Positions 1-30,232 of a stretch of 30,232 nt of DNA are shown here, in pieces. Location of the stretch: assembly GCF_042688385.1 (NCBI RefSeq), contig NZ_JBHUPY010000007.1, positions 386,110 through 416,341 of the forward strand. The letters are read 5' to 3'. Made by a program: the position numbers and the translations under genes. Under the pieces are notes generated by a model. The model was not told where the DNA came from and did not search any database. It worked only from the letters and a program-made list of their open reading frames with translations. Source of the stretch: Herpetosiphon sp. NSE202 (lineage in GTDB: Bacteria; Chloroflexota; Chloroflexia; Chloroflexales; Herpetosiphonaceae). The number at the start of each line of letters is the position of its first letter. Position 1 is the first letter of the stretch.

Positions 1-139
1 ATTTGTGGGATTGAACAGCTACGCCAAGCGTTTGCAAACCGCGATTCAAGCAGTATTGGCCAATGGGCCACACACGCCCGACCTTGGTGGCACAGCCACG
101 ACGGCTGAGGTGGTGCAAGCAGTGATTGACCAGTTTTGA
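1..139 (+). CDS. 3' end of an isocitrate/isopropylmalate/homoisocitrate dehydrogenase family gene (partial; frame 2, stop TGA 137-139)
   Basis: Translation of frame 2 is FVGLNSYAKRLQTAIQAVLANGPHTPDLGGTATTAEVVQAVIDQF*. The ...TPDLGG.ATT.E....AVI... C-terminus is typical of the beta-decarboxylating dehydrogenase family (LeuB/Icd/Hicdh). Its position directly upstream of a lysW-lysX cluster suggests homoisocitrate dehydrogenase. Confidence 0.5.
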   Translation, partial: FVGLNSYAKRLQTAIQAVLANGPHTPDLGGTATTAEVVQAVIDQF

Positions 140-458
140 TCCACGAAGAGCACGAAGAGGGTACGAAACCACGAAGAACGCGAAGAGCACGAAGAGGATG
201 AGGCTCTAGGCTTTTGGCTAGCGGAAGAATTAACTCCCCTCGCCCGCGTTCAGTGGGCGAGGGGCTGGGGGTGAGGGGAATTCTAGCTCCCTACCACTAC
301 CCTTGAAACCACGAAGAACGCGAAGAGCACGAAGATGATGAGGCTCTAGGCTTTTGGCTGTTGGCTAGCGGAAGAATTAACTCCCCTCGCCCGCGTTCAG
401 TGGGGGAGGGGCTGGGGGTGAGGGAATATCACCCCTAACTAATAAAGGATTACAAACA
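100..458. repeat. Composite intergenic repeat array. CACGAAGAR 9-mers, then a ~140-bp unit present twice in tandem (about 165-304 and 305-445). Each unit ends in a GC-rich hairpin element CCCCTCGCCCGCGTTCAGTGGGCGAGGGGCTGGGGGTGAGGG (236-278 and 383-427).
   Basis: Direct reading of the sequence. The second copy differs by a 7-bp internal duplication (gttggct) and a few substitutions; one substitution (C to G) breaks the hairpin stem. Confidence 0.8.
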
Positions 459-626
459 ATGAGCGCACAATGCCCAGAATGTGAAGGAACGATCGTGTTG
501 GCGGCAGATATTTTGGATGGCGAGATTGTGCCATGCCCCGATTGTGGCGCAGAACTCGAAGTCGTCAGCCTGAACCCAGTTGTTTTGGAATTAGCACCCG
601 AAGTCGAAGAAGACTGGGGCGAGTAA
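459..626 (+). CDS. lysW: Amino-group carrier protein LysW (55 aa). It is missing from the ORF track because it is under 60 aa.
   Basis: ATG at 459 translates to [55 protein letters not shown]. It has an N-terminal CxxC...CxxC zinc ribbon and an acidic C-terminal tail ending EDWGE, the hallmark of LysW/ArgW. It lies 7 nt upstream of lysX. Confidence 0.85.
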
Positions 627-633
627 GGGAGTT

Positions 634-1503
634 ATGGCAATGCGTGTGGGTATGTTATGTTCCCGAATTCGGGTTGAAGAAAAGCTGCTGATCAATGAAT
701 TTGAGCGGCGCAATGTCCAATTTGAACGAATTGACGATGATCAGACATGGTTTGATTTGAATGCTTTACAAGCTAATCGTCAAGTGCGCGCGCAATTTCC
801 TGATGTGATTATTGAGCGTTCGTTGCACCATGGTCGGGCCTTGTACACCCTCAAAACCTTGAACGATGCTGGCATTCCAACGGTCAACAATTATAACGTG
901 GCCTTGACCTGTGGCGATAAATTTTTGACGACCCAAGCCCTGTTGCGCAACGGCGTACCATCGCCGCGCTGTTTGCTGGCCTACACCCAAGAATCGGCGC
1001 TCGAAGCGATCGAAAGTTTGGGCTATCCGGTGGTGTTGAAGCCAGTTATTGGCTCGTGGGGTCGCTTGGTCTCGAAGATCAACGATCGCGAAGCAGCCGA
1101 AGCAGTGCTTGAACACCGCGACACCTTGGGCAATTATCAGCACGCAATTTTCTACATTCAAGAATATATCAACAAACCAGGTGGCCGCGATATTCGCGCT
1201 TTTGTGGTTGGTGATGAGTGCATCGCGGCGATTTATCGCACCAGCGGCCACTGGATCACCAATACTGCACGCGGCGGTGAGGCTTCCAATTGCCCAATTA
1301 CGCCAGCCTTGGCCGATATTTGCATCGGTGCGGCCAATGCGGTTGGTGGCGGCGTGGTTGCAATCGATGTTTTCGAAACAGCCGAAGGTCGCTATTTGGT
1401 CAACGAAGTTAATTACACCATGGAATTTCGCAACAGCATTAGCACAACTGGGGTGAACATTCCTGAACGCATTGTTGATTATGTGCTAGCTCAAGCGCAA
1501 TAG
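634..1503 (+). CDS. lysX: RimK-family ATP-grasp ligase LysX (alpha-aminoadipate--LysW ligase; alternatively the ArgX paralog)
   Basis: 289 aa. Shows the RimK/LysX pattern (IRVEEKLLI..., [22 protein letters not shown]-grasp core). Sits immediately after lysW and before lysY. Putative SD AAGGGA lies 6 nt upstream. Confidence 0.85.
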
Positions 1504-1533
1504 TTGGCGCGCTGTAGCCAAATTGAGGTTGTT

Positions 1534-2568
1534 ATGCTTTCAGTTTCGATCGTTGGTGGCTCTGGCTATGTCGGTGGTGAATTGCTGCGTTTATTGTTGG
1601 GGCATCCCCACGTCGAGGTGCGTCAGGTCACCAGCGAACGCTTAGCAGGCCAATATGTCTACAGCACCCACCCCAATTTGCGCGGGCGCAGCGAGTTGCG
1701 CTATAGCCCACAAAGCACGTTGGAGCCGTGTGATGTGTTAATTTTGGCCTTGCCGCATGGCTCTGCTGCCAAAAACATTGAGCATTATGCTGGCCTTGGC
1801 CAAGCAATCATCGATTGTTCAGCCGATTTCCGCTTGCGCGACCCAGAAGCCTATAGCCGTTGGTATGGAGAAAAACACCCAGCCCCGCACTGGCTTGAGC
1901 GCTTTGTCTATGGCTTACCGGAGCTGTATCGCGAGCAAATTCGCGCAACCCGCTATGTCAGCGGTGTGGGCTGTAATGCAACAGCGATTAACTTGGCCTT
2001 GTTGCCTTTAGTCAAGGCTGGATTAATTGATCAAACCAAGCCAGTGGTGGCTGAAGTCAAAGTTGGTTCGTCCGAGGCGGGCGCGGTTGCCAACGATGGC
2101 AGCCATCATGCCGAACGCTCAGGCGTGGTGCGCTCGTTTGCACCAGTCGGCCATCGCCACACCGCCGAAATTGTACAAGCGCATGGGCTTGAAAATGTGC
2201 ATATTTCGATCACGTCGGTGGAAATGGTGCGCGGTGCTTTAGCAACATGCCACGTTTTTACTCAAGGCTCAGTCAACGAACGCGATCTCTGGCGAGCCTA
2301 TCGGGCAGCCGCCGCCGAACAACCATTTTTGCGCATTGTTCATGATCGCACTGGCTTGCACCGCCATCCTGAGCCAAAAATCTTGGCTGGCAGCAATTAT
2401 GCCGATATTGGCTGGGCGCTCGATGAAACCACAGGCCGCGTAGTTGCGCTCTGCGCACTCGATAACTTGATGAAGGGTGCAGCCGGAGCCGCCATCCAAT
2501 GCTTGAATTTGATGCATGGCTTCGACGAAAGCGTAGGGCTTGAGTTTAGCGGCTTGCATCCGGTTTAA
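1534..2568 (+). CDS. lysY: [LysW]-aminoadipate 6-phosphate reductase LysY (ArgC-like)
   Basis: Rossmann N-terminus MLSVSIVGGSGYVGGELLRLL and catalytic Cys motif GCNATA, as in the ArgC/LysY family. The track ORF starts at 1504. ATG 1534 is preferred because GAGG lies 8 nt upstream and the Rossmann motif starts there. Confidence 0.8.
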   Translation: MLSVSIVGGSGYVGGELLRLLLGHPHVEVRQVTSERLAGQYVYSTHPNLRGRSELRYSPQSTLEPCDVLILALPHGSAAKNIEHYAGLGQAIIDCSADFRLRDPEAYSRWYGEKHPAPHWLERFVYGLPELYREQIRATRYVSGVGCNATAINLALLPLVKAGLIDQTKPVVAEVKVGSSEAGAVANDGSHHAERSGVVRSFAPVGHRHTAEIVQAHGLENVHISITSVEMVRGALATCHVFTQGSVNERDLWRAYRAAAAEQPFLRIVHDRTGLHRHPEPKILAGSNYADIGWALDETTGRVVALCALDNLMKGAAGAAIQCLNLMHGFDESVGLEFSGLHPV

Positions 2569-2862
2569 GAACATAGAACATAGAGCATAGAACATAGGGG
2601 TCGGGGGTCAGGGGCTGGGGATCGGTGGTCGGGGATCAGGGTTTCGAGGATACTAAGCTGGATTTTAACGCAGCGGCGCAGAGAGGGAGAATAATTATGA
2701 AGGATGAGAGATGAAGGGTGAAGGGATATGCTCTCCACATTGAGCTTGACGTGCTTCGTGCCCTTCGCGTGCTTCGTGGTTTCATTCTTGGGAATCTTTG
2801 CGTCCTTCGCGGTTCCTAGCCTTAGCGTGCTTCGTGCTCTTTGTGGATCAAAAAGGAACAAC
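2569..2862. repeat. Composite repeat insertion between lysY and lysZ. AACATAG x4 heptamers, then G-rich heptamers (GGGGTCGGGGGTCAGGGGCTGGGGATCGG...), then reverse-orientation CTTCGTG nonamer-type repeats.
   Basis: Direct reading. The same modules occur at 100-458, 12428-12781 and 29880-30232. The track lysZ ORF (2728..) has a spurious 45-aa N-terminal extension that translates these repeats. Confidence 0.8.
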
Positions 2863-3666
2863 ATGTTTGTGATAAAAATTGGCGGCGCGGCGGGCATTGA
2901 TTATAGCAATCTTTGCGCTGATATTGCCCAGCTTGCCGCCCAAGGCCAACCGATTGTGCTGTTTCATGGTGGTTCGGATGGAGCCAACACACTTGGCGAG
3001 CAACTTGGCCATCCGCCGCGCTTCATCACCTCGCCGTCGGGCCATACCAGCCGCCAAACTGATCGGCGCACGCTCGAAATTTTCATGATGGCGACAGCCT
3101 TGCTCAATCGCCAGCTGGTTGAGCACTTGCGGGGCTTGGGAGTCAACGCTTTCGGTTTATCGGGCCTCGATGGAGGCTTGCTGCAAGGCACCCGCAAAAC
3201 CAATGTTCGGGCGGTCGAAAACGGACGGGTGCGCGTGATTCGCGACGATTGGACAGGCAGCATCGACCAAGTTAATCGTGGATTATTGCAAATGTTGCTG
3301 AGCGCTGGCTATCTGCCAGTCATCGCACCATTGGCGGTCAGCGCTGCGGGCGAACCATTAAATATTGATGGAGATCGCGGCGCGGCCAGTGTGGCAGCTG
3401 CACTCGAAGCCGAAACCTTGTTGCTGCTAACCAATGTGAGTGGCTTATATCGTAATTTTCCCGACGAAAGCAGCTTAATCGCGCATTTGCCGCGCACAGA
3501 ATTAGCCCACGCCAGCGAAAAACTCGCCCAAGGCCGCATGAAGAAAAAATTGCTTGGAGCACAAACCGCGCTAGAGGCTGGCGTGCGCCGCGTGATTATC
3601 GGCGATGGCCGCAGCGAGCAACCAGTCAGCGCAGCGCTCGCAGGCAATGGAACAATCATCGAATAG
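2863..3666 (+). CDS. lysZ: [LysW]-aminoadipate kinase LysZ (ArgB-like amino-acid kinase)
   Basis: MFVIKIGGAAG... amino-acid-kinase N-terminus. SD AAAGGAA lies 6 nt upstream of ATG 2863. 267 aa. Confidence 0.8.
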   Translation: MFVIKIGGAAGIDYSNLCADIAQLAAQGQPIVLFHGGSDGANTLGEQLGHPPRFITSPSGHTSRQTDRRTLEIFMMATALLNRQLVEHLRGLGVNAFGLSGLDGGLLQGTRKTNVRAVENGRVRVIRDDWTGSIDQVNRGLLQMLLSAGYLPVIAPLAVSAAGEPLNIDGDRGAASVAAALEAETLLLLTNVSGLYRNFPDESSLIAHLPRTELAHASEKLAQGRMKKKLLGAQTALEAGVRRVIIGDGRSEQPVSAALAGNGTIIE

Positions 3667-3685
3667 GATTTGGCAGGAACAAACA

Positions 3686-4867
3686 ATGACTGAACAACAA
3701 CCTTTTGCCAGTTTGGAAGCTGCTCATAGCGCGGGCGTGTATGCCAAGCGCCCAATTACCTTGGTGCGCGGCAGCGGCGCAACCCTCTACGACGATCACG
3801 GTCTGGCCTATCTCGATTGTGGCTCAGGGATTGGGGTTGCCAACATTGGCCATTGCCATCCAACAGTGGTGCAGGCAATTGCCGAGCAAGTAGCAACCCT
3901 AACGGTTTGCCCAGAAGCCTTTCACAACGATCAACGCGCCTTGTTACAAGCCGAATTGGTGCAATTATTTCCTGCCGAATTTCAACGGGTATTTTTGTGC
4001 AATAGCGGCACCGAAGCCGTCGAAGCAGCCTTGAAATTTGCCCGCATGGCCACAGGCCGCACGGCAATCGTCGCAGCCATGCGAGGCTTTCATGGCCGTA
4101 CCTTTGGAGCCTTGAGCGCAACCTGGGAGAGCCATTATCGCGAGCCGTTTATGCCGCTCGTGCCCGATTTTAGTCATATTCCCTACAATAATATCGAGCG
4201 TTTGCAAAGCGCTATAACCGAACAAACCGCCGCCTTGATTATCGAAATTGTCCAAGGCGAAGGCGGAATTCGGCCTGCAACCGCCGAATTTTTGCAAGCA
4301 GCCCAAACAATTTGCCGCGAACGCGGAGCCTTGTTGATTCTCGATGAAGTGCAGACTGGCTTTGGCCGCACGGGGCGCATGTTTGCATTTGAACATGTTG
4401 GCTTGCAGCCTGATTTGGTCTGTTTGGCTAAGGCCTTGGGTGGCGGCATGCCAATGGGCGCGGTCGTGATCAACCAGCGAGTTGGCGAATTGGCGATTGG
4501 CACGCATGGCTCGACCTTTGGCGGCAATCCCTTGGCATGCGCGGCGGCGCGGGCTGCGCTCAGCGTGATTCGCACCGAACAATTGGTTGATCAAACTGCC
4601 GAAAAAGGTGCGTGGTTATTGGCTCAATTGCAAGCGATTCGTTCGCCCAGAATTCGCGAAGTGCGTGGCTTGGGCTTGATGATCGGCATTGAACTCAAGG
4701 AAAAAGTTGCGCCCTATCTGCAAAAATTAATGAACCAGCATCAGATTATTGCGCTGAATTCTGGCAGCAACGTGTTGCGCCTGCTCCCGCCGCTGGTCAT
4801 TTCGTGGCCAGAATTAGAACGCGTGGTGGCAACCCTGCGCAGCATGTTTGAGGAGCCAGCAGCATGA
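3686..4867 (+). CDS. lysJ: [LysW]-aminoadipate-semialdehyde/acetylornithine-type aminotransferase LysJ (class III PLP aminotransferase)
   Basis: Class-III aminotransferase motifs (GSGATLYDDHG, NSGTEAVEAALKFAR, DEVQTGFGRTG, the PLP-Lys region LAKALGGG). ATG 3686 has an AGGA SD. The track start 3605 would overlap lysZ by 60 nt. Confidence 0.8.
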   Translation: MTEQQPFASLEAAHSAGVYAKRPITLVRGSGATLYDDHGLAYLDCGSGIGVANIGHCHPTVVQAIAEQVATLTVCPEAFHNDQRALLQAELVQLFPAEFQRVFLCNSGTEAVEAALKFARMATGRTAIVAAMRGFHGRTFGALSATWESHYREPFMPLVPDFSHIPYNNIERLQSAITEQTAALIIEIVQGEGGIRPATAEFLQAAQTICRERGALLILDEVQTGFGRTGRMFAFEHVGLQPDLVCLAKALGGGMPMGAVVINQRVGELAIGTHGSTFGGNPLACAAARAALSVIRTEQLVDQTAEKGAWLLAQLQAIRSPRIREVRGLGLMIGIELKEKVAPYLQKLMNQHQIIALNSGSNVLRLLPPLVISWPELERVVATLRSMFEEPAA

Positions 4868-5919
4868 ACGATCAACAAGCTTTGCAATTAATTGAGGCCA
4901 TGGTGGCAACACCCAGCGTTTCTGGCGACGAGGCCGCGCTGGCCCAACTCTTGGTCGAGCAGATGCACCACGCTGGCTTTGATGCGCACGTTGATGCGGT
5001 TGGCAACGCAGTTGGGATGATTGGAGCTGCTGCTGAAACCGTCGTGCTGCTTGGGCATATGGATACTGTGCCAGGATATATTCCAGTTGAAGTGCGCGCT
5101 GGCGAGTTGTGGGGGCGCGGTTCAGTTGATGCCAAAGGCTCGTTAGCGACGTTTATTGCTGCTGCCGCCCGCGCTCATGCTGAGCAACGCTTGGCCTATC
5201 GGGTGATTGTGGTTGGCTGCGTCGAAGAAGAAATTGCATCATCCAGAGGTGCGCATTTTATAGCCCAAACCATGGCCGCGCCAACGTGGTGCATTGTCGG
5301 CGAGCCAAGCGGCGCAGACCGCCTAACCTTGGGCTACAAAGGCAATTTGCGGGCACAAATTCGCATCGACCAGGATGCAGCCCATTCGGCCCACGCCAGC
5401 CAGACCGCCGCCGAGCATGGCTGTGAATTGTGGAAAAGCATCGCCCAGCACGCCAATGAGTTTAACCAAGGCCGCGAGCGAGCCTTCGATCAGCTGCTAC
5501 CAAGCCTTGTGCGCATCGAATCTGGTGGCGATGGCCTGCGCGATTGGTGCGAGTTGCTGGTCAATGCCCGCTTGCCCTTGGATCTTGATCCGGCGGCCTA
5601 TACTGCGCTGCTGCAACAACTATTGCCCAATTATGCCCACTTGAACATTAGCGGCGCAACGCCTGCCTACAGTAGCGAGCGCACATCGAGCATAGCGCGG
5701 CGTTTTGGGCGAGTATTTCGCGCCAAAGGCCAGCAACCGCGCTATGTGCAAAAAACTGGCACCGCCGATATGAACGTGGTTGGGCCAGCCTGGGGTTGCC
5801 CTGTTGTTGCCTATGGCCCAGGCGATGCCGCGCTCGATCACACGCCACACGAGCGTTTGCCGTTGGCCGAGTATTTACAGGCGATTAACGTGTTGACCGC
5901 TGTCTTGAGCAACGAGTAA
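4864..5919 (+). CDS. lysK: [LysW]-lysine hydrolase LysK (ArgE/DapE-type M20 metallopeptidase)
   Basis: M20 motifs (HMDTV, GRGSVDAKG, EEE.SS.G). The start overlaps the lysJ stop in ATGA, which implies translational coupling. Confidence 0.75.
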   Translation: MNDQQALQLIEAMVATPSVSGDEAALAQLLVEQMHHAGFDAHVDAVGNAVGMIGAAAETVVLLGHMDTVPGYIPVEVRAGELWGRGSVDAKGSLATFIAAAARAHAEQRLAYRVIVVGCVEEEIASSRGAHFIAQTMAAPTWCIVGEPSGADRLTLGYKGNLRAQIRIDQDAAHSAHASQTAAEHGCELWKSIAQHANEFNQGRERAFDQLLPSLVRIESGGDGLRDWCELLVNARLPLDLDPAAYTALLQQLLPNYAHLNISGATPAYSSERTSSIARRFGRVFRAKGQQPRYVQKTGTADMNVVGPAWGCPVVAYGPGDAALDHTPHERLPLAEYLQAINVLTAVLSNE

Positions 5920-6279
5920 TTATTCTTGAATGAGCTCCAAACTATTGCCATCGGGATCAGCGACAATTGCCGCTTTGATGCCGCCCTCAGTTGGCGGAGC
6001 GACGATGGTGCCACCATGCTGCACAGTTTTTTCGAGCGCTCTGGCTAAATCGGGCACACACACGTGAAATTGCAAGCGGCTTTGTTCGGCCACAACTCCA
6101 GCAATCGCGTTTGGGCAAAGCAACAAAGGAATATTAACCAAAAAACCTTCATAAAAGGTATGTTCGCCATGCTTAACCTTGCGAAAATTGGTAAACAACA
6201 CAGCATTATAAAAGGCCGCCATTTGTTCAATATTGGTAGCAGCAAGCGTTAATTGGGTAAATGAAATTGGTGAATGCAT
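5920..6279 (-). CDS. VOC/glyoxalase-bleomycin-resistance family protein
   Basis: Start at MHSPISFTQLTLAATNIEQMAAFYNAVL... GAGGA SD 5 nt upstream on the minus strand. Size of about 120 aa and a beta-alpha-beta pattern typical of the VOC family. Convergent with lysK and abutting it. Confidence 0.6.
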   Translation of the reverse strand: MHSPISFTQLTLAATNIEQMAAFYNAVLFTNFRKVKHGEHTFYEGFLVNIPLLLCPNAIAGVVAEQSRLQFHVCVPDLARALEKTVQHGGTIVAPPTEGGIKAAIVADPDGNSLELIQE

Positions 6280-6474
6280 GTAAATCCTCATATAATTGTC
6301 TTTTGCTACTGCCCATGCTACCATAGGCCAAGCCCAAACCCGCTATGACAGCACTCCAGAACGACTTTTGCAGCAGCAAGTCTGATTATTTCTAGCCGCA
6401 TTAATTTCAAATAAACGCTATTTTTATTGTTTCGATTGCAGACCTAGAGTGGCAACGTATGTGGAGGATCGACG

Positions 6475-6846
6475 ATGTTTAAAGAGTTCAAGGAATTTGC
6501 TTTCAAAGGCAACGTGCTCGATTTGGCAATCGGTGTAATTATTGGGGCTGCCTTTGGCAAAATTGTCACGGCCTTGGTCGATAATATTTTGATGCCATTA
6601 ATTGCTGCTTTCTTTGCTAAACCTAACGTTGCTGAGTTGCAATTTATGGTTGGAAAAACTCCAATTGTCTATGGCGTATTTGTCCAATCAGTCATCGACT
6701 TTTTGCTCGTCGCTATCGTCTTATTTGGGGTTGTCAAAGCAATTAACATTACCCGTCGCAAGCAAGAAGCCGAAGCGCCAGCCGCGCCACCACCAAGCGA
6801 AGAAGTGCTCTTGCTGCGCGAAATTCGCGATAGCTTGCAAAAGTAA
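6475..6846 (+). CDS. mscL: Large-conductance mechanosensitive channel MscL
   Basis: MFKEFKEFAFKGNVLDLAIGVIIGAAFGKIVTALVDNILMPLI... is near-canonical MscL. 123 aa with two TM segments and a charged C-terminus. Confidence 0.9.
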   Translation: MFKEFKEFAFKGNVLDLAIGVIIGAAFGKIVTALVDNILMPLIAAFFAKPNVAELQFMVGKTPIVYGVFVQSVIDFLLVAIVLFGVVKAINITRRKQEAEAPAAPPPSEEVLLLREIRDSLQK

Positions 6847-7105
6847 GATTCCCCTCACCCCAACCCCTCTCCCGTCCAACGGGCGAGGGGCTTTCATGCC
6901 GTGGTTCTACCTCAAGGCGTGGTAAAACGTGGGATAGGGGCTGCTTACGAGGGTCGGTTGTTAAGATCCCCTCACCCCAACCCCTCTCCCGTCCAACGGG
7001 CGAGGGGCTTTTGGTTGTGTGGGTTTGGCATGATTGGTGGTGAACATTGGTGCTCCCCCTCGCCCGCGTTTTCGTGGGAGAGGGGGCTGGGGGGTGAGGG
7101 AATCT
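6847..7105. repeat. MITE-like cluster of three GC-rich hairpin elements. Two reverse copies (6848-6890, 6967-7009) and one forward copy (7055-7100) that faces the second reverse copy.
   Basis: Reverse copies read CCCCTCACCCCAACCCCTCTCCCGTCCAACGGGCGAGGGG. The forward copy reads CCCCTCGCCCGCGTTTTCGTGGGAGAGGGGGCTGGGGGGTGAGGG. Each contains a 10-bp stem hairpin. The cluster lies between convergent mscL and the lipoprotein gene, so it is positioned to act as a bidirectional terminator. Confidence 0.8.
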
Positions 7106-8203
7106 TTATGGCTCAAGCTCAATCTGCCAAATTGCCCCTTCATGCAACAGTAAAAACTCAGTCTGATTCAACGCCTGCAAATCAGTAACCAAGCGTGGTT
7201 GGCCAGCAGCATCATTAATTGGATAGACCTGGGTTGGCGACCAATAGACCAAACTATTGCTATCCAAGGCCCGCACCAAAACCCCATCGCGATACCACAC
7301 CAATGGCTCGACCCCCAAATTGGTGGCTTGAATCGAATTCAGGCTTGGCTCGTAGATCCGAAAATCATCGCCCAGATAATAGGCTAAGGCTCCGCGCTTG
7401 TTCCAGAGCATTCTAGGTATGCTCGTGCCACGCTGGCTTTGATCGAGCAGCTGAATTTGATTGGTTTGCAGATTATAGAGGTGTAACTCTAAAGCAGCTT
7501 GGTCGCGCACTTGCACCAACAAAGCCAGTTGATCGCGATTAGGGCTAAGTTGCAAGCCACCAGCTACCAACTGCCGCTGGGGCAGGCGAATAATCACTTG
7601 CTCTTTGCTCGTACCACCAACTTGCATAATCCGCAGGTCGTTATCACCCGCTGCATAATACAAGGCACTTTGGGTCATCAAGGCTGCTTGCACCAAGCCA
7701 TTGGTCGAAGTCAGCACGTGCAATGCTTGGCCACTAAATGGCTCGATCGCTTGCAGCAGATCAGGCTCCTGTTGCGAACGCCACAAAAGCAAAGCCCCAT
7801 CACTTGACCAACTCAGCGCTTGGCCTTGATAGCGACGACTAAGCTCGATAAAATTCAAACCTGGCGCATGCAATTCAAACTGATCTTGGCTAATCGATTG
7901 GGTAATGAGCCATTGTTGGCTTGGCGCAAGCGGGCCAAATTGAGCACGAATAACGCCATTCGCCGCCACCAACAATTGATCGCTAGGGCTAAGTGCAGTG
8001 GTCGCGCTGGCGGTTGGCTTGAGCAACGGCGTTACCGTCGCAGGATTGCTGCTCGGCGTTGGACGAGCGGTGGCCCGCACCACGAAGCTTGGCGTTGGCC
8101 GCAACTCCAAGGTCGGAATAACCACAGCGGTTGGTTGCTGCTGGGCCAAATCACACCCATACAACAGGCCAATTAGTACCAAAACAATATAGAATCGTTT
8201 CAT
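7106..8203 (-). CDS. Lipoprotein with Pro/Thr-rich linker and TolB-like beta-propeller repeats
   Basis: N-terminus MKRFYIVLVLIGLLYGCDL is a lipobox with Cys. A PT-rich low-complexity linker follows. The rest has repeated LSxDGxxLx motifs typical of WD40-like/TolB propellers. Confidence 0.6.
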   Translation of the reverse strand: MKRFYIVLVLIGLLYGCDLAQQQPTAVVIPTLELRPTPSFVVRATARPTPSSNPATVTPLLKPTASATTALSPSDQLLVAANGVIRAQFGPLAPSQQWLITQSISQDQFELHAPGLNFIELSRRYQGQALSWSSDGALLLWRSQQEPDLLQAIEPFSGQALHVLTSTNGLVQAALMTQSALYYAAGDNDLRIMQVGGTSKEQVIIRLPQRQLVAGGLQLSPNRDQLALLVQVRDQAALELHLYNLQTNQIQLLDQSQRGTSIPRMLWNKRGALAYYLGDDFRIYEPSLNSIQATNLGVEPLVWYRDGVLVRALDSNSLVYWSPTQVYPINDAAGQPRLVTDLQALNQTEFLLLHEGAIWQIELEP

Positions 8204-8221
8204 ATCACCATGCTATAATAA

Positions 8222-8872
8222 ATGCTGGAAACGGTTATCAGCAACAGGCAGCCTATGACGAATGATCCAATCATTGCGACCGCACCACGACTTATAATTC
8301 GTCGCTGGCAACGGGTAGATTACCAAACCATGGATCGCTGGCCACCTTTCACCGAACCTTTAAGCAGCATTTGGAACTTACCAGATCGGGTGACGGTTGG
8401 CGGCGATTGGATGAACGACATCCGGCGAACCTATGCGATTGTTCTGCGTGATAATACCCTAGTTGGGCGAATTACGTTACGCAACATTGATTCGGCTAGT
8501 GGCTCGGCACGGCTTGGGATTACAATTGGCGCACCCTATGTGAGCCAAGGCTATGGCACCGAAGGCTTAGCCGCCTTTCTCCAAGCATTTTTCAGCACCC
8601 TTGGCTTTCAAACCATGGTGCTCGATGTGGCTTCAGTTAACGAACGAGCTGTACGCTGCTATCGGCGGCTCGGCTTCCAATATAATGGTCATCATTGGCG
8701 TGATGCTGGCTGGCGTTTTATGCAAACGCTCGATCAAGCCACCCGCGAACGCATCGCCCCCTTTATCAAGGAAGGCCGTCACGGGGTGTGGGTACAATTT
8801 TACGACATGACGCTCGCCCGCAGTGATTGGCAAGCGGCTCAACATCGGTCAGTTATCCACGTTAATCAATAA
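8222..8872 (+). CDS. GNAT family N-acetyltransferase (RimJ/RimL-like). Start may be ATG 8255.
   Basis: Contains VGRITLRNIDSASGSARLGITIGAPYVSQGYGTEGLAAFLQAFF...ERAVRCYRRLGF, which covers GNAT motifs A and B. TATAAT at 8213-8218 directly abuts ATG 8222, so ATG 8255 (MTNDP) is the more plausible start. Confidence 0.7.
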   Translation: MLETVISNRQPMTNDPIIATAPRLIIRRWQRVDYQTMDRWPPFTEPLSSIWNLPDRVTVGGDWMNDIRRTYAIVLRDNTLVGRITLRNIDSASGSARLGITIGAPYVSQGYGTEGLAAFLQAFFSTLGFQTMVLDVASVNERAVRCYRRLGFQYNGHHWRDAGWRFMQTLDQATRERIAPFIKEGRHGVWVQFYDMTLARSDWQAAQHRSVIHVNQ

Positions 8873-8885
8873 AAGAGGAAGCAGT

Positions 8886-9431
8886 ATGTCGCTGATTGCA
8901 GGAAACTTGGCAGTTGTTCAAAAACTACTCGACGGTGCGCAAATGGCGTGGGGCATTTATGGCGGAGCCGCAGCTCACTTCTATGGCAGCCGTCGCCCAA
9001 TTAATGATATTGATATTGTGGTGCCAGCCAACATGCTGAGCGAAATTGCCCGCTTGTTGCAGCAAGGCCAAAAGGCAGTGCAGTACGATGGTGGGCGCAT
9101 TTTATGGCGTGGGATTATTCTGCAAGAGGATCTGACGATTCGCCAAAATGGTGCTGTTTACCCGTTTGTGCTCGATCAACCAATGATCGAACGCCTACAA
9201 CGCAAGCCATTGCTTGGCTCACGGGTGCTCTTTTTGGCTCCCGAAGATATTTTGGTCCACAAATTAATTTTGTATCGTGGTTCAGACCAACAACGCTTCG
9301 ATATTGTCGATTGCGAAGGCATTATCAAGCGCCAACAACTCGACCTTGAATATCTGAGCCAACGCCTGCAAAGCAGCAACGCCACTGCCCTCGTTACCCC
9401 ACGCATCGCCGAAATGGGCGTAACGCTGTAA
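8886..9431 (+). CDS. Nucleotidyltransferase-fold protein, Lnu/ANT-like (lincosamide/aminoglycoside nucleotidyltransferase-like)
   Basis: MAWGIYGGAAAHFYGSRRPINDIDIVV resembles the GG/GS...DIDI signature of minimal nucleotidyltransferases (Lnu(A) has WLDGGWGVDVL...HRDIDIDF). 181 aa. SD AAGAGGAAG is upstream of ATG 8886. The track start 8823 overlaps the GNAT gene. Confidence 0.55.
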   Translation: MSLIAGNLAVVQKLLDGAQMAWGIYGGAAAHFYGSRRPINDIDIVVPANMLSEIARLLQQGQKAVQYDGGRILWRGIILQEDLTIRQNGAVYPFVLDQPMIERLQRKPLLGSRVLFLAPEDILVHKLILYRGSDQQRFDIVDCEGIIKRQQLDLEYLSQRLQSSNATALVTPRIAEMGVTL

Positions 9432-9435
9432 GTTT

Positions 9436-9473
9436 AAAGGCATTGTGGGTGCATTGCTCAGAATGCCTTTTTG
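9436..9473 (+). terminator. Hairpin plus T-run after the nucleotidyltransferase gene
   Basis: AAAGGCATT...AATGCCTTTTTG. 9-bp stem, internal loop, and a T-tract. Confidence 0.5.
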
Positions 9474-9496
9474 ATTGAACCCTGACCGATAGAACA

Positions 9497-10258
9497 TTGC
9501 TTATGCTAAAAACAACCCAACCTCAACATCCGATCGCCTGGACTTTAGGCAATTGCTTGCTCTTTTGCGGCATGTATTTGTTGTTGTATGTTGGCGGCAT
9601 GTACGCCGACGATTTTTACAATCAACAAGCAGCGCGCGGCGATAGCACGCTGCCAATCGCTGCGCCCATCATTGCAACTGCCGAGCCTGAACTTGGCGCC
9701 TTTCAAGCCCCCCAATTAAACGCCAATCCGCTCAGCGACCAACCTAATGCCAATGTTCCAAGCGAACATTCAAGCATCAGCCGGATTCAAATTCCACGGA
9801 TCGAGGTTGATCAGAAGGTGATCGAGGTTGGTTGGGAGTTAATCGATGGCGTGGCAACATGGCAGGTTGCAAAATACGCCGTTGGCCATCATCAAGGCAG
9901 CGCCAACCCCGGCGAAGCAAGTAATATCGTCTTGGCGGGCCATGTTGGCGGCTCGGCGCCCGTGTTTGATCGCTTGATTGAAACCCAGCCAGGCGACCAA
10001 ATTGTGCTCTATAGCAATGGTCAGCAATATCTGTATGTGGTGCAATCGAATGAGCGTGTGCAAGAAGTTGGCATTTCGGCAGAACAACGCCTGACCAATG
10101 CTGCCTATATGAACCCAACTCCTGCTGAAACCATTACCTTGATTACCTGTTGGCCGCCAACTGGCCCCAATGCCTTCGATCAGCGGATTATTGTGCGAGC
10201 CGTTCCCTACACCAGCGCTTCGGAGCAACCAGCAGGTAGCAATTGGCAGATGCGCTAA
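9497..10258 (+). CDS. Sortase family transpeptidase (N-terminal TM anchor; class E/F-like)
   Basis: VLAGHVGG (catalytic His region), TLITCWP (TLXTC active-site Cys motif) and a conserved Arg region. One N-terminal TM segment. TTG start in the track; ATG at 9503. Confidence 0.8.
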   Translation: MLMLKTTQPQHPIAWTLGNCLLFCGMYLLLYVGGMYADDFYNQQAARGDSTLPIAAPIIATAEPELGAFQAPQLNANPLSDQPNANVPSEHSSISRIQIPRIEVDQKVIEVGWELIDGVATWQVAKYAVGHHQGSANPGEASNIVLAGHVGGSAPVFDRLIETQPGDQIVLYSNGQQYLYVVQSNERVQEVGISAEQRLTNAAYMNPTPAETITLITCWPPTGPNAFDQRIIVRAVPYTSASEQPAGSNWQMR

Positions 10259-10340
10259 ATCAAGCTGCAACAAAATTTTATAGCCTATCGTCAGATGAAC
10301 AGCTATTGACAATTCTGTGTCATCACGAAGGGGCTACACC

Positions 10341-10859
10341 ATGACAAAACGAACTTTAGGCTTGCTATTGATTGGAGCAGGGATTATTGCCCTCTTCAGC
10401 AACATTGGGAATGGCTTGTTTGGCCGCGACCACGATTATCGTGAGTACGAAGTGCGTCAAGCAATGCATTTTCAAATGCATGAAGATTTTGCCCAGCCCG
10501 AGGTCGAATTTAACGAAGGAATGGCTGATTTTCAGGCCGAGATGAGTGATATTCAAGCAGAAATCAGCGAGGCTGTAAACTCACATTGGCAAGATAATGC
10601 TGCCGAATTCCACGAAGAAATGGCCAACCTGCGCGCCGAAATGCAAGATGCGCAAGCTGAAATGTATGAGGCCCAAGCTGAAATGCATAGCGCAATGCCA
10701 GCCAACGGCTTTGCAGATTCACGCTTCGAGCACGGGCCACGCCATCGCGGTGCACCATTCGGCTTCTTGCTGTTTCCCTTATTAATTGGTGGTGGGATAT
10801 TCTTGTTGGTTCGTCGCCGCCGCATGGTTGTGCGCCGCCACCAAGTCCAGCACTTCTAA
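10341..10859 (+). CDS. Hypothetical bitopic membrane protein with AQAEM-type acidic coiled repeats
   Basis: N-terminal TM (LGLLLIGAGIIALF). A central region carries repeats FQAEMSDIQAEISEA / ANLRAEMQDAQAEMYEAQAEMHSA. C-terminal TM plus poly-Arg (FGFLLFPLLIGGGIFLLVRRRRMVVRR). Track start is GTG 10317; ATG 10341 has GAAGGGG upstream. Confidence 0.55.
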   Translation: MTKRTLGLLLIGAGIIALFSNIGNGLFGRDHDYREYEVRQAMHFQMHEDFAQPEVEFNEGMADFQAEMSDIQAEISEAVNSHWQDNAAEFHEEMANLRAEMQDAQAEMYEAQAEMHSAMPANGFADSRFEHGPRHRGAPFGFLLFPLLIGGGIFLLVRRRRMVVRRHQVQHF

Positions 10860-10879
10860 TTAGCGCTTCGAGTCTATTC

Positions 10880-10916
10880 AAAAGCCCCTGCAATGACGGT
10901 TGCAGGGGCTTTTTTT
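10880..10916. terminator. Bidirectional rho-independent terminator between convergent genes
   Basis: AAAAGCCCCTGCAA-tgacgg-TTGCAGGGGCTTTTTTTG. 11 to 14-bp perfect stem flanked by A- and T-tracts. Confidence 0.75.
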
Positions 10917-10948
10917 GCGCTTAGAAAATAATTGATCAGGCTGGCAAA

Positions 10949-12346
10949 TTAGCCAAGCACGCGGTTAAGGTTAGCTTCGAGTTTTTGGCGTAAATCACGG
11001 CGCACTTGCTCGCCAGTTGCAGGCGTGGTCAGTAAACCAGCCACAATCCCCAAAATAAATGAGCGCAGGCCGGTGCGTGCGCGGCGGCCTTTGCGGCCAA
11101 CCTCGGTGGTTACTTCACCAGTTTTATGGGCGATTGTTTGGGCTGCTTGCTGGGTCGTTTCGCCAACGATATGCGCAGTTTCTTTGGCGCGGCCACCAAC
11201 AACCGAGGCAGCATCTTTAGCGCGCTCGCCAACAACCGAGGCGGTTTCTTTGGCCCGCTCGCCAACTACAGTTGCAACATCCTTGGCCCGTTCGCCAACC
11301 ACTGAGGCCGTTTCTTTGGCGCGGCCACCAACAACCGAGGCTGCGCCTGCAACTGCTGGAATAACCGTTGCGCTTACATCTTGGGCCTTGGCGCTCACGG
11401 TTTGGGCAACCGAACGCAAGGCATCGGGCGCATGCTCACGAGCTTCTTTAGCGCGTTCGCTGGTTGTTGCCAAAAATTCTTGCACAATGCCACTCAAGCG
11501 TTGCACCAAATCGCTGGCTTGATCACGAGCATCAGCGCCTTTGCTGCTCGCCACATCAACCGCGCGATGGCGTAAATCGTCTGCTTGTTCAAGTACAGTT
11601 TCGCTGCTGCTGCTCAAACGATCGCGTACTTCATTCAAAATGGTTTTAGCCTTATCAGCCAAGGTTTCGCCTTGATCCATCGCCTGTTCGCGCACATCGG
11701 CCAAACGGCTACGGGCATCGGCGCTTTTGCTGCTTGCAGCTTTCACCGTCTGATGGCGCAAGTCGTCGGCTTGCTCAAGCACGGTTTCGCTGGTGCTGCT
11801 CAAACGATCGCGCACTTCATTCAAGATATTTTTGGCTTTATCGGCTAAGGTTTCACCTTGATCAACTGCTTGATCGCGTACATCGGCCAAACGGCTTTTG
11901 GTTTGGTCGCCCAAATCGTTGGCCCGATCGCGGCTGGCGGTAGCAACCGCAGCTAAGCCAGCAGTTGCAGCGCTCAACAACGAACTACCTTTATCGCGAC
12001 CTTGAGCGGCTTTTTTGCCAAGTTGGTCAACAGCATGTTCAACTTGATCGCGGCCAGTTTCCAAGCTCGCATTCAAGCGTTGATTGGCGTTCTTGCCAGC
12101 TTTGCGCAATTTCTTTTGCTCGCGTTTCAGTTCTTTGCGGGCTTGTTTGCTGAGGCTATGCAAATAGCTATTGGCATCGGCAGCCCGATGTTCAACTTGA
12201 TCGCGGAGATTTTCGGTGAGCAAGGCGACTTTTTCGCCCAAGCTGGTTGGATGATTGCGGCGGCTGCGTGCGCCCAATACCCCACCAATCACACCACCAG
12301 CAATCAGTGCGGCAGTCAATAATGGTTGTTCTTTTTGCTCATTCAT
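10949..12346 (-). CDS. YtxH-domain-anchored LEA/apolipoprotein-like repeat protein
   Basis: Start at MNEQKEQ with an AAAGGAG SD. The track start 12427 is a GTG inside the repeat flank. N-terminus LLTAALIAGGVIGGVLGARSRR and C-terminus FILGIVAGLLTTPATGEQVRRDLRQKLEA are both YtxH-like (TM plus G.ELR) motifs. The interior has five 11-aa repeats (ASVVGERAKET) and a duplicated block of about 62 aa (ETLADKAK.ILNEVRDRLSS.SETVLEQADDLRH...). It is highly charged with many Ala, Asp and Arg, and is predicted helical. Confidence 0.6.
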   Translation of the reverse strand: MNEQKEQPLLTAALIAGGVIGGVLGARSRRNHPTSLGEKVALLTENLRDQVEHRAADANSYLHSLSKQARKELKREQKKLRKAGKNANQRLNASLETGRDQVEHAVDQLGKKAAQGRDKGSSLLSAATAGLAAVATASRDRANDLGDQTKSRLADVRDQAVDQGETLADKAKNILNEVRDRLSSTSETVLEQADDLRHQTVKAASSKSADARSRLADVREQAMDQGETLADKAKTILNEVRDRLSSSSETVLEQADDLRHRAVDVASSKGADARDQASDLVQRLSGIVQEFLATTSERAKEAREHAPDALRSVAQTVSAKAQDVSATVIPAVAGAASVVGGRAKETASVVGERAKDVATVVGERAKETASVVGERAKDAASVVGGRAKETAHIVGETTQQAAQTIAHKTGEVTTEVGRKGRRARTGLRSFILGIVAGLLTTPATGEQVRRDLRQKLEANLNRVLG

Positions 12347-12427
12347 AATCAATAACTCCTTTGCTCTACGATTCGAGCACGTATCTGCCAAACCTATAGC
12401 AAACCCTATACCAAGCGTTTGATCCAC

Positions 12428-12781
12428 GAGGGGTCAGGGGCTAGGGATCAGTTACGGAAACCACAATGAGGGATCAGGGGTCAGAGGTTAGGGATCAGTT
12501 ATGGAAACCGCGAAGGACACGAAGATCGCGAAGTTATTTTTTGCCTCAGATTGATCCACGAAGCACACGAAGAGCACGAAGAACCGGAACCACGAAGGAC
12601 GCTAAGATCACGAAGTTATTTTTTTGCCCAGATTTCCCTGATTATATTTACAATAACCCATCGCCCAAAGCCAATAGTCAAGAGCCTTTCATCCCTCATC
12701 CTTCATAATTCGTCCTTAAAAGAAAGAGGATCGAGCTACTACTAGCCCAATCCCCTATGCTCTACTCTATGTTCTATGTTC
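12428..12781. repeat. Composite repeat array. G-rich heptamers with an AGGGATCAGTTAYGGAAACC duplication, then CACGAAGNR nonamers, then reverse AACATAG heptamers.
   Basis: Direct reading. The module order mirrors 2569-2862 in the opposite orientation. Track ORFs 12466..12708 and 12551..12745 lie entirely within the repeats and are likely spurious. Confidence 0.8.
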
Positions 12782-13747
12782 TTAGTTCGTTACGGTTGGA
12801 ACAGGGCTGCTTGGTGGACTGAGCACACTTGCAGCAACCCAGCCACGGCCTGTGCCATCGGGCAACTGAATTTGATACCAATCGCCTGATTGACCAAGCA
12901 CTTGCACGCTATCGCCAGCCTTGAGCTGGGCAATCGGGTCGTTATTGGTATTTGGCGCAGGCCGCACATTGGCGGTTGGAGCGGTTACGCTAGCGGTTGC
13001 TGGAGCCACGGTTGGCGTAGCAGCAGTATCCACGGTTGGCGTTGCCTCAGCCTCATCATCTTCTGGGTCTTCGCCCTCAGCGGTATCTTCGCTAACCGGA
13101 GTTGCAGTGGGCAAAATTGGCGTAACCGCCGTGCCCCACGCTGCATGATTTGATTGATTAAGTGCGCCACGCACGGTCGTAATTCGTTCATTGGCCCAAA
13201 ATAAGGCAATAAACGCTACTGCAACTAATAACGCAATCCGAATTGGGTCAGAAAGCCGCAGGATGGTGCTACTGCGTTGCATCTCACGCAAGGCGGCAGC
13301 AGCGCTGGCGGCAACTGGCTCGCCCCAACTGGTGCGGCTGCGATCATCGCGGGCAACCCGCCGCAAGGCCAGCAGGGCCCGACCATCGCCAACTTTGCCC
13401 AAAGCGCGCACCGCAGCCCAACGCACGTTGCTGTTGGGGTGATTGAGTGCTTGGCTCAAGGGGCGGCTGGCCCGACCATCGCCAATTTGGCCCAAGGCTT
13501 CGGCGGCTCGATAGGCCCGCAACCACGGATATTTTGGATCAAGCGCTTCGATCAGCAAGGGAACTGCTTGCGCCCCCAAGCGAATCAAATCGTCTTCTGC
13601 TCGTTCGTGGTTGGGATCGTTGGCATTATCTAAGGCAACGACCAACTGGCGCAATTGCGCATCGGCAACCTGTGGCGGAGCTGCTTCGGGCCGGGCCTGC
13701 GATGGCTGCGGCTGGCGCGGCTGTGATGGTGGTACTTGATCAGTCAT
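12782..13747 (-). CDS. HEAT-repeat (PBS-lyase-like) / TM / SH3b-domain protein
   Basis: N-terminus is Pro/Gln-rich. Tandem HEAT-like repeats follow (...VPLLIEALDPKYPWLRAYRAAEALGQIGDGRA...NSNVRWAAVRALGKVGDGRA...). There is one TM (IALLVAVAFIALFW). The C-terminus is SH3b-like (LKAGDSVQVLGQSGDWYQIQLPDGTGRGWVAASVL). The start is ATG 13747 or GTG 13798; neither has a clear SD. Confidence 0.55.
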   Translation of the reverse strand: MTDQVPPSQPRQPQPSQARPEAAPPQVADAQLRQLVVALDNANDPNHERAEDDLIRLGAQAVPLLIEALDPKYPWLRAYRAAEALGQIGDGRASRPLSQALNHPNSNVRWAAVRALGKVGDGRALLALRRVARDDRSRTSWGEPVAASAAAALREMQRSSTILRLSDPIRIALLVAVAFIALFWANERITTVRGALNQSNHAAWGTAVTPILPTATPVSEDTAEGEDPEDDEAEATPTVDTAATPTVAPATASVTAPTANVRPAPNTNNDPIAQLKAGDSVQVLGQSGDWYQIQLPDGTGRGWVAASVLSPPSSPVPTVTN

Positions 13748-14006
13748 ATCAGCGAATCTCGAATATGCATTAATTAATAAGGATGGTGTTGCCAGCACTC
13801 AGGCCAATTGCAACCCTCGCATTGTACCAGAGAAAGCAAGTTCAAATATCCACAGCACAATCCTGACCAGCAAACCAATCAGCAGCTGGTCGCTTTGCCA
13901 ATTGAATCAAATGGGCTATCCAAAGCGAATATGGTACAATTGATCTATATGCAGCCCGTTGGCGCGTTCGCAAACGGCTGTTTTTTTAGGGCAAACACGA
14001 GAGTTT

Positions 14007-15770
14007 ATGCTGCTAGAATTATTTATTGCCGATTTCGCAATTATTGACCAAGTACGCTTACAATTTACCCCAGCATTTAATGTGCTGACTGGTGAAACCG
14101 GAGCCGGTAAGTCAATTATGATTGATGCCCTCGGCATGTTACGTGGCGAACGGAGCGATCCGAGTTTCGTGCGTGCTGGTAGTAATCAAGCTCGCGTTGA
14201 AGGCATTTTCACGCTCGCCGATCGCCCAGATATTCTGCCAATTTTAGCGGAATATGGCCTTGATGGTGCTGATGATGATCAGATTATTCTGACCAGAGAA
14301 ATTCACGGAGCCAGTGGCCGGAGCGTCGCTAGGATTAATGGTCGTGCCGTGAGTAGCGCTGTGCTGCGCGAAATTGGCGGGCGTTTGGTCGATATTCACG
14401 GCCAAAACGATAGCCAAACCTTGTTTAATGTGCGCACCCATGCCGAAATGCTCGATCGCTATGCAGGTGTGGTTGCTGATCGTGAGCAACTGAGCCAACA
14501 GGTGATCGCGGTCGAAGCAGTGCGCAGCCAAATTACAACCTTGCGCAACGCCGAAGCCCGCCGTATCGATCGCATCGAAGAATTAACCTTCTTGGTCGAA
14601 GAATTGACCAATGCCAAACTGATTGCTGGCGAAGAAGCAACATTAACCAATGAGCGCAGTTTGTTGCAAAATAGCGCCAAAATTACCGGCATGGTCGATA
14701 CGATGTATCGTTTGCTGCGCACTGGCACGCCTGCGAGCGAGCGTCGCACTGCAACCCGCTCGATTGTCGATAGCCTTGATGATGTGACGAATGTGTTGAG
14801 CGAGCTGTTGCGGCTTGACCCAAGCTTGGCAGCGCTCAACGAGCAAACCCTCGAAGTACGCTATCGGCTCGACGATGTGATCGAGGGCGTGCGGACGTAT
14901 CGCGATCGTTTGGAATTTGAGCCAGGCCGGCTGGAAATAATTGAAGATCGCTTGGCTGAGCTGCGCGATTTGGCCAAAAAATATCGCGCCGCCGATGCTG
15001 CCGAATTGCTCGAACGCTTGACCAACGCCAGCGAAGAACTTGAAACATTGCACTATAGCGCCGAGCATATTGCTGAATTGGTGCAGCAAGAGCAACAACT
15101 GCTAGCCAGCATTGGGCTTGCAGCCGCTGAACTGAGCAGCCGCCGTCGCCAAGCAGGCGATGAATTGGCCGAACGGATTGCCGCTGCCATGGCCGATTTG
15201 GCCATGCCGCATGTTAAATTCCATGTGCAACTCTCGCAGCGACCAGACCCACATGGCGTTTTGATCAATGAGCGCCATTTGGCCTTTGATCGCACGGGGA
15301 TTGATCAGATTGAGTTTTTACTCAGCCCCAATCCTGGCGAGCCGCTCAAATCATTGGCCAAAATTGCCTCTGGTGGTGAATCGGCGCGCTTGCTATTGGC
15401 CATGAAATCGATTCTTTCGGCGGTTGATAGCGTACCAACCTTGGTTTTTGATGAAGTTGATGTGGGCGTTGGCGGTCGGGCTGGCCATGTGGTCGGCGAA
15501 AAATTGTGGGGCATTAGCGATGCCCATCAAGTGTTGTGTATTACCCACTTGCCTCAAGTTGCAGCCTTTGGCGATTGTCATTTTGCGATTGCCAAACAAG
15601 TTGTCAATCAACGAACCCAAACCTTTGTGCACCCACTGAGCGAGCAAGAGCGCATCGAAGAATTAGCAGCGATGCTTGATGGAACACCAGTGAGCGAAGC
15701 CAGCCGACGCTCTGCAAGCGCCATGCTAGAACGTGCTGCCAACTACAAACTGGCAACCAGCAATTCATAA
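14007..15770 (+). CDS. recN: DNA repair protein RecN
   Basis: MLLELFIADFAIIDQVRLQFTPAFNVLTGETGAGKSIMIDALGML is the canonical RecN N-terminus with a Walker A. SMC-like coiled coil. C-terminus has LSGGE-type (ASGGESARLLLAMK) and Walker B (LVFDEVDVGVG) motifs. Confidence 0.9.
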   Translation: MLLELFIADFAIIDQVRLQFTPAFNVLTGETGAGKSIMIDALGMLRGERSDPSFVRAGSNQARVEGIFTLADRPDILPILAEYGLDGADDDQIILTREIHGASGRSVARINGRAVSSAVLREIGGRLVDIHGQNDSQTLFNVRTHAEMLDRYAGVVADREQLSQQVIAVEAVRSQITTLRNAEARRIDRIEELTFLVEELTNAKLIAGEEATLTNERSLLQNSAKITGMVDTMYRLLRTGTPASERRTATRSIVDSLDDVTNVLSELLRLDPSLAALNEQTLEVRYRLDDVIEGVRTYRDRLEFEPGRLEIIEDRLAELRDLAKKYRAADAAELLERLTNASEELETLHYSAEHIAELVQQEQQLLASIGLAAAELSSRRRQAGDELAERIAAAMADLAMPHVKFHVQLSQRPDPHGVLINERHLAFDRTGIDQIEFLLSPNPGEPLKSLAKIASGGESARLLLAMKSILSAVDSVPTLVFDEVDVGVGGRAGHVVGEKLWGISDAHQVLCITHLPQVAAFGDCHFAIAKQVVNQRTQTFVHPLSEQERIEELAAMLDGTPVSEASRRSASAMLERAANYKLATSNS

Positions 15771-15783
15771 TTCAATAATATCC

Positions 15784-18700
15784 ATGCCTTTGAAGGAGTC
15801 TGCCTTGGATTCACGCGAGACAACGATCAGCCTGTGGTCGCGGCGGGTAATGGAAGCCTGCTGGCTACTGGCTTTAGCAATGATCCCGATCTATTTTAGT
15901 TTGCTTAGTGACCGCCACTTTGAGCCAGATAAAGCGGTGGCCTTGCGTTCCATCGTGATGATCCTTGGCGGTGCATGGATTATCAATTGGCTTGAGCGCG
16001 GCCAAGTGTTTCGTTTGTGGCCACGTTGGCGTGATTGGTGGCGCTCGCCGCTGGTTGCTCCGGCTATCGTCTATGTTGGGGTCTTTCTCTTTACTACATT
16101 GACCTCGGTCTTGGTCTTTACCAGCTTTTTCGGCGGCTATAATCGGCTTCAGGGCTTCTACACCAACTTCTCGTATGTGGTGGTGTTTGGGGCGATGCTG
16201 GCCCATGTGCGCCGCCGCGAGCAACTTGAGCGCATTATTACGGTGATTGTGGCCACAACCTTGCCTACGTTGGGCTATGGTTGGGTCCAATATCAACGCA
16301 GCGACCCCTTGCCATGGGCTGGCGATACTGCCGCACGGGTTGCCTCAAGCATGGGCAACTCGATCTTTGTGGCTGCCTATTTGATTCTGACGCTGCCATT
16401 TATGCTCTATCGCTTGATTACGAGTTTGATGGCCACCAAACGCAGCGAAGCCGAGGGTGTAAGCTCGGTTGGCTTAGATGCAGCTTGGTTTGTTACCTTG
16501 GGCTTGCTGCCGCTTGGTCAATTAAGCTTGTTGTATGCCACGCTCAAGCTCGGAGCCTTGATTCAAGCGCCATTGCTTGGGATTGGCCATTGGTGGATCT
16601 TTCCGCTGGCGGTGATTGTTACCAGCAGCACGTTGCCCTTGATTTCGTGGGTAACCAGCACCCGCAGCCGCAATGATTGGCGCTTGTATGTACCTGGCAG
16701 CTTGATTCTGTTCTACATGCTGGCCCTGGTTATTGGCGGCTATTTAACTGCCGATCAGTGCCAAGGCCAGATTAGCAAAACCTGCTACAACCTCGATATG
16801 GCTTCAGCAGATCGCGCCAGCAACTTCCGCACTTGGTTCTTGTTGGCGATGGCGGCCTATTTTGGCTTTTATGGCTTGGTTGTGGCCTTGCCACGCCGGA
16901 TTGCCGCCGCACCGCATGCAGTAGTGCAATGGCTCAGCGCTGCGGTATATGCTGGCCTCAGCATTTTCACCGTCGTGATTATCTTCTTTACCCAAAGCCG
17001 TGGGCCACAAATTGGCATGTTTGTCAGCCTGTTTGTGTTCTTTACACTATTTTTAGTGCAAGGGCTACGCAGCACCAGCTTCAAACGGCTTTTTGGCGCA
17101 GCGCTCAGCGCTTGGGTCGTGCTTTCATTGGCAAGCGCAGTCTTCTTGGTGGTGCTCAATGCTGATTCGAGCAGTTTTAGTGGCTTGCGCCAAAGTAACC
17201 GCTATATCAACCGCTTAGGCAACTTGCTAGAAACTGATGCTGGCACCGGTTTGGTGCGGGTGCTGATTTGGCGGGGCGATGAACACACCCAAGGCGCAGT
17301 TGGCCTAGCCTTGAGCAACCCACTCCGCACCGTCATTGGCTGGGGGCCAGAATCGATGTTTGTGGCCTACAACCCCTTCTACCCGCCGCGCTTGGCCAAT
17401 TATGAATCGCGTGGTGCGTCGCCCGACCGTTCGCACCAAGCCTTGCTTGATGAATTGGTGACCAAAGGCGCAATTGGGTTGTTCAGCCATTTGTTCTTGT
17501 TTGGTTCATTTTTGATTCTCATGCTGCGCTTGCTGCGCATTCCCCGCTTGGTCAATCTCGGCATTACAACCGTGTTTATGCTGGGCATTGGGCTGTTCTT
17601 CGCTGTCTTTTTGAAGAGCCTAGAATTAGGGTTGATTGCTGGCGGCGTTGGCTTGCTGGTAGTTGGCCTCGCCACATGGCTGGGCTATGCCAAGCCCTTG
17701 GATGAACCAATTAGCTTTGGCTGGCAATTATTGATTATCACCGCGCTTTCAGCAGTGGCAGCCAATTTTGTCGAAACCCTGTTTGGGATTCCGATTGTTT
17801 CATCATTGCTGTATACTTGGGTGATTATGGCGGTTGGCGTGGTTGCTGGTGCGCAAGCAGGAGCCTTCCAGCTTGGCAGCAAGCCTGCGGTTGTGGCTGC
17901 CACCTCAACAGTCGAAGAAGTGGCTGAAGCAGCGCCGGCCAAAGCTGGCACCAAACGCCAAGCAGCCCAAAATGCCCGCCGCACAAGTGGCAATCGTGGC
18001 CGCACCAGTAGCGGCGTAACTGGCGCAGCTCCAGCCCGCATTTTGTATGCAGTGGTTGTGCCGATTGTCTTGTTGTTGGTTTGGTTCCTCAACCTCGATA
18101 ACATTTTTGCCGATATGCGCTACTTGCAGGGCAAACAATTTATCGACCAAGGTCAAGGTCTCGATCAACATCTCTTGGGCTTTGCGGCAATTCAAGATGC
18201 AGTTGAGCATGCACCCAACGAAGATCTCTATTTCTTGATGTATGGACGGGCCTTGATGACCTTGGCCACCGATTTGAGCATTGAACAAAACAAGTTGGTA
18301 AGCGAAAATCAAAATCAGGCCATTGCCCAAGTGCTGAATAGCCGCCCGCTGCCCAATGCAGAGCTGGACGATTTGCCCAAAACTGAATATAGCATTGCTG
18401 GCATGCAAAATACTGCCCGCGATTTCCTGACCAAATTTGGGCCGTTGCAAGTCTTGGATTATGCACGCTTGGCCTTGGAAGAAGCTCAGCGGCTCAATCC
18501 ACAAAACAAAGATCACCCAGCCAACTTAGGCCGTTTGCATTCATCGTGGTTCCGCAACACCGAGCAAAGCGACCCAGAAGGCGCGCGCAAGCACCTCGAT
18601 GCGGCAATCGAAGCCTACAAACAGGCACATACAATCGCGCCGCAGGATGTGGAATTGACTGGCCAATGGGCAATGTTGTATCTGTATCGCCAAGAATACG

Positions 18701-19197
18701 ATACAGCGATTGCCGAATTGAGCAAGGCGACGACGCTTGATCCGCTGTGGTCGATCAACTTCATTCGCTTGGGCGAGGCCTATCGGCGCAAGGGCGATTT
18801 GCAAAATGCCGCGCAAGCCTTTGCCAACGCCTTGGCGCTTGATCCACGGGCGCTCAACAACAGCGGTTTGGTTGACGTAGCCGAATTGCCAGCTGAACGT
18901 AGCGAGCGCATTCAAGCAACCTTTGCCTCGATGCAAAGCGATCCCGCGGCGTTCGATAGCTTCCTAACGGGCTTCGAGCGGGCAATCGCCAGCAAACCAG
19001 GCGATATGTCGTATCGCCAGATTTATACCCAAGTCTTGAGTGATAGCAAGCGCTATGACGCTGGCTTGGCCCAAGTTGAATTGGCTTTGGCTGAGATGGA
19101 TAAAATGGGGGCGCAAGACCCTAATTTCAACACCACCTATGCTGATACCAGAACCGGCTTTGAGAAATTGCTCAGCTTTTTTCAAAGCCAACAATAA
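15784..19197 (+). CDS. Large polytopic membrane protein with a Wzy_C (O-antigen ligase/O-oligosaccharyltransferase-like) domain and a C-terminal TPR-repeat region
   Basis: More than 10 predicted TM helices in the N-terminal 600 aa. A periplasmic-loop region resembles O-antigen-ligase family proteins. An Ala/Arg-rich linker follows. The C-terminal 350 aa are TPR-like (AIEAYKQAHTIAPQD..., LGEAYRRKGDLQNAAQAFANALALDP). The start is uncertain: ATG 15784, TTG 15808 after GAAGGAG, or ATG 15850. Confidence 0.6.
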   Translation: MPLKESALDSRETTISLWSRRVMEACWLLALAMIPIYFSLLSDRHFEPDKAVALRSIVMILGGAWIINWLERGQVFRLWPRWRDWWRSPLVAPAIVYVGVFLFTTLTSVLVFTSFFGGYNRLQGFYTNFSYVVVFGAMLAHVRRREQLERIITVIVATTLPTLGYGWVQYQRSDPLPWAGDTAARVASSMGNSIFVAAYLILTLPFMLYRLITSLMATKRSEAEGVSSVGLDAAWFVTLGLLPLGQLSLLYATLKLGALIQAPLLGIGHWWIFPLAVIVTSSTLPLISWVTSTRSRNDWRLYVPGSLILFYMLALVIGGYLTADQCQGQISKTCYNLDMASADRASNFRTWFLLAMAAYFGFYGLVVALPRRIAAAPHAVVQWLSAAVYAGLSIFTVVIIFFTQSRGPQIGMFVSLFVFFTLFLVQGLRSTSFKRLFGAALSAWVVLSLASAVFLVVLNADSSSFSGLRQSNRYINRLGNLLETDAGTGLVRVLIWRGDEHTQGAVGLALSNPLRTVIGWGPESMFVAYNPFYPPRLANYESRGASPDRSHQALLDELVTKGAIGLFSHLFLFGSFLILMLRLLRIPRLVNLGITTVFMLGIGLFFAVFLKSLELGLIAGGVGLLVVGLATWLGYAKPLDEPISFGWQLLIITALSAVAANFVETLFGIPIVSSLLYTWVIMAVGVVAGAQAGAFQLGSKPAVVAATSTVEEVAEAAPAKAGTKRQAAQNARRTSGNRGRTSSGVTGAAPARILYAVVVPIVLLLVWFLNLDNIFADMRYLQGKQFIDQGQGLDQHLLGFAAIQDAVEHAPNEDLYFLMYGRALMTLATDLSIEQNKLVSENQNQAIAQVLNSRPLPNAELDDLPKTEYSIAGMQNTARDFLTKFGPLQVLDYARLALEEAQRLNPQNKDHPANLGRLHSSWFRNTEQSDPEGARKHLDAAIEAYKQAHTIAPQDVELTGQWAMLYLYRQEYDTAIAELSKATTLDPLWSINFIRLGEAYRRKGDLQNAAQAFANALALDPRALNNSGLVDVAELPAERSERIQATFASMQSDPAAFDSFLTGFERAIASKPGDMSYRQIYTQVLSDSKRYDAGLAQVELALAEMDKMGAQDPNFNTTYADTRTGFEKLLSFFQSQQ

Positions 19198-19217
19198 CTG
19201 AGTCCAATCAACTCCAA

Positions 19218-19246
19218 CCCCCTCTCCTGCATTTAGTAGGAGAGGG
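19218..19246 (+). terminator. Degenerate copy of the GC-rich hairpin element, placed as a terminator after the Wzy_C/TPR gene
   Basis: CCCCTCTCCT-gcatttagt-AGGAGAGGGG. 10-bp stem, 20 nt after the stop codon. Confidence 0.5.
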
Positions 19247-19300
19247 GACGGTGGATCTTCGCCCAACTCAACAATATTAACTTTCACCAAGAGAAACTAT

Positions 19301-20323
19301 ATGAGTGTTTCGCTGGCCCAAATCTTCCTGATTTTTCTTTCGGCGCTCACCATGTCGATTGTAAGTACACCGCTGGTTCGGCGCTTGGCAATTGCCGTTG
19401 GCATTATCGACCAACCCAATGCGCGCAAAGTCCATACCAATCCAGTGCCATTGCTTGGCGGCTTGGCAATTTATGCTGGGGTTATGGTTACCCTGCTGAT
19501 TTGGGATGAACAATTTATTCTGCGCGAGTTGGCGGCCATTTTGGGCGGCGCGACGATTGTAGTTACCTGTGGCATGCTCGATGATAAATGGGGTTTATCA
19601 GCCTCATTAAAATTACTGGGCCAGATTATTGCCTGTTTTGTGCTGATCTTTGCGGGCATCCAAGTGCAATTATTCGCCTCGCCAGTGCTGAATGCCATCA
19701 TCACAATTGCCTGGGTCGCGGGTATTTCGAATGCAATTAATTTTCTCGACAATATGGATGGCTTATCGGCAGGCTTGACGGCGGTAGCATCGGCATTCTT
19801 TTTGCAACTTGCGGTCTTGAACGGCCAAGTCTTGGTGGCGGCGCTGTCGGCAGCCACGATGGGCGCGTGTATGGGCTTTTTGCGCCACAATTTCGTGCCC
19901 ACCAAAATCTTTATGGGCGACACTGGCAGCCTGTTTTTGGGCTTTATTTTGGCGGTGCTTGGCATCAAGTTGCGCTTTCCCAGCAACAGCATCATCGTCA
20001 CGTGGATGATTCCAATTGTCGTGTTGGGGGTGCCAATTTTTGATACCACGATGGTGATTGTGGCACGCTTACGGCGGCGAGTAAACCCATTCAACACGCC
20101 AGGCAAAGACCATATTTCGCATCGATTGGTGGCACTTGGTGCTTCACGCCGCGAAGCTGTGTTGATTTGCTATATGCTTGGCGTTGGCTGTGGCATTACC
20201 GCGACAATGTTGAGCAAAGCCGATGTGCAGGAAGCCTATGCCTTGGCAGGCTTGTTGATTACGATTGCATGTGTTGGGATTTGGTTTTTCGAACGCTATG
20301 CGCGCTATACGCCACCCAAATAA
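19301..20323 (+). CDS. Glycosyltransferase family 4 polyprenyl-phosphate HexNAc-1-phosphate transferase (WecA/TagO/MraY superfamily)
   Basis: N-terminus ...PLVRRLAIAVGIIDQPNARKVHTNPVPLLGGLAIYAG, then DDKWGL, NAINFLDNMDGL (the NxxNxxDGxDGL motif), and FMGDTGS. Ten or more TM segments. Confidence 0.8.
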   Translation: MSVSLAQIFLIFLSALTMSIVSTPLVRRLAIAVGIIDQPNARKVHTNPVPLLGGLAIYAGVMVTLLIWDEQFILRELAAILGGATIVVTCGMLDDKWGLSASLKLLGQIIACFVLIFAGIQVQLFASPVLNAIITIAWVAGISNAINFLDNMDGLSAGLTAVASAFFLQLAVLNGQVLVAALSAATMGACMGFLRHNFVPTKIFMGDTGSLFLGFILAVLGIKLRFPSNSIIVTWMIPIVVLGVPIFDTTMVIVARLRRRVNPFNTPGKDHISHRLVALGASRREAVLICYMLGVGCGITATMLSKADVQEAYALAGLLITIACVGIWFFERYARYTPPK

Positions 20324-20334
20324 GCGCGCACAAC

Positions 20335-20380
20335 AAAGCCCATGGTTTCTGCTCCCGCAGCCGTAACCATGGGCTTTTTG
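20335..20380. terminator. Bidirectional terminator between convergent genes
   Basis: AAAGCCCATGGTT ... AACCATGGGCTTTTTGG. 13-bp stem with A/T flanks. Confidence 0.7.
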
Positions 20381-20382
20381 GT

Positions 20383-20586
20383 TTAAGCAGCGACCTTTTG
20401 TGATTCCCAAGGTAAATCGAGTGCTAAGCGTGAGGCAGTAACCAAGGCAGGCTTGAGCAAAAGCTTGGGACCATAGGCCATCCAAACACTTTCGTCGGTA
20501 ACACAGCGATACGATCCATCATCAACGAGTTCCAATCGAGCACCGCAATCGGGGCAGCGGCGTTCTTCGAGCGAACGATTTTCCAT
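20383..20586 (-). CDS. Small zinc-ribbon protein (67 aa)
   Basis: ATG 20586 with an AAGGAGG SD. MENRSLEERRCPDCGARLELVDDGSYRCVTDES... has a CPDCG...C motif. The track ORF (to 20697) extends upstream past this start with no support. Confidence 0.5.
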   Translation of the reverse strand: MENRSLEERRCPDCGARLELVDDGSYRCVTDESVWMAYGPKLLLKPALVTASRLALDLPWESQKVAA

Positions 20587-20788
20587 GACGGGCCTCCTTG
20601 TGTGGGTGGTGTGTCCGGAGTTGGCGGAATTAAAAAATCCCACCCCCCGGATAGAGGAGTAGGCGATCATTGCCCTGTCATATGGCCACGCTGCCATGTG
20701 TTAAGCTGTAGTATACATGGATTTGGCAAATTGACAATCGGGCTAGCGCAGTAGTTCTATGGCCAGCCTAGTGATGGAGGGTTTTGTA

Positions 20789-21586
20789 ATGTATTGTCTC
20801 CAGTGTCGCCAGCGGTTGGAGCCTCGCTTGCGCGGCGGGCGTGAACGCTTGAGCTGCCCTGATTGTGGCTGGGTCTGGTTTAATAGTGCACCAGCTGGGG
20901 TTGCTGCCGTCATCCAAAACGAGTTTGGTGAGGTCTTGCTGGTGCGGCGGGCTGGCTCGTTTCGGCCTGGCTTGTGGTGTTTGCCATGTGGCTACCTTGA
21001 GCACGATGAGGAAATGCGCCAAGGCCTCGCCCGCGAAGTGCTTGAAGAAACTGGCTTGCATGCAGAAATTGGCGAAGTTATCGCTGTGCATTCGAATCTT
21101 GATCGCGAGCCGCCGTATCCGCTCGGGGTTTGGTTGCGAGCCACGGTCAGCGGGGGCAATTTGCAAGCTGGCGGCGATGCAGATTTGGCCCAATTTTTTG
21201 CCCTTGAGCAACTGCCGCCATTGGCCTTCGATCACGATGCGTTGGTCTTGGCTCAATTGCAGCAGCCAAGCGATGCCAGCATCGCAACGTTAACCACAGA
21301 GATGCATGAGTTTGTGCGTTCGAAGGGTTGGTACGAGGCGAATTCAAAACGCCCGCAAACGCCACGCAATTTGGCTATTTCGCTGACCCTCGAAGCCGCC
21401 GAAGTGCTCGAACACCTGCAATGGCGCGACGAAATTGTTGATCAGGCTGAATGGCAGGGCGAGTTAGCCGATGTCTTGCTCTATTTGCTGCAATTGGCCG
21501 ATACTACCAACGTCAATTTGGTCGAAGCAGTGCGCGCCAAATTGCGCAAAAACGCTGATCGAGTGTGGGATCAACCAGCTCAGTAA
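20789..21586 (+). CDS. Zn-ribbon + NUDIX hydrolase + MazG-like NTP pyrophosphohydrolase fusion protein
   Basis: N-terminus CLQC...CPDCG is a NudC-type zinc ribbon. The Nudix box GYLEHDEEMRQGLAREVLEETGL matches GX5EX7REVXEEXGU. The C-terminal 100 aa are MazG-like (EAAEVLEHLQW...ELADVLLYLLQLAD). GGAGGG SD upstream of ATG 20789. Confidence 0.65.
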   Translation: MYCLQCRQRLEPRLRGGRERLSCPDCGWVWFNSAPAGVAAVIQNEFGEVLLVRRAGSFRPGLWCLPCGYLEHDEEMRQGLAREVLEETGLHAEIGEVIAVHSNLDREPPYPLGVWLRATVSGGNLQAGGDADLAQFFALEQLPPLAFDHDALVLAQLQQPSDASIATLTTEMHEFVRSKGWYEANSKRPQTPRNLAISLTLEAAEVLEHLQWRDEIVDQAEWQGELADVLLYLLQLADTTNVNLVEAVRAKLRKNADRVWDQPAQ

Positions 21587-21627
21587 GTGGCAAAAATGAG
21601 AGAATTAAAACTATTTAATGTCGTTGA

Positions 21628-21657
21628 TTGACAGCAAGCAGCAATATCCGCTATAGT
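21628..21657 (+). promoter_or_regulatory. Near-consensus sigma-70-type promoter (TTGACA, 18-bp spacer, TATAGT)
   Basis: TTGACA at 21628-21633 and TATAGT at 21652-21657, upstream of the small membrane-peptide gene. Confidence 0.5.
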
Positions 21658-21661
21658 TAAA

Positions 21662-21697
21662 CCAGAACTTGTGTTCTATCACAAATACAAGTTCTGG
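21662..21697 (+). promoter_or_regulatory. Perfect 11-bp inverted repeat (CCAGAACTTGT-N14-ACAAGTTCTGG) at the predicted transcription start. Candidate operator or 5'-UTR stem-loop.
   Basis: Direct reading. Lies between the -10 element and the AAGGAGG SD. Confidence 0.5.
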
Positions 21698-21715
21698 ATG
21701 AAGGAGGTATTGCGC

Positions 21716-21898
21716 ATGAGTCAGCAACCGGATCAACAACAACAAAATCGGCCATTGCGGCTGATGTTTATGCTTACAATGATGATAATGTGTATCACTG
21801 TGACGGTTTTGGTCGTGCTTGGGCGCGATGTTGCCCAGCTTGTGACCGTTGTGGCAGCTTTTGCAGCTTTAGGTGCATTGCTCTGGCCAAAACATTAA
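21716..21898 (+). CDS. Small hydrophobic membrane peptide (60 aa, two predicted TM helices)
   Basis: MSQQPDQQQQNRPLRLMFMLTMMIMCITVTVLVVLGRDVAQLVTVVAAFAALGALLWPKH. Perfect SD AAGGAGG 8 nt upstream. Track ORF 21671 starts inside the UTR hairpin. Confidence 0.6.
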   Translation: MSQQPDQQQQNRPLRLMFMLTMMIMCITVTVLVVLGRDVAQLVTVVAAFAALGALLWPKH

Positions 21899-21900
21899 CC

Positions 21901-21950
21901 AAACCTTGCTGTAAGGGTTACTCCTTACAGCAAGGTTTGTTGCTATTTTT
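21901..21950 (+). terminator. Strong rho-independent terminator
   Basis: AACCTTGCTGTAAGG-gttact-CCTTACAGCAAGGTT followed by TGTTGCTATTTTT. 15-bp perfect stem. Confidence 0.8.
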
Positions 21951-22104
21951 AACAATCTTGAGCCAATAATTCCAGTTTCAGCGCAATACCTGCTTTCAAT
22001 CCTGAGTCATGCGTGGTAAATTCACCCTTGGCAGTTACGAGCCAATTGCGTATACTCATACGACATTCCGCCAAACGCAACCTCTACCAAGAAAGGGTTT
22101 CCGC

Positions 22105-22776
22105 ATGAAGCCACGATTTTTTGCGCTTGGCAACCAACAACTGCATAGCGCTGCGCTGAAGCAGCATCCTGCAAGCCGCCGGATTATTGGCTGGATCAGC
22201 CTGTTTGTAGTTTGTTTGTTGCTCATTCTGTATAGTTTTAGTCAATTTGATCATATTCCGTTGAGCACGCTTACCCGCGACCCCGCCGATATTACGGGAG
22301 TGCCGTTCTATGTTGGCATTCTTTCAACCTTGGGTGTGATGCTCTGGTCGGCAGCAACTGGCATTTGTGCAGTTGGCTTGTTATTGCTTGAGCCGAGCCA
22401 TCCGCAGCGGCGTTTTTTAGCGGCCTCAGCACTCTTATCTGGTTTATTGACCCTTGATGATGCTATTTTACTCCACGAACGGGTGTTTCCGGTGCATCTG
22501 CATATTCCCGAAAATTTGGTGCTGGCCGGCTACTTGGGCCTAGGAATCGCCTATCTTTATTATTTTTTGCCACGAATGTTAAGCACAGATTATGGCTTGT
22601 TTCTGATTGCCGCTGGATTTATGGGCTTATCGATTGTTTTTGATGTGATTATGCCCTTTCATGAGCTAGCCACCTTTACCGAAGATAGCCTCAAGTTTAT
22701 TGGGATTGTCTTTTGGTTGAGCTATTTTGGGCGCACTGTCCAAAGCATTTTAGCTCACGCCAAGCACCAAAGCTAA
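22105..22776 (+). CDS. Hypothetical polytopic membrane protein (about 223 aa, 5-6 TM)
   Basis: ATG 22105 with an AAAGGG SD. Hydrophobic segments run throughout. I recognise no family. Confidence 0.5.
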   Translation: MKPRFFALGNQQLHSAALKQHPASRRIIGWISLFVVCLLLILYSFSQFDHIPLSTLTRDPADITGVPFYVGILSTLGVMLWSAATGICAVGLLLLEPSHPQRRFLAASALLSGLLTLDDAILLHERVFPVHLHIPENLVLAGYLGLGIAYLYYFLPRMLSTDYGLFLIAAGFMGLSIVFDVIMPFHELATFTEDSLKFIGIVFWLSYFGRTVQSILAHAKHQS

Positions 22777-22797
22777 CCCAACGCAATGCTTCTACTC

Positions 22798-22828
22798 AAA
22801 GCGCCGTGCTTCCAACGGCGCTTTTGCT
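22798..22828 (+). terminator. Hairpin terminator after the 22105 gene
   Basis: AAAGCGCCGT-gcttcca-ACGGCGCTTTTGCTTGG. Confidence 0.55.
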
Positions 22829-22920
22829 TGGCTGCAAACTCTACAAGGAACTGATTATAATACGTTAGCATTTATTCAAATGACGTAGGATGGTCGCTTT
22901 GGGCACTGCGTCGATGAGAC

Positions 22921-23481
22921 ATGAGGATCAGCATGGCAAACGAAACGCAACCTCAATCCAACATCGTTGAAGGATTAACTGGGCGCTTACCATTCTTGAT
23001 TGGTGGTTTAGCTGGTTTTTTCAGCTTGGTCGTGTTTATGCGCATTCGTTATATGCTGCATACGAGCGCGCATAAACTTGATTTTGAAGGGATTCAGGCA
23101 TGGCTGATCATCGATATCGTGATTATGTTGATCATTGCGCCATTAGCGCATACGCTGAGCCATGTGCTTGGCTTAATTGGCCAAAAGCAGCCATGGAAAC
23201 TCCAACGCCGCTTGCTCTATCCTCGCGTTCGTCCAACGCAGCCACTTTCTCGTCGTCAAGTTATCGGCTATTTACTAGCGCCCTTAGGCTTGAATGTACT
23301 GTTGCTGTTTGGCCTTGTAATCGAGCCGCTTGCGGCCTACCTCGCCTTATGGGGTGCGGTTAATCTGGCGCTAGCCACCAACGATCTTTGGAAGGTTTTG
23401 GGGGTTTGGCGCTTTCCTCAAACCAGTTCATTTGTTGTTCACCAAAATCATCTTGAGCGAACGGAGGCGCAACGTGGATAA
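22921..23481 (+). CDS. Hypothetical membrane protein (4-5 TM)
   Basis: Hydrophobic segments LPFLIGGLAGFFSLVVF, WLIIDIVIMLIIAPL, LLAPLGLNVLLLFGLVI and AAYLALWGAVNLALA. HTLSH motif present. Family unknown. Confidence 0.45.
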   Translation: MRISMANETQPQSNIVEGLTGRLPFLIGGLAGFFSLVVFMRIRYMLHTSAHKLDFEGIQAWLIIDIVIMLIIAPLAHTLSHVLGLIGQKQPWKLQRRLLYPRVRPTQPLSRRQVIGYLLAPLGLNVLLLFGLVIEPLAAYLALWGAVNLALATNDLWKVLGVWRFPQTSSFVVHQNHLERTEAQRG

Positions 23482-24709
23482 GATTTGGTTTGTTGCCCGC
23501 CGCGATTTGCTCTATCACATTCGCAAAAAAGATTTTTATTGGTCAACCTTGGGCGTGCCTTTGCTGATTGGCGCAATCTATTTGTTTGCCCAACTCTTTG
23601 GTGGCGACCCATCGGGCCAAACCACCGCCAGCCTGTTTATTCCCGATAATGATCGCGATCACAGCATTGGCATCGTTGATCAAGCGGACGTGATTAACCA
23701 GCACTTTGAAGTTATTTCGCCAACCATCGTACTGCAATTTGATGATCAAGTCACTGCTGAAAGTGCCTTGCGCCAAGCGCAAATCGAAAGTTTGTTTCTG
23801 ATTCCTGCCGATTATCAGCAATCGGGAATTGTGACTCGCACCACGCGCACGGCCAGCATTTTTGATCAGGCTGATACGAATGCCTTGCGCACCTTGTTGG
23901 CAGTTAATCAACTGCGCTCGCCACATATCGATTTTGTGCCACTTTTATTCGAGCCAATTAGCCTGAGCAAAGCAGAAGCGATTGGCAACAATGTACGGGT
24001 TGCGGGCAATCTGAATCAAAATTTTGCTGGCTCGATGGTGCCAATTGGTTTTGCCATGGCAATTTATATTTCAATTTTTATGGGCGCTAGTTTATTGATG
24101 CAAGGCATTTTGGAGGAGAAAGAGAATCGCACGCTCGAAGTGCTGCTCACTTCCATCTCGCCGCGCGAACTCTTGACTGGCAAGATGGTTGGCTTGGGCA
24201 TTGTGGCCTTTATTCAATTGGGCTTTTGGGCCATGCTTGCAGTTGGGGTTTTGCGTGGCCAAGCAATTCGCGCAGCTCTCAACCAAGTGCAAATTGAGCC
24301 ATTGACATGGCTGTTGCTCGGCATCTTTTTTCTACTCGGTTATTTGTTTTATGCCAGCTTAACCGCAGGGATTGGGGCAATTAGCCCATCGATGCGCGAA
24401 TTATCGCAATTAATTATTTTGGTTAGCGTTCCAGCGATGATTCCATTGATGTTTATCACCTCGCTGCTGAGCAAGCCCAACGGCACTTTAGCCTTGATCC
24501 TCAGCATTATTCCCTTCACCGCGCCCTCAACAATGATGCTGCGTTCGGTTATGACGGTTGTGCCGCCATGGCAAATTGGCTTAAGCATTGGGTTGCTTGC
24601 CCTATCAGTTGTGGCGACGCTCAGCCTAACTGCGCGTTTATTTCGGGCCACGATTTTGTTACGCGGCAGCAAATTTTCCTTGCGTGGCTTATGGCAGGCG
24701 TTACGCTAA
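23474..24709 (+). CDS. ABC-2 family transporter permease (NatB-like: one TM, a large extracytoplasmic loop, then a 5-TM bundle). No adjacent ATPase.
   Basis: GTG 23474 with a GGAGG SD 7 nt upstream, overlapping the upstream stop in GTGGATAA. Topology is WSTLGVPLLIGAIYLFAQLF, then an approximately 180-aa loop, then five TM helices, as in NatB/ABC2_membrane_3 proteins. Confidence 0.55.
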   Translation: MDKIWFVARRDLLYHIRKKDFYWSTLGVPLLIGAIYLFAQLFGGDPSGQTTASLFIPDNDRDHSIGIVDQADVINQHFEVISPTIVLQFDDQVTAESALRQAQIESLFLIPADYQQSGIVTRTTRTASIFDQADTNALRTLLAVNQLRSPHIDFVPLLFEPISLSKAEAIGNNVRVAGNLNQNFAGSMVPIGFAMAIYISIFMGASLLMQGILEEKENRTLEVLLTSISPRELLTGKMVGLGIVAFIQLGFWAMLAVGVLRGQAIRAALNQVQIEPLTWLLLGIFFLLGYLFYASLTAGIGAISPSMRELSQLIILVSVPAMIPLMFITSLLSKPNGTLALILSIIPFTAPSTMMLRSVMTVVPPWQIGLSIGLLALSVVATLSLTARLFRATILLRGSKFSLRGLWQALR

Positions 24710-24724
24710 ATGCGGAGGCATTGA

Positions 24725-25207
24725 ATGGAACCAATTGTGCATGTTGTGCTAGCCTTGTTGCGGCGGGAAAATCAGGTGTTATTGGTGCGTCAACAAGGCC
24801 AAAATGGGAGTTATTGGAGCATTCCTGGTGGCAAAGTCGAGGTTGGCGAGCATTGGCTCGAAGCCTTCGCCCGCGAGGTGCGCGAAGAAACAGGCTTGGT
24901 TGCCGCACCCAGCACTTTAGCTTATATGTCGCAAGTCTATTTGGTTGGCAAAGCCCAGACTGTGGTTTTTTGCGCCTTCGAAGGCACAACCGAGGGCGAA
25001 ATCGCGATCAACGATCCCGATAACGAGATCGAAGAATGTGCATGGTTTGATTTGCACGAGATTCCGACTATGGTGCAAGCGTTGCGCTGGCCAAGCACCC
25101 GCCTGCCCTTGCTCGATTATCTGGCGGGCAACGTCGAGGCAGGTCGAGTTTGGGCTTTTCGCTCGAATGAAGACAATAGCGAACAATATTTATTGCAGGC
25201 AATTTGA
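24725..25207 (+). CDS. NUDIX hydrolase
   Basis: The Nudix box GGKVEVGEHWLEAFAREVREETGL matches GX5EX7REVXEETG. GGAGG SD. Confidence 0.8.
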   Translation: MEPIVHVVLALLRRENQVLLVRQQGQNGSYWSIPGGKVEVGEHWLEAFAREVREETGLVAAPSTLAYMSQVYLVGKAQTVVFCAFEGTTEGEIAINDPDNEIEECAWFDLHEIPTMVQALRWPSTRLPLLDYLAGNVEAGRVWAFRSNEDNSEQYLLQAI

Positions 25208-25214
25208 TTGGAAA

Positions 25215-25246
25215 TCCCTCGCCCGCTCTAGGTGGCGGGCGAGGGA
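25215..25246. terminator. Bidirectional terminator built from a minimal copy of the GC-rich hairpin element
   Basis: TCCCTCGCCCGC-tctaggtg-GCGGGCGAGGGA. 12-bp perfect stem between convergent genes. Confidence 0.65.
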
Positions 25247-25253
25247 ACTTCAA

Positions 25254-26036
25254 CTAGCCACGCAAGAGCGATTGACCGCCGTCGATCCAGATTTCGGTGC
25301 CGGTGATATGGCTTGAGGCATCGGAAGCCAAAAAGCCAACCAACTGGGCAACTTGCTCGGACGTGCCAGGCTTGCCGTGGGTCAAGGGAATATCGCCCTC
25401 GGGAAATTCGGCGGGCACTTGCACCCGTTCAATTGCCCGTTTTTCGGTGCTTTCTTCGATGCTGGTTTCGATTGCGCCAGGGCAAATTACATTGACGCGA
25501 ATATTGAATTGCCCAAGCTCCAAGGCCAACATTTTGCTCATGGCAACTTGGCCCGCTTTGGTCGTCGAATAGGCAGTTGCGCCAGCATTGCTGAAGGTAC
25601 GTGTGCCATTGATCGACGAGGTAACAATAATCGAGCCGCCCTGTTTTTTGAGCGCTGGCACCGTTTTTTGAATCGTCAAGAAGGTGCCAGTTAAATTAAT
25701 ATCGATCGTCTTTTGCCATTCTTCGAGCTTTAATTCCTCAATTGGTGCCCACACGCCGTTAATTCCAGCGTTGGCAAACACACAATTTAGCTTGCCCCAT
25801 TGTTTGAGGGTTTGCTCAACGGCTTTTTGCATGTCATCAGGGTCGCTAATATCGGCAATGATGCCTAAGGCTTCGCCACCAGCTTTTTTAATCGCCTCAA
25901 CCGTTTCGTTTAGCTCATCTTCGGTGCGGCCAAGCGCGGCGACTTTAGCGCCATGCGCCGCTAAATGTAAGGCGGCTGCCTTGCCAATGCCCGAACCTGC
26001 ACCCGTCACCAACGCCACTGTATCGTTTAAATGCAT
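25254..26036 (-). CDS. SDR family oxidoreductase (FabG-like short-chain dehydrogenase)
   Basis: TGAGSGIGKAAA (the TGxxxGIG motif), NAG, and the catalytic S...Y...K region. 260 aa. AAGGAG SD on the minus strand. Confidence 0.85.
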   Translation of the reverse strand: MHLNDTVALVTGAGSGIGKAAALHLAAHGAKVAALGRTEDELNETVEAIKKAGGEALGIIADISDPDDMQKAVEQTLKQWGKLNCVFANAGINGVWAPIEELKLEEWQKTIDINLTGTFLTIQKTVPALKKQGGSIIVTSSINGTRTFSNAGATAYSTTKAGQVAMSKMLALELGQFNIRVNVICPGAIETSIEESTEKRAIERVQVPAEFPEGDIPLTHGKPGTSEQVAQLVGFLASDASSHITGTEIWIDGGQSLLRG

Positions 26037-26208
26037 GAGTCTGCTCCTTCGTTCAGATCACAATCTTCACAGCAGGCTATTGCAAGTTGCGTGCAAAGAA
26101 TCCGCCTTGCGACTGAGGAGCACTCCATCATGCGATGGGCTAGCTTTTGCAACAAGCGGCTTAAACTGAACCGTACTCACCCACCCAATCCAGCTAGAGG
26201 AGTCCACG

Positions 26209-27219
26209 GTGCCGATTATTGATGTTCGTAATTTAGGCAAAACCTATCGCACGATTGAAAAAGAAGGCGGGGTCAAAGGCGCAGTTAAGGCCCTCTTTCG
26301 GCCCCAATATCGCGAAAAAGTGGCTGTCCACGATTTAAATTTCCAAATTGATGCCGGCGAAATTGTCGGCTACATCGGGGTTAATGGCGCTGGCAAATCG
26401 ACCACAATTAAAATGTTAACTGGCATTCTCTACCCAACCACTGGCTCGATTTCGGTTTTGGGCCACGATCCACAGCGTGAACGGGTGGCCAATGCGCGCA
26501 ATATTGGCGTAGTCTTTGGCCAGCGTAGCCAGTTATGGTGGGATTTAGCGCTAATCGAATCGCTCAATTTGGTTGCCAATATTTACGAAGTTGAGCCAAG
26601 CCGCTACAAACAATTGCTTAGCCATTTTGCTGAGGTTTTAGAGCTTGATGAAATATTAAAAACGCCAATTCGCTCGATGTCGCTGGGCCAGAAGATGCGC
26701 GCGGAATTAGCCGCAACCTTCATCTACGAACCTCAAGTTGTCTATCTCGATGAGCCAACCATTGGCCTCGATGTGATGGTTAAGCAGCGGATTCGCGAAT
26801 TTATCAAAGATTACAACCAAACCCACAATACAACCCTGATGCTCACAACCCACGATTTAGGCGATATTGAGCAACTTTGTTCGCGGGTGATCATTATCGA
26901 TAATGGCAGCAAAGTCTACGACGGCCCATTGAACGCAATTAAACAGCAATTTGGCAAATTTCGCACAATTACCTTTGAAACCAATCACCCAATTACAAGC
27001 GTGAATTTGCCACCAGCCTGCGAGCAATTGAGCCTGAGCGAGCACATATTGGAATTGCGCTTTGATCGTAGCCAAATTAGCGCCAGCCAAGTTGCAAATG
27101 CTGTGATGCAGCAGCTCGATGTCGCCGATTTTACGCTCAATGAGCCAGATTTAGAGAGCATTATTAAGCATTTATATCAGAATCCGACTGCCTATAATGA
27201 GGTTGGCGCTCGTGGATAA
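26209..27219 (+). CDS. ABC transporter ATP-binding protein
   Basis: Walker A GVNGAGKST, signature MSLGQKMR, Walker B VYLDEPTIGLD. GTG start with a GAGGAG SD. Confidence 0.85.
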   Translation: MPIIDVRNLGKTYRTIEKEGGVKGAVKALFRPQYREKVAVHDLNFQIDAGEIVGYIGVNGAGKSTTIKMLTGILYPTTGSISVLGHDPQRERVANARNIGVVFGQRSQLWWDLALIESLNLVANIYEVEPSRYKQLLSHFAEVLELDEILKTPIRSMSLGQKMRAELAATFIYEPQVVYLDEPTIGLDVMVKQRIREFIKDYNQTHNTTLMLTTHDLGDIEQLCSRVIIIDNGSKVYDGPLNAIKQQFGKFRTITFETNHPITSVNLPPACEQLSLSEHILELRFDRSQISASQVANAVMQQLDVADFTLNEPDLESIIKHLYQNPTAYNEVGARG

Positions 27220-28024
27220 ACTCTATTATCGGCTGCGGACTTACCGTAGCGTGGTTGGGATGAATATTAAAGAAATCCTCGCCTATAATTTTTGGTTTTG
27301 GTCGCAAGTTGGTGCCCATGTTTTACTCACAATTGCCTATATTTCATTTTGGAAAGCATTGTATAGCGAACGTGATTCAATTGCTGGCTTAGATATGCAA
27401 CAAACCCTAACTTATATCATCTTGGCACGCATTGTTATGCCATTGGTGCAATGGGGCTATACCCAAGAATTTGGCTTTTGGATTCGCGAAGGTACAATTT
27501 CAAGCGAATTATTGCGGCCTGTCGATTTTCAAGAACGGATTTATATTGGTCATCTAACACGCACGTTTGTGTCATTAGCACAGCAATTAATTGTGGTTGG
27601 CAGCCTTGCACTATTTGTGTTTAAGATTAGTTTACCAACTGATCCCTTGGTTTGGCTTAGTTTTCTGATTTCGTTATTGCTTGGCTGTAGCATTTTATTT
27701 TGCTTCGATTGGATTTTTGGCTGTATTGCTTTTTATTCAACTGAGGTTTGGGGCTTGCAAGTTGTCCGTGGTTCAGTGTTACTGCTATTTAGTGGCGTGC
27801 TTTTACCACTAACTATGTTGCCAACCCAATTACAAACGATTGCTAAATGGCTACCATTTGCCCAAAGCGTTTCAATTCCTGTATCGATATTAAGTGGTAT
27901 GACTCCATTAAGTAATCTTGGCAGCATTTGGCTCCAACAATTGGCTTGGCTTAGTGTGATGTTTATCCTTTCACGCTTGATGTTTAATTTCAGCGTGCGC
28001 AAAATAACTGTACAAGGCGGCTAA
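27197..28024 (+). CDS. ABC-2 family transporter permease 1 (6 TM)
   Basis: Six hydrophobic helices. Overlaps the ATPase gene. Alternative start GTG 27212, again within GTGGATAA overlapping the upstream stop. Confidence 0.65.
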   Translation: MRLALVDKLYYRLRTYRSVVGMNIKEILAYNFWFWSQVGAHVLLTIAYISFWKALYSERDSIAGLDMQQTLTYIILARIVMPLVQWGYTQEFGFWIREGTISSELLRPVDFQERIYIGHLTRTFVSLAQQLIVVGSLALFVFKISLPTDPLVWLSFLISLLLGCSILFCFDWIFGCIAFYSTEVWGLQVVRGSVLLLFSGVLLPLTMLPTQLQTIAKWLPFAQSVSIPVSILSGMTPLSNLGSIWLQQLAWLSVMFILSRLMFNFSVRKITVQGG

Positions 28025-28026
28025 AT

Positions 28027-28815
28027 ATGCTCCGTTATACAAAACTCTATTGGTATTTTGTTATCCAGCGTTTCAAAATTTTGATGGAATATCGGCTTAA
28101 TTTTTTCATTGGCTCGATTTCAACCTTGCTCTTTCAAGGCGCAAGCCTTGTTGCATTGTGGGCGGTTTTACGTCAAGTTCCGAGCATCCAAGGCTGGACA
28201 TTCGAGCAAATTTTATTAATTTATGGTTTATTGACCTTATCCAAGGGGATTAATCATCTCTTTGCGGATAATCTTTGGGTGGTTGGTCGCGATTATATTC
28301 GGCCTGGCCAATTTGATCGCTTTTTAGTGCGGCCAATTAATCCCTTATTCCATTTATTAGCTGATCGAATTTGTCACGATGCAATTGGCGATTTTGTTGT
28401 TGGTTTGAGTTTAGTCAGCTATGCAATGGTGCAATTGCAATTGCCAATTAATCTAGCAAGCATTGGTTTTATCATATTAATGGTAATTAGCGGTGGCGTA
28501 ATTTTCATTGCGCTAAATCTAATTACTGCGGCAACCTCATTTTGGATTATGGATTCGATTGCTGTAACCAACGTGGTGTTTCATACCAATGAATTTGCTC
28601 AATATCCGCTGACGTTTTATCATCGCTCAATCGGCATGGTCTTGACGTGGCTCATTCCATATGGCTTTGCCTCGTATTATCCCGCTAGCTATTTACTTGG
28701 CCACGAGATTGGCTGGATGGCGTGGCTGGCTCCGCTGGTGGCGCTGGTTTGCATCACGATTGCCTATAAAGTTTGGCTGTTGGGGCTGCGGAATTATGGT
28801 AGCACTGGCTCGTGA
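28027..28815 (+). CDS. ABC-2 family transporter permease 2 (6 TM)
   Basis: Paralogous architecture to the preceding permease, starting 3 nt after its stop. Confidence 0.65.
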   Translation: MLRYTKLYWYFVIQRFKILMEYRLNFFIGSISTLLFQGASLVALWAVLRQVPSIQGWTFEQILLIYGLLTLSKGINHLFADNLWVVGRDYIRPGQFDRFLVRPINPLFHLLADRICHDAIGDFVVGLSLVSYAMVQLQLPINLASIGFIILMVISGGVIFIALNLITAATSFWIMDSIAVTNVVFHTNEFAQYPLTFYHRSIGMVLTWLIPYGFASYYPASYLLGHEIGWMAWLAPLVALVCITIAYKVWLLGLRNYGSTGS

Positions 28816-28864
28816 GCCAATTTCTACGCTAGAATAATGCCAATTTAATCACAAGGAGAGCAAG

Positions 28865-29509
28865 ATGAGCATGGATGGTAGGTATGACGTTGAGGCTGAA
28901 ATTATCTTCGAGCACGAAGACCCTGAGCGCGCTTTGCTCATGGCATTAGGCTTCACTCACGGCGAGTTACATTTTAGTCCCGATTCTCATCAAGGCTGGG
29001 ATATTCGCTTCAGTGAAGAGCACAATCGCACGCTATTGCCAAGTGGGGCAATTCTGGCCGATTTTGCATTTCTCAACCCCCATTATCAACTGGGAGAAAT
29101 GGCGGTTGGCAGAAAGTTTTGGATTCGCCGAGGATCACAACATCAAGGGACGGGCCATGTAACCCAAATTTTGAATTTAGAGCAATCTGCTCGCCAACGA
29201 GTGAATTATGATCTGCCGGTTGAAGTAACGTTTTTACAAGCGCCGATTAATAATCCGTCGCGATATTACTCGTTATTGTATGGCAAACACTTAAATACTT
29301 ATGATTTGCATCAGGGCGTAATCTCCGTCTTACGCAATACTCCATTCATTCAGATTAAAAAGCGACAGAAGAAACATCTATCGATAGAAGCAAGCCTTAA
29401 TTCAACTATGCTGCATCAACCACTAAACGCCATGTATCAGCGGCTAAGTCAGTATCATGAGTGGATTATTCATGAGATTTATGCGAATGATGGGCAAGCA
29501 ACTTCATAA
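28865..29509 (+). CDS. Hypothetical soluble protein (214 aa)
   Basis: Excellent SD (AAGGAGAG). No TM. I recognise no motifs. Local GC is lower than the window average. Confidence 0.5.
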   Translation: MSMDGRYDVEAEIIFEHEDPERALLMALGFTHGELHFSPDSHQGWDIRFSEEHNRTLLPSGAILADFAFLNPHYQLGEMAVGRKFWIRRGSQHQGTGHVTQILNLEQSARQRVNYDLPVEVTFLQAPINNPSRYYSLLYGKHLNTYDLHQGVISVLRNTPFIQIKKRQKKHLSIEASLNSTMLHQPLNAMYQRLSQYHEWIIHEIYANDGQATS

Positions 29510-29578
29510 CTAGACAATGCAATTCTTGCCACGGGCCAAGACATTCAGCCGCTTAAAACTAGTTACGGATCGATAGAC

Positions 29579-29863
29579 GTGAACTTAATCGTTGAGGTCA
29601 GACGCATTGTCAATGCCAAAGAAAGCCTGAAAGGATATTTGGGTTTTACCTACGGCACGCTCTTTGAGGGTGAGAATTATAAATTGAATGGCAAAGAACG
29701 CCTGTTGATGCTTGAAGAAGGCCAAACAGTTACAGTTGGCCAGCCAGTGCGCGGCCATCTCGATCTGTATGGCATTGCTGAGCACATCGCAGCCTTGCCA
29801 AAAGGCACAAAATTTGTGCTGCGCGCTGAGGAACAGACCATTGCCAAGGGTCGGGTGATTTAG
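29579..29863 (+). CDS. Hypothetical small protein (94 aa, GTG start)
   Basis: ORF only; no recognisable motifs. AT-rich relative to the window. Confidence 0.35.
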   Translation: MNLIVEVRRIVNAKESLKGYLGFTYGTLFEGENYKLNGKERLLMLEEGQTVTVGQPVRGHLDLYGIAEHIAALPKGTKFVLRAEEQTIAKGRVI

Positions 29864-29923
29864 GATTATTGGATATGAGGTTTTAAGAACATAGATGTAT
29901 TGGTACATGAGGTTAACCACGGC

Positions 29924-30064
29924 ATGATCCCCTCACCCCAACCCCTCTCCCGTGGCGCGGGCGAGGGGCTTTCATCCCGTGGTTCTTGCACAATACGTTG
30001 GTAAAAACCGGTGCTCCCCTCGCCCGCGTTCAGTGGGAGAGGGGCTGGGGGTGAGGGCATGATC
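29924..30064. repeat. MITE-like element. Two copies of the GC-rich hairpin module in inverted orientation (29928-29970 reverse, 30015-30057 forward), bounded by CATGATC at both ends.
   Basis: The left arm reads CATGATCCCCTCACCCCAACCCCTCTCCCGTGGCGCGGGCGAGGGGCTTTCATCCCGTGGTTC and the right arm is its imperfect reverse complement. The organisation matches 6967-7100. Confidence 0.75.
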
Positions 30065-30147
30065 CTGGTTGCCAATCCAACGCACCAGTACACATAGAGC
30101 ATAGAACATAATCCTAACAATCTGTGAAAATCTGTGGCGAAAAATCG

Positions 30148-30232
30148 TTCTTCGTGTTCTTCGTGTTCTTCGTGTTCTTCGTGTTCTTCGTGTTCTTCGT
30201 GTTCTTCGTGTTCTTCGTGTTCTTCGTGTTCT
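30148..30232. repeat. Perfect 9-bp tandem repeat (TTCTTCGTG, about 9.5 copies) running off the window edge
   Basis: Direct reading. It is the reverse complement of the CACGAAGAA units in the other repeat arrays. Confidence 0.9.

What the first reader, a model, noticed from the sequence alone, without database searches (positions are those of the whole stretch)
1..5919. Complete LysW amino-group-carrier cluster (lysW-X-Y / Z-J-K) with a hidden 55-aa lysW
The window opens with a complete LysW-mediated biosynthetic cluster. It starts with the 3' end of a LeuB/Icd/Hicdh-family gene. Then come the 55-aa lysW at 459-626 (which the 60-aa cutoff missed), lysX (ATP-grasp ligase), lysY (ArgC-like reductase), lysZ (kinase), lysJ (class-III aminotransferase) and lysK (M20 hydrolase). 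LysW has the two CxxC zinc-ribbon pairs and the acidic C-terminal EDWGE tail, onto which LysX ligates alpha-aminoadipate. This is the Thermus/Sulfolobus-type alpha-aminoadipate route to lysine, or its ArgW variant for ornithine. Knowing which one this organism uses says whether it makes lysine by AAA or by DAP. The overlaps lysW-7nt-lysX and lysJ-ATGA-lysK suggest translational coupling.
Basis: partly seen in the sequence, partly recalled or inferred. Interest (0 to 1): 0.6.

Follow-up and report, generated by a model that had tools for sequence, protein, structure and literature searches.

The report
Ordinary LysW lysine-biosynthesis operon, Herpetosiphon
The window begins inside a normal, already-annotated ten-gene operon that makes lysine by the Thermus-type alpha-aminoadipate route, using the small carrier protein LysW, in a Herpetosiphon (Chloroflexota) genome; it is real and intact but not new.

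Summary
Six intact genes, lysW-lysX-lysY-lysZ-lysJ-lysK, follow the 3' end of a homoisocitrate dehydrogenase gene. Five reach curated NCBIfam cut-offs for LysW-pathway or ArgC models; LysJ passes only the broader argD subfamily model. The closest solved relatives are the Thermus thermophilus lysine enzymes; LysK is slightly closer to an unnamed 4q7a deacetylase. The source is a Herpetosiphon species, about 93% DNA identity to H. giganteus GCA_016907925.1. There the same genes, including the 55-aa lysW, are already called and LysX is already named.

In that genome and in H. llansteffanensis, homocitrate synthase, both homoaconitase subunits and homoisocitrate dehydrogenase lie directly upstream. 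The window therefore holds the distal 60% of a ten-gene AAA operon. LysX carries the published aminoadipate-specific motif F-I-T-NS, not ArgX (I-Y-V-GF) or bifunctional (Y-I-T-NA).

Four longest-ORF starts need correcting: lysX 640, lysY 1534, lysZ 2863, lysJ 3686. lysW-lysX is a 13-nt spacer, not an overlap; the lysJ/lysK ATGA overlap is real. Two roughly 300-nt intra-operon spacers hold Herpetosiphon-specific, hypervariable repeats. Whether a DAP pathway coexists was not tested. Interest is low.

The parts
1..139 (+). 3' end (last 45 codons plus TGA) of the homoisocitrate dehydrogenase gene (hicdh)
   Evidence: Weak Iso_dh/HICDH-family hits on the fragment. It aligns to the end of the 331-aa Iso_dh gene of H. 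giganteus L081 (8490-9485). The closest solved relative of that gene is T. thermophilus homoisocitrate dehydrogenase 1x0l at 354 bits, against 277 for ICDH and 228 or less for IPMDH.
140..458 (.). 319-nt hicdh-lysW spacer filled with modular repeats: CACGAAGAG 9-mer arrays and a 12-bp GC hairpin followed by GGGCTGGGGGTGAGGG. The roughly 140-nt unit is tandemly duplicated (165-300 and 305-445).
   Evidence: RNA fold z = -3.7, with no U-tail after the hairpins. No Rfam match. Length differs between species: 319 nt here, 334 in L081, about 220 in L001.
459..626 (+). lysW, the 55-aa amino-group carrier protein: a zinc ribbon with CPEC and CPDC, and an acidic tail ending EDWGE. The SD sequence AAGGA lies 9 nt upstream.
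   Evidence: TIGR01206 71.7 bits (cut-off 53.2) and PF21344 78.7 bits. Aligns end to end with T. kodakarensis and T. thermophilus LysW (5k2m_E, 3wwl_A). Compared with H. giganteus there are 4 synonymous and 1 non-synonymous codon differences.
640..1503 (+). lysX, the ATP-grasp [LysW]-L-2-aminoadipate ligase (287 aa; the in-frame ATG at 634 is the less likely start)
   Evidence: TIGR02144 336.6 bits (cut-off 275.6); Pfam LysX_preATP_grasp plus RimK. 52% identical to T. thermophilus LysX 3vpd. Specificity motif F-I-T-NS. 286 of 287 residues identical to NCBI 'lysine biosynthesis protein LysX [Herpetosiphon giganteus]'. Synonymous to non-synonymous differences 34:1.
1534..2568 (+). lysY, the ArgC-like [LysW]-aminoadipyl-6-phosphate reductase (344 aa)
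   Evidence: TIGR01850 359.8 bits. Best solved relatives are T. thermophilus LysY 2ozp/5eio at about 400 bits, against 195 or less for genuine ArgC. Catalytic Cys is followed by Asn (GCNAT), as in TtLysY C148-N149 (PMC12041015). Synonymous to non-synonymous 57:10.
2569..2862 (.). 294-nt lysY-lysZ spacer made of short tandem repeats: AGAACAT x4, GGGGTCG-type x5, and inverted CACGAAG 9-mer arrays. The spurious N-terminal 45 codons of the longest lysZ ORF lie here.
   Evidence: Inverted copies of the 134-157 and 165-194 modules occur at 2830-2853 and 2754-2783 (pairs I1, I2, I6). The spacer is 468 nt in H. giganteus. Fold z = -1.6.
2863..3666 (+). lysZ, the [LysW]-aminoadipate kinase (267 aa)
   Evidence: NF010659 418 bits (cut-off 223), with homology beginning at residue 46 of the long ORF. 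Aligns residues 1-266 to T. thermophilus LysZ 3u6u/3wwm at 274 bits, against 94 or less for ArgB. Called as 267 aa in L081.
3686..4867 (+). lysJ, the class-III [LysW]-aminoadipate semialdehyde aminotransferase (393 aa)
   Evidence: Best NCBIfam model is LysJ_Th_th at 518 bits, below its 700 cut-off; it passes argD subfamily TIGR00707. Best solved relative is T. thermophilus LysJ 1vef at 449 bits; the next best scores 323. Called as 393 aa in L081.
4864..5919 (+). lysK, the M20 [LysW]-lysine hydrolase (351 aa). Its start overlaps the lysJ stop (ATGA).
   Evidence: NF003367 441.6 bits (cut-off 363). Solved relatives are 4q7a (274 bits, N-acetyl-ornithine/N-acetyl-lysine deacetylase) and T. thermophilus LysK 5xoy (247 bits). 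The same 4-nt overlap is present in L081.

Best explanation
Window 1-5919 is the distal part of a single co-directional ten-gene operon, hcs-hacA-hacB-hicdh-lysW-lysX-lysY-lysZ-lysJ-lysK, of a Herpetosiphon species. It encodes the Thermus-type alpha-aminoadipate (AAA) route to lysine.

The mechanism below is inferred from orthology to the biochemically and structurally characterised T. thermophilus system; it was not shown for this organism.
1. Homocitrate synthase, homoaconitase and homoisocitrate dehydrogenase extend 2-oxoglutarate to 2-oxoadipate.
2. An unlinked aminotransferase (LysN) gives AAA.
3. LysX uses ATP to ligate the alpha-amino group of AAA to the gamma-carboxyl of the C-terminal Glu55 of LysW.
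4. The acidic LysW tail then carries the intermediate from enzyme to enzyme. LysZ phosphorylates the side-chain carboxyl, LysY reduces it to the semialdehyde, and LysJ transaminates it to LysW-lysine.
5. LysK hydrolyses the isopeptide bond, releasing lysine and free LysW.

LysX is predicted to be aminoadipate-specific, so the cluster serves lysine synthesis, not ornithine or arginine synthesis.
For: - Family assignments reach curated cut-offs for LysW, LysX, LysZ and LysK, and Pfam finds Zn_ribbon_LysW and LysX_preATP_grasp.
- The closest solved structures are the T. thermophilus lysine enzymes, well above the Arg paralogues: LysY about 400 bits vs 195 or less for ArgC; LysZ 274 vs 94 for ArgB; LysX 294 vs 177 for S. 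tokodaii ArgX. LysK is the exception: its top hit, 4q7a, is named only as a deacetylase, and T. thermophilus LysK 5xoy is second.
- LysW aligns end to end with the crystallised LysW proteins and keeps four Cys and the EDWGE tail.
- The LysX motif is F190-I200-T211-N267-S268, i.e. F-I-T-NS. This is the type experimentally tied to strict AAA use (PMC12998189; mapping). The T. kodakarensis control reads Y-I-T-NA, as published.
- Upstream genes in H. llansteffanensis and H. giganteus are homocitrate synthase (about 404 bits to solved HCS vs 137 or less to IPMS), HacA, HacB (NF010629 245.6, cut-off 229) and HICDH (354 bits to TtHICDH).
- The same gene order recurs in most of 80 loci from Chloroflexota, NC10, Gemmatimonadota and Planctomycetota.
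- There is strong synonymous excess against H. giganteus in all six genes: 4:1, 34:1, 57:10, 28:9, 65:9 and 42:15.
- NCBI and JGI already name the orthologues LysX or [LysW]-L-2-aminoadipate ligase.
- Herpetosiphon peptidoglycan uses L-ornithine rather than DAP (PMC3368417), so there is no cell-wall requirement for a DAP pathway.
Against: - There is no biochemistry or genetics for any Chloroflexota LysW system in the papers I could search.
- LysJ does not reach the NCBIfam LysJ equivalog cut-off (518 vs 700), and L001 homocitrate synthase is just under TIGR02146 (408.3 vs 413.55).
- lysN is not in the cluster.
- I could not survey the genome for DAP genes or for canonical argJ/B/C/D. Coexistence of a second lysine route, or use of this cluster for ornithine as well, is therefore not formally excluded.
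- T. thermophilus LysZ and LysY are known to accept LysW-Glu (PMC12998189).
- The two roughly 300-nt repeat-filled spacers mean that transcription as a single unit is assumed, not shown.
Confidence: 0.93

Rival explanations
1. This is a bifunctional LysW system of the Thermococcus/Sulfolobus type. The same LysW, LysZ, LysY, LysJ and LysK also process LysW-glutamate and so make ornithine (for arginine and for the L-ornithine peptidoglycan of Herpetosiphon) as well as lysine.
For: T. thermophilus LysZ and LysY retain about 60% and 15-20% activity on LysW-Glu derivatives (PMC12998189). Herpetosiphon needs L-ornithine for its wall. I did not verify that canonical arg genes exist in this genome.
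Against: LysX controls entry into the pathway, and here it has the strict AAA-type motif F-I-T-NS, not Y-I-T-NA (bifunctional) or I-Y-V-GF (ArgX). There is no second LysX/ArgX paralogue in the cluster, unlike the Thermomicrobiales loci L073 and L080. All enzymes are closest to the monofunctional Thermus set.
Confidence: 0.05
2. This is an ArgW/ArgX-type cluster dedicated to ornithine/arginine biosynthesis, as in haloarchaea.
For: LysY, LysZ, LysJ and LysK also match ArgC, ArgB, ArgD and ArgE family models, because the families are homologous.
Against: The cluster is physically contiguous with homocitrate synthase, homoaconitase and homoisocitrate dehydrogenase, which are useless for arginine synthesis. 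The LysX motif is not I-Y-V-GF. The lysine-specific equivalog models score highest: NF010659 [LysW]-aminoadipate kinase and NF003367 [LysW]-lysine hydrolase.
Confidence: 0.01
3. This is an amino-group-carrier-protein cassette for a secondary metabolite (the Streptomyces AmCP type), not primary lysine synthesis. Herpetosiphon is rich in natural-product clusters.
For: Herpetosiphon species are known producers of secondary metabolites (titles).
Against: The set of AAA-forming and LysW enzymes is complete, including the LysK release step, and no tailoring, NRPS or PKS genes are adjacent. The same operon is conserved across most of 80 loci from several phyla. Purifying selection is strong.
Confidence: 0.01

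Closest known systems
Thermus thermophilus LysW-mediated AAA lysine pathway (hcs, lysT/U, hicdh, lysW, lysX, lysY, lysZ, lysJ, lysK; Nishiyama laboratory)
   Same: All ten enzyme types are present. The closest solved relative of each protein tested is the Thermus protein or, for HCS and LysW, ties with it; LysK is slightly closer to 4q7a. LysX is 52% identical. The LysW C-terminal EDWGE and the four zinc-ligand cysteines are identical. The LysX specificity motif F-I-T-NS and the LysY Cys-Asn are identical.
   Different: In Herpetosiphon nine of the ten pathway steps are colinear in one operon, and only lysN is elsewhere. From my own knowledge, not tested here, hicdh, lysJ and lysK are not all in the main cluster in Thermus. 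The Herpetosiphon operon is interrupted by two roughly 300-nt repeat-filled spacers. No leader peptide or riboswitch was detected upstream of hcs in L001, whereas Thermus uses leader-peptide attenuation (own knowledge).
Annotated lys operon of Herpetosiphon giganteus GCA_016907925.1 (contig JAFBCZ010000035.1) and H. llansteffanensis CA052B (NZ_PUBZ01000002.1)
   Same: Gene order and gene lengths are the same. DNA identity is 91-93%. LysX is 286/287 identical and LysW 54/55. Both LysW and LysX are already called, and LysX is already named.
   Different: The intra-operon spacers differ in length and in repeat content (hicdh-lysW 319 vs 334 vs about 220 nt; lysY-lysZ 294 vs 468 nt). The window's exact proteins are not on record, so it is another strain or species.
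Sulfolobus LysW/LysX + ArgX and Thermococcus kodakarensis bifunctional LysX/ArgX systems
   Same: The carrier-protein chemistry and the enzyme families are the same.
   Different: Those systems make ornithine as well, through an ArgX paralogue (motif I-Y-V-GF) or a promiscuous LysX (Y-I-T-NA). The Herpetosiphon LysX has neither motif, and there is no second ligase in the cluster.

Membership tests
LysW (AmCP)-mediated AAA lysine pathway, Thermus type | Small carrier protein LysW: an N-terminal zinc ribbon and an acidic C-terminal tail ending in Glu (EDWGE) | tested here: met
   TIGR01206 71.7 bits (cut-off 53.2); PF21344 78.7 bits; CPEC, CPDC and ...EEDWGE; full-length alignment to 3wwl_A and 5k2m_E
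LysW (AmCP)-mediated AAA lysine pathway, Thermus type | LysX ATP-grasp ligase with the AAA-type substrate motif (TtLysX F182, I192, T203, N258, S259) | tested here: met
   TIGR02144 336.6 bits (cut-off 275.6); motif F-I-T-NS at residues 190, 200, 211, 267 and 268; the control TkLysX reads Y-I-T-NA
LysW (AmCP)-mediated AAA lysine pathway, Thermus type | LysZ kinase and LysY reductase of the LysW-dependent clades, not ArgB/ArgC | tested here: met
   LysZ: NF010659 418 bits (cut-off 223); 274 bits to TtLysZ vs 94 or less to ArgB. LysY: about 400 bits to TtLysY vs 195 or less to ArgC, with the Cys-Asn active-site pair
LysW (AmCP)-mediated AAA lysine pathway, Thermus type | LysJ aminotransferase orthologue | tested here: inconclusive
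   The best NCBIfam model is LysJ_Th_th, but at 518 bits it is below the 700 cut-off. The best solved relative is TtLysJ 1vef at 449 bits, with the next at 323. Gene position in the operon supports orthology
LysW (AmCP)-mediated AAA lysine pathway, Thermus type | LysK M20 hydrolase that releases lysine from LysW | tested here: met
   NF003367 441.6 bits (cut-off 363); 247 bits to TtLysK 5xoy
LysW (AmCP)-mediated AAA lysine pathway, Thermus type | Genetic linkage to the AAA-forming enzymes (homocitrate synthase, homoaconitase, homoisocitrate dehydrogenase) | tested here: met
   The 3' end of hicdh lies in the window. The full hcs-hacA-hacB-hicdh set lies directly upstream in L001 and L081, and the HCS and HICDH identities were confirmed against solved structures
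LysW (AmCP)-mediated AAA lysine pathway, Thermus type | AAA aminotransferase (LysN) present in the genome; DAP pathway absent | not tested
   Neither is in the window or in the 20-kb L081 locus. Only indirect support exists: L-ornithine-type peptidoglycan
LysW (AmCP)-mediated AAA lysine pathway, Thermus type | Demonstrated formation of LysW-gamma-AAA and lysine auxotrophy of mutants | not testable with these tools
   This needs biochemistry or genetics
ArgW/ArgX (LysW-dependent ornithine/arginine) pathway | Glutamate-specific ligase motif I-Y-V-GF, and a context of arg genes rather than AAA genes | tested here: not met
   The motif is F-I-T-NS and the context is hcs/hacAB/hicdh
Bifunctional LysX/ArgX system (Thermococcales type) | Ligase motif Y-I-T-NA | tested here: not met
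   The motif is F-I-T-NS, and TkLysX in the same alignment reads Y-I-T-NA

The most novel reading that the evidence does not exclude
Despite its Thermus-like LysX motif, the Herpetosiphon LysW operon might also supply L-ornithine for the organism's ornithine-type peptidoglycan. That would make it a bacterial bifunctional Lys/Orn carrier-protein pathway, and the hypervariable repeat-filled spacers might uncouple expression of lysWXY from lysZJK. Neither point was excluded, because the genome's canonical arg genes and the operon's transcripts were not examined.
Probability: 0.05. Interest if true: 0.45.

Novelty: already known. Interest (0 to 1): 0.1.

Why it matters
It indicates that this Herpetosiphon makes lysine from 2-oxoglutarate through alpha-aminoadipate on a protein carrier, as Thermus and Deinococcus do. 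That fits a cell wall that uses ornithine rather than diaminopimelate. Standard annotation pipelines already report this for sister genomes, so the practical value is limited to correct gene boundaries and a clean answer to the lysine-versus-ornithine question.

Tried and rejected
- Exact-protein look-ups of the window's LysX (from ATG 634), LysW, LysK and LysZ found nothing. The window's genome is not on record, so context came from H. giganteus and H. llansteffanensis.
- Rfam found no match in the window at gathering thresholds. In L001 it gave only sub-threshold miRNA/snoRNA-like hits on a repeat hairpin. There is no lysine riboswitch.
- The promoter and terminator consensus scan of 1-7200 was at background: 8 vs 5.2 expected and 8 vs 10.7 expected. 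It says nothing about transcription units.
- Literature searches for LysW or aminoadipate in Chloroflexi or Herpetosiphon found no dedicated study. The 'lysW' of the lysine-riboswitch paper is an unrelated transporter.
- The ArgX, bifunctional and secondary-metabolite AmCP readings were considered and rejected; see the rival explanations.
- The longest-ORF starts for lysX, lysY, lysZ and lysJ were rejected in favour of 640, 1534, 2863 and 3686.

Full report
**1. The observation**

NCBIfam gives these assignments:

| Gene | Best model | Bits | Cut-off |
|---|---|---|---|
| lysW (459-626) | TIGR01206 LysW | 71.7 | 53.2 |
| lysX | TIGR02144 | 336.6 | 275.6 |
| lysY | TIGR01850 argC | 359.8 | 233.6 |
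| lysZ | NF010659 [LysW]-aminoadipate kinase | 418 | 223 |
| lysJ | T. thermophilus LysJ model | 518 | 700 (not reached) |
| lysK | NF003367 [LysW]-lysine hydrolase | 441.6 | 363 |

- LysJ passes the argD subfamily model.
- Pfam adds Zn_ribbon_LysW (78.7 bits) and LysX_preATP_grasp.
- LysW has CPEC and CPDC and ends in EEDWGE. It aligns end to end with crystallised LysW from T. kodakarensis, T. thermophilus and Sulfolobus.

**2. Gene boundaries**

- Homology to the family models begins at residue 46 of the longest lysZ ORF and at about residue 36 of the longest lysJ ORF.
- Shine-Dalgarno sequences sit at the right distance from ATG 640 (lysX), 1534 (lysY), 2863 (lysZ) and 3686 (lysJ).
- Gene calls in the 93%-identical H. 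giganteus contig give exactly these lengths: 287, 344, 267 and 393 aa. They also give a 55-aa lysW.
- lysW and lysX are separated by a 13-nt spacer that carries the lysX SD sequence. They do not overlap.
- The lysJ/lysK ATGA overlap is real and conserved.

**3. Source and public status**

- The nearest species representative is Herpetosiphon llansteffanensis, with 98% LysX identity and about 91% DNA identity.
- A protein 286/287 identical to the window's LysX is recorded as 'lysine biosynthesis protein LysX [Herpetosiphon giganteus]'.
- Its contig, L081 (GCA_016907925.1), is about 93% identical to the window over 1-11,388.
- The window's own exact proteins are not on record. It is therefore another Herpetosiphon strain or species.

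**4. Lysine or ornithine?**

Four lines of evidence point to lysine.

- *Upstream genes.* In both sister genomes the genes immediately upstream are homocitrate synthase, the homoaconitase large and small subunits, and homoisocitrate dehydrogenase.
  - The homocitrate synthase scores about 404 bits to solved homocitrate synthases and 137 or less to isopropylmalate synthases.
  - The dehydrogenase scores 354 bits to T. thermophilus HICDH, 277 to ICDH and 228 or less to IPMDH.
  - The window's first 139 nt align to the end of that gene.
- *LysX specificity motif.* Shi et al. (FEBS J 2025, PMC12998189) define a five-residue specificity motif: F-I-T-NS for AAA-specific LysX, I-Y-V-GF for ArgX, and Y-I-T-NA for bifunctional LysX/ArgX.
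  - The window's LysX reads F190-I200-T211-N267-S268.
  - In a MAFFT alignment, all 80 bacterial orthologues and TtLysX read F-I-T-NS.
  - The T. kodakarensis control reads Y-I-T-NA, as published.
- *Similarity to solved structures.* The Thermus lysine enzymes rank far above the Arg paralogues.
  - The exception is LysK, whose top hit is 4q7a, a chain named only as an N-acetyl-ornithine/N-acetyl-lysine deacetylase. T. thermophilus LysK 5xoy comes second.
- *LysY active site.* LysY has the Cys-Asn pair described for TtLysY, rather than the Cys-aromatic pair of ArgC.

**5. Are the genes functional?**

Against H. giganteus, synonymous codon differences greatly outnumber non-synonymous ones:

| Gene | Synonymous : non-synonymous |
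|---|---|
| lysW | 4:1 |
| lysX | 34:1 |
| lysY | 57:10 |
| lysZ | 28:9 |
| lysJ | 65:9 |
| lysK | 42:15 |

The order hcs-hacA-hacB-hicdh-lysW-lysX-lysY(-lysZ-lysJ-lysK) recurs across Chloroflexia, Anaerolineae, Caldilineae, NC10, Gemmatimonadota and Planctomycetota loci.

**6. Mechanism**

The mechanism is inferred from orthology to the Thermus system and was not shown here.

- LysX ligates AAA to the gamma-carboxyl of the C-terminal Glu of LysW.
- LysZ, LysY and LysJ then convert the tethered AAA to tethered lysine.
- LysK releases lysine.
- Herpetosiphon peptidoglycan contains L-ornithine rather than DAP (PMC3368417). That fits an organism with no structural need for the DAP route.
- I did not test whether DAP genes are absent.

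**7. Surroundings**

Downstream genes are unrelated to lysine synthesis:
- a convergent glyoxalase-like gene that abuts the lysK stop;
- mscL, a GNAT acetyltransferase and a sortase;
- a repeat-rich YtxH/apolipoprotein-like protein;
- an SMC-like ATPase, a Wzy_C/TPR membrane protein and a GT4 transferase;
- a NUDIX-MazG protein, ABC-2 transporters and an SDR.

The two large spacers inside the operon (140-458 and 2569-2862) are built from short tandem modules, some shared with other intergenic regions of the window:
- 9-mer CACGAAGAG arrays;
- 7-mers AGAACAT and GGGGTCG;
- a 12-bp GC hairpin followed by GGGCTGGGGGTGAGGG.

What is known about these modules:
- They are far above chance: 22 matches vs 0.21 expected, and 3 vs 0.01.
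- Among the 82 fetched loci they occur only in the three Herpetosiphon loci.
- The spacers built from them differ in length between sister species.
- They give no Rfam match.
- The first spacer folds stably (z = -3.7), but its hairpins lack U-tails on the operon strand.
- Their effect on operon expression is unknown.

**8. Verdict**

This is a real, intact but ordinary Thermus-type AAA/LysW lysine operon. Its orthologues are already called in the closest public genomes, and LysX is already named there. Novelty: already known. Interest: low.

Noticed in passing
window 140-458, 2569-2862, 6850-7105, 12429-12790, 19220-19242, 25216-25238, 29928-30232: Intergenic regions carry a family of modular short repeats: 9-mer CACGAAGAG arrays, 7-mers AGAACAT and GGGGTCG, and a 12-bp GC hairpin CCCCTCGCCCGC/GUGGGCGAGGGG followed by GGGCTGGGGGTGAGGG. 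They occur in both orientations and are far above chance. Among the 82 fetched loci they occur only in Herpetosiphon loci, and their length is hypervariable between sister species. Inverted copies flank lysWXY (134-157 vs 2830-2853). They resemble cyanobacterial STRR-type heptamer repeats (own knowledge). Their function is unknown.
   Followed up: partly
window 30147-30232: A perfect 9.6-copy tandem array of GTTCTTCGT (the reverse complement of the CACGAAGAA unit) runs off the 3' end of the window.
   Followed up: no
L001 6900-7141 (H. llansteffanensis): The contig ends inside the lysY-lysZ repeat spacer, which looks like an assembly break at the repeats. The region contains a long near-perfect hairpin that draws sub-threshold Rfam miRNA/snoRNA hits.
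   Followed up: no
L005, L008, L009, L013, L015 (Chloroflexus MAGs): Two tandem lysW copies (65-73% identical to the Herpetosiphon LysW) sit between hicdh and lysX.
   Followed up: no
L073 and L080 (Thermomicrobiales MAGs): A second LysX paralogue (43-44% identity) lies next to the orthologue. Its specificity-motif positions read F-S-T-GL, which matches none of the three published types. In L080 it follows lysW-lysK. It could be an ArgX-like ligase or a ligase with a new substrate.
   Followed up: partly
L063 (Chloroflexi MAG Baikal-deep-G121): A second, distant LysY/LysZ-like pair (33-35% identity), probably canonical argC-argB, sits directly after lysK.
   Followed up: no
window 10949-12427 (-): A 492-aa ORF with internal 33/66-nt and 186-nt tandem DNA repeats has weak Apolipoprotein and YtxH Pfam hits. 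It is a repetitive helical protein of unclear role.
   Followed up: no
window 5917-5922: The lysK stop codon (5917-5919) directly abuts the stop codon of a convergent glyoxalase-like gene (5920-6324, minus strand; called as 119 aa in L081). This leaves no room for a terminator between them.
   Followed up: no
window 7106-8203 (-), 10317-10859 (+), 22009-22776 (+): ORFs of 365, 180 and 255 aa have no Pfam match. The first two are also called as genes with no Pfam family in the H. giganteus contig.
   Followed up: no
L048: A contig labelled 'uncultured Methanosarcinales archaeon' carries a bacterial-type lysW-X-Y...Z-J cluster, with LysX 65% identical to Herpetosiphon LysX and the F-I-T-NS motif. 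This may be a mis-binned contig or a horizontal transfer.
   Followed up: no

Follow-up and report, generated by a model that had tools for sequence, protein, structure and literature searches.

The window, a 30,232-nt stretch of the genome of Herpetosiphon sp. NSE202, carries intergenic arrays of short repeated words at 100-458, 2569-2862, 12428-12781 and 29880-30232 (arrays 1 to 4), at the coordinates given by a first-pass annotation and far above chance. The nonamer CACGAAGAR was matched 17 times against 0.33 expected, a count reached in none of 100 shuffles, AACATAG 9 times against 2.4 expected, and the published consensus of a GC hairpin 6 times against 0. By its sequence, this hairpin is the known BoxC/PIT/intrastrand-triplex motif. 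A fifth array at 6847-7105, with three GC hairpins, had been overlooked; it lies between the convergent mscL and a gene of 365 aa. The arrays had been described as built from four modules (AACATAG, G-rich heptamers, nonamers and the GC hairpin). The modules are real, but each array holds only two or three of them and none holds all: nonamers, GC hairpins and GGCTNTN heptamers make up array 1; AACATAG, G-rich heptamers and reversed nonamers array 2; G-rich heptamers, nonamers and reversed AACATAG array 3; and AACATAG, a GC-hairpin pair and reversed nonamers array 4. There are at least four extra modules (GGCTNTN heptamers, GARGGAT heptamers, AACGCAGNGGCGCAGAG and ATCTGTG-N3-ATCTGTG), and TTGATCCACGA is a recurrent end word. 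The features are as follows.

136-196, plus strand: array 1 nonamer arms TTGATC-CACGAAGAG-CACGAAGAG, then GAAACC-CACGAAGAA-CGCGAAGAG-CACGAAGAG.
165-448, plus strand: array 1 tandem duplication; the unit is a nonamer triplet, GGATGAG, GGCTNTN heptamers and a BoxC-type hairpin.
237-277, plus strand, with a second copy at 384-424: array 1 copy of the BoxC/PIT/triplex type, CCCTCGCCC-N9-GGGCGAGGG-GCT-GGGGGTGAGGG.
2570-2597, plus strand: array 2, four AACATAG/AGCATAG heptamers directly 3' of the lysY stop codon (TAA-G).
2597-2641, plus strand: array 2, six G-rich heptamers GGGGTCN.
2667-2683, plus strand: array 2 CGCAGAG-type word AACGCAGCGGCGCAGAG, a type also found in the arms of other GxxExxY subfamilies (see below).
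2697-2725, plus strand: array 2 GARGGAT-type heptamers ATGAAGG ATGAGAG ATGAAGG GTGAAGG.
2752-2851, minus strand: array 2 reversed nonamer arms, in CTTCGTG/CTTCGCG sets.
6851-7100: fifth array, BoxC-type hairpins on the minus strand (6852-6889 and 6969-7006) and a BoxC-like one on the plus strand (7057-7100).
12419-12498, plus strand: array 3, TTGATCCACGA followed by two blocks of G-rich heptamers.
12509-12617, plus strand: array 3 nonamer triplets at 12509-12535, 12557-12583 and 12591-12617.
12691-12780, minus strand: array 3 reversed GARGGAT and AACATAG heptamers.
29895-30093: array 4 MITE of 199 bp with imperfect TIRs, ATGTATTGGTAC... and ...CACCAGTACAC.
30120-30136, minus strand: array 4 CACAGAT-type word ATCTGTGAAAATCTGTG, near-identical to the 3' arm of a GxxExxY locus (L212).
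30147-30232, minus strand: array 4 perfect microsatellite, CACGAAGAA repeated 9.6 times and cut by the window edge.

The nonamers stand in sets of three behind an AACC or GATC lead and run freely only in the expanded tract at the window edge. This 9-bp microsatellite, already noted in the first pass, is real (TRF, 100% identity), as is the tandem duplication of array 1, whose copies agree over about 120 nt except for 2 substitutions and a 7-bp indel, hence a period of 140/147 bp. The heptamer tracts (AACATAG, GGGNTCN, GGCTNTN and GARGGAT) are microsatellites that resemble STRRs. The modules recur outside the window at four unrelated Herpetosiphon loci (L027, L044, L063 and L120); they form a dispersed, modular, extragenic repeat family in both orientations, as had been proposed, and not a CRISPR array.

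Several of the array words lie right at gene ends. The icd stop codon TGA falls within TTGATCC of array 1, and the start of this spacer, TGA-TCCACGAAG, is common to all five species compared. In array 2 the sense strand carries a tract of G-quadruplex type, 29 nt past the stop codon, and the reversed nonamers terminate in CTTTGTGGATCAA right ahead of the lysZ ribosome-binding site, an end kept in five of five species. In array 3 the flanking genes run antisense to the G-rich strand, which lies immediately upstream of the start of the minus-strand gene at 10949-12427, TTATTTTTTGCC-CAGATT follows two of the three nonamer triplets, and the minus-strand AACATAG begins directly after the TAA-G stop of a HEAT/SH3 gene (12782-13798). 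Arrays 2, 3 and 4 share one polarity: stop codon, AACATAG, G-rich heptamers, further words, reversed nonamers, ribosome-binding site.

Sister species offer a view of how such spacers change (LysZ of the window is 94% identical to that of H. gulosus). Every species compared has long icd-lysW, lysY-lysZ and apolipoprotein-like/HEAT spacers (182-524 nt), whose lengths and module content differ between the window and the four sister species. The lysY-lysZ spacer is filled with AACATAG, G-rich and nonamer modules in the window and with a BoxC pair in H. aurantiacus. Between the window and H. geysericola, the same spacer has four against 3+1 AACATAG units and six against four G-rich units. Copy number varies between species, which makes the VNTR behaviour proposed in the first pass plausible. 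The constant polarity and the spacer position kept in five species could reflect selection and not neutrality.

Where else, then, do these words occur? In a scan of 185,579 species genomes, the triplet yACC-(CACGAAG-NN)x3 was found in at least 116 stretches from more than 15 phyla, whereas by our own estimate chance would give about 2 in 596 Gb. Among the matches listed, the stretches are almost always yAC-C plus three units and include 60 convergent pairs, spaced mostly by 12-130 nt. The triplets are inverted arms around genes for GxxExxY (TIGR04256/PF13366), a PD-(D/E)XK mini-nuclease. Most copies are arm-only hairpins with no gene; one locus (L055) has an arm, a GxxExxY ORF (E = 1e-44) and an inverted arm, and four others (L020, L059, L105 and L111) retain decayed gene remnants between the arms. 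The nonamer-coded peptide stands directly ahead of MEFDEL in six of six over-called GxxExxY homologues. In a set of 80 metagenome GxxExxY loci, a flank-to-flank inverted repeat of at least 18/24 was present in 60 of 77; the control in direct orientation gave 10 of 77. The complementarity of the NN dinucleotides of paired arms is not above chance.

Arm cores are specific to GxxExxY subfamilies (CACGAAG, CACGGAG, CACAGAG, CGCAGAG, CACAGAT and others), and the CGCAGAG and CACAGAT words of the window match the arms of other subfamilies. In isolates, the cassettes sit within operon junctions, such as fabD|GxxExxY|fabG, for which a sister Sphingomonas has the empty site. The protein is 80-95% identical across phyla, and the third arm unit of the cassettes provides an AAGGAG-like Shine-Dalgarno sequence. 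Two of the array words are not private to this genome, being the arms of tiny nuclease-gene cassettes in many bacterial phyla. The nonamer arms of the window stand singly or in direct orientation and form no inverted pairs. A search through 172 kb of Herpetosiphon DNA turned up no coding sequence for GxxExxY or DUF559, so that a resident cognate nuclease would be hypothetical.

The GC hairpin has a similarly wide distribution. BoxC/PIT/TM_ECO has been reported from E. coli and more than 260 other genomes (Holder et al., 2015; PMC4666352), and we found it at a median of 10 places per E. coli genome; Xanthomonas, Azospirillum, Cupriavidus and cyanobacteria have 83-90% matches. All eight loci of a small hand-picked sample from other phyla have the motif on both sides of a DUF559 (Vsr-like) endonuclease gene. 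The MITE of array 4 carries an inverted BoxC-type pair (29930-29967, minus; 30017-30057, plus), folds as a single hairpin (z = -8.5) and is nested in an AACATAG tract with ATAG on either side. Its orthologous site is filled in L006 and L005 and empty in array 2 of the window, with an ATAG duplication.

We consider the arrays to be, more likely than not, mosaics of short words from three sources (GxxExxY arms, BoxC and heptamer microsatellites), the debris of selfish cassettes reshaped by nesting and slippage, which would have built up in a small number of permissive spacers where Herpetosiphon genes and operons meet. The CACGAAG triplets and the adjacent CGCAGAG and CACAGAT words would be solo arms of GxxExxY inverted-repeat brackets, and arm-only copies, the majority anywhere, MITE-like derivatives; both this descent from nuclease cassettes and the mode of cassette movement we infer. 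BoxC is present here as solo copies and as an inverted pair inside the TIR-bounded MITE. These elements may insert into each other, and tracts and whole units may grow and shrink by unequal exchange or by replication slippage, the presumed driver of the tracts. Such nesting, expansion and contraction would let orthologous spacers hold their position and not their content, and the arrays would be dispensable to the host.

It is unlikely, though worth weighing, that the arrays are instead host-selected RNA or DNA cis elements at operon junctions (REP/BIME-like sites of mRNA processing or stability, G-quadruplex or triplex modulators, or translation insulators), their likeness to cassette arms being secondary. 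All three spacers are long in each of the five species, polarity is constant with respect to transcription, AACATAG begins exactly at TAA-G stops, and the reversed nonamers finish in GGATCAA just ahead of the ribosome-binding site. The cassette arms supply an AAGGAG-like Shine-Dalgarno sequence, and the placement of the G-rich heptamers agrees with that reported for GGGNATC repeats, which lie either on the sense strand no more than 50 nt past a stop codon or, in antisense, directly ahead of a start (PMC4692102). However, content turns over wholesale between sister species, as in the lysY-lysZ spacer, the fold of array 2 is not unusual (z = -1.4), promoter-like and terminator-like sites are not enriched, no Rfam family matches, and PIT/BoxC is reported to have shown neither promoter nor terminator activity in E. 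coli (PMC4666352).

More doubtful still is that the nonamer and CGCAGAG words of Herpetosiphon are independent purine-rich microsatellites that converged on GxxExxY arms. The 172 kb of Herpetosiphon DNA yielded no GxxExxY gene or remnant, the adjacent heptamers are clearly microsatellite-like, and the perfect 9.6-copy tract indicates that slippage alone can make nonamers. Convergence would nevertheless have to reproduce the three-unit organisation, AACC lead and CACGAAG/CGCGAAG alternation that Herpetosiphon has in common with arms from more than 15 phyla, the composite of nonamer and then G-rich heptamer also present in a Chloroflexaceae MAG, and the CACAGAT word at 30120-30136, which differs hardly at all in sequence from the L212 arm. 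The first-pass annotation had itself proposed a genome-specific, composite REP-like family that seeds tandem expansion, in which recombination between the inverted copies at 2569 and 12428 could flip the 10 kb that separates them. The modules are real, dispersed and in both orientations, tandem expansion is present (a seeding role is conjecture), and E. coli strains reportedly differ by more rearrangements at loci that contain BoxC (PMC4666352). Yet this account as a whole is highly improbable: the nonamer triplet and the pan-bacterial hairpin are anything but genome-specific, the longest exact inverted match between arrays 2 and 3 is 17 nt (65 nt at 75% in the best extended match), and the genes that lie between these two arrays keep one order and orientation across the window, H. 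aurantiacus, H. llansteffanensis and H. geysericola.

Several known systems resemble the arrays in part. Like the TAACTGA repeats of marine Beggiatoaceae (MacGregor, 2015; PMC4679880), they include heptamer direct repeats massed just upstream of start codons and common to distant lineages; the unit differs, and no link of TAACTGA to cassette arms was reported. With the STRRs of heterocystous cyanobacteria and the quadruplex-forming GGGNATC or GGGGA(C/T)T heptamers of Xanthomonas and Nostoc, they share intergenic tandem 7-nt units of variable copy number, and with the GGGNATC type a G-rich version with at least four G-tracts (Rehm et al., 2015; PMC4692102). Here, in contrast, the host belongs to the Chloroflexota, the units are GGGGTCA/GGGATCA, AACATAG, GGCTNTN and GARGGAT, and the tracts are joined in fixed order with non-microsatellite words. 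REP/BIME and REPIN-RAYT systems are likewise extragenic palindromic units, often inverted hairpin doublets between convergent genes or within operons, and are tied to a small, widely transferred nuclease-type gene. The arms described here are three tandem 8-9-mers, not palindromes, and have no GTAG head, while the gene, which lies between the arms and not beside a cluster, encodes GxxExxY, a PD-(D/E)XK nuclease, in place of an IS200-like Y1 transposase. The array 4 element resembles MITEs in being short and non-coding, with imperfect TIRs, a whole-element hairpin, a short flanking duplication and filled and empty sites. It differs in having no identified autonomous partner and a BoxC inverted pair as its interior, and copies with the same TIRs hold other interiors (L006). 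Finally, the GC hairpins of the window have the three-block layout of BoxC/PIT (CCCTCNCCC, loop, GGGNGAGGG, N3, GGGNGAGGG) and are intergenic, multi-copy and in both orientations, although their first loop measures 7-9 nt, where the E. coli consensus has 3-6, and one pair is packaged within a TIR-bounded MITE. The published work draws no link to mobile elements or flanking genes (PMC4666352), whereas we see the motif bracketing DUF559 genes.

The window, with a G+C content of 51%, comes from the chromosome of a Herpetosiphon species. LysZ from this segment shares 94% identity with the H. gulosus protein and groups in one 90% cluster with LysZ of H. aurantiacus, H. giganteus, H. llansteffanensis and H. 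geysericola. The gene content is ordinary, with the end of icd and a LysW-pathway lysine operon (lysW-X-Y-Z-J-K) accompanied by genes for a glyoxalase, mscL, GNAT, a sortase, an apolipoprotein/YtxH-like repeat protein, a HEAT/SH3 protein, an SMC-like ATPase and a Wzy/TPR protein, among others. The short modules dispersed through this segment are real: the CACGAAGAR nonamer occurs 17 times against 0.33 expected, and AACATAG nine times against 2.4 expected.

The first-pass annotation described four intergenic arrays (arrays 1 to 4, at 100-458, 2569-2862, 12428-12781 and 29880-30232) as built from the same four modules, namely AACATAG heptamers, G-rich GGGGWYC heptamers, CACGAAGAR nonamers and a GC-rich hairpin. 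The modules are present as described, but each array carries only two or three of the four. At least four extra words recur (GGCTNTN heptamers, GARGGAT heptamers, AACGCAGNGGCGCAGAG and ATCTGTG-N3-ATCTGTG), along with a recurrent end word, TTGATCCACGA. The nonamers are grouped by threes after an AACC or GATC lead, and a fifth array (6847-7105) holds three GC hairpins. Both tandem expansions noted at the outset were recovered: a composite unit of about 140 bp is duplicated in array 1, its copies differing by two substitutions and one heptamer, and a perfect 9-bp tract of 9.6 copies stands at the right window edge. The units, 7-9 nt long and either head to tail or irregularly mixed, bear out the view that this is not CRISPR; no identical 24-48-nt repeats regularly spaced by unique spacers are found. 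An assembly artefact was also rejected, as spacers and modules recur in independent assemblies of four other species. Rfam gave no match in the window at the gathering score and only sub-threshold generic or miRNA-like hairpin matches at permissive thresholds, and promoter and terminator scans showed no enrichment over shuffles. The apolipoprotein/YtxH-like gene (10949-12427, minus strand) has in-frame coding repeats of its own (11178-11341 and 11525-11896), a 33/66-bp unit present 4.9 times and a 186-bp unit present twice at 82% identity, which are unrelated to the intergenic modules.

The orthologous region was taken from H. gulosus, H. aurantiacus DSM 785, H. llansteffanensis, H. geysericola and two metagenome contigs. 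The icd-lysW, lysY-lysZ and apolipoprotein-like/HEAT-SH3 spacers are long (182-524 nt) in every species compared and have a common module vocabulary but different content. Between lysY and lysZ, the window and H. geysericola carry AACATAG heptamers, G-rich heptamers and reversed nonamers, and H. aurantiacus and H. gulosus an inverted GC-hairpin pair with two nonamers. Copy number in this spacer also differs between the window and H. geysericola (AACATAG 4 versus 3+1; G-rich heptamers 6 versus 4). Only the spacer ends are constant between species: TGA-TCCACGAAG after icd and CTTCGTGGATCAAA-AGGA before lysZ. Modules recur elsewhere as well, at unrelated loci (L027, L044, L063 and L120) in three Herpetosiphon species. 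From the shared vocabulary, the differing content and the copies at unrelated loci it follows that the family is genus-wide and dispersed, and that the spacers turn over quickly. As for the proposal that arrays 2 and 3 could mediate an inversion, nothing was found in its support: exact inverted identity does not exceed 17 nt (65 nt at 75%), and the genes in between keep one order and orientation across the window and three other species.

The TGA that stops icd is part of the repeat end word TTGATCCACGAAG in each of the five species (window 136-146; icd-lysW spacers of loci L001, L002, L005 and L006), and the repeat thus abuts the gene end and possibly supplies it.

The heptamers form three period-7 tandem tracts in the window (TRF):
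2568-2641: period-7 tandem tract
12469-12498: period-7 tandem tract
12766-12782: period-7 tandem tract

The AACATAG tracts start directly after TAA-G (or AAAG) and, in most Herpetosiphon copies, continue into G-rich heptamers, whose tracts contain at least four G-runs. We treat the heptamer tracts as STRR-like microsatellites. By its sequence the G-rich unit resembles the BoxC tail GGGGCTGGGGGTGAGGGG, a likeness offered only as a suggestion. AACATAG triplets were also found on nine viral contigs. In one phage group from IMG/VR (L239, L241, L243, L244), intergenic (GTTCAAG)n(AACATAG)n stands just upstream of ribosome-binding sites, every 1.7-1.9 kb. A 'mobile promoter' common to H. aurantiacus and three distant genera has been described (PMC3488235).

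A further kind of element is found in array 4:
29895-30093: MITE of 199 bp with imperfect TIRs ATGTATTGGTAC/GTGTACTGGTGC, enclosing the GC-hairpin pair of the array

The element has no coding capacity, lies below the 500-bp size limit and folds into one long hairpin (z = -8.5). ATAG (possibly CATAG) stands at both ends as a target-site duplication, and excising the element with one ATAG leaves a perfect AACATAG-AGCATAG-AACATAA tract. A filled and an empty site can be compared directly: the lysY-lysZ AACATAG tract of H. geysericola holds an element with the same termini, and the window tract is uninterrupted. H. llansteffanensis has another copy of this type inside a GGCTNTN tract.

The GC hairpin itself is not private to Herpetosiphon. 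The BoxC/PIT/intrastrand-triplex motif is known from E. coli and over 260 other genomes, with the published consensus CCCTCNCCC-N3-6-GGGNGAGGG-N3-GGGNGAGGG (PMC4666352). With the loops relaxed to 3-12 and 2-5 nt, the window has six exact matches to this consensus where none is expected, and by this measure the GC hairpin is BoxC; its first loop of 7-9 nt is slightly longer than the published N3-6. The window copies are all intergenic, and the motif is present there in several copies and both orientations. The fold of array 1 (z = -3.75) is owed solely to its local BoxC hairpins, and that of array 2 is not unusual (z = -1.4). When the hairpin was compared with plasmids and chromids by blastn, matches of 83-90% were obtained in Xanthomonas, Azospirillum, Cupriavidus (at 17 places in one replicon), Pseudanabaena and Cyanobacterium. 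Simple GC hairpins at 19220-19245 and 25215-25245 (CCCCTCTCCTGCATTTAGTAGGAGAGGGG and CCCTCGCCCGCTCTAGGTGGCGGGCGAGGG), after convergent or co-oriented gene ends, have a BoxC-like stem but lack the third block, and may represent terminators or BoxC copies in decay. On the Pseudanabaena galeata plasmid pPg_02 (L133, 1180-1250), BoxC modules lie in frame in a 4.8-kb CDS annotated as 'DUF559 domain-containing protein' and are translated as ..PLSRSGRGAGGEG.. and ..LAPLSRSGRGAGGEG..; either the insertion is tolerated in frame or the annotation has been mis-joined.

Holder et al. did not find the motif with mobile elements and saw no common function among flanking genes (PMC4666352). BoxC-type hairpins nevertheless flank DUF559 (Vsr-like endonuclease) genes on one or both sides at 8 of 8 loci, namely in Azospirillum, Deinococcus, Sphingomonas, Sinorhizobium, Methylobacterium, E. 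coli (ycjD) and two cyanobacteria, a sample so small and hand-picked that the association is a lead, not a result. The two cyanobacterial loci carry a CCCCC/GGGGG variant of the hairpin. In E. coli, two BoxC copies stand after ycjD (L226). The module next to ycjD is present in 4907 of 5426 complete E. coli genomes, at a median of 10 places per genome.

The nonamers too occur outside Herpetosiphon, and the claim that they are genome-specific does not hold. Scanning CRCGAAGNNCRCGAAGNNCRCGAAG in one genome per species across 185,579 species gave at least 116 nonamer-triplet stretches in many bacterial groups, where about two chance matches were estimated. The matches listed include Planctomycetota, Verrucomicrobiota, Acidobacteriota, Desulfobacterota, Myxococcota, Gammaproteobacteria, Nitrospirae, Cyanobacteria and Chloroflexota, among others. 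Nearly all of those listed read yAC-C followed by exactly three units, and at least 60 convergent inverted pairs occur among them, mostly 12-130 nt apart. The heptamer core is invariant, and agreement between paired arms at the two spacer bases (NN) does not exceed chance; the conserved item is thus the repeated 7-mer and not a perfect stem, and a simple 'perfect RNA stem' model was dropped. The nonamer sequences matched no Rfam family, and literature searches by raw sequence returned unrelated primers or nothing, with no paper containing them found.

Several of these loci show arrangements of their own. A Vicinamibacterales MAG (L077, 6547-7572) has seven copies about 155 nt apart, each starting with the same 20-nt lead and a CACGAAG triplet; what is repeated in tandem here is a larger composite. 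Acidobacteriota and Burkholderiales MAGs (L032, L072, L091) carry CACGAAG-NN microsatellites of 5-8 or more units, some within long ORFs, which parallel the window tract at 30147-30232. In a Chloroflexaceae MAG (L109, 1430-1620), a nonamer set is followed by a long AGGTGTN/GGGTATC heptamer tract, the whole duplicated in tandem; this is the composite order of nonamer then G-rich heptamer seen in Herpetosiphon.

What the paired nonamers enclose is seen in a Desulfobacteraceae locus (L055), where they bracket as arms a 123-aa ORF matching TIGR04256, 'GxxExxY protein' (E = 1e-44). The 5' arm stands directly before the start codon, a junction repeated in L095, and the inverted arm follows the stop codon. 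Four other loci (L020, L059, L105, L111) have intact arms enclosing decayed N- and C-terminal GxxExxY remnants. Relatives of the protein number more than 8000; among the best 120, identity is 80-95% even though they come from different phyla, and many lie on contigs below 1.5 kb. In six of six homologues with over-called N-termini, a nonamer-coded peptide (HHEEHEGTRR, TTKGTK, PRRARRTRR) immediately precedes MEFDEL. One GxxExxY protein (P0195) recurs on 24 contigs, but all belong to one organism in many samples and provide no independent insertion sites. In one uncultured population, some samples (L127, L129, L132, compared with L123-L126; dcd | GxxExxY | yfhO) have a 172-bp arm-remnant-arm copy, an internal deletion, directly upstream of the full cassette, and this presence/absence polymorphism suggests a recent duplication or deletion.

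Distant GxxExxY genes in isolates of Bacteroides finegoldii, Bernardetia, Sphingomonas and Gemmatirosa are likewise bracketed, by arms with other cores (CACAGAG, CGCAGAG, CACGGAG, CGCGAAG). These isolate cassettes sit in the junctions radA|x|FAD protein, ade|x|manC and fabD|x|fabG, the last of which is empty in a sister Sphingomonas. For a metagenomic set of 80 loci at 53-85% identity, the upstream 100 nt were compared with the downstream 115 nt; an inverted repeat of at least 18/24 was found at 60 of 77 loci, against 10 of 77 in the direct-orientation control. Arm cores are subfamily-specific and here include CACAGAT, CATGAAG, CACCAAG and CAGTGAGG. Only eight relatives were found in 2.9 million viral contigs. 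One viral contig from IMG/VR (L228) has a CACAATG/CACAAAG/CACGAAG arm before the start codon of its GxxExxY relative. GxxExxY genes point the same way as their neighbours in 73% and 84% of cases, which is close to the 70-75% or so usual for adjacent bacterial genes and is therefore not counted as evidence. The AlphaFold model of GxxExxY is poor (pLDDT 47, from a shallow alignment), and the PDB holds no relative by sequence. A survey from 2012 gives PF13366 no known function and records multiple transfers for it (PMC3424549); beyond this survey, searches for GxxExxY, PF13366 or TIGR04256 gave incidental mentions, and no description of the arms was found.

Back in the window, three words match GxxExxY arms: the nonamers, AACGCAGCGGCGCAGAG and ATCTGTGAAAATCTGTG. 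The nonamer sets fit the arm pattern of a yACC lead and 2-4 tandem 8-9-nt units with the core C[AG]C[AG][AG]AG.

Arms and arm-type words in the window
165-196: arm copy (match to arm pattern)
305-336: arm copy (match to arm pattern)
12509-12535: arm copy (match to arm pattern)
12557-12583: arm copy (match to arm pattern)
12591-12617: arm copy (match to arm pattern)
2752-2783, reversed: arm copy (match to arm pattern)
2667-2683: arm-type word AACGCAGCGGCGCAGAG, matching GxxExxY-type arms
30120-30136: arm-type word ATCTGTGAAAATCTGTG, nearly identical to the arm of a metagenomic GxxExxY locus (L212)

No inverted partner arm occurs within about 20-450 nt in the window. The arms of each spacer share one orientation, which indicates that the window copies are solo or tandem arms and not intact brackets. 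Over 172 kb of Herpetosiphon DNA, tblastn found no GxxExxY gene or remnant better than E = 2, and no DUF559 gene was found.

The evidence fits best with a few permissive junction spacers in Herpetosiphon having collected a MITE, heptamer microsatellites and arm-only forms derived from two types of small nuclease cassette. Nesting, slippage and unit duplication would then reshuffle this material. The arrays might instead have a cis-regulatory role. Pure neutrality sits uneasily with the constant polarity, [stop]-AACATAG-G-rich-...-reversed nonamers-[RBS], with the conserved position of the spacers and with the Shine-Dalgarno-like third unit of the arm; for these reasons we keep the regulatory role in view, while considering it unlikely.

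We tentatively put forward a joint reading, which we regard as a real possibility though short of probable. GxxExxY (PF13366) and DUF559 (PF04480), small PD-(D/E)XK-fold nucleases of unknown role, would be the cargo of an unrecognised class of mini-cassettes whose inverted arms differ by subfamily: GxxExxY cassettes would have tandem 8-9-mers, and DUF559 cassettes BoxC/triplex hairpins. Their spread between phyla and decay to arm-only hairpins would be the origin of BoxC/PIT, unexplained since the 1990s, and of the pan-bacterial CACGAAG hairpin family, which is named in no Rfam family nor in the literature searched; the Herpetosiphon arrays would be unusually dense arm graveyards. For this genome, what looked like a private repeat family is a mixture of the named BoxC/PIT element, microsatellites of STRR type and an unnamed element found across Bacteria. 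A testable origin is also offered for two puzzling kinds of intergenic repeat, which may be arms left behind by very small nuclease-gene cassettes located in operon junctions and moving between phyla. If each nuclease acts on the arms that bracket it, the cassettes would form a new and very small kind of mobile or homing element, and two large families of unknown function would receive a first function. On the practical side, the arms break assemblies, as seen from the many GxxExxY contigs below 1.5 kb, create spurious ORFs (HEGHEEHE.., PLSRSGRGAGGEG..) and can serve for typing as VNTRs.

Among known systems, REP/REPIN-RAYT elements are characterized by a palindromic unit with a GTAG-type head, whereas the nonamer arms of the window are tandem direct repeats and do not belong with them. 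The heptamer tracts share with STRR/G4 heptamer repeats the tandem heptanucleotides, the location in non-coding DNA and the variable copy number (as against H. geysericola, L006). Compared with the STRR1-3 unit sequences and with the GGGNATC and GGGGAYT repeats, all from cyanobacteria and xanthomonads, they differ in their units (GGGGTCA/GGGATCA, AACATAG, GGCTNTN and GARGGAT) and in their Chloroflexota host. The GGGNATC-type repeats of Xanthomonas and Nostoc stand in sense orientation shortly after a stop codon, or in antisense just upstream of a start (PMC4692102), and the placement of the Herpetosiphon G-rich tracts matches this.

Follow-up and report, generated by a model that had tools for sequence, protein, structure and literature searches.

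Organisation of the lys cluster and of the lysY-lysZ junction

The stretch of Herpetosiphon DNA analysed here (30,232 nt, hereafter the window) carries a lysWXYZJK cluster, in which NCBIfam models place lysW at 459-626, lysX at 634-1503, lysY from 1504 or 1534 to 2568 and lysK at 4864-5919, while lysJ probably starts near 3683, within an ORF called from 3605, and ends at 4867. The ORF called for lysZ extends from 2728 to 3666, and because its family match begins at residue 46, the true start of lysZ is assigned to the ATG at 2863. The 45 preceding codons had already been suspected to be a false extension, and this is borne out by the family match, by frame-breaking indels between species and by the start of the orthologues at the same ATG. 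The LysZ protein is 97% identical to that of H. giganteus DSM 589, 94% to that of H. geysericola and 93% to that of a Chloroflexia metagenome-assembled genome (MAG), and the C-terminus of LysY falls at the same residue in other Chloroflexota. Between the lysY stop codon and the lysZ start codon lies a spacer of 294 nt (2569-2862), whose parts are listed in Table 1. A minus-strand ORF of 110 codons (2565-2897) also spans this spacer and matches no NCBIfam family. GTG-rich nonamer arrays beside start codons give rise to false N-terminal extensions not only of lysZ but also of the gene at 10949-12346 and of many metagenome ORFs (offset -18).

Table 1. Features of the lysY-lysZ spacer and of the related intergenic blocks of the window
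Feature	Position	Strand	Remarks
Second site, upstream gene to lysW	136-458	-	Nonamer arrays in opposite orientation and two ~140-nt tandem units
lysY stop codon TAA	2566-2568	+	Doubles as first bases of the element end TAAGAACATAG
A module: G + AACATAG AACATAG AGCATAG AACATAG	2569-2597	+	TRF 2568-2597, period 7, 4.3 copies; invariant in four species
G module: about seven G-rich heptamers (GGGGTCG, GGGGTCA, GGGGCTG, GGGATCG ...)	2597-2650 (TRF array 2597-2641)	+	TRF
Non-repeat box GATTTTAACGCAGCGGCGCAGAG	2661-2683	+	Nearly invariant in four species; also in copies at unrelated loci (L086, L180, site 1 of L002 and L003)
E module: GAAGGAT GAGAGAT GAAGGGT GAAGGGA	2699-2726	+	E modules occur at many other loci
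False lysZ N-terminal extension	2728-2862	+	NCBIfam match only from residue 46; between-species indels not multiples of three
N module: NNCTTCGYG nonamers, broken by GGTTTCA and degenerate units	2752-2845	+	Same array type at at least 120 metagenome loci
Terminal tag GTGGATCAA (reverse complement TTGATCCAC)	2843-2851	+	ATCAA is the most frequent continuation after CTTCGTGG
lysZ Shine-Dalgarno sequence AAGGA and true ATG	2853-2857; 2863-2865	+	Directly 3' of the element; orthologues use the same ATG
Third site, full composite between two minus-strand genes	12347-12781	-	TAA stop 12782-12784, AACATAG array, terminator-like hairpin 12756-12725, E module, nonamers, two GTGGATCAA tags
Fourth site	29864-30232	+	AACATAG array interrupted by a ~200-nt nested element and followed by a perfect (GTTCTTCGT)x9.6 array (30147-30232) running off the window

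Modular composition of the spacer and its copies in the window

The composite of AACATAG heptamers, G-rich heptamers and CTTCGYG nonamers reported at 2569-2862 in the preliminary description is real, with its motifs occurring 200- to 500-fold more often than in shuffled sequence. Within the window, the double nonamer CTTCGYGNNCTTCGYG is found 25 times when one mismatch is allowed, against 0.05 matches expected from shuffled sequence, and the double heptamer ARCATAGARCATAG six times against 0.03 expected. All but one of these matches fall in the lysY-lysZ spacer and the three further intergenic blocks of Table 1, in agreement with the earlier count of three other copies. The modules named at that stage were correct, but the GAAGGAT module and the conserved non-repeat box had been overlooked, and the G-rich run, although present, is better placed at 2597-2650 than at 2589-2650. 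Units of the G module include GGGGATC and GGGATCA, the heptamers of the A module present TAG in all three frames, and TAAG or TAG precedes the AACATAG array at unrelated loci as well. A mini-ORF of five codons, ATGAAGGATGAGAGATGA, lies at 2697-2714 in the E-module array.

Read on the minus strand, the third site has the order of the lys spacer, namely TAA, AACATAG, GAAGGAT, nonamers and GTGGATCAA. Its AACATAG array is directly followed by a 14-bp stem and then TTCTTTT. This copy stands between independently terminated genes, and it is exactly its terminator-like hairpin that the operon-internal lys copy lacks. In the orthologue of this site in L232, where the HEAT/SH3 gene is 89% identical, the AACATAG array and the following hairpin are kept next to a different downstream neighbour, and HEAT/SH3 orthologues of about 60% identity in relatives of high G+C content have plain terminators instead. 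At the second site, TTGATCCAC (136-144) contains the stop codon TGA (137-139) of the upstream dehydrogenase-like gene. Nonamer arrays occupy the gap between this gene and lysW in all six clusters compared, i.e. in the window, in H. giganteus (L001), H. geysericola (L002) and a third Herpetosiphon species represented by a MAG (L003), and in two MAGs of sister genera (L004 and L005), and in all six the TGA of the upstream gene lies inside (T)TGATCCACGAAG. Perfect arrays break assemblies, and the window itself ends in one.

A dispersed composite in Herpetosiphon-like genomes

Scanning of metagenome contigs with CTTCGYGNNCTTCGTGGATCAA matched at least 120 stretches. Among the matches listed, the same ordered composite was present at no fewer than 15 unrelated loci in Herpetosiphon-like contigs of about 50% G+C, several of which belong to one assembly with contigs of 0.2-0.6 Mb. 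These composites measure 130-480 nt, contain a TTTAACGCAGAGGCGCAGAG box and may hold extra modules such as GGCTATRGG and AATCTGTG...GGCTAAAA. The order of the modules is constant whatever the neighbouring genes, and hence the composite is a repeated unit rather than a set of independent microsatellites. It occurs across these loci in co-directional sense, co-directional antisense, divergent and convergent settings, which argues against a device that needs to be read in sense RNA. A blastn search of the spacer and of 12400-12800 against a plasmid collection gave no match.

The tagged inverted-nonamer hairpins

The loci matched through the nonamer end come from a wide variety of habitats and range from 45 to 68% G+C. 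Of the 128 nonamer elements among the matches listed, about 60% are hairpins with inverted arms, loops of 4-235 nt and a median length of about 80 nt, of the form ATCCACGAAG(NNCACGAAG)n, loop, (CTTCGTGNN)nCTTCGTGGAT(CAA); the lys copy has the CTTCGYG arm only. The nonamer motif is kept in sequence across Herpetosiphonaceae, and variant CACRAAG forms are present in lys clusters of Anaerolineales. The nonamer end of the composite belongs to a much wider, apparently undescribed family of REP-like, tagged inverted-nonamer hairpins in Chloroflexota and many metagenomes.

Such hairpins are found in all gene contexts, with a recurrent relation to the ends of genes. Among the 128 listed elements, the stop codon of a neighbouring gene is the TGA inside TTGATCCAC in 13 and lies 0-3 nt beyond the tag in eight more, and no neighbouring ORF reads deeper into the element. 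The first 60 nt beyond the tag contain a gene start in 23 of the 128, often with the succession GTGGATCAA, A-rich stretch, Shine-Dalgarno sequence and ATG. Between the two arms, 76 of 112 variable NN positions pair, where base composition leads one to expect 74.6; this lends no support to selection on RNA structure. All-against-all comparison of the 409 ORFs within 2.5 kb of the 128 elements revealed no recurrent neighbouring protein family and no linked transposase, the largest cluster covering eight loci, and by inspection no direct repeat indicative of a target-site duplication flanks the complete hairpin copies L116, L131, L139 and L143. A scan of viral contigs with the nonamer pattern devoid of the CAA tag returned 31 stretches, mostly chance matches inside coding sequence, and was set aside. 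An identification of TTGATCCAC as a DnaA box was likewise rejected, the resemblance extending to seven of nine positions as judged by eye.

Age and rate of change of the spacer

Homologous spacers occupy the same junction in H. giganteus (471 nt, stop codon included), H. geysericola (498 nt) and the third Herpetosiphon species (264 nt), so that the element predates these species. Comparison of orthologous clusters had been set beforehand as the refuting test for the repeat, and the modules are present in the related Herpetosiphon genomes, which supports the observation itself and at the same time contradicts a recent insertion. The term insertion is apt only for an event that took place before the genus arose.

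Alignment of the four species revealed the invariant anchors TAAGAACATAGA; GATTTTAACGCAG..GGCGC; ATGAAGGAT.AG.GATGA; and CTT.GTGGATCAAA.AAGGA, between which repeat units have been gained and lost. The spacers of H. giganteus and H. geysericola contain one nested element of about 200 nt each, and because these lie in opposite orientations and at different points, the two insertions are independent. Over aligned columns, the spacer of the window is 0.81 identical to that of H. giganteus, 0.85 to that of H. geysericola and 0.63 to that of L003, and the corresponding identities at fourfold-degenerate sites of lysY and lysZ are 0.80-0.88, 0.70-0.73 and 0.55-0.66. Since spacer identity is about that of fourfold sites, the spacer as a whole is close to neutral. 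The persistence of invariant anchors despite a silent-site identity of 55-66% in the most distant pair could reflect either function or homogenisation against other copies.

The same junction across Chloroflexota

The preliminary description contrasted the spacer with a tight packing of known lys clusters, a premise that fails for Chloroflexota: in 72 lys clusters of this phylum the lysY-lysZ gap has a median of about 90 nt (interquartile range 70-163) and is 20 nt or shorter in only one. The lysW-lysX and lysX-lysY gaps are loose as well. When the 52 Chloroflexota lysY-lysZ spacers of 40-200 nt are folded, 33 have z<-3. The hairpins are lineage-specific and most begin within a few bases of the stop codon. 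They comprise inverted heptamer arrays of TAGCTGG in the sister-genus MAGs L004 and L005 (z -6 to -7), of AGAATGC in L009, L014 and L032 and of AGAGAAT in L062, besides ATGTCATTGCGAGGG palindromes and further types. Where Herpetosiphon has its mosaic, sister genera carry a perfect heptamer hairpin and Anaerolineales hairpins of other kinds. Two readings are open to choice: a stem-loop may be required at the junction, or the palindromic repeats of each lineage may colonise it. It is plausible that a functional intercistronic structure exists at this junction, of which the Herpetosiphon element could be the replacement.

Origin and role of the lysY-lysZ element

The best explanation, and a fairly probable one, is that the lysY-lysZ spacer is a long-resident copy of a dispersed, non-coding and non-autonomous mosaic repeat of Herpetosiphon, similar in kind to REP and BIME elements, which serves as a passive co-transcribed spacer. 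The family consists of a unit of 130-480 nt with the fixed order (GAAGGAT)n, (AACATAG)n, G-rich heptamers, TTTAACGCAGNGGCGCAGAG box, optional modules, (NNCTTCGYG)n and GTGGATCAA tag. Its copies, none of which encodes a protein, would have spread as a unit through a trans-acting mechanism and would then have changed as slippage added or removed repeat units and as further small elements became nested within them. At the lys junction, the element occupies all of the sequence between the lysY stop codon and the ribosome-binding site of lysZ, and it overlaps the former. This junction is uncoupled in translation throughout Chloroflexota. The element would be transcribed within one lysWXYZJK mRNA and be mainly a passive spacer, and lysZ would be translated from its own AAGGA-N5-ATG. 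We infer co-transcription, the passive role and spread by a trans-acting factor; as neither a transposase, a target-site duplication nor a pair of empty and filled sites was found for the composite, its mobility can be read from the distribution only. The conservation of the nonamer sequence across Herpetosiphonaceae and, in variant form, in Anaerolineales implies a conserved factor that recognises it, which a passive role does not explain.

The main alternative is that the spacer acts post-transcriptionally in the lys mRNA, where a G-quadruplex and/or the arrays, bound by protein or paired with the inverted nonamers upstream of lysW, would form a barrier to processing, stability or translation and lead to unequal output of lysWXY and lysZJK. 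In line with the proposed G-quadruplex, the G-rich run contains a canonical predicted motif, GGGGTCGGGGGTCAGGGGCTGGGG, at 2597-2620 (PQS, G4Hunter score 2.6). It lies on the sense strand, 29 nt downstream of the TAA, a position that G-rich heptamer repeats in Xanthomonas and Nostoc also prefer (PMC4692102). The motif is kept in H. giganteus and H. geysericola, but is lost in L003, where four G-tracts are lacking and the score is 1.24. The 30-nt arrays at 165-194 and 305-334 are 93-94% complementary to 2754-2784, the anchors are invariant in four species, and the strong hairpins that begin at the stop codon in 33 of 52 Chloroflexota spacers, including those of L004 and L005, point in the same direction. 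Against such an activity, the suggestion of a structured spacer found no backing in the whole-spacer fold, which is not significant on either strand (z -1.2 sense, +0.8 antisense) or in L003 (z -1.5), and Rfam 15 gave no match at gathering score over the whole window and none at E<=5 over 1-3000. The spacer changes at about the silent-site rate and tolerates insertions of about 200 nt, the composite elsewhere stands antisense, divergent or convergent to its neighbours, and the variable positions of the hairpin arms covary no more than base composition predicts. Post-transcriptional activity is therefore rather unlikely, but it keeps real weight, since a need for a stem-loop and colonisation by palindromic repeats are not separated at this junction.

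The spacer had also been proposed to carry a promoter or terminator of its own and so to split the operon into separate lysWXY and lysZJK units, which seems improbable. The 14-bp terminator-like hairpin followed by a T-run at 12347-12781 means that copies of the family can carry such signals, and promoters of Chloroflexota are poorly defined, so that a consensus scan could miss one. On the other hand, no sense-strand sigma-70-like site is present in 2450-2950, no candidate -10 or -35 hexamers are conserved in the spacers of the four species, and the sole terminator-like site in the lys spacer is a stem of 5 bp (2765-2779), no commoner than in shuffled sequence. That the modules are independent microsatellites or chance low-complexity sequence, or that the region is coding, as a lysZ extension or as the minus-strand ORF, is scarcely credible: ORF callers do give ORFs across the region and perfect arrays such as 30147-30232 show active slippage, but the excess of the motifs over shuffle expectation and the module order fixed over many loci speak against the former, and coding capacity was rejected in view of a period of seven that cannot hold a reading frame, between-species indels that break it, and the absence of a family match for the minus-strand ORF and, before residue 46, for the lysZ ORF.

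Relation to known repeat families

The likeness is closest in kind to REP/REPIN sequences and to the tagged GTAG and CGTC REPs (PMC3733652), in that the elements are present in high copy number, non-coding, intergenic and without a gene inside. Relatives sharing the nonamer module are hairpins in which one end bears a short asymmetric tag. The ends of nonamer elements lie against stop codons or overlap them, and in many cases provide them, with no target-site duplication seen; the ends of GTAG REPs equally "often provide the stop codon" of flanking ORFs (Di Nocera et al. 2013, PMC3733652). The elements differ from tagged REPs in that the tag is TTGAT(CCAC) (GTGGATCAA/TTGATCCAC) rather than GTAG or CGTC, in that the arms are arrays of 9-nt units rather than a single palindrome of 20-40 nt, the lys copy being one-armed, and in that clustering of the 409 neighbouring ORFs linked no RAYT-type gene to nonamer elements. 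With enterobacterial BIMEs the composite shares a mosaic of short motif types in preferred order, an intergenic and also operon-internal location and variable copy number of its parts, whereas it has no sequence relationship to them and is built of tandem heptamer and nonamer arrays rather than of REP variants with linker motifs. Like MITEs, the elements are small, non-autonomous and dispersed, undergo nested insertion and have hairpin relatives with terminal inverted repeats (20 nt and perfect at 5855-5995 of L004); unlike in MITEs, the ends TAAGAACATAG and GTGGATCAA of the lys copy are not inverted copies, and neither a target-site duplication nor a cognate transposase was found.

The heptamer modules recall the STRR sequences of filamentous cyanobacteria and the G-rich GGGNATC/GGGGAYT repeats found in Xanthomonas and in Nostoc (Rehm et al. 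2015, PMC4692102), which are also tandem heptamers in non-coding DNA with G-rich units of the GGGGATC/GGGATCA type and at least four G-tracts; the Herpetosiphon host is likewise a filamentous bacterium. The differences are the phylum, Chloroflexota, the position of the G-rich array as one module of a larger composite and the absence of the G-quadruplex motif from some orthologues. A further parallel is offered by the TAACTGA repeats of Beggiatoaceae, cyanobacteria and Bacteroidetes (MacGregor 2015, PMC4679880), which are abundant intergenic direct repeats of heptamers, often just 5' of start codons and patchy across phyla, and for which a role in translation was proposed, not shown; their unit sequence differs, and they are single arrays without mosaic order. 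The literature search found no paper linking Herpetosiphon to intergenic tandem repeats, four exact motif strings of 10-13 nt are not described as a repeat element in the searchable literature, and these repeats go unmentioned in the H. aurantiacus genome paper. A "mobile promoter" paper that mentions Herpetosiphon gives no sequence in the text consulted. What is new here is a variant of REP/BIME mosaics and of the cyanobacterial and Xanthomonas heptamer repeats (PMC4692102, PMC4679880) in a new phylum.

Implications for Herpetosiphon and other Chloroflexota

With this composite, Herpetosiphon takes its place beside the filamentous cyanobacteria and Beggiatoaceae, lineages in which heptamer arrays dominate the intergenic DNA; in Herpetosiphon these arrays follow a fixed order. 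The lys copy is ordinary for this genome, and it is the wider tagged nonamer hairpin that merits further attention. The CACGAAG-nonamer hairpin retains its sequence in distantly related Chloroflexota and in numerous environments, and it also provides genes with stop codons. As a speculative extension, which we regard as unlikely on present evidence, the mosaics and the TTGATCCACGAAG-tagged hairpins might together be the cis elements of an undescribed Chloroflexota-wide system, in which the 9-nt CACGAAG unit would serve as the recognition sequence of a conserved protein, either of the host or transposase-like, and the arrays would be placed or maintained at stop codons and ribosome-binding sites, thereby shaping operon expression, with the Herpetosiphon composite as the most elaborate form. 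One candidate for such a protein is a single-strand HUH enzyme acting beside TTGAT, a tag that may resemble the target of ISDra2. A nonamer-recognising protein, should there be one, would mark out a new REP-like system.

Composition of the lysY-lysZ junction in Herpetosiphon and other lineages

The lys spacers (lysY-lysZ gaps) of H. giganteus (L001) and H. geysericola (L002) harbor a nested element of about 200 nt, which is present in opposite orientations and at different insertion points in the two, and which in L001 carries 12-nt inverted ends TTTCAAGGGTAG/CTACCCTTGAAA, with CTACCCTTGAAA also bordering, at window positions 292-304, the 140-nt tandem unit. Within the spacer, the GAAGGAT array generates a five-codon mini-ORF, ATG AAG GAT GAR NGA TGA (MKD[E/K][R/G]*; window 2697-2714), always found at equivalent positions of L001, L002 and the Herpetosiphon MAG L003, and in longer arrays AAGGA is located 6 nt ahead of the next ATG. 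This mini-ORF may be a mere by-product of the heptamer.

In two sister-genus Herpetosiphonaceae MAGs (L004, 3484-3560; L005, 5865-5985), inverted heptamer arrays of the TAGCTGG and AGCTAGT types make up the lysY-lysZ gap and form an almost perfect hairpin, which begins at the TAG stop codon and folds with a dG of -54 kcal/mol (z -6.9) in L004 and -70 kcal/mol (z -6.0) in L005. A palindrome ATGTCATTGCGAGGG...CCCTCGCAATGACAT, common to the lysY-lysZ spacers of several Anaerolineales (L038, L070, L016, L045 and L048), is a candidate for a further REP-like family.

Repeats and hairpins elsewhere in the window

Positions of repeat features; window coordinates unless a locus is named
Feature	Position	Remark
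CCCCTCACCCCAACCCCTCTCCC..GGGCGAGGGGC / CCCCTCGCCCGCGTTCAGTGGGCGAGGGGCTGGGGGTGAGGG hairpins	237-278, 384-424, 6850-6927, 6967-7044, 7050-7100, 29928-30057	
Shorter relatives of these hairpins	19220-19242, 25216-25238	
~140-nt unit	165-304 and 305-444	tandem duplicate upstream of lysW
Perfect (GTTCTTCGT)x9.6 array	30147-30232	extends past window end
In-frame coding tandem repeats, units 33/66 nt and 186 nt	11150-11344 and 11525-11896	inside gene 10949-12346 (-)
~200-nt element nested in lys spacer	L001 5595-5772; L002 5530-5755	

A second family of dispersed repeats is composed of CCCCTCACCCCAACCCCTCTCCC..GGGCGAGGGGC / CCCCTCGCCCGCGTTCAGTGGGCGAGGGGCTGGGGGTGAGGG hairpins. Across the whole window, all eight canonical G-quadruplex motifs are intergenic, seven being within this family and the remaining one in the lys spacer.

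The ORF called at 10949-12427 (-) starts at a GTG within the GTGGATCAA tag, while the real start of the gene is the ATG at 12346 (MNEQKE...), preceded by AGGAG; its extension (12347-12427) is a false-extension artefact of the same kind as at lysZ, and the same artefact recurs at offset -18 in many metagenome loci. The encoded protein contains reiterated AKETASVVGERAKD-like segments arising from in-frame tandem repeats, which are unrelated to the intergenic repeats of the window.

Nonamer arrays around lysWXY and at the window end

The two ~140-nt units upstream of lysW are each built from nonamers together with GGCTTTTGGCT and a G-rich hairpin, and identity between them reaches 98% across 55 nt. 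Their 30-nt nonamer arrays (165-194 and 305-334) are 93-94% complementary to 2754-2784, before lysZ, and hence lysWXY is flanked by inverted repeats 2.4 kb apart. Such an arrangement could allow pairing within one transcript, or inversion; it may equally be a coincidence, since these arrays are so common. The perfect (GTTCTTCGT)x9.6 array probably caused the assembly break at the window end and shows an ongoing expansion of the nonamer arrays.

Follow-up and report, generated by a model that had tools for sequence, protein, structure and literature searches.

Organization of the locus

The window, the whole stretch of DNA analysed here, comprises 30,232 nucleotides from Herpetosiphon sp. NSE202. 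The locus under study includes two genes, hereafter A and B, that are aligned toward each other, a hairpin between their stop codons, and a group of plus-strand genes that ends with B:

8222..9431, plus strand: genes for a GNAT acetyltransferase and an NTP_transf_5 nucleotidyltransferase (Pfam), 5' of the sortase gene
9497..10258, plus strand: sortase gene (Pfam Sortase; motifs LAGH, TLITC and RIIVR)
10341..10859, plus strand: gene B, open reading frame of 172 aa for a two-pass membrane protein
10880..10913, no strand assigned: bidirectional terminator hairpin in the gap that separates the B and A stop codons (14-bp perfect inverted repeat)
10949..12346, minus strand: gene A, open reading frame of 465 aa for a YtxH-family protein
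12347..12431, minus strand: conserved non-coding leader/promoter region of A (AAGGAG at 12356-12361)

The coordinates fit two convergent open reading frames, as stated in the original prediction, and since A and B are convergent, they are not co-transcribed. The hairpin is stable on both strands (folding energies of -30.8 and -27 kcal/mol; z = -4.9 and -4.3) and is kept in all relatives, with one compensatory change, T:A to G:C, in H. aurantiacus, in agreement with the proposal that a single terminator serves both genes.

The adjacency of A and B is kept in every Herpetosiphon-type locus examined. The whole 9-kb region is, however, collinear, with MscL through RecN all in one order across the genus, and for this reason synteny within the genus is weak evidence for a functional module. 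The adjacency of the sortase gene and B could also merely reflect this genus-wide gene order. LCH85 (L003), a metagenome-assembled genome, has been rearranged on both outer sides of the locus, yet the block from a 365-aa lipoprotein gene to A is intact.

The start of A is placed at the ATG at 12346, which is preceded 9 nt upstream by the AAGGAG ribosome-binding site; all A orthologues begin with MN/MK/MT-EQ, in agreement with this start. A longer frame opening with GTG was excluded by one- and two-nucleotide indels in the relatives. The leader is near-invariant across the genus and the DNA farther upstream is hypervariable; the leader is regarded as non-coding because relatives carry such indels within it, and no covariation supporting an RNA structure was detected there among the relatives.

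Predicted anchors and amphipathic helix of the A protein

Orthologues of A were found in four named Herpetosiphon species and two metagenome-assembled genomes. Look-ups of the exact sequence of the A protein of the window gave no second record. The ratio dN/dS was 0.03-0.06 in every segment, repeats included, indicating that A is a functional and constrained protein. Three parts can be distinguished along its length:

12269..12322, minus strand: N-terminal hydrophobic anchor, aa 9-26, LLTAALIAGGVIGGVLGA, followed by RSRR (Kyte-Doolittle)
11072..12244, minus strand: continuous amphipathic region, aa 35-425, with a period of about 3.64-3.67 residues (hydrophobicity periodicity)
10973..11056, minus strand: C-terminal YtxH motif, aa 431-458, FILGIVAGLLTTPATGEQVRRDLRQKLE, after the basic cluster RKGRRARTGLR (Pfam)

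The whole A protein matched Pfam YtxH (PF12732) with 45.9 bits (E=7.8e-12), above the gathering score of 37.5 bits, and its assignment to the YtxH family thus stands; the H. aurantiacus orthologue scored 39.4 bits and the distant homologue L014 51.8 bits. The score derives from the C-terminal motif and the central helices, the best stretch being aa 431-458 (profile positions 9-36). YtxH-type motifs had been claimed for both ends of A. The C-terminal motif was confirmed, but the N-terminal 112 aa alone gave no YtxH match in Pfam at E<=10. The C-terminal motif is invariant in the genus and common to the distant proteins P0008, P0010, P0012, P0018 and P0022, and all matches to it carry PF12732. 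A membrane span would usually be longer than its hydrophobic stretch of about 13-17 residues. The Gly/Ala-rich segment at aa 9-26 is the sole 19-residue Kyte-Doolittle window above 1.4 in the protein. From the charges around both hydrophobic ends and the positive-inside rule, we infer that the long helix, and with it the bulk of A, would lie on the cytoplasmic side.

For aa 35-425, the hydrophobicity power at the period of 11/3 was 257 against a shuffle mean of 9.2 (sd 9.1), a strong signal that bears out the predicted 11-mer amphipathic periodicity. The peak at 3.64-3.67 is sharp (power 257-361 against a shuffle mean of about 9, and almost nil at 3.5 or 3.75) and is shown by all seven A orthologues. 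The same periodicity was detected in P0010, in P0039 and in L014, where the power reached 436 and shuffled sequences gave at most 79. Autocorrelation peaks were located at lags 11, 22, 33, 44 and 55. The phase drifts by about 140 degrees across the 391 residues, which include only two prolines, and the region is essentially one phase-coherent helix. Measured as the angle from the hydrophobic moment, apolar residues account for 61% of the sector at 0-40 degrees and D/E for 41% at 120-180 degrees, while K/R reach 25% at the interface (80-120 degrees) against 10% elsewhere. The apolar face is made of Ala, Val and Leu, with Ala at 28 of the 72 residues of its centre. This layout, basic at the interface and acidic at the centre of the polar face, is that of a class A amphipathic helix. 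AlphaFold2 predicted helices at 36-115, 120-266 and 271-439 with low confidence (mean pLDDT 62.5).

A phase kept over about 390 residues at a period of 11/3, together with an Ala-rich core, is compatible with hendecads as well, and the A protein might instead be a straight, Ala-rich hendecad coiled coil that self-associates into bundles or filaments with its ends tethered to the membrane, giving the filamentous cell a cytoskeletal or spacer element. The Ala-dominated centre of the apolar face and the three very long predicted helices agree with such a structure, as does the very low dN/dS, which is more typical of specific protein packing than of loose lipid binding. We consider it unlikely: the class-A charge layout is the pattern of a lipid surface, A is linked by family to YtxH and, below threshold, to apolipoprotein, ApoLp-III and phasin models, but not to known cytoskeletal coiled coils, and Foldseek gave no significant structural match.

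A rather improbable alternative is that A forms the coat of a lipid or polymer inclusion inside the cell, such as a lipid droplet, wax ester or PHA granule, in the manner of a phasin, perilipin or apolipoprotein. Amphipathic 11-mers are the architecture of perilipins and apolipoproteins, and A has this type of architecture; the short hydrophobic motif at its C-terminus might enter a monolayer. The Pfam Apolipoprotein model (PF01442) matched A with E=6.8e-15, and further matches to ApoLp-III, ApoC-I and Phasin_2 were obtained. All of these matches, however, are below the curated cut-offs (for Apolipoprotein, 55.7 bits against a gathering score of 90 bits) and are driven by composition and periodicity, and the apoA-I matches in PDB reached only E of about 0.1. 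No storage-lipid or PHA gene was found in the neighbourhood of the locus, and the N-terminal segment of A resembles a bilayer anchor.

Gene B and the upstream sortase

Homologues of B are rare: only four were detected among 5.8 billion proteins, in addition to genome loci, and all belong to Herpetosiphon, with none beyond this genus in that set. Neither Pfam nor NCBIfam assigned it to a family. The protein consists of the following parts:

10350..10424, plus strand: first transmembrane helix, aa 4-28 (hydropathy)
10509..10694, plus strand: heptad-repeat, acidic, Met-rich part of the loop, aa 57-118, with xxQAEM units (21-nt tandem repeat)
10755..10856, plus strand: second transmembrane helix and RRRRMVVRRHQ tail, aa 139-172 (hydropathy; near-invariant in the genus)

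Two hydrophobic segments, aa 4-28 and 136-160, were identified by hydropathy, in agreement with the original description of B as a protein with two transmembrane segments. Both segments hardly vary, and neither does the 15-residue tail (dN 0-0.05); over aa 1-30, comparison with the three closest species gave a dN of 0, and comparison with L009 and L010 one of 0.03. The loop is variable across species, with one-heptad indels, and its autocorrelation peaks at lags 7 and 33. The soluble part had been described as almost entirely (A/D)QAEM repeats, but the QAEM-type heptads, about seven units, make up only about 45% of the loop of about 110 aa. AlphaFold2 predicted a helix for the heptad-repeat part of the loop with low confidence (mean pLDDT of the model 47.8). 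By the positive-inside rule, both termini of B would be cytoplasmic and the loop extracytoplasmic.

B starts 82 nt past the stop codon of the sortase gene on the same strand, an arrangement kept in all loci examined. The sortase matched Pfam Sortase (PF04203) with 90 bits against a cut-off of 26.6 bits, and the catalytic His (LAGH), Cys (TLITC; TLxTC) and Arg (RIIVR) are all present in its translation; its best NCBIfam model is class E, with 70.8 bits against a model cut-off of 160 bits. The plus-strand cluster of GNAT, nucleotidyltransferase, sortase and B ends with B; short intergenic gaps separate its four genes, and no intergenic terminator-like site was found in it before 10880. The four genes may possibly form one operon. 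By this arrangement, B most likely works with the sortase in the membrane and would not be a partner of A.

This bears on the original interpretation of A and B as a desiccation or envelope-stress module, in which an LEA-like protector would act with a repeat-containing membrane partner. Such a module would be consistent with the preserved A-B adjacency, the intact lipoprotein-to-A block of LCH85 despite its rearranged flanks, the conserved common terminator and the presence of the osmotic-stress channel MscL at a distance of 3.5 kb. We judge it quite unlikely. The two genes are convergent, B has its same-strand link with the sortase and not with A, and the membrane is predicted, again by the positive-inside rule, to separate the soluble domain of A from that of B. 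B is without homologues outside the genus, and A is without an LEA_4 match. In L015, a more distant relative of A and the sole one with readable downstream DNA, the genes downstream of A are of XRE, HNH and Dcm (restriction-modification) type, and neither B nor a sortase gene is present there.

With comparably little confidence, B could be taken as a non-canonical substrate of the adjacent sortase, with a signal peptide, wall-displayed repeats, and a C-terminal sorting signal made of the hydrophobic helix and the Arg-rich tail. B has this three-part layout in common with LPXTG/LAXTG substrates, together with a sortase gene directly upstream. The NCBIfam sorting-signal models LAVTG and LAETG matched aa 147-161 (E=0.005, 16.9 bits); these matches are below the cut-off of 27 bits and span the helix and the basic tail only, omitting the motif part. 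An invariant MPA stands ahead of the C-terminal helix, but at 17-20 residues it is far for a sorting signal, and the next two positions vary (NG, HG or AP). B differs from known substrates in that no LPXTG or LAXTG pentapeptide is present, its termini are near-invariant, which is unusual for parts to be cleaved and discarded, and no AXA-type signal-peptidase site is evident.

Internal duplications, proposed roles and known counterparts

The amphipathic region of A includes two kinds of internal repeats:

11699..11884, minus strand: 62-aa block, copy 1, aa 155-216 (protein register)
11513..11698, minus strand: 62-aa block, copy 2, aa 217-278 (protein register)
11174..11338, minus strand: five tandem 11-aa units, (S/T)VVG(E/G)RAK(E/D)xA, aa 337-391 (Tandem Repeats Finder)

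The five 11-aa repeats were recovered as predicted, with a 33-nt period in 4.9 copies at 11181-11341 (73% matches). The duplicated block of about 62 aa is also present in two copies, but the near identity claimed for their nucleotide sequences was not observed. In the register of the repeat finder (186 nt each, 11525-11710 and 11711-11896), the copies share 82% nt identity; in the protein register, they share 76% nt and 79% aa identity, with 20 synonymous and 13 non-synonymous codon differences. Copy 1 of the window has 96% nt identity with H. giganteus copy 1, but 76% with copy 2 of the window. In the four species compared, each copy resembles its counterpart in the other species (96-97%) more closely than its sister, indicating that the duplication predates these species and is not recent as had been supposed.

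Copy number varies in Herpetosiphon and the related metagenome-assembled genomes, with one, two or three 62-aa blocks and four to six 11-aa units; the window carries five of the latter against six in its three closest relatives. Independent duplications were detected, of 62 and 11 aa in Herpetosiphon and of 58, 22 and 11 aa in L014. At a period of 3.64, units of these lengths shift the phase by 8 to 24 degrees in size, and the amphipathic phase is kept. The A-type proteins are 392, 465, 476 and 527 aa long, and a distant relative is 505 aa. That the repeat structure or copy number of A in the window is an assembly artefact, as its repeats had been thought prone to mis-assembly, is highly improbable: the copy-number difference from the closest relatives and the single record of the exact protein would agree with it, but the copies are diverged (62-81% identity in 63-nt registers, 76-82% in 186-nt blocks) and therefore easy to tell apart in reads, their collapse is unlikely because they differ by 18-38% nt, the reading frame is intact with dN/dS of 0.03, the copy-number differences track phylogeny, and the same architecture is found in independent assemblies, including the finished genome of H. 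aurantiacus DSM 785.

Our best reading of the locus, which we hold at a little less than an even chance, is that two independent, Herpetosiphon-restricted genes converge on one bidirectional terminator, with A as a membrane coat and B associated with the sortase. The A protein would consist of a Gly/Ala-rich N-terminal anchor, an essentially uninterrupted class-A helix of about 390 residues, a basic cluster and the short C-terminal YtxH motif. The straight Ala/Val/Leu stripe, with Lys/Arg along its sides, would rest on the inner leaflet; a wholly helical A would span about 59 nm with both ends held. A might thereby coat and stabilise the cytoplasmic face of the membrane. This proposal is made by analogy with the SigB stress protein YtxH and with the 11-mer amphipathic LEA group 3 proteins, apolipoproteins and perilipins. 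The length of A has been altered in evolution by tandem duplication of 11, 22, 58 or 62 residues with the phase kept. As a more speculative extension, to which we assign a low probability, A may represent a new class of bacterial "extensible amphipathic strap": a single 11/3 helix of about 47-67 nm, pinned at both ends to the cytoplasmic side of the membrane and tuned in length from species to species by in-phase duplication of modules, that acts as a membrane-coating or a curvature- and packing-sensing scaffold in filamentous Chloroflexota. If this were true, it would give the YtxH family a concrete mechanism, as a bacterial counterpart of perilipins and apolipoproteins. For B, the heptad coiled-coil loop between the two near-invariant transmembrane helices, variable, acidic and Met-rich, would be exposed on the outside, and the protein may act with the sortase in the membrane as a positional analogue of the actinobacterial SafA. 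If neither idea holds, A and B would simply be two lineage-specific genes.

SafA is encoded directly downstream of a housekeeping sortase and binds the transmembrane segment of the sortase (PMC9282373). It is a protein of 52 aa with one transmembrane helix and with PGP and exoplasmic FPW motifs, and is found only in Actinobacteria (PMC9282373). B likewise lies on the same strand directly downstream of a sortase, class-E-like by a score below the model cut-off, and has strongly conserved transmembrane sequences. It differs in being 172 aa long with two helices and the long heptad loop, in belonging to Chloroflexota, and in having neither PGP nor FPW, with only FPL within its second helix; the likeness is one of position, no sequence similarity having been shown. 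The link between B and the sortase suggests that the sortases of monoderm Chloroflexota might have membrane partners as well; SafA of Actinobacteria is so far the only such partner known.

The resemblance of A to LEA, apolipoprotein and perilipin proteins noted in the original prediction held for the type of 11-mer and the class-A layout. As in LEA group 3 (LEA_4, PF02987), A is amphipathic with 11-residue periodicity and has small apolar residues along one face, charged stripes and tandem 11-mers. Profile searches, however, gave the YtxH match but none to LEA_4 (gathering score 51.1 bits), either at E<=1 for the whole protein or at E<=10 for fragments, and LEA family membership is not supported. 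L014 reached 18 bits with LEA_4, below the same cut-off, and the distant protein P0007 combines LEA_4 and YtxH. LEA proteins are typically soluble and disordered; A differs by its hydrophobic anchors and its strong residue-level constraint. The class-A layout and 11/3 periodicity are also like those of exchangeable apolipoproteins, perilipins and alpha-synuclein (PF01442, PF07464), but A lacks Pro-punctuated 22-mers and is a bacterial protein, predicted to be cytoplasmic-facing and anchored at both ends. The resemblance of A to apolipoproteins and perilipins is convergent, not homologous. The ElaB/YqjD/YgaM proteins (DUF883) of E. coli are tail-anchored stationary-phase stress proteins with a helical region in the cytoplasm, basic residues and a hydrophobic anchor at the C-terminus. 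This general plan is common to A, but A is far longer and has a second anchor and another C-terminal motif, and its NCBIfam ElaB match was non-significant (E=0.98).

The closest counterpart is the YtxH family itself. YtxH-domain proteins are widespread in bacteria, and YtxH of B. subtilis, encoded in the ytxGHJ operon, is a general-stress protein. To our knowledge, no mechanism is known for YtxH-domain proteins, though they are induced by general stress in Bacillus, and no functional study was found in the literature mentioning YtxH. The ytxH gene of B. subtilis belongs to the SigB regulon (PMC7824861). In A, as in the family, (A/T)P-x-(S/T)-G-x-x-x-R comes after a hydrophobic helix, and the amphipathic segments of A match the C-terminal half of the PF12732 profile. 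The canonical members in Pfam are 100-143 aa long with the hydrophobic helix and the AP-x-SG-x-x-x-R motif at the N-terminus, whereas the A-type proteins are 392-527 aa long and A carries the motif at its extreme C-terminus, after the basic cluster. Its N-terminal end has a non-YtxH anchor, and an amphipathic helix of about 390 residues lies between the two. The Herpetosiphon A protein is thus an extreme and clean case of YtxH, in which the hydrophobic motif stands well apart from a helix of strict 11/3 phase. Because of this separation, the strict phase and the natural length variants, it provides a convenient model for whether YtxH proteins lie on membranes.

The convergent genes and their surroundings

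The two convergent open reading frames, gene B and gene A, had been bracketed exactly in the original prediction. The genes and signals of this region are as follows.

6475-6846, plus strand: MscL mechanosensitive channel, 3.5 kb upstream of B
7106-8203, minus strand: lipoprotein of 365 aa with a lipoprotein-type signal (MKRFYIVLVLIGLLYGC)
8222-9431, plus strand: GNAT acetyltransferase (Acetyltransf_3) and NTP_transf_5/DUF2204 nucleotidyltransferase, directly upstream of the sortase gene
9497-10258, plus strand: sortase gene, 82 nt upstream of B (Pfam 90 bits; LAGH, TLITC, RIIVR)
10341-10859, plus strand: gene B, ORF of 172 aa, membrane protein
10880-10913, both strands: terminator hairpin, a perfect 14-bp inverted repeat between the stop codons of B and A
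10949-12346, minus strand: gene A, ORF of 465 aa, YtxH-family protein
12782-13798, minus strand: HEAT-repeat and SH3 membrane protein, adjoining A

The start of A at 12346 is well supported, with an AAGGAG ribosome-binding site 9 nt upstream and a start methionine common to 7/7 orthologues. The stretch of about 85 nt before this ATG is conserved, yet carries 1- and 2-nt indels among the relatives and is therefore non-coding. A longer form from a GTG at 12427 (492 aa) was excluded by the ribosome-binding site, the start codons of the orthologues and the frame-breaking indels in the relatives. Neither the 465-aa nor the 492-aa form gave a record in searches for the exact sequence. Consensus folding of the conserved leader yielded no compensatory pairs, and an RNA structure is not claimed for it.

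Further upstream of A, the segment 12429-12640 is dense in short direct repeats, including a 34-nt unit in two copies (12429-12462 and 12476-12509), the 24-nt GGCAAAAAATAACTTCGYGATCTT in two copies and runs of CTTCGTG/CTTCGCG, with no further copies elsewhere in the window. This segment is hypervariable among Herpetosiphon species, with large indels; the last ~85 nt before the ATG are nearly invariant.

The proposal that A and B share one terminator proved correct, because the hairpin folds strongly on the plus strand (-30.8 kcal/mol, followed by a seven-U run; z = -4.9) and on the minus strand (-27 kcal/mol, followed by four U; z = -4.3), is kept in every relative, and shows a compensatory T:A to G:C double change in H. 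aurantiacus. An Rfam scan of 9000-14000 detected only Thr_leader, a chance match of this hairpin (21.8 bits vs 55).

The long amphipathic helix of A

The best feature of the locus is that a very long amphipathic helix, that of A, varies in length in a modular way and keeps its phase. The only segment at transmembrane-level hydropathy is the N-terminal anchor (aa 9-26), which is followed by RSRR. In aa 35-425, broken by only two prolines, hydrophobicity shows a power of 257 at 11/3 and 361 at 3.64 residues (shuffle mean ~9, sd 9), with next to no power at 3.5, 3.6 or 3.75 residues, confirming the 11-aa amphipathic periodicity that had been pointed out. The amphipathic phase drifts smoothly, by ~140 degrees across 391 residues. 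At the centre of the apolar face 61% of the residues are apolar (chiefly Ala, besides Leu and Val), the interface is 25% K/R and the polar face 41% D/E; this layout of charge by angular sector is a class-A amphipathic pattern. AlphaFold2, run on the single sequence of A, gave helices at 36-115, 120-266, 271-439 and 446-464 with low confidence (mean pLDDT 62.5); the models of both proteins are fit for secondary structure only. Foldseek of the A model against PDB returned nothing significant, the best match (E-value 0.19) being generic long helices.

As a whole, A scored 45.9 bits with YtxH (gathering score 37.5), in agreement with the proposed family. Scored by piece, the C-terminal motif (aa 431-458, profile positions 9-36) accounts for 26.8 bits and the central helices (profile positions 26-68) for 32 bits, and the N-terminal 112 aa scanned alone gave no match; the assignment of YtxH motifs to both ends is therefore half right, holding for the C-terminus only. 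Membership in the LEA family is not upheld, as A gave no match to LEA_4, but the LEA- and apolipoprotein-like physics ascribed to A agrees with its class-A pattern and 11/3 periodicity. The Apolipoprotein match is clear, but sub-threshold (55.7 bits vs 90), and a PDB sequence search gave only marginal apoA-I and SHERP matches (E about 0.1).

Both repeat types reported for A exist: the 11-aa units (aa 337-391) are encoded by a 33-nt unit in 4.9 copies at 11181-11341 (Tandem Repeats Finder), and the 62-aa block (aa 155-278) is present twice (186 nt x 2). The two blocks had been described as nearly identical at the nucleotide level and thus recent. They are 82% identical in nucleotides in the register of the repeat finder. 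In the protein register the identity is 76% (79% in amino acids), and 20 codons differ synonymously and 13 non-synonymously. Compared with H. giganteus, copy 1 of the window shows 96% identity to its counterpart copy 1, and copy 2 shows 97% to its own counterpart. Each copy being nearest its orthologue, the duplication is not recent but older than the split of at least four species. Copy number tracks phylogeny, the window having one 11-aa unit fewer than its three closest relatives.

Copy number of the repeats of A
Genome: 62-aa blocks; 11-aa units
H. aurantiacus, LCH85: 1; 4
Window: 2; 5
H. giganteus, H. geysericola, H. llansteffanensis: 2; 6
MFD03066: 3; 5 (strict pattern match 4; alignment 5)

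The collapse or mis-assembly of the repeats that had been feared appears unlikely, because the copies have diverged and the same architecture is found in independent assemblies, including a finished genome. For A as a whole dN/dS is 0.03-0.06, and no segment, the repeats among them, exceeds 0.12, indicating that A is a constrained, functional protein.

In the genome scan, A was detected only in H. giganteus, H. geysericola, H. llansteffanensis, H. aurantiacus DSM 785 (complete genome) and one uncultured Chloroflexia genome; a second metagenome-assembled genome with A, LCH85, was reached via gene B. The nearest relative of the window is H. giganteus (amino acid identity 99% for RecN and 100% for the HEAT/SH3 protein). 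A word-index homology search with full-length A produced 8000 candidates, none significant, and missed the orthologues of 87-96% identity found by the genome scan, probably because the index is saturated by low-complexity words. Exhaustive phmmer against 1.84 billion representatives gave a single match below 1e-30, a 92-aa Herpetosiphon fragment, and 85 other, weak matches of amphipathic or YtxH type. Several of these weak matches (P0010, P0012 and P0022) have the plan of A: N-terminal hydrophobic segment, basic region, amphipathic repeats, C-terminal basic cluster and YtxH motif. A profile search with the C-terminal motif found 10 short YtxH fragments, whose genomic context was of no use.

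A metagenome scan, with a two-sequence alignment as query, identified in full length a more distant homologue, L014 (505 aa; 16-1533 of contig JGI12273J12029_10239390), whose termini are the same as those of A, and a C-terminal homologue fragment with downstream context (L015). The periodicity peak is common to all A orthologues, whatever their copy number, and was also found in L014 (power 436 vs shuffle maximum 79), in P0010 and in another protein, P0039; it was not seen in P0012. The duplicated units are of 11 and 62 aa in Herpetosiphon and of 11, 22 and 58 aa in L014, where other segments are affected. At a period of 3.64 the phase shift that any of these units causes stays under about 25 degrees, and independent expansions therefore keep the amphipathic stripe.

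The internal duplications of L014 differ from those of A (58 aa x 2, 22 aa x 3, 11 aa x 2-3), its 3.64-residue periodicity is even stronger, and it has a weak LEA_4 match (18 bits). A protein of 1331 aa from the representative library (P0007) combines HAM1_N, LEA_4, YtxH and Apolipoprotein matches in one chain, which shows that YtxH-type and LEA_4-type segments can share one polypeptide elsewhere.

Protein B and the sortase cluster

As expected from its description as a two-TM protein, B contains two hydrophobic segments, one at aa 4-28 and one at aa 136-160; its C-terminal tail is RRRRMVVRRHQ. From the charge distribution both ends are predicted to be cytoplasmic, with an acidic loop directed outward; the net charge of the whole protein is -10. 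Residues 1-30 and the last ~40 are nearly invariant in the genus (dN 0-0.05), and the loop between them is variable, with one-heptad indels. The soluble part had been said to consist almost entirely of QAEM repeats; about seven xxQAEM-type heptads do exist (aa 57-77 and 88-118), in which one heptad position is repeatedly Met, but they make up roughly 45% of the loop. No family for B was found in Pfam or NCBIfam, a PDB sequence search with B matched nothing, and AlphaFold2 from a 5-sequence alignment gave a mean pLDDT of 47.8. Only four homologues, all of the same lineage, were detected among 5.8 billion proteins. Metal binding by the Met/His-rich loop (SilE/PcoE-like) was rejected, its sole support being a non-significant Metal_resist match (E=0.22) and the His positions not being conserved.

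Against the three closest species, the segment 10431-10565 (B aa 31-75) shows much greater divergence than any other coding DNA nearby (60-81% nucleotide identity in 100-nt bins vs 92-100% in the flanks). Its dN is ~0.48 with saturated dS, next to a first transmembrane helix with dN 0, and a one-heptad register shift is part of the signal. This pattern looks like a recombined or repeat-reshuffled allele, not simple positive selection.

The sortase gene next to B is a context overlooked in the original prediction; its best NCBIfam model is class E, with a score under the cut-off. The GNAT and nucleotidyltransferase genes, whose listed ORFs overlap, stand ahead of the sortase gene on its strand, with short gaps. 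Given the common strand, the short gaps and the absence of intergenic terminator-like sites ahead of the hairpin at 10880, B is probably the last gene of a GNAT-nucleotidyltransferase-sortase-B cluster. B is a lineage-specific, sortase-linked orphan.

The layout of B, with weak NCBIfam LAVTG and LAETG matches, is suggestive of a substrate of the adjacent sortase. These matches, however, span only the helix and tail of B (16.9 bits vs 27), and B has no LPXTG or LAXTG motif; a conserved MPA lies 17-20 residues upstream of the C-terminal helix, followed by variable residues, and the termini that a substrate would discard are the most conserved parts of B. A literature search found nothing on sorting signals in Herpetosiphon or Chloroflexi. 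A better precedent, by analogy, may be SafA, a small membrane protein of Actinobacteria whose gene directly follows that of the housekeeping sortase; SafA binds the transmembrane segment of the sortase and shields it from signal peptidase (PMC9282373). Unlike SafA, B has neither its size and topology nor its PGP or FPW motifs, and the analogy is therefore positional and functional only.

Proposed role of A and its relation to B

The 8-residue N-terminal tail of A has a net charge of -1 with RSRR after the anchor, and a cluster, RKGRRARTGLR, stands just before the hydrophobic motif of the C-terminus; under the positive-inside rule each of these features predicts a cytoplasmic long helix. With an 11/3 period the apolar stripe of a helix runs straight, which suits a flat position on a lipid surface. 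The preferred model is a doubly anchored coat, in which the long helix would lie flat on the cytoplasmic side of the inner leaflet, ~59 nm long if all 391 residues are helical, and would stabilise this leaflet. Two alternatives are serious. As a tethered structural protein, A may form a hendecad coiled coil, which fits well its Ala-rich core and very low dN/dS; or A may coat intracellular inclusions, as the sub-threshold apolipoprotein and phasin matches suggest.

It is improbable that A and B form a functional module, for desiccation or envelope stress as proposed or otherwise: the two genes are convergently transcribed, the membrane is predicted to separate their soluble domains, B is missing outside the genus, and the genes after the more distant A homologue of L015 are of XRE, HNH and Dcm type, not B. 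One collinear gene order runs through the genus (MscL, lipoprotein, GNAT, nucleotidyltransferase, sortase, B, A, HEAT/SH3, RecN), and A-B adjacency alone therefore says little. The one point in favour of a module is the rearranged LCH85 locus (L003), where both outer flanks differ, with MinCDE at one end and methylmalonyl-CoA mutase at the other, and the block from the lipoprotein through A is intact. The 365-aa lipoprotein, without match in Pfam or NCBIfam, is conserved, and even there its gene remains next to the GNAT-through-A block. What had been observed at the locus is largely real, with corrections, and its interpretation partly supported.

MscL and the HEAT/SH3 protein are envelope-related, yet collinear genus-wide, and nothing ties their function to A or B. 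In L015, 586-3139 holds an XRE-type HTH gene, a gene whose 390-aa product is HNH-like in its C-terminal region, and a gene resembling those of cytosine-5 DNA methyltransferases; identified from translations by eye, these look like a restriction-modification island.

Among known systems, B. subtilis ytxH is a member of the SigB general-stress regulon (PMC7824861), which is the sole functional link for the YtxH family, none of the 24 papers that name YtxH dealing with what it does. Compared with canonical YtxH proteins the arrangement in A is inverted, and A is a new architectural variant within this known, uncharacterised family; its length variation would offer a good experimental handle on YtxH function.

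Follow-up and report, generated by a model that had tools for sequence, protein, structure and literature searches.

A zinc-ribbon Nudix hydrolase fused to a MazG-like pyrophosphatase domain in Herpetosiphonaceae, and an unrelated orphan gene beside it

A single open reading frame in Herpetosiphon sp. NSE202 joins a zinc ribbon, a Nudix domain and an all-alpha MazG-like domain in one polypeptide, with the catalytic motifs of both hydrolase folds intact. It lies at 20789..21586 on the + strand of the window, the stretch of 30,232 nucleotides that was analysed here as a whole, and encodes 265 aa plus stop behind a GGAGG ribosome-binding site 8 nt upstream. We regard this protein as probably a stand-alone housekeeping enzyme, comprising two independent, catalytically competent pyrophosphohydrolase modules, with a role in sanitising or degrading nucleotides. 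The 67-aa gene transcribed divergently from it, which the initial annotation suggested as its functional partner, is an unrelated orphan and a chance neighbour; the proposed pairing of the two genes is largely refuted by comparison of their neighbourhoods.

The three-domain architecture was already recognised in the initial annotation and stands, though the ribbon proved to be of the 3cng/PF14803 type and not of the NudC type. This N-terminal Cys4 ribbon (20789..20878, + strand; approximately residues 1-30) is built on C3, C6, C23 and C26, and its CxxC...CxxC pattern sits directly before the Nudix domain, as is characteristic of PF14803 (3cng type). The Pfam model Zn_ribbon_Nudix PF14803 scores 20.3 bits on the fusion protein, under the cut-off of 25.6, and some homologues, for example P0006, pass that cut-off in precomputed annotation. 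The PDB sequence match to 3cng covers ribbon plus Nudix, with an alignment spanning residues 2-102 at an E-value of 1e-11, and in the AF2 model the ribbon forms beta strands at 11-15 and 18-22. The Nudix domain follows at 20894..21262 (+ strand; approximately residues 36-158), where Pfam NUDIX PF00293 matches residues 36-149 with 68.6 bits (6.8e-19) against a cut-off of 21.1. Its Nudix box, G68-L90 (GYLEHDEEMRQGLAREVLEETGL), is complete, as had been claimed at the outset: it follows the pattern GX5EX7REUXEEXGU with the catalytic Glu residues, and none of G68, E74, R82, E83, E86, E87 and G89 varies in 15 homologues. The best structural match of the N-terminal half is 3cng, and for the Nudix part Foldseek returns 3cng, 2yyh, NUDT18 and others, with many Nudix structures at E-values of 1e-8 to 1e-12.

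A linker at 21263..21298 (+ strand; approximately residues 159-170), marked by indels in the alignment and by low model confidence (pLDDT <50 at residues 162-166 of the AF2 model), leads into an NTP pyrophosphatase domain of the DCTPP1/RS21-C6 type at 21299..21583 (+ strand; approximately residues 171-265). Here MazG-like PF12643 matches residues 197-257 and passes marginally (28.7 bits; cut-off 27), and canonical MazG PF03819, at 20.7 bits, stays under its cut-off of 22. PDB sequence matches (4qgp at 8e-14, DCTPP1 at 4e-6) agree with a MazG-like domain, and phrog_3301 ‘pyrophosphatase’ (2e-15) supports it independently. Among the Pfam families that the initial annotation had named for its domains, only NUDIX PF00293 is passed; PF03819 falls short, and PF09297 has no match on the fusion protein. 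The ExxE ... ExxD motifs of the MazG-like domain correspond to E202-x-x-E205 and E225-x-x-D228 and are invariant in the same 15 homologues, in which W181, W212, Y232 and the ribbon cysteines C3, C6, C23 and C26 are likewise conserved. In the terms established for DCTPP1, E202, E205, E225 and D228 are the metal ligands, and W181, W212 and Y232 line the base pocket (PMC13291643). The AF2 model contains the four-helix core, with helices at 165-178, 192-211, 219-239 and 244-254; it is a monomer of moderate quality (pLDDT 72 overall, 50-75 in the MazG-like part) and does not give the arrangement of the domains. Both halves of the protein are under purifying selection, with a pN/pS of 0.09-0.16 for the whole gene and of approximately 0.08-0.19 in each half taken separately.

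It is uncommon for these two unrelated pyrophosphohydrolase folds to be joined, in agreement with the earlier remark that they are normally separate proteins. When 1.84 billion representatives were searched exhaustively with HMMER, the fusion made up one 50%-identity cluster in which all identified members are Herpetosiphonaceae; it is present in 5 of 185,579 GTDB species genomes, every named member again belonging to this family. The architecture is shared by homologues that are 64-97% identical. From the top 150 matches of the exhaustive search (down to approximately 84 bits) we scanned with Pfam all two-stretch matches of at least 250 aa and ten other candidate proteins. None of these has both domains, and the multi-domain matches checked (24 of the top 150) were tandem Nudix, Nudix-GNAT, Nudix-NrtR and similar proteins, never Nudix-MazG. 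Both domains are already named by public automatic annotation, and full-text literature searches found no paper that describes the fusion architecture. The fusion gene also lacks any conserved neighbourhood: outside the genus Herpetosiphon the surroundings of the fusion gene differ at every locus, as would be expected for a self-contained housekeeping enzyme.

Nucleotide-pool sanitation is the likely function of the fusion protein, and for its chemistry, its oligomerisation and the cooperation of its two modules we infer the following scheme. The C-terminal four-helix domain would oligomerise, as is to be expected from DCTPP1, a homotetramer whose active site is completed by a tryptophan of the neighbouring subunit (PMC13291643), and with Mg2+ it would hydrolyse a (d)NTP at the alpha-beta bond to (d)NMP and PPi. 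The oligomer would at the same time bring together two to four zinc-ribbon Nudix domains, and each of these may cleave nucleoside diphosphates that carry another group, such as a (d)NDP, a (d)NTP or a dinucleoside polyphosphate. Jointly, the two modules could then take one class of unwanted nucleotide from its different phosphorylation states to the monophosphate. A single event in the ancestor of Herpetosiphonaceae would have given rise to the fusion, by joining a 3cng-type zinc-ribbon Nudix hydrolase with a MazG-like module, which other Chloroflexota usually encode as a separate protein of approximately 105 aa, co-transcribed with a LOG-family gene.

A more elaborate reading would have the two modules work in sequence, the Nudix domain cleaving a dinucleoside polyphosphate or alarmone (for example Ap4A to ATP and AMP, or (p)ppGpp) and the MazG-like domain destroying the NTP-like product in a channelled pathway, so that the protein would be a dedicated alarmone-clearing enzyme. 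The general Rosetta-stone argument, that fused catalytic domains often perform consecutive steps, would point this way if carried over to the present case, as would the weak activity on dinucleoside polyphosphates of 3grn and 3o8s, which are the nearest Nudix relatives to have been assayed; however, that activity was judged too low to be physiological (PMC5158307). Genome context speaks against it too: in 74 loci of related stand-alone MazG-like genes we found no Nudix gene within 4 kb, and the conserved partner of the MazG-like module is instead a LOG-family gene. The fusion therefore echoes no conserved gene pair, the coupling of its modules is a matter of inference, and we consider a dedicated alarmone pathway unlikely.

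Much less probable still is that the Nudix domain is a non-catalytic ligand sensor of the NrtR type that controls the MazG-like domain allosterically. Nudix domains have been recruited as sensors, and NrtR and AraR are among the weak matches to the fusion protein. In sensor Nudix domains such as NrtR, however, the box is usually degenerated, whereas here it is complete, and no member of the family departs from its catalytic Glu and Arg residues.

The initial annotation proposed that the hydrolase works together with the divergent 67-aa protein as a co-regulated pair under a shared control region, the small protein being a regulator or subunit. This model now has very little in its favour. It drew on the head-to-head layout (the start codons are 202 bp apart), and could further call on adjacency of the two genes in four other Herpetosiphon-type genomes (in a fifth they are linked but parted by another gene) and on -35-like hexamers that overlap on the two strands. 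We compared the neighbourhoods of 14 fusion loci and of four loci of a distant small-gene homologue. The small gene adjoins the fusion gene only inside the genus Herpetosiphon, a range that general synteny explains, and neither co-occurrence nor adjacency extends beyond it. Even within this range the layout is broken, by a 355-aa GDSL-lipase gene between the two genes at locus L089 and by a repeat insertion of approximately 375 bp at locus L012. At seven fusion loci outside the genus the neighbours are unrelated and the small gene is absent; conversely, the small gene has a single distant homologue (67% identity, loci L005-L008), and this has no fusion gene within approximately 3-5 kb on either side. 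The initial annotation had let the pairing stand or fall by its conservation in other genomes, and with none kept outside Herpetosiphon it falls in substance. Nor can the CPDCG motif common to both proteins serve as a pairing signal, as had been suggested: it is a generic zinc knuckle that occurs also in the true LysW of the window (459-626), and fusion homologues mostly have CPACG in its place, with CPECG in H. aurantiacus-type sequences.

The small ORF is nevertheless a real gene, as indicated by its AAGGAGG ribosome-binding site and by a dN/dS of 0.07-0.10 (approximately 0.08) at a dS of approximately 0.5. It occupies 20383..20586 on the - strand (ORF 20386-20586, with the stop reaching 20383). 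Its product, first described as a zinc-ribbon protein, shows zinc-ribbon-like beta hairpins followed by a conserved tail, VWMAYGPKLLLKPA...LALDLPWE. The cysteines are CPDC and a single Cys28, with D or E at +3, in all homologues; with just three Cys and without two CxxC knuckles it is not a classical Cys4 ribbon. A word-indexed protein search gave only two homologue clusters, and a scan of JGI metagenomes yielded a single further Herpetosiphon locus, besides one spurious knuckle match. The AF2 model, of low confidence (pLDDT 64), has ribbon-like strands, and no fold match to it was found below E = 0.4. We considered and rejected the protein as a LysW carrier (PF21344 at 17 bits against a cut-off of 27, and no C-terminal EDWGE tail; the LysW at 459-626 scores 78.7 bits), as well as a longer product of 104 aa from an upstream in-frame ATG at 20697, the frame of which is shifted by indels in H. 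aurantiacus and a MAG. Beyond the 3′ end of the gene, a GC-rich hairpin flanked by A and T runs (20333..20380) forms a terminator-like stem on both strands and is probably a bidirectional terminator between a glycosyltransferase-4 gene and the small gene.

What had been read as a shared control region is for the most part a block of approximately 160 nt, at 20587..20745 on the - strand, that belongs to the small gene and forms its ultraconserved promoter and 5′ leader. Within it are a promoter-like site (TTGTCA-16-TATACT, 20737..20710), the hairpin P1, an anti-SD stretch rich in C and U, and a G-rich segment in which UUUUUUAAU is invariant. Over 160 nt it differs from H. aurantiacus by 8 mismatches and 2 gaps, although pS reaches 0.38-0.56 in the flanking genes, and it is still recognisable in the 67%-identity clade of the small gene. 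Where insertions part the two genes, the block stays with the small gene; it follows that gene and not the fusion gene, and hence the control region belongs to the former. Directly upstream of the fusion gene there remains only a poorly conserved spacer (20746..20788, + strand), which is the insertion site in the related strains with loci L012 and L089 and in which a promoter scan found no + strand site and no convincing promoter. An Rfam search of the intergenic region gave no meaningful match. In consensus folding of the leader a compensatory change falls in one hairpin, but the minimum free energy structures of the two clades disagree, z-scores are modest, and effectively two lineages are compared, too few for covariation to decide. 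We tentatively entertain, as one combined possibility, that the leader is a new cis-regulatory RNA of narrow range and that, independently, the fusion couples two steps in the handling of one specific class of non-canonical nucleotide or alarmone, instead of merely housing two generic activities. Such an RNA would be a structured 5′ leader of approximately 117 nt that switches the Shine-Dalgarno sequence of the small gene between a sequestered and an exposed state, and its trigger might be a ligand, temperature or the small protein itself.

Least credible of all is an anti-phage or conflict-system role, in which the fusion would deplete nucleotides by degrading dNTPs or a NAD-derived signal: Nudix and MazG-like proteins do occur in phage and defence contexts, and there are matches to the phage families phrog_1198 and phrog_3301 and to PADLOC PDC-S07, but these are generic and single-domain (the sole PADLOC match is a generic Nudix), the surrounding genes have housekeeping or envelope roles and change from one genome to the next, and no defence-island context and no flanking mobile or defence genes were found.

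The fusion is of interest because Rosetta-stone proteins can show which activities cooperate, here a Nudix and an all-alpha MazG-like domain in nucleotide-pool sanitation. Together with the operons and fusions that join MazG-like modules to LOG proteins, it offers a testable handle on a widespread, uncharacterised bacterial clade of the DCTPP1 type, and it could help to find out what the orphan family of zinc-ribbon Nudix proteins, represented by the solved structure 3cng, does. Its significance is limited in that the domains are well known, that both halves are recognised automatically and that the fusion is found in one bacterial family.

Among known systems, E. coli NudC resembles the fusion in placing a zinc-binding element before the Nudix domain, and Foldseek matches to it cover the Nudix part only (TM approximately 0.4). 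Unlike NudC, the fusion protein has no PF09297 match, no NudC N-terminal domain and no SQPWPFPxS motif, and with the NudC equivalog NF001299 it reaches 23 bits where the cut-off is 158. NADH and NAD-capped RNA, which the initial annotation had listed as possible substrates, are consequently disfavoured along with the NudC-like reading itself. The N-terminal 160 residues reproduce the layout of zinc-ribbon Nudix hydrolases (PF14803 + PF00293; 3cng from Nitrosomonas europaea; COG1051 ‘YjhB-like’), whose stand-alone members are 40-52% identical to the fusion. These relatives are proteins of approximately 170 aa, to which the fusion adds an extra catalytic domain, and the solved member 3cng is uncharacterised (PMC5389931).

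For the C-terminal half, DCTPP1/RS21-C6 and the archaeal 4qgp align with the fusion over the whole catalytic core (PRNL, E-x-x-E-x-x-E-x-x-QW, EL-x-DVL-x-YL). Trp47 and Trp73, which sandwich the base in DCTPP1, and its Tyr102 and Asp98 align with W181, W212, Y232 and D228, all of which are invariant. Having kept the four metal ligands, the Trp-Trp sandwich, Tyr102 and Asp98, the domain should be an oligomeric hydrolase converting (d)NTP to (d)NMP and PPi. It differs from DCTPP1 in sitting behind a Nudix domain, in a 5-residue insertion (EANSK) before the PRNL motif and in the cytosine selectivity filter: His51 is replaced by an invariant Gln190, and the His38 region is not aligned, H173 being one residue out of register. 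A dCTP-type specificity can therefore not be assumed, and the low identity to DCTPP1 (E approximately 4e-6) also suggests that base specificity may differ.

A parallel in overall design is mycobacterial MutT1, in which a Nudix domain is fused to a second, unrelated phosphohydrolase domain and one protein performs successive dephosphorylation steps on a damaged nucleotide. The fusion has a weak match to NCBIfam NF052459 and Foldseek matches to 5gg5 and 9cxx in this comparison. The second domain of MutT1 is a histidine phosphatase and not an all-alpha MazG-like domain, and the likeness is thus an analogy of design rather than homology of the fusion.

In the MazG-like-LOG operons and fusions of Anaerolineae-type Chloroflexota, the MazG-like module is 55-67% identical to the C-terminal domain of the fusion and likewise tends to be joined to a second nucleotide-processing module. 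A LOG/SLOG gene lies directly downstream in 56 of the 74 closest stand-alone MazG-like loci, with a median gap of 37 nt, and MazG-like-LOG fusions exist. The partner differs in identity and position, being a downstream LOG/SLOG gene there and an upstream Nudix domain in the fusion; no LOG gene was found near the fusion gene, and a literature search for SLOG/LOG with MazG gave nothing relevant. LOG-family enzymes split nucleoside monophosphates into base and ribose 5-phosphate, a chemistry that places the MazG-like module in a degradation route from NTP to NMP and on to base plus ribose phosphate.

The 265-aa open reading frame at 20789-21586 (+), preceded by a GGAGG ribosome-binding site, encodes a protein 97%, 95% and 92% identical to its counterparts in H. 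giganteus DSM 589, H. geysericola and H. aurantiacus DSM 785, respectively. The initial annotation described it as a fusion of a NudC-like zinc ribbon, a Nudix hydrolase and a MazG-type pyrophosphatase. In Pfam scans, NUDIX (PF00293) covers residues 36-149 (6.8e-19) and the MazG-like family PF12643 covers residues 197-257 at 28.7 bits, marginally over its cut-off of 27; canonical MazG (PF03819, 20.7 bits against 22) and Zn_ribbon_Nudix (PF14803, 20.3 bits against 25.6) stay below threshold. At the sequence level, each of the three parts is independently backed by PDB matches, with the Nitrosomonas zinc-ribbon Nudix structure 3cng aligning with residues 2-102 (1e-11), and the archaeal pyrophosphatase 4qgp (8e-14) and DCTPP1/RS21-C6 (4e-6) matching the C-terminal domain. 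The AF2 model (pLDDT 72) contains ribbon strands, a Nudix alpha/beta core and helices at 165-254, and its top structural match is 3cng. Across an alignment of 15 homologues the four ribbon cysteines are kept, and both the entire Nudix box (G68-L90) and the MazG-type metal ligands E202, E205, E225 and D228 are invariant, while pN/pS values of ~0.08-0.19 per domain indicate purifying selection on each half. The three-domain reading is therefore correct, except for the type of ribbon: PF09297 (NudC ribbon) gave no match in the Pfam scan, the NudC equivalog model scored 23 bits against a cut-off of 158, and the SQPWPFPxS motif is absent, so that the ribbon is of the 3cng/PF14803 type.

Nudix and MazG domains normally occur in separate proteins, and our searches bear this out. 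A word-indexed search of 5.8 billion proteins gave 14 full-length fusion clusters (64-95% identity), the named ones all from Herpetosiphon or Herpetosiphonaceae, with only single-domain proteins ranked below them. Among 1.84 billion 50%-identity representatives searched exhaustively with HMMER, a single cluster is full-length (P0010, 373 bits), the runner-up scoring 163 bits. Among the top 150 matches, we checked all two-stretch matches of at least 250 aa plus ten other candidate proteins; these multi-domain proteins were tandem Nudix, Nudix-GNAT, Nudix-NrtR, Nudix-VanZ or similar, and none was a second Nudix + MazG protein. When one genome per species was scanned for 185,579 GTDB species, five carried the full-length gene: three Herpetosiphon species, one uncultured-Chloroflexia MAG (88% identical) and one Herpetosiphonaceae MAG. 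Homologues are labelled ‘ADP-ribose pyrophosphatase YjhB (NUDIX family)/NTP pyrophosphatase’ automatically by JGI and ‘NUDIX domain-containing protein’ by NCBI, and we found no description of the Nudix-MazG-like architecture in the literature. This domain architecture is genuine, conserved and rare, a lineage-specific pairing of two well-understood domain families whose individual domains the databases already recognise.

Divergent from the fusion gene lies a 67-aa open reading frame (20386-20586, -) with an upstream AAGGAGG ribosome-binding site, which had been proposed to encode a regulator or partner of the hydrolase on the strength of a shared CPDCG motif and a head-to-head layout around a shared control region. 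The two genes are adjacent in the window, H. giganteus, H. geysericola, H. aurantiacus and one MAG, five close genomes in which the entire neighbourhood is syntenic. In a metagenomic Herpetosiphon contig whose fusion is 92% identical (L089), a gene for a 355-aa secreted GDSL-like lipase/acylhydrolase (2641-3708, -) stands between them, so the spacer tolerates gene insertion, and in a Chloroflexia MAG (L012) a repeat-rich insertion of ~375 bp (3600-3965) parts the leader of the small gene from the fusion gene. This insertion, in which a 103-nt unit occurs in two direct copies alongside G/C-rich inverted repeats (GAGAGGGGCTGGGGGTGAGGG, for example), resembles miniature inverted-repeat elements in tandem. 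No small gene was found at seven fusion loci of 64-69% identity (L002, L003, L004, L013, L091, L092 and L093, with 281 bp of upstream sequence covered in L004 and 1,178 bp in L013), and their neighbours all differ (GNAT, acyltransferase, GGDEF-EAL, glycosyltransferase, kinase and others). The small gene has a single distant homologue (67% identity, L005-L008); it is surrounded by DUF2089 and SHOCT genes, and the ~3-5 kb covered on either side contain no fusion gene. CPDCG also forms the second zinc knuckle of the LysW carrier protein encoded in the window (459-626, +; PF21344 78.7 bits, C-terminal EDWGE), and the fusion family mostly has CPACG, or CPECG in H. aurantiacus-type sequences. On these grounds we reject both the functional pair and CPDCG as a pairing signal. 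The small protein matches the LysW knuckle at 9 of 11 residues (CPDCGAxLExV) and is devoid of the acceptor tail. The 289-aa reading frame following LysW (634-1503, +) is by its position suggestive of LysX, a lysine biosynthesis gene of the aminoadipate pathway.

The small gene is nonetheless a real gene, as its dN/dS across Herpetosiphon species is 0.07-0.10 at dS ~0.5. The protein has only three cysteines (CPDC and a single Cys with Asp or Glu at +3) and a tail that is strongly conserved (VWMAYGPKLLLKPA...LALDLPWE), and it belongs to no family in Pfam, NCBIfam, PADLOC or PHROG. Homologues form only two clusters among 5.8 billion proteins, a metagenome scan added no new relatives, and a low-confidence model, a ribbon-like hairpin pair, had no significant fold match. 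Upstream, a block of ~160 nt (20587-20745, -) is nearly invariant among Herpetosiphon, with 8 mismatches and 2 gaps in 160 nt relative to H. aurantiacus (~95% identical), against a divergence of 38-56% at synonymous sites in the two flanking genes. Within it, the minus strand bears a promoter-like TTGTCA-16-TATACT, from which a 5′ UTR of ~117 nt would result; this leader contains an ATGGC/GCCAT hairpin, a CU-rich stretch complementary to the Shine-Dalgarno, a G-rich segment and the invariant UUUUUUAAU. Indels of 1 and 4 nt shift the frame, so the ATG at 20697 cannot start a longer coding sequence. A recognisable version of the block also precedes the 67%-identity homologue; there, one compensatory change is present in the first hairpin (GTGGC/GCCAC). 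The block has no Rfam match, and its MFE structures differ between the two clades (z-scores -0.3 to -2.4). We regard it as a candidate new cis-regulatory leader. It remains with the small gene where insertions separate the two genes, which argues against a shared control region. By contrast, the 43 nt immediately 5′ of the fusion gene show little conservation and no convincing promoter. On the other side of the small gene, a perfect 13-bp GC-rich hairpin (AAAGCCCATGGTT...AACCATGGGCTTTTT, 20333-20380) flanked by A and T runs separates it from a convergent glycosyltransferase-4 gene (19301-20323) and probably acts as an intrinsic terminator in both directions.

To place the C-terminal domain, we took its 75 closest stand-alone relatives (L014-L088), of which 74 were analysable. 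These proteins of ~100-180 aa (mostly ~105 aa) share 46-67% identity with it (mostly 55-67%), and Anaerolineae-type Chloroflexota are their main source. None of the 74 loci has a Nudix gene within 4 kb. A LOG/SLOG gene (PF03641/PF18306) lies directly downstream on the same strand in 56 of them at a median gap of 37 nt (as in L025, 4001-4294 and 4370-4915), and in 33 a poly(A)-polymerase/CCA-type nucleotidyltransferase gene lies upstream in divergent orientation; a MazG-like-LOG fusion also exists (P0053). LOG-family enzymes convert nucleoside monophosphates to base and ribose 5-phosphate, and if that activity holds here the co-location implies that the MazG-like module normally feeds a nucleotide degradation route. 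Among the available clues, this context is the strongest for a role of the fusion in nucleotide sanitation or catabolism, as opposed to signalling. Two by-products deserve note: the MazG-like-LOG operon and the orphan small gene's ultraconserved leader. GNAT domains recur near both modules, in a zinc-ribbon-Nudix-GNAT fusion (P0211), in GNAT-MazG-like fusions (P0036, P0044 and P0052) and, in L002, as a gene (3938-4939) that precedes the fusion gene by 62 nt; this may be coincidence, GNAT domains being promiscuous, or a hint of a shared pathway. Flanked by an ABC-2 membrane gene and an SDR gene, a second, stand-alone Nudix hydrolase gene of 160 aa (24725-25207, +; PF00293 3e-23) lies ~3 kb downstream from the fusion gene, and its position is conserved in H. 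geysericola.

The C-terminal domain aligns with DCTPP1 over PRNL, ExxExxE-x-x-QW and EL-x-DVL-x-YL. In DCTPP1 the base is sandwiched between Trp47 and a Trp73 contributed by the adjacent monomer, Tyr102 lines the pocket, Asp98 binds the sugar, and His38 and His51 select cytosine (PMC13291643). The fusion likewise keeps W181, W212, Y232 and D228, all invariant in its family; the His51 position, however, is an invariant Gln190. From these residues it is reasonable to expect MazG-like chemistry, (d)NTP to (d)NMP + PPi, in a domain that must oligomerise; cytosine specificity is not a reasonable expectation. For the Nudix half, the NCBIfam models for NudG, MutT, ADP-ribose pyrophosphatase and RppH all score far under cut-off. 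The nearest zinc-ribbon Nudix structure, 3cng, is uncharacterised (PMC5389931), and 3grn and 3o8s have weak dinucleoside polyphosphate activity judged non-physiological (PMC5158307). We propose an oligomeric bifunctional enzyme, in which the MazG-like core would strip PPi from a (d)NTP and the tethered zinc-ribbon Nudix domains would cleave (d)NDP, NDP-X or NpnN, the two modules together taking one unwanted nucleotide class down to the monophosphate. Such a design would be analogous, though not homologous, to that of mycobacterial MutT1, which joins a Nudix domain to a histidine phosphatase.

What the first reader, a model, noticed from the sequence alone, without database searches (positions are those of the whole stretch)
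21628..21950. Self-contained mini-cistron: consensus promoter, 5' perfect inverted repeat, perfect SD, 60-aa two-TM peptide, strong terminator
Everything about 21628-21950 is near-consensus. The promoter is TTGACA-18-TATAGT. An 11-bp perfect inverted repeat (CCAGAACTTGT-N14-ACAAGTTCTGG) sits at the predicted +1. The SD is AAGGAGG. The ORF encodes a 60-aa peptide with a polar Gln-rich N-terminus and two hydrophobic helices. A 15-bp-stem terminator follows. This compact layout is typical of type-I toxin-like membrane peptides, small stress-induced membrane proteins, or regulatory micro-proteins. The inverted repeat could be an operator for a regulator or a translation-occluding 5' stem. The machine ORF call (21671) wrongly starts inside the hairpin.
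Basis: seen in the sequence. Interest (0 to 1): 0.5.

Follow-up and report, generated by a model that had tools for sequence, protein, structure and literature searches.

The report
Damage-box-controlled small membrane protein gene
This is a real, self-contained gene for a 60-residue membrane protein found only in Herpetosiphon, and its very strong promoter carries a textbook DNA-damage (LexA-type) repressor site at the transcription start, so it is probably a stress-induced small membrane protein rather than a proven toxin.

Summary
The window comes from Herpetosiphon sp. NSE202 (Chloroflexota). The 60-aa ORF (21716-21898) is a real gene. Seven Herpetosiphon-lineage loci keep it at 58-60/60 identity, with variable columns 3/2/28 by codon position and dN/dS about 0.03. 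A 1-nt indel shows that the machine start at 21671 is wrong. The protein is an orphan: a full HMMER scan of 1.84 billion representatives found only its own cluster. The 120-nt promoter and leader are far more conserved (8/120 variable columns) than synonymous sites (28/59).

Two new points emerged. First, the left arm of the palindrome plus the start of the loop forms a perfect AGAAC-N4-GTTCT box, the Gram-positive/Chloroflexi LexA type, at +1 to +14. It is the only such box in the 30 kb. Second, a conserved element after the terminator (21978-22005, core GCAATACCT) is an inverted copy of the SD/start region.

Best reading: a repressor-controlled, probably SOS-inducible, small membrane protein. 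I could not verify LexA control in Herpetosiphon. A type I toxin-antitoxin reading is not supported: I found no antisense promoter and no known family. Interest is moderate.

The parts
21596..21627 (+). Invariant A/T-rich block upstream of the -35 hexamer. It may be an UP element or a further regulator site.
   Evidence: 1 variable column of 32 across six genomes, against 28/59 at third codon positions. The function is inferred.
21628..21657 (+). Sigma-70-type promoter TTGACA-18-TATAGT. The predicted +1 is about 21664.
   Evidence: 11/12 match. 0/30 columns vary among five species and 2/30 among six. The TSS is inferred, not measured.
21664..21677 (.). AGAACTTGTGTTCT, a perfect GAAC-N4-GTTC (Cheo/LexA-type) palindrome spanning about +1 to +14. 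Candidate repressor operator.
   Evidence: It is the only exact GAAC-N4-GTTC in the 30,232-bp window. It is invariant in all orthologous loci. The motif type is reported for Firmicutes and Actinobacteria, with variations of it in Chloroflexi (PMC4951493). An equivalent box lies inside a 12/12 promoter upstream of polA in an Anaerolineaceae MAG. Binding has not been tested.
21662..21697 (+). 5'-terminal stem-loop of the mRNA: 11-bp perfect DNA inverted repeat, 12-14 bp as RNA, 8-nt loop.
   Evidence: dG -19.4 kcal/mol, z = -6.3. The 12 inner pairs are kept in 6/6 sequences, one by G-C to G-U. The two outer C-G pairs are broken in one sequence, and the loop centre varies.
21701..21707 (+). Shine-Dalgarno AAGGAGG, 8 nt (7 nt in three species) before the start codon.
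   Evidence: Invariant. Unpaired in the leader fold.
21716..21898 (+). CDS for the 60-aa protein MSQQPDQQQQNRPLRLMFMLTMMIMCITVTVLVVLGRDVAQLVTVVAAFAALGALLWPKH.
   Evidence: Orthologs are 58-60/60 identical. Variable columns by codon position are 3/2/28, and dN/dS is about 0.01-0.05. Start is ATG or GTG in all. Hydrophobic segments are 16-35 and 39-57. AlphaFold2 predicts helix 12-55 at pLDDT 78.
21900..21950 (+). Intrinsic terminator: a 17-18-bp stem, then UUGCUAUUUUU. The hairpin is symmetrical and also folds on the minus strand.
   Evidence: Pairing is kept through one compensatory A-U to G-C change and several wobble changes, with a variable loop.
21978..22005 (+). Conserved inverted copy of the SD/start region 21693-21719 (core GCAATACCT 21983-21991). 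On the + strand RNA it is an anti-SD sequence specific for this gene.
   Evidence: Local alignment score 27, reached by 1 of 500 shuffles. Predicted duplex is -32 to -37 kcal/mol against -22 +/- 3.5 for shuffles in five species. The core is invariant in all seven lineages, in a region where 24/40 neighbouring columns vary. These are the only two exact GCAATACCT copies in the window. In a read-through transcript the MFE fold pairs it with 21696-21715.

Best explanation
The region is a real monocistronic gene. It encodes a 60-residue inner-membrane protein restricted to the Herpetosiphon lineage. The protein has a polar Gln-rich cytoplasmic N-terminus and two hydrophobic helices joined by G-R-D.

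Proposed mechanism:
1. A near-consensus sigma-70 promoter with a conserved A/T-rich upstream block would drive very high transcription.
2. A repressor bound to the palindrome over +1 keeps it off. The most likely repressor is LexA, because AGAACTTGTGTTCT is a perfect Gram-positive/Chloroflexi-type SOS box.
3. On derepression by DNA damage, the transcript starts directly with a stable 12-14-bp stem-loop. That position suggests protection of the 5' end rather than occlusion of the SD.
4. The mRNA is translated efficiently from a consensus SD and ends at a strong terminator.
5. Transcripts that read through the terminator acquire a conserved anti-SD sequence that can fold back on the ribosome-binding site and silence the small ORF.
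6. The protein would act in the membrane during the damage response, either as a division inhibitor or as a membrane-active peptide, like other SOS-induced small membrane proteins.

Shown: the gene is real and under purifying selection, all cis elements are present and conserved, and the protein is an orphan. Inferred: the TSS, LexA binding, SOS induction, the role of the 5' stem, the fold-back silencing and the protein's activity.
For: - Coding signature and conservation.
- Wrong machine start.
- Promoter scores 11/12.
- 5' region has 8/120 variable columns against 28/59 third codon positions and 24/40 in the post-terminator spacer.
- Exact GAAC-N4-GTTC occurs once in 30 kb, at +1 (expected 0.23 per window). 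In 200 kb of H. aurantiacus plasmid pHAU01 there are three exact boxes. All lie inside CDSs, and none has the AGAAC...GTTCT form.
- GAAC-N4-GTTC is the LexA motif of Firmicutes and Actinobacteria, and variations of it are reported for Chloroflexi (PMC4951493, citing Fernandez de Henestrosa 2002).
- An independent Chloroflexota example: AGAACATGTGTTCT lies inside a 12/12 TTGACA-17-TATAAT promoter about 205 nt upstream of polA in an Anaerolineaceae MAG (L007).
- SOS-induced small membrane proteins with no mutual homology are a recurrent class, e.g. SosA, YneA, SidA (PMC6851548; PMC4211646 and PMC13396833).
- The 5' stem is stable and leaves the SD free. Its pairs are kept, including one G-C to G-U change outside the box.
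- Anti-SD element. It is retained in H. geysericola even though the neighbouring 223-aa gene is deleted there.
Against: - The LexA motif of Herpetosiphon itself could not be checked.
- No lexA lies next to the gene, although the characterised Gram-positive SOS division inhibitors are commonly co-localised with lexA (PMC6851548). No LexA or S24 domain was found among the window ORFs scanned.
- recN in the same window has only a 1-mismatch box 165 nt upstream.
- The box is part of a longer RNA-forming palindrome, and the whole 120-nt leader is invariant. Conservation of the box alone therefore does not discriminate between readings.
- I noticed the box post hoc.
- The anti-SD element lies after a strong terminator, so it only acts if read-through or a separate transcript exists.
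- AlphaFold2 in single-sequence mode gave one continuous helix rather than a hairpin.
Confidence: 0.4

Rival explanations
1. Ordinary, highly expressed small membrane protein with no LexA control. The palindrome acts only as a 5'-terminal RNA stem-loop that stabilises the mRNA, and the GAAC-N4-GTTC match is a by-product of the stem sequence. The protein would be a constitutive or generally stress-related membrane component.
For: The stem is very stable and begins at the predicted +1. Its pairs are kept, with one G-C to G-U change that preserves RNA pairing but not the DNA palindrome. Centre-to-centre spacing of the 11-bp arms is 25 bp, which is awkward for a dimeric DNA-binding protein (sequence). 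18 of 100 shuffles of the window contain at least one exact GAAC-N4-GTTC.
Against: A stem alone does not need the loop to begin with GTTCT, which actually creates a competing pairing. The box falls exactly over +1 of the strongest promoter in the region. Invariance also covers the promoter spacer and 32 nt upstream of the -35, which an RNA element cannot explain.
Confidence: 0.28
2. The palindrome is the operator of a regulator other than LexA, encoded elsewhere in the genome. The gene then responds to a different signal, such as envelope or oxidative stress.
For: Perfect 11-bp arms at +1. The promoter region is extremely conserved. No regulator gene is nearby, so the regulator must act in trans.
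Against: Neither the 9-mer arm nor the promoter recurs in the window or in 200 kb of H. aurantiacus plasmid, so no regulon is visible. The only known consensus matched exactly is the LexA box. Rex and CRP-like readings of TTGTG-N6-CACAA have the wrong spacing (my comparison from memory of those consensus sequences).
Confidence: 0.15
3. Type I toxin-antitoxin-like module. The peptide is a membrane toxin, and the conserved downstream element is the 5' end of a same-strand small RNA (candidate promoter TTGCTA-19-AATAAT, 21940-21970) that pairs with the toxin's SD/start region in trans.
For: A small hydrophobic peptide with very strong expression signals. There is 20-27 nt of conserved complementarity to the translation initiation region. 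A 9/12 promoter-like site would start transcription at about 21977, exactly where the complementarity begins. LexA control is known for tisB and dinQ (established knowledge).
Against: The candidate promoter has a 19-20-nt spacer and is not conserved in the MAG L005 or H. aurantiacus lineages. No terminator defines a small RNA before the next gene's promoter. No minus-strand promoter exists. 60 aa with two helices is at the large end for type I toxins. No family match exists. H. aurantiacus tolerates a 1,955-bp IS between gene and element.
Confidence: 0.12
4. The two inverted copies (21693-21719 and 21978-22005) are recombination sites of an invertible (phase-variable) segment that carries the ORF and a bidirectional terminator.
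For: 9-11-bp perfect inverted cores flank about 270 bp, a geometry like the fim switch (my recollection of that system). The terminator hairpin folds equally well on both strands.
Against: All nine loci examined have the same orientation. No recombinase gene lies nearby. The repeats are imperfect and differ between species outside the core.
Confidence: 0.03

Closest known systems
SOS-induced small membrane cell-division inhibitors (YneA of B. subtilis, SosA of S. aureus, ChiZ, DivS, SidA of Caulobacter)
   Same: A small membrane protein. The gene sits behind a promoter carrying a LexA-type box. The sequence is lineage-restricted, with no homology between clades (PMC6851548).
   Different: Those proteins have a single TM segment, several have a LysM domain, and the Gram-positive ones are commonly co-localised with lexA (sosA is divergently transcribed from it). 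Here there are two hydrophobic helices, no extracellular domain and no lexA in 30 kb. Function and induction are untested.
LexA-controlled type I toxins TisB/IstR-1 and DinQ/AgrB of E. coli
   Same: A LexA box at the promoter of a very small hydrophobic membrane peptide. A nearby sequence is complementary to the 5' untranslated or initiation region (established knowledge).
   Different: TisB and DinQ are 27-29 aa with one helix. Their antitoxin RNAs are defined transcripts encoded divergently upstream. Here the complementary element lies downstream on the same strand, after the terminator, without a convincing promoter.
Fold-back or long-distance 5'-3' pairing that keeps toxin mRNAs inert (hok fbi element, aapA1 of H. 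pylori)
   Same: A 3' sequence complementary to the translation initiation region of a small membrane peptide mRNA. In the predicted fold of a read-through transcript it closes the whole mRNA and sequesters the SD.
   Different: In hok and aapA1 the element lies inside the primary transcript (established knowledge). Here it lies 30-60 nt beyond a strong intrinsic terminator, so it would affect only read-through RNA.
Pmp3/YqaE (UPF0057) stress-induced two-TM proteolipids
   Same: About 55-60 aa with two hydrophobic helices and a short turn.
   Different: No Pfam match at E <= 0.01, so it is not a member by sequence.

Membership tests
LexA (SOS) regulon | LexA operator of the clade's type (GAAC-N4-GTTC) overlapping the promoter or TSS | tested here: met
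   AGAACTTGTGTTCT at 21664-21677, 7 nt after the -10 hexamer. It is the only exact match in the window.
LexA (SOS) regulon | The same motif is present at lexA, recA and uvr promoters of the same organism | not testable with these tools
The LexA homolog search listed only Bacillus. Indirect support comes from a box inside a perfect promoter upstream of polA in another Chloroflexota genome and from the literature.
LexA (SOS) regulon | LexA binding and induction by DNA damage | not testable with these tools
   Needs EMSA and RNA-seq or qPCR after mitomycin C or UV.
Gram-positive-type SOS division inhibitors (YneA/SosA/ChiZ) | Gene chromosomally co-localised with lexA (divergently transcribed from it in the sosA case) | tested here: not met
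   Neighbours are a NUDIX-MazG fusion and a 223-aa membrane protein. No LexA or S24 domain was found among the window ORFs scanned.
Gram-positive-type SOS division inhibitors (YneA/SosA/ChiZ) | Single N-terminal TM segment with an extracellular C-terminal part (LysM in some) | tested here: not met
   Two hydrophobic segments, a 3-residue turn and a 3-residue C-terminal tail. No Pfam domain.
Type I toxin-antitoxin system | Small hydrophobic membrane peptide | tested here: met
   60 aa, with hydrophobic segments at 16-35 and 39-57.
Type I toxin-antitoxin system | A separately transcribed antisense or partly complementary RNA with its own promoter and terminator | tested here: inconclusive
   Conserved complementarity exists. 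There is no minus-strand promoter of 8/12 or better, and only a weak, poorly conserved + strand candidate at 21940-21970. No small-RNA terminator was found.
Type I toxin-antitoxin system | Match to a described toxin or antitoxin family | tested here: not met
   Rfam at gathering and E-value thresholds gave only spurious miRNA-hairpin hits. Pfam, NCBIfam and PADLOC gave none.
Type I toxin-antitoxin system | Toxicity on overexpression | not testable with these tools
   Needs an expression experiment.
Pmp3/UPF0057 proteolipids | Match to PF01679 | tested here: not met
   No Pfam family at E <= 0.01.
Invertible promoter/gene switches | Both orientations observed, and an associated recombinase | tested here: not met
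   Nine loci are all in one orientation. No recombinase was found among the window ORFs scanned.

The most novel reading that the evidence does not exclude
A DNA-damage-controlled membrane peptide module in filamentous Chloroflexota. LexA gates a consensus promoter. The terminated short transcript is the translatable form. A conserved post-terminator anti-SD element, acting in read-through RNA or as a same-strand small RNA, silences the peptide. This would be a type-I-toxin-like or checkpoint circuit with an architecture not described elsewhere, in a phylum where I am aware of no such system (my knowledge; not searched systematically).
Probability: 0.12. Interest if true: 0.6.

Novelty: new member of a known kind. 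Interest (0 to 1): 0.4.

Why it matters
If the LexA reading holds, this would give the Herpetosiphon lineage a candidate SOS effector that acts at the membrane. I am not aware of a DNA-damage checkpoint or division-inhibitor protein described for these filamentous, gliding, predatory Chloroflexota, and such proteins cannot be found by homology because each clade has invented its own. The conserved anti-SD copy beyond the terminator would add an unusual way of coupling termination to translatability. If the LexA reading fails, the locus is still a clean example of a genus-specific, strongly selected micro-protein gene whose start codon automatic annotation gets wrong in some genomes.

Tried and rejected
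- **Known families.** Pfam, NCBIfam, PADLOC, PHROGs and PDB sequence searches of the peptide gave nothing usable. The two PHROGs hits at E about 0.04 are families of unknown function and I ignored them.
- **Remote homologs.** The word-index search found two clusters, both Herpetosiphon. A full HMMER scan of 1.84 billion representatives found only the protein's own cluster. JGI metagenome and IMG/VR scans found none.
- **Rfam.** Nothing at gathering threshold. At the E-value threshold there were only miRNA-precursor models matching the terminator hairpin, which are spurious.
- **Validating the LexA motif in Herpetosiphon.**
  - A B. subtilis LexA query returned only Bacillus among the 120 rows listed.
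  - tblastn on plasmids was uninformative.
  - 200 kb of pHAU01 held only intragenic chance boxes.
  - Literature searches for Herpetosiphon or Chloroflexus LexA found nothing specific, and the 2002 Dehalococcoides paper is not held.
  - Look-ups meant to extend the window failed on inexact protein starts.
- **Small ORF as partner of the downstream 223-aa membrane protein.** Rejected. Homologs at 40-50% identity in other taxa have no small ORF upstream, and H. geysericola has lost that gene but kept the small one.
- **Synteny beyond the genus.** None; L006-L008 have different neighbours.
- **Rex or CRP-type reading of the inner palindrome TTGTG-N6-CACAA.** Rejected because the spacing is wrong (my comparison from memory).
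- **Antisense RNA from the minus strand.** No promoter-like site was found.
- **Two-helix hairpin by AlphaFold2.** Single-sequence mode gave one long helix, so the topology rests on hydropathy alone.

Full report
**Source and context.** The window is from Herpetosiphon, a genus of filamentous gliding Chloroflexota. The protein encoded just downstream of the finding is 100% identical to a hypothetical protein of Herpetosiphon sp. NSE202. The closest species-level locus is H. giganteus DSM 589, at 97.7% nucleotide identity over 21587-22110.

The neighbouring genes are:
- Upstream, a Zn-ribbon/NUDIX/MazG-like fusion (20759-21586).
- Downstream, a 223-aa membrane protein with no family assignment. 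Its real start is 22105, behind its own promoter TTGGCA-17-TATACT at 22028-22056.
- About 6 kb upstream, recN.
- No regulator gene was found among the window ORFs scanned.

The sequence reads TTGACA (21628-33), an 18-nt spacer, TATAGT (21652-57). The arms CCAGAACTTGT (21662-72) and ACAAGTTCTGG (21687-97) are separated by 14 nt. AAGGAGG lies at 21701-07, ATG at 21716 and TAA at 21896-98. A hairpin at 21900-21939 is followed by a U-rich tail.

- The terminator stem is 17-18 bp, not 15.
- As RNA the 5' stem extends to 14 bp (dG -19.4 kcal/mol; z = -6.3). The terminator folds at -29.1 kcal/mol (z = -7.8).

**The ORF is a real gene and the 21716 start is right.** I recovered the orthologous locus from H. 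giganteus, H. llansteffanensis, H. geysericola, H. aurantiacus, an uncultured relative (L005), a Logan assembly (L020) and two ENA contigs.
- Among the six sequences compared (the window plus L001-L005), the peptides are 58-60/60 identical.
- Variable columns fall 3/2/28 on codon positions 1/2/3.
- Pairwise dN/dS is about 0.01-0.05, while dS reaches 0.87.
- The start codon is ATG in some genomes and GTG in others.
- In three genomes a 1-nt deletion between SD and start puts both upstream in-frame candidates (GTG 21671 and ATG 21698) out of frame.

**The protein.** Residues 1-15 are polar (six Gln, two Arg next to the first hydrophobic stretch). Residues 16-35 and 39-57 are hydrophobic, separated by G-R-D, and the C-terminus is P-K-H. 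This suggests an N-in/C-in helical hairpin. AlphaFold2 without an alignment gave a single helix 12-55 (pLDDT 78), so the hairpin topology is inferred from hydropathy alone.

The protein is an orphan:
- No Pfam, NCBIfam, PADLOC or PDB match, and only two PHROGs matches at E about 0.04 to families of unknown function, which I disregarded.
- Only its own cluster in 1.84 billion representatives.
- Nothing in JGI metagenomes or IMG/VR.

**The leader is under stronger constraint than the coding sequence.**

| Region | Variable columns |
|---|---|
| 21597-21715 (promoter and leader, six genomes) | 8 of 120 |
| Third codon positions of the ORF | 28 of 59 |
| Post-terminator spacer (five genomes) | 24 of 40 |

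. The invariant stretch includes 32 nt upstream of the -35 hexamer and, in five genomes, the whole promoter spacer. An RNA element alone cannot explain that. It points to dense protein-DNA contacts.

**New point 1: a LexA-type box.** The left arm of the palindrome plus the first five loop bases read AGAAC-TTGT-GTTCT (21664-21677). This is a perfect GAAC-N4-GTTC palindrome, placed from about +1 to +14.
- That is the LexA operator of Firmicutes and Actinobacteria, and variations of it are reported for Chloroflexi (PMC4951493, citing the Dehalococcoides study).
- It is the only exact match in the 30-kb window (expected 0.23).
- In 200 kb of H. aurantiacus plasmid DNA the three exact matches are all inside coding regions, and none has the flanking A and T.
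- By chance, one of the fetched loci supplies an independent Chloroflexota example. In an Anaerolineaceae MAG, AGAACATGTGTTCT sits in the spacer/-10 region of a 12/12 TTGACA-17-TATAAT promoter, about 205 nt upstream of polA.

The box is invariant in every ortholog. The one substitution seen in the right arm (C to T in L020) keeps RNA pairing as G-U and lies outside the box. The outermost two C-G pairs, which would lie at or before the TSS, are not conserved.

I could not test whether Herpetosiphon LexA uses this motif. The relevant promoters were out of reach of the capped tools.

**New point 2: an anti-SD copy beyond the terminator.** Positions 21978-22005 are an imperfect inverted copy of 21693-21719, which covers the end of the stem, the SD, the spacer and the start codon.
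- The local alignment score was reached by 1 of 500 shuffles.
- The core GCAATACCT, complementary to AGGTATTGC in the SD-start spacer, is invariant in all seven lineages, although the surrounding intergenic DNA is poorly conserved.
- Those are the only two exact copies in the window.
- Predicted duplexes are -32 to -37 kcal/mol against -22 +/- 3.5 for shuffles in the five genomes with collinear sequence.
- In a read-through transcript the minimum-energy fold pairs the element with 21696-21715 and closes the mRNA.

Because the copies are inverted, only a + strand RNA carries the complement. That RNA could be terminator read-through or a same-strand RNA. A candidate promoter, TTGCTA-19-AATAAT at 21940-21970, would start transcription right at the element, but it is weak and not conserved in two lineages.

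The element is probably tied to the small gene rather than to the 223-aa gene. H. geysericola has deleted the 223-aa gene but keeps the element, and distant homologs of the 223-aa protein have no small ORF upstream.

**Mechanism proposed.** A very strong promoter is held off by a repressor at +1, most likely LexA. On induction the mRNA begins with a protective 5' stem-loop and has a free consensus SD, and it ends at the terminator. Longer transcripts are translationally silenced by fold-back. The product would act in the membrane during the damage response.

My confidence in the separate claims is:

| Claim | Confidence |
|---|---|
| The gene is real | about 0.95 |
| Some repressor acts at the palindrome | about 0.55 |
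| That repressor is LexA | about 0.4 |
| RNA-level role for the anti-SD element | about 0.35 |
| Type I toxin-antitoxin module | about 0.12 |

**Comparison with known systems.** The best functional analogies are the SOS-induced small membrane proteins. One group is the division inhibitors YneA, SosA, ChiZ and SidA, which are mutually non-homologous (PMC6851548). The other is the LexA-controlled toxins TisB and DinQ.

This gene is not a member of any of those families. It has two helices rather than one, no lexA next to it, no LysM domain and no sequence match. The fold-back idea resembles hok fbi and aapA1, but here the element lies outside the terminated transcript. Pmp3/UPF0057 is excluded by sequence.

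**Verdict.** The interpretation as a regulated small membrane protein is reasonable. The type I toxin label is not supported. The LexA-box and post-terminator anti-SD findings make it a moderately interesting, directly testable lead, not a surprise. It is a new member of a known kind.

Noticed in passing
L004 7156-9110 (H. aurantiacus DSM 785); also L013 and L014: A 1,955-bp insertion sequence sits in the loop of the small gene's terminator. It encodes a 578-aa transposase on the minus strand, has terminal inverted repeats GACACTGTGCCACATCATGC..., and is flanked by an 8-bp target duplication GGTTGCAC. It splits the hairpin and moves the anti-SD element 2 kb away. Two ENA metagenome contigs show a minus-strand gene about 100 nt after the small gene, consistent with the same arrangement. 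The close relative L020 has the intact terminator.
   Followed up: partly
L003 about 7285-7345 (H. geysericola), equivalent to window about 22062-22800: The 223-aa membrane-protein gene downstream of the small gene is deleted in H. geysericola. Its degenerate promoter is left joined directly to that gene's terminator, while the small gene and the anti-SD element are intact.
   Followed up: partly
L007 12072-12100 (minus strand), Anaerolineaceae MAG: A perfect 12/12 TTGACA-17-TATAAT promoter has AGAACATGTGTTCT in its spacer/-10 region. It lies about 205 nt upstream of polA, and the leader contains a 15-bp hairpin (AAGGGTATTCGTTCC...GGAACGAATACCCTT). It looks like a LexA-controlled polA, or a small transcript.
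   Followed up: partly
window 13952-13987: The recN gene (start 14008; TIGR00634) has a terminator-like hairpin followed by T7 in its leader (CAGCCCGTT...AACGGCTG TTTTTTT). This may be an attenuator. Only a 1-mismatch LexA-like box (AGAAAGCAAGTTCA, 13831-13844) lies upstream.
   Followed up: no
window 22009-22104: The mechanical ORF start at 22009 for the downstream gene is probably wrong. A conserved promoter (22028-22056) lies inside it, and NCBI and homologs give a 223-231-aa protein starting MKPRFF at 22105.
   Followed up: partly
window 20759-20788: The NUDIX-MazG fusion ORF probably starts at the third Met (MYCLQC..., 20789). Four of the five Herpetosiphon-lineage orthologs match only from residue 4-5 onward, and the H. 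aurantiacus ORF begins MYCLHC.
   Followed up: no
window 634-5919: A LysX/ArgX-type amino-group-carrier biosynthesis cluster: a RimK-like ATP-grasp with LysX pre-ATP-grasp domain, a semialdehyde dehydrogenase, an amino-acid kinase, a class III aminotransferase and an M20 peptidase. A weak LysW-like zinc-ribbon match occurs far away at 20383-20697 (minus strand).
   Followed up: no
window 21541-21553, 21709-21715, 21981-21987: The near-palindromic heptamer ATTGCGC/GCGCAAT occurs three times within 450 nt: at the 3' end of the NUDIX gene, in the SD-start spacer, and in the downstream element. It may be coincidence or a shared protein-binding half-site.
   Followed up: no
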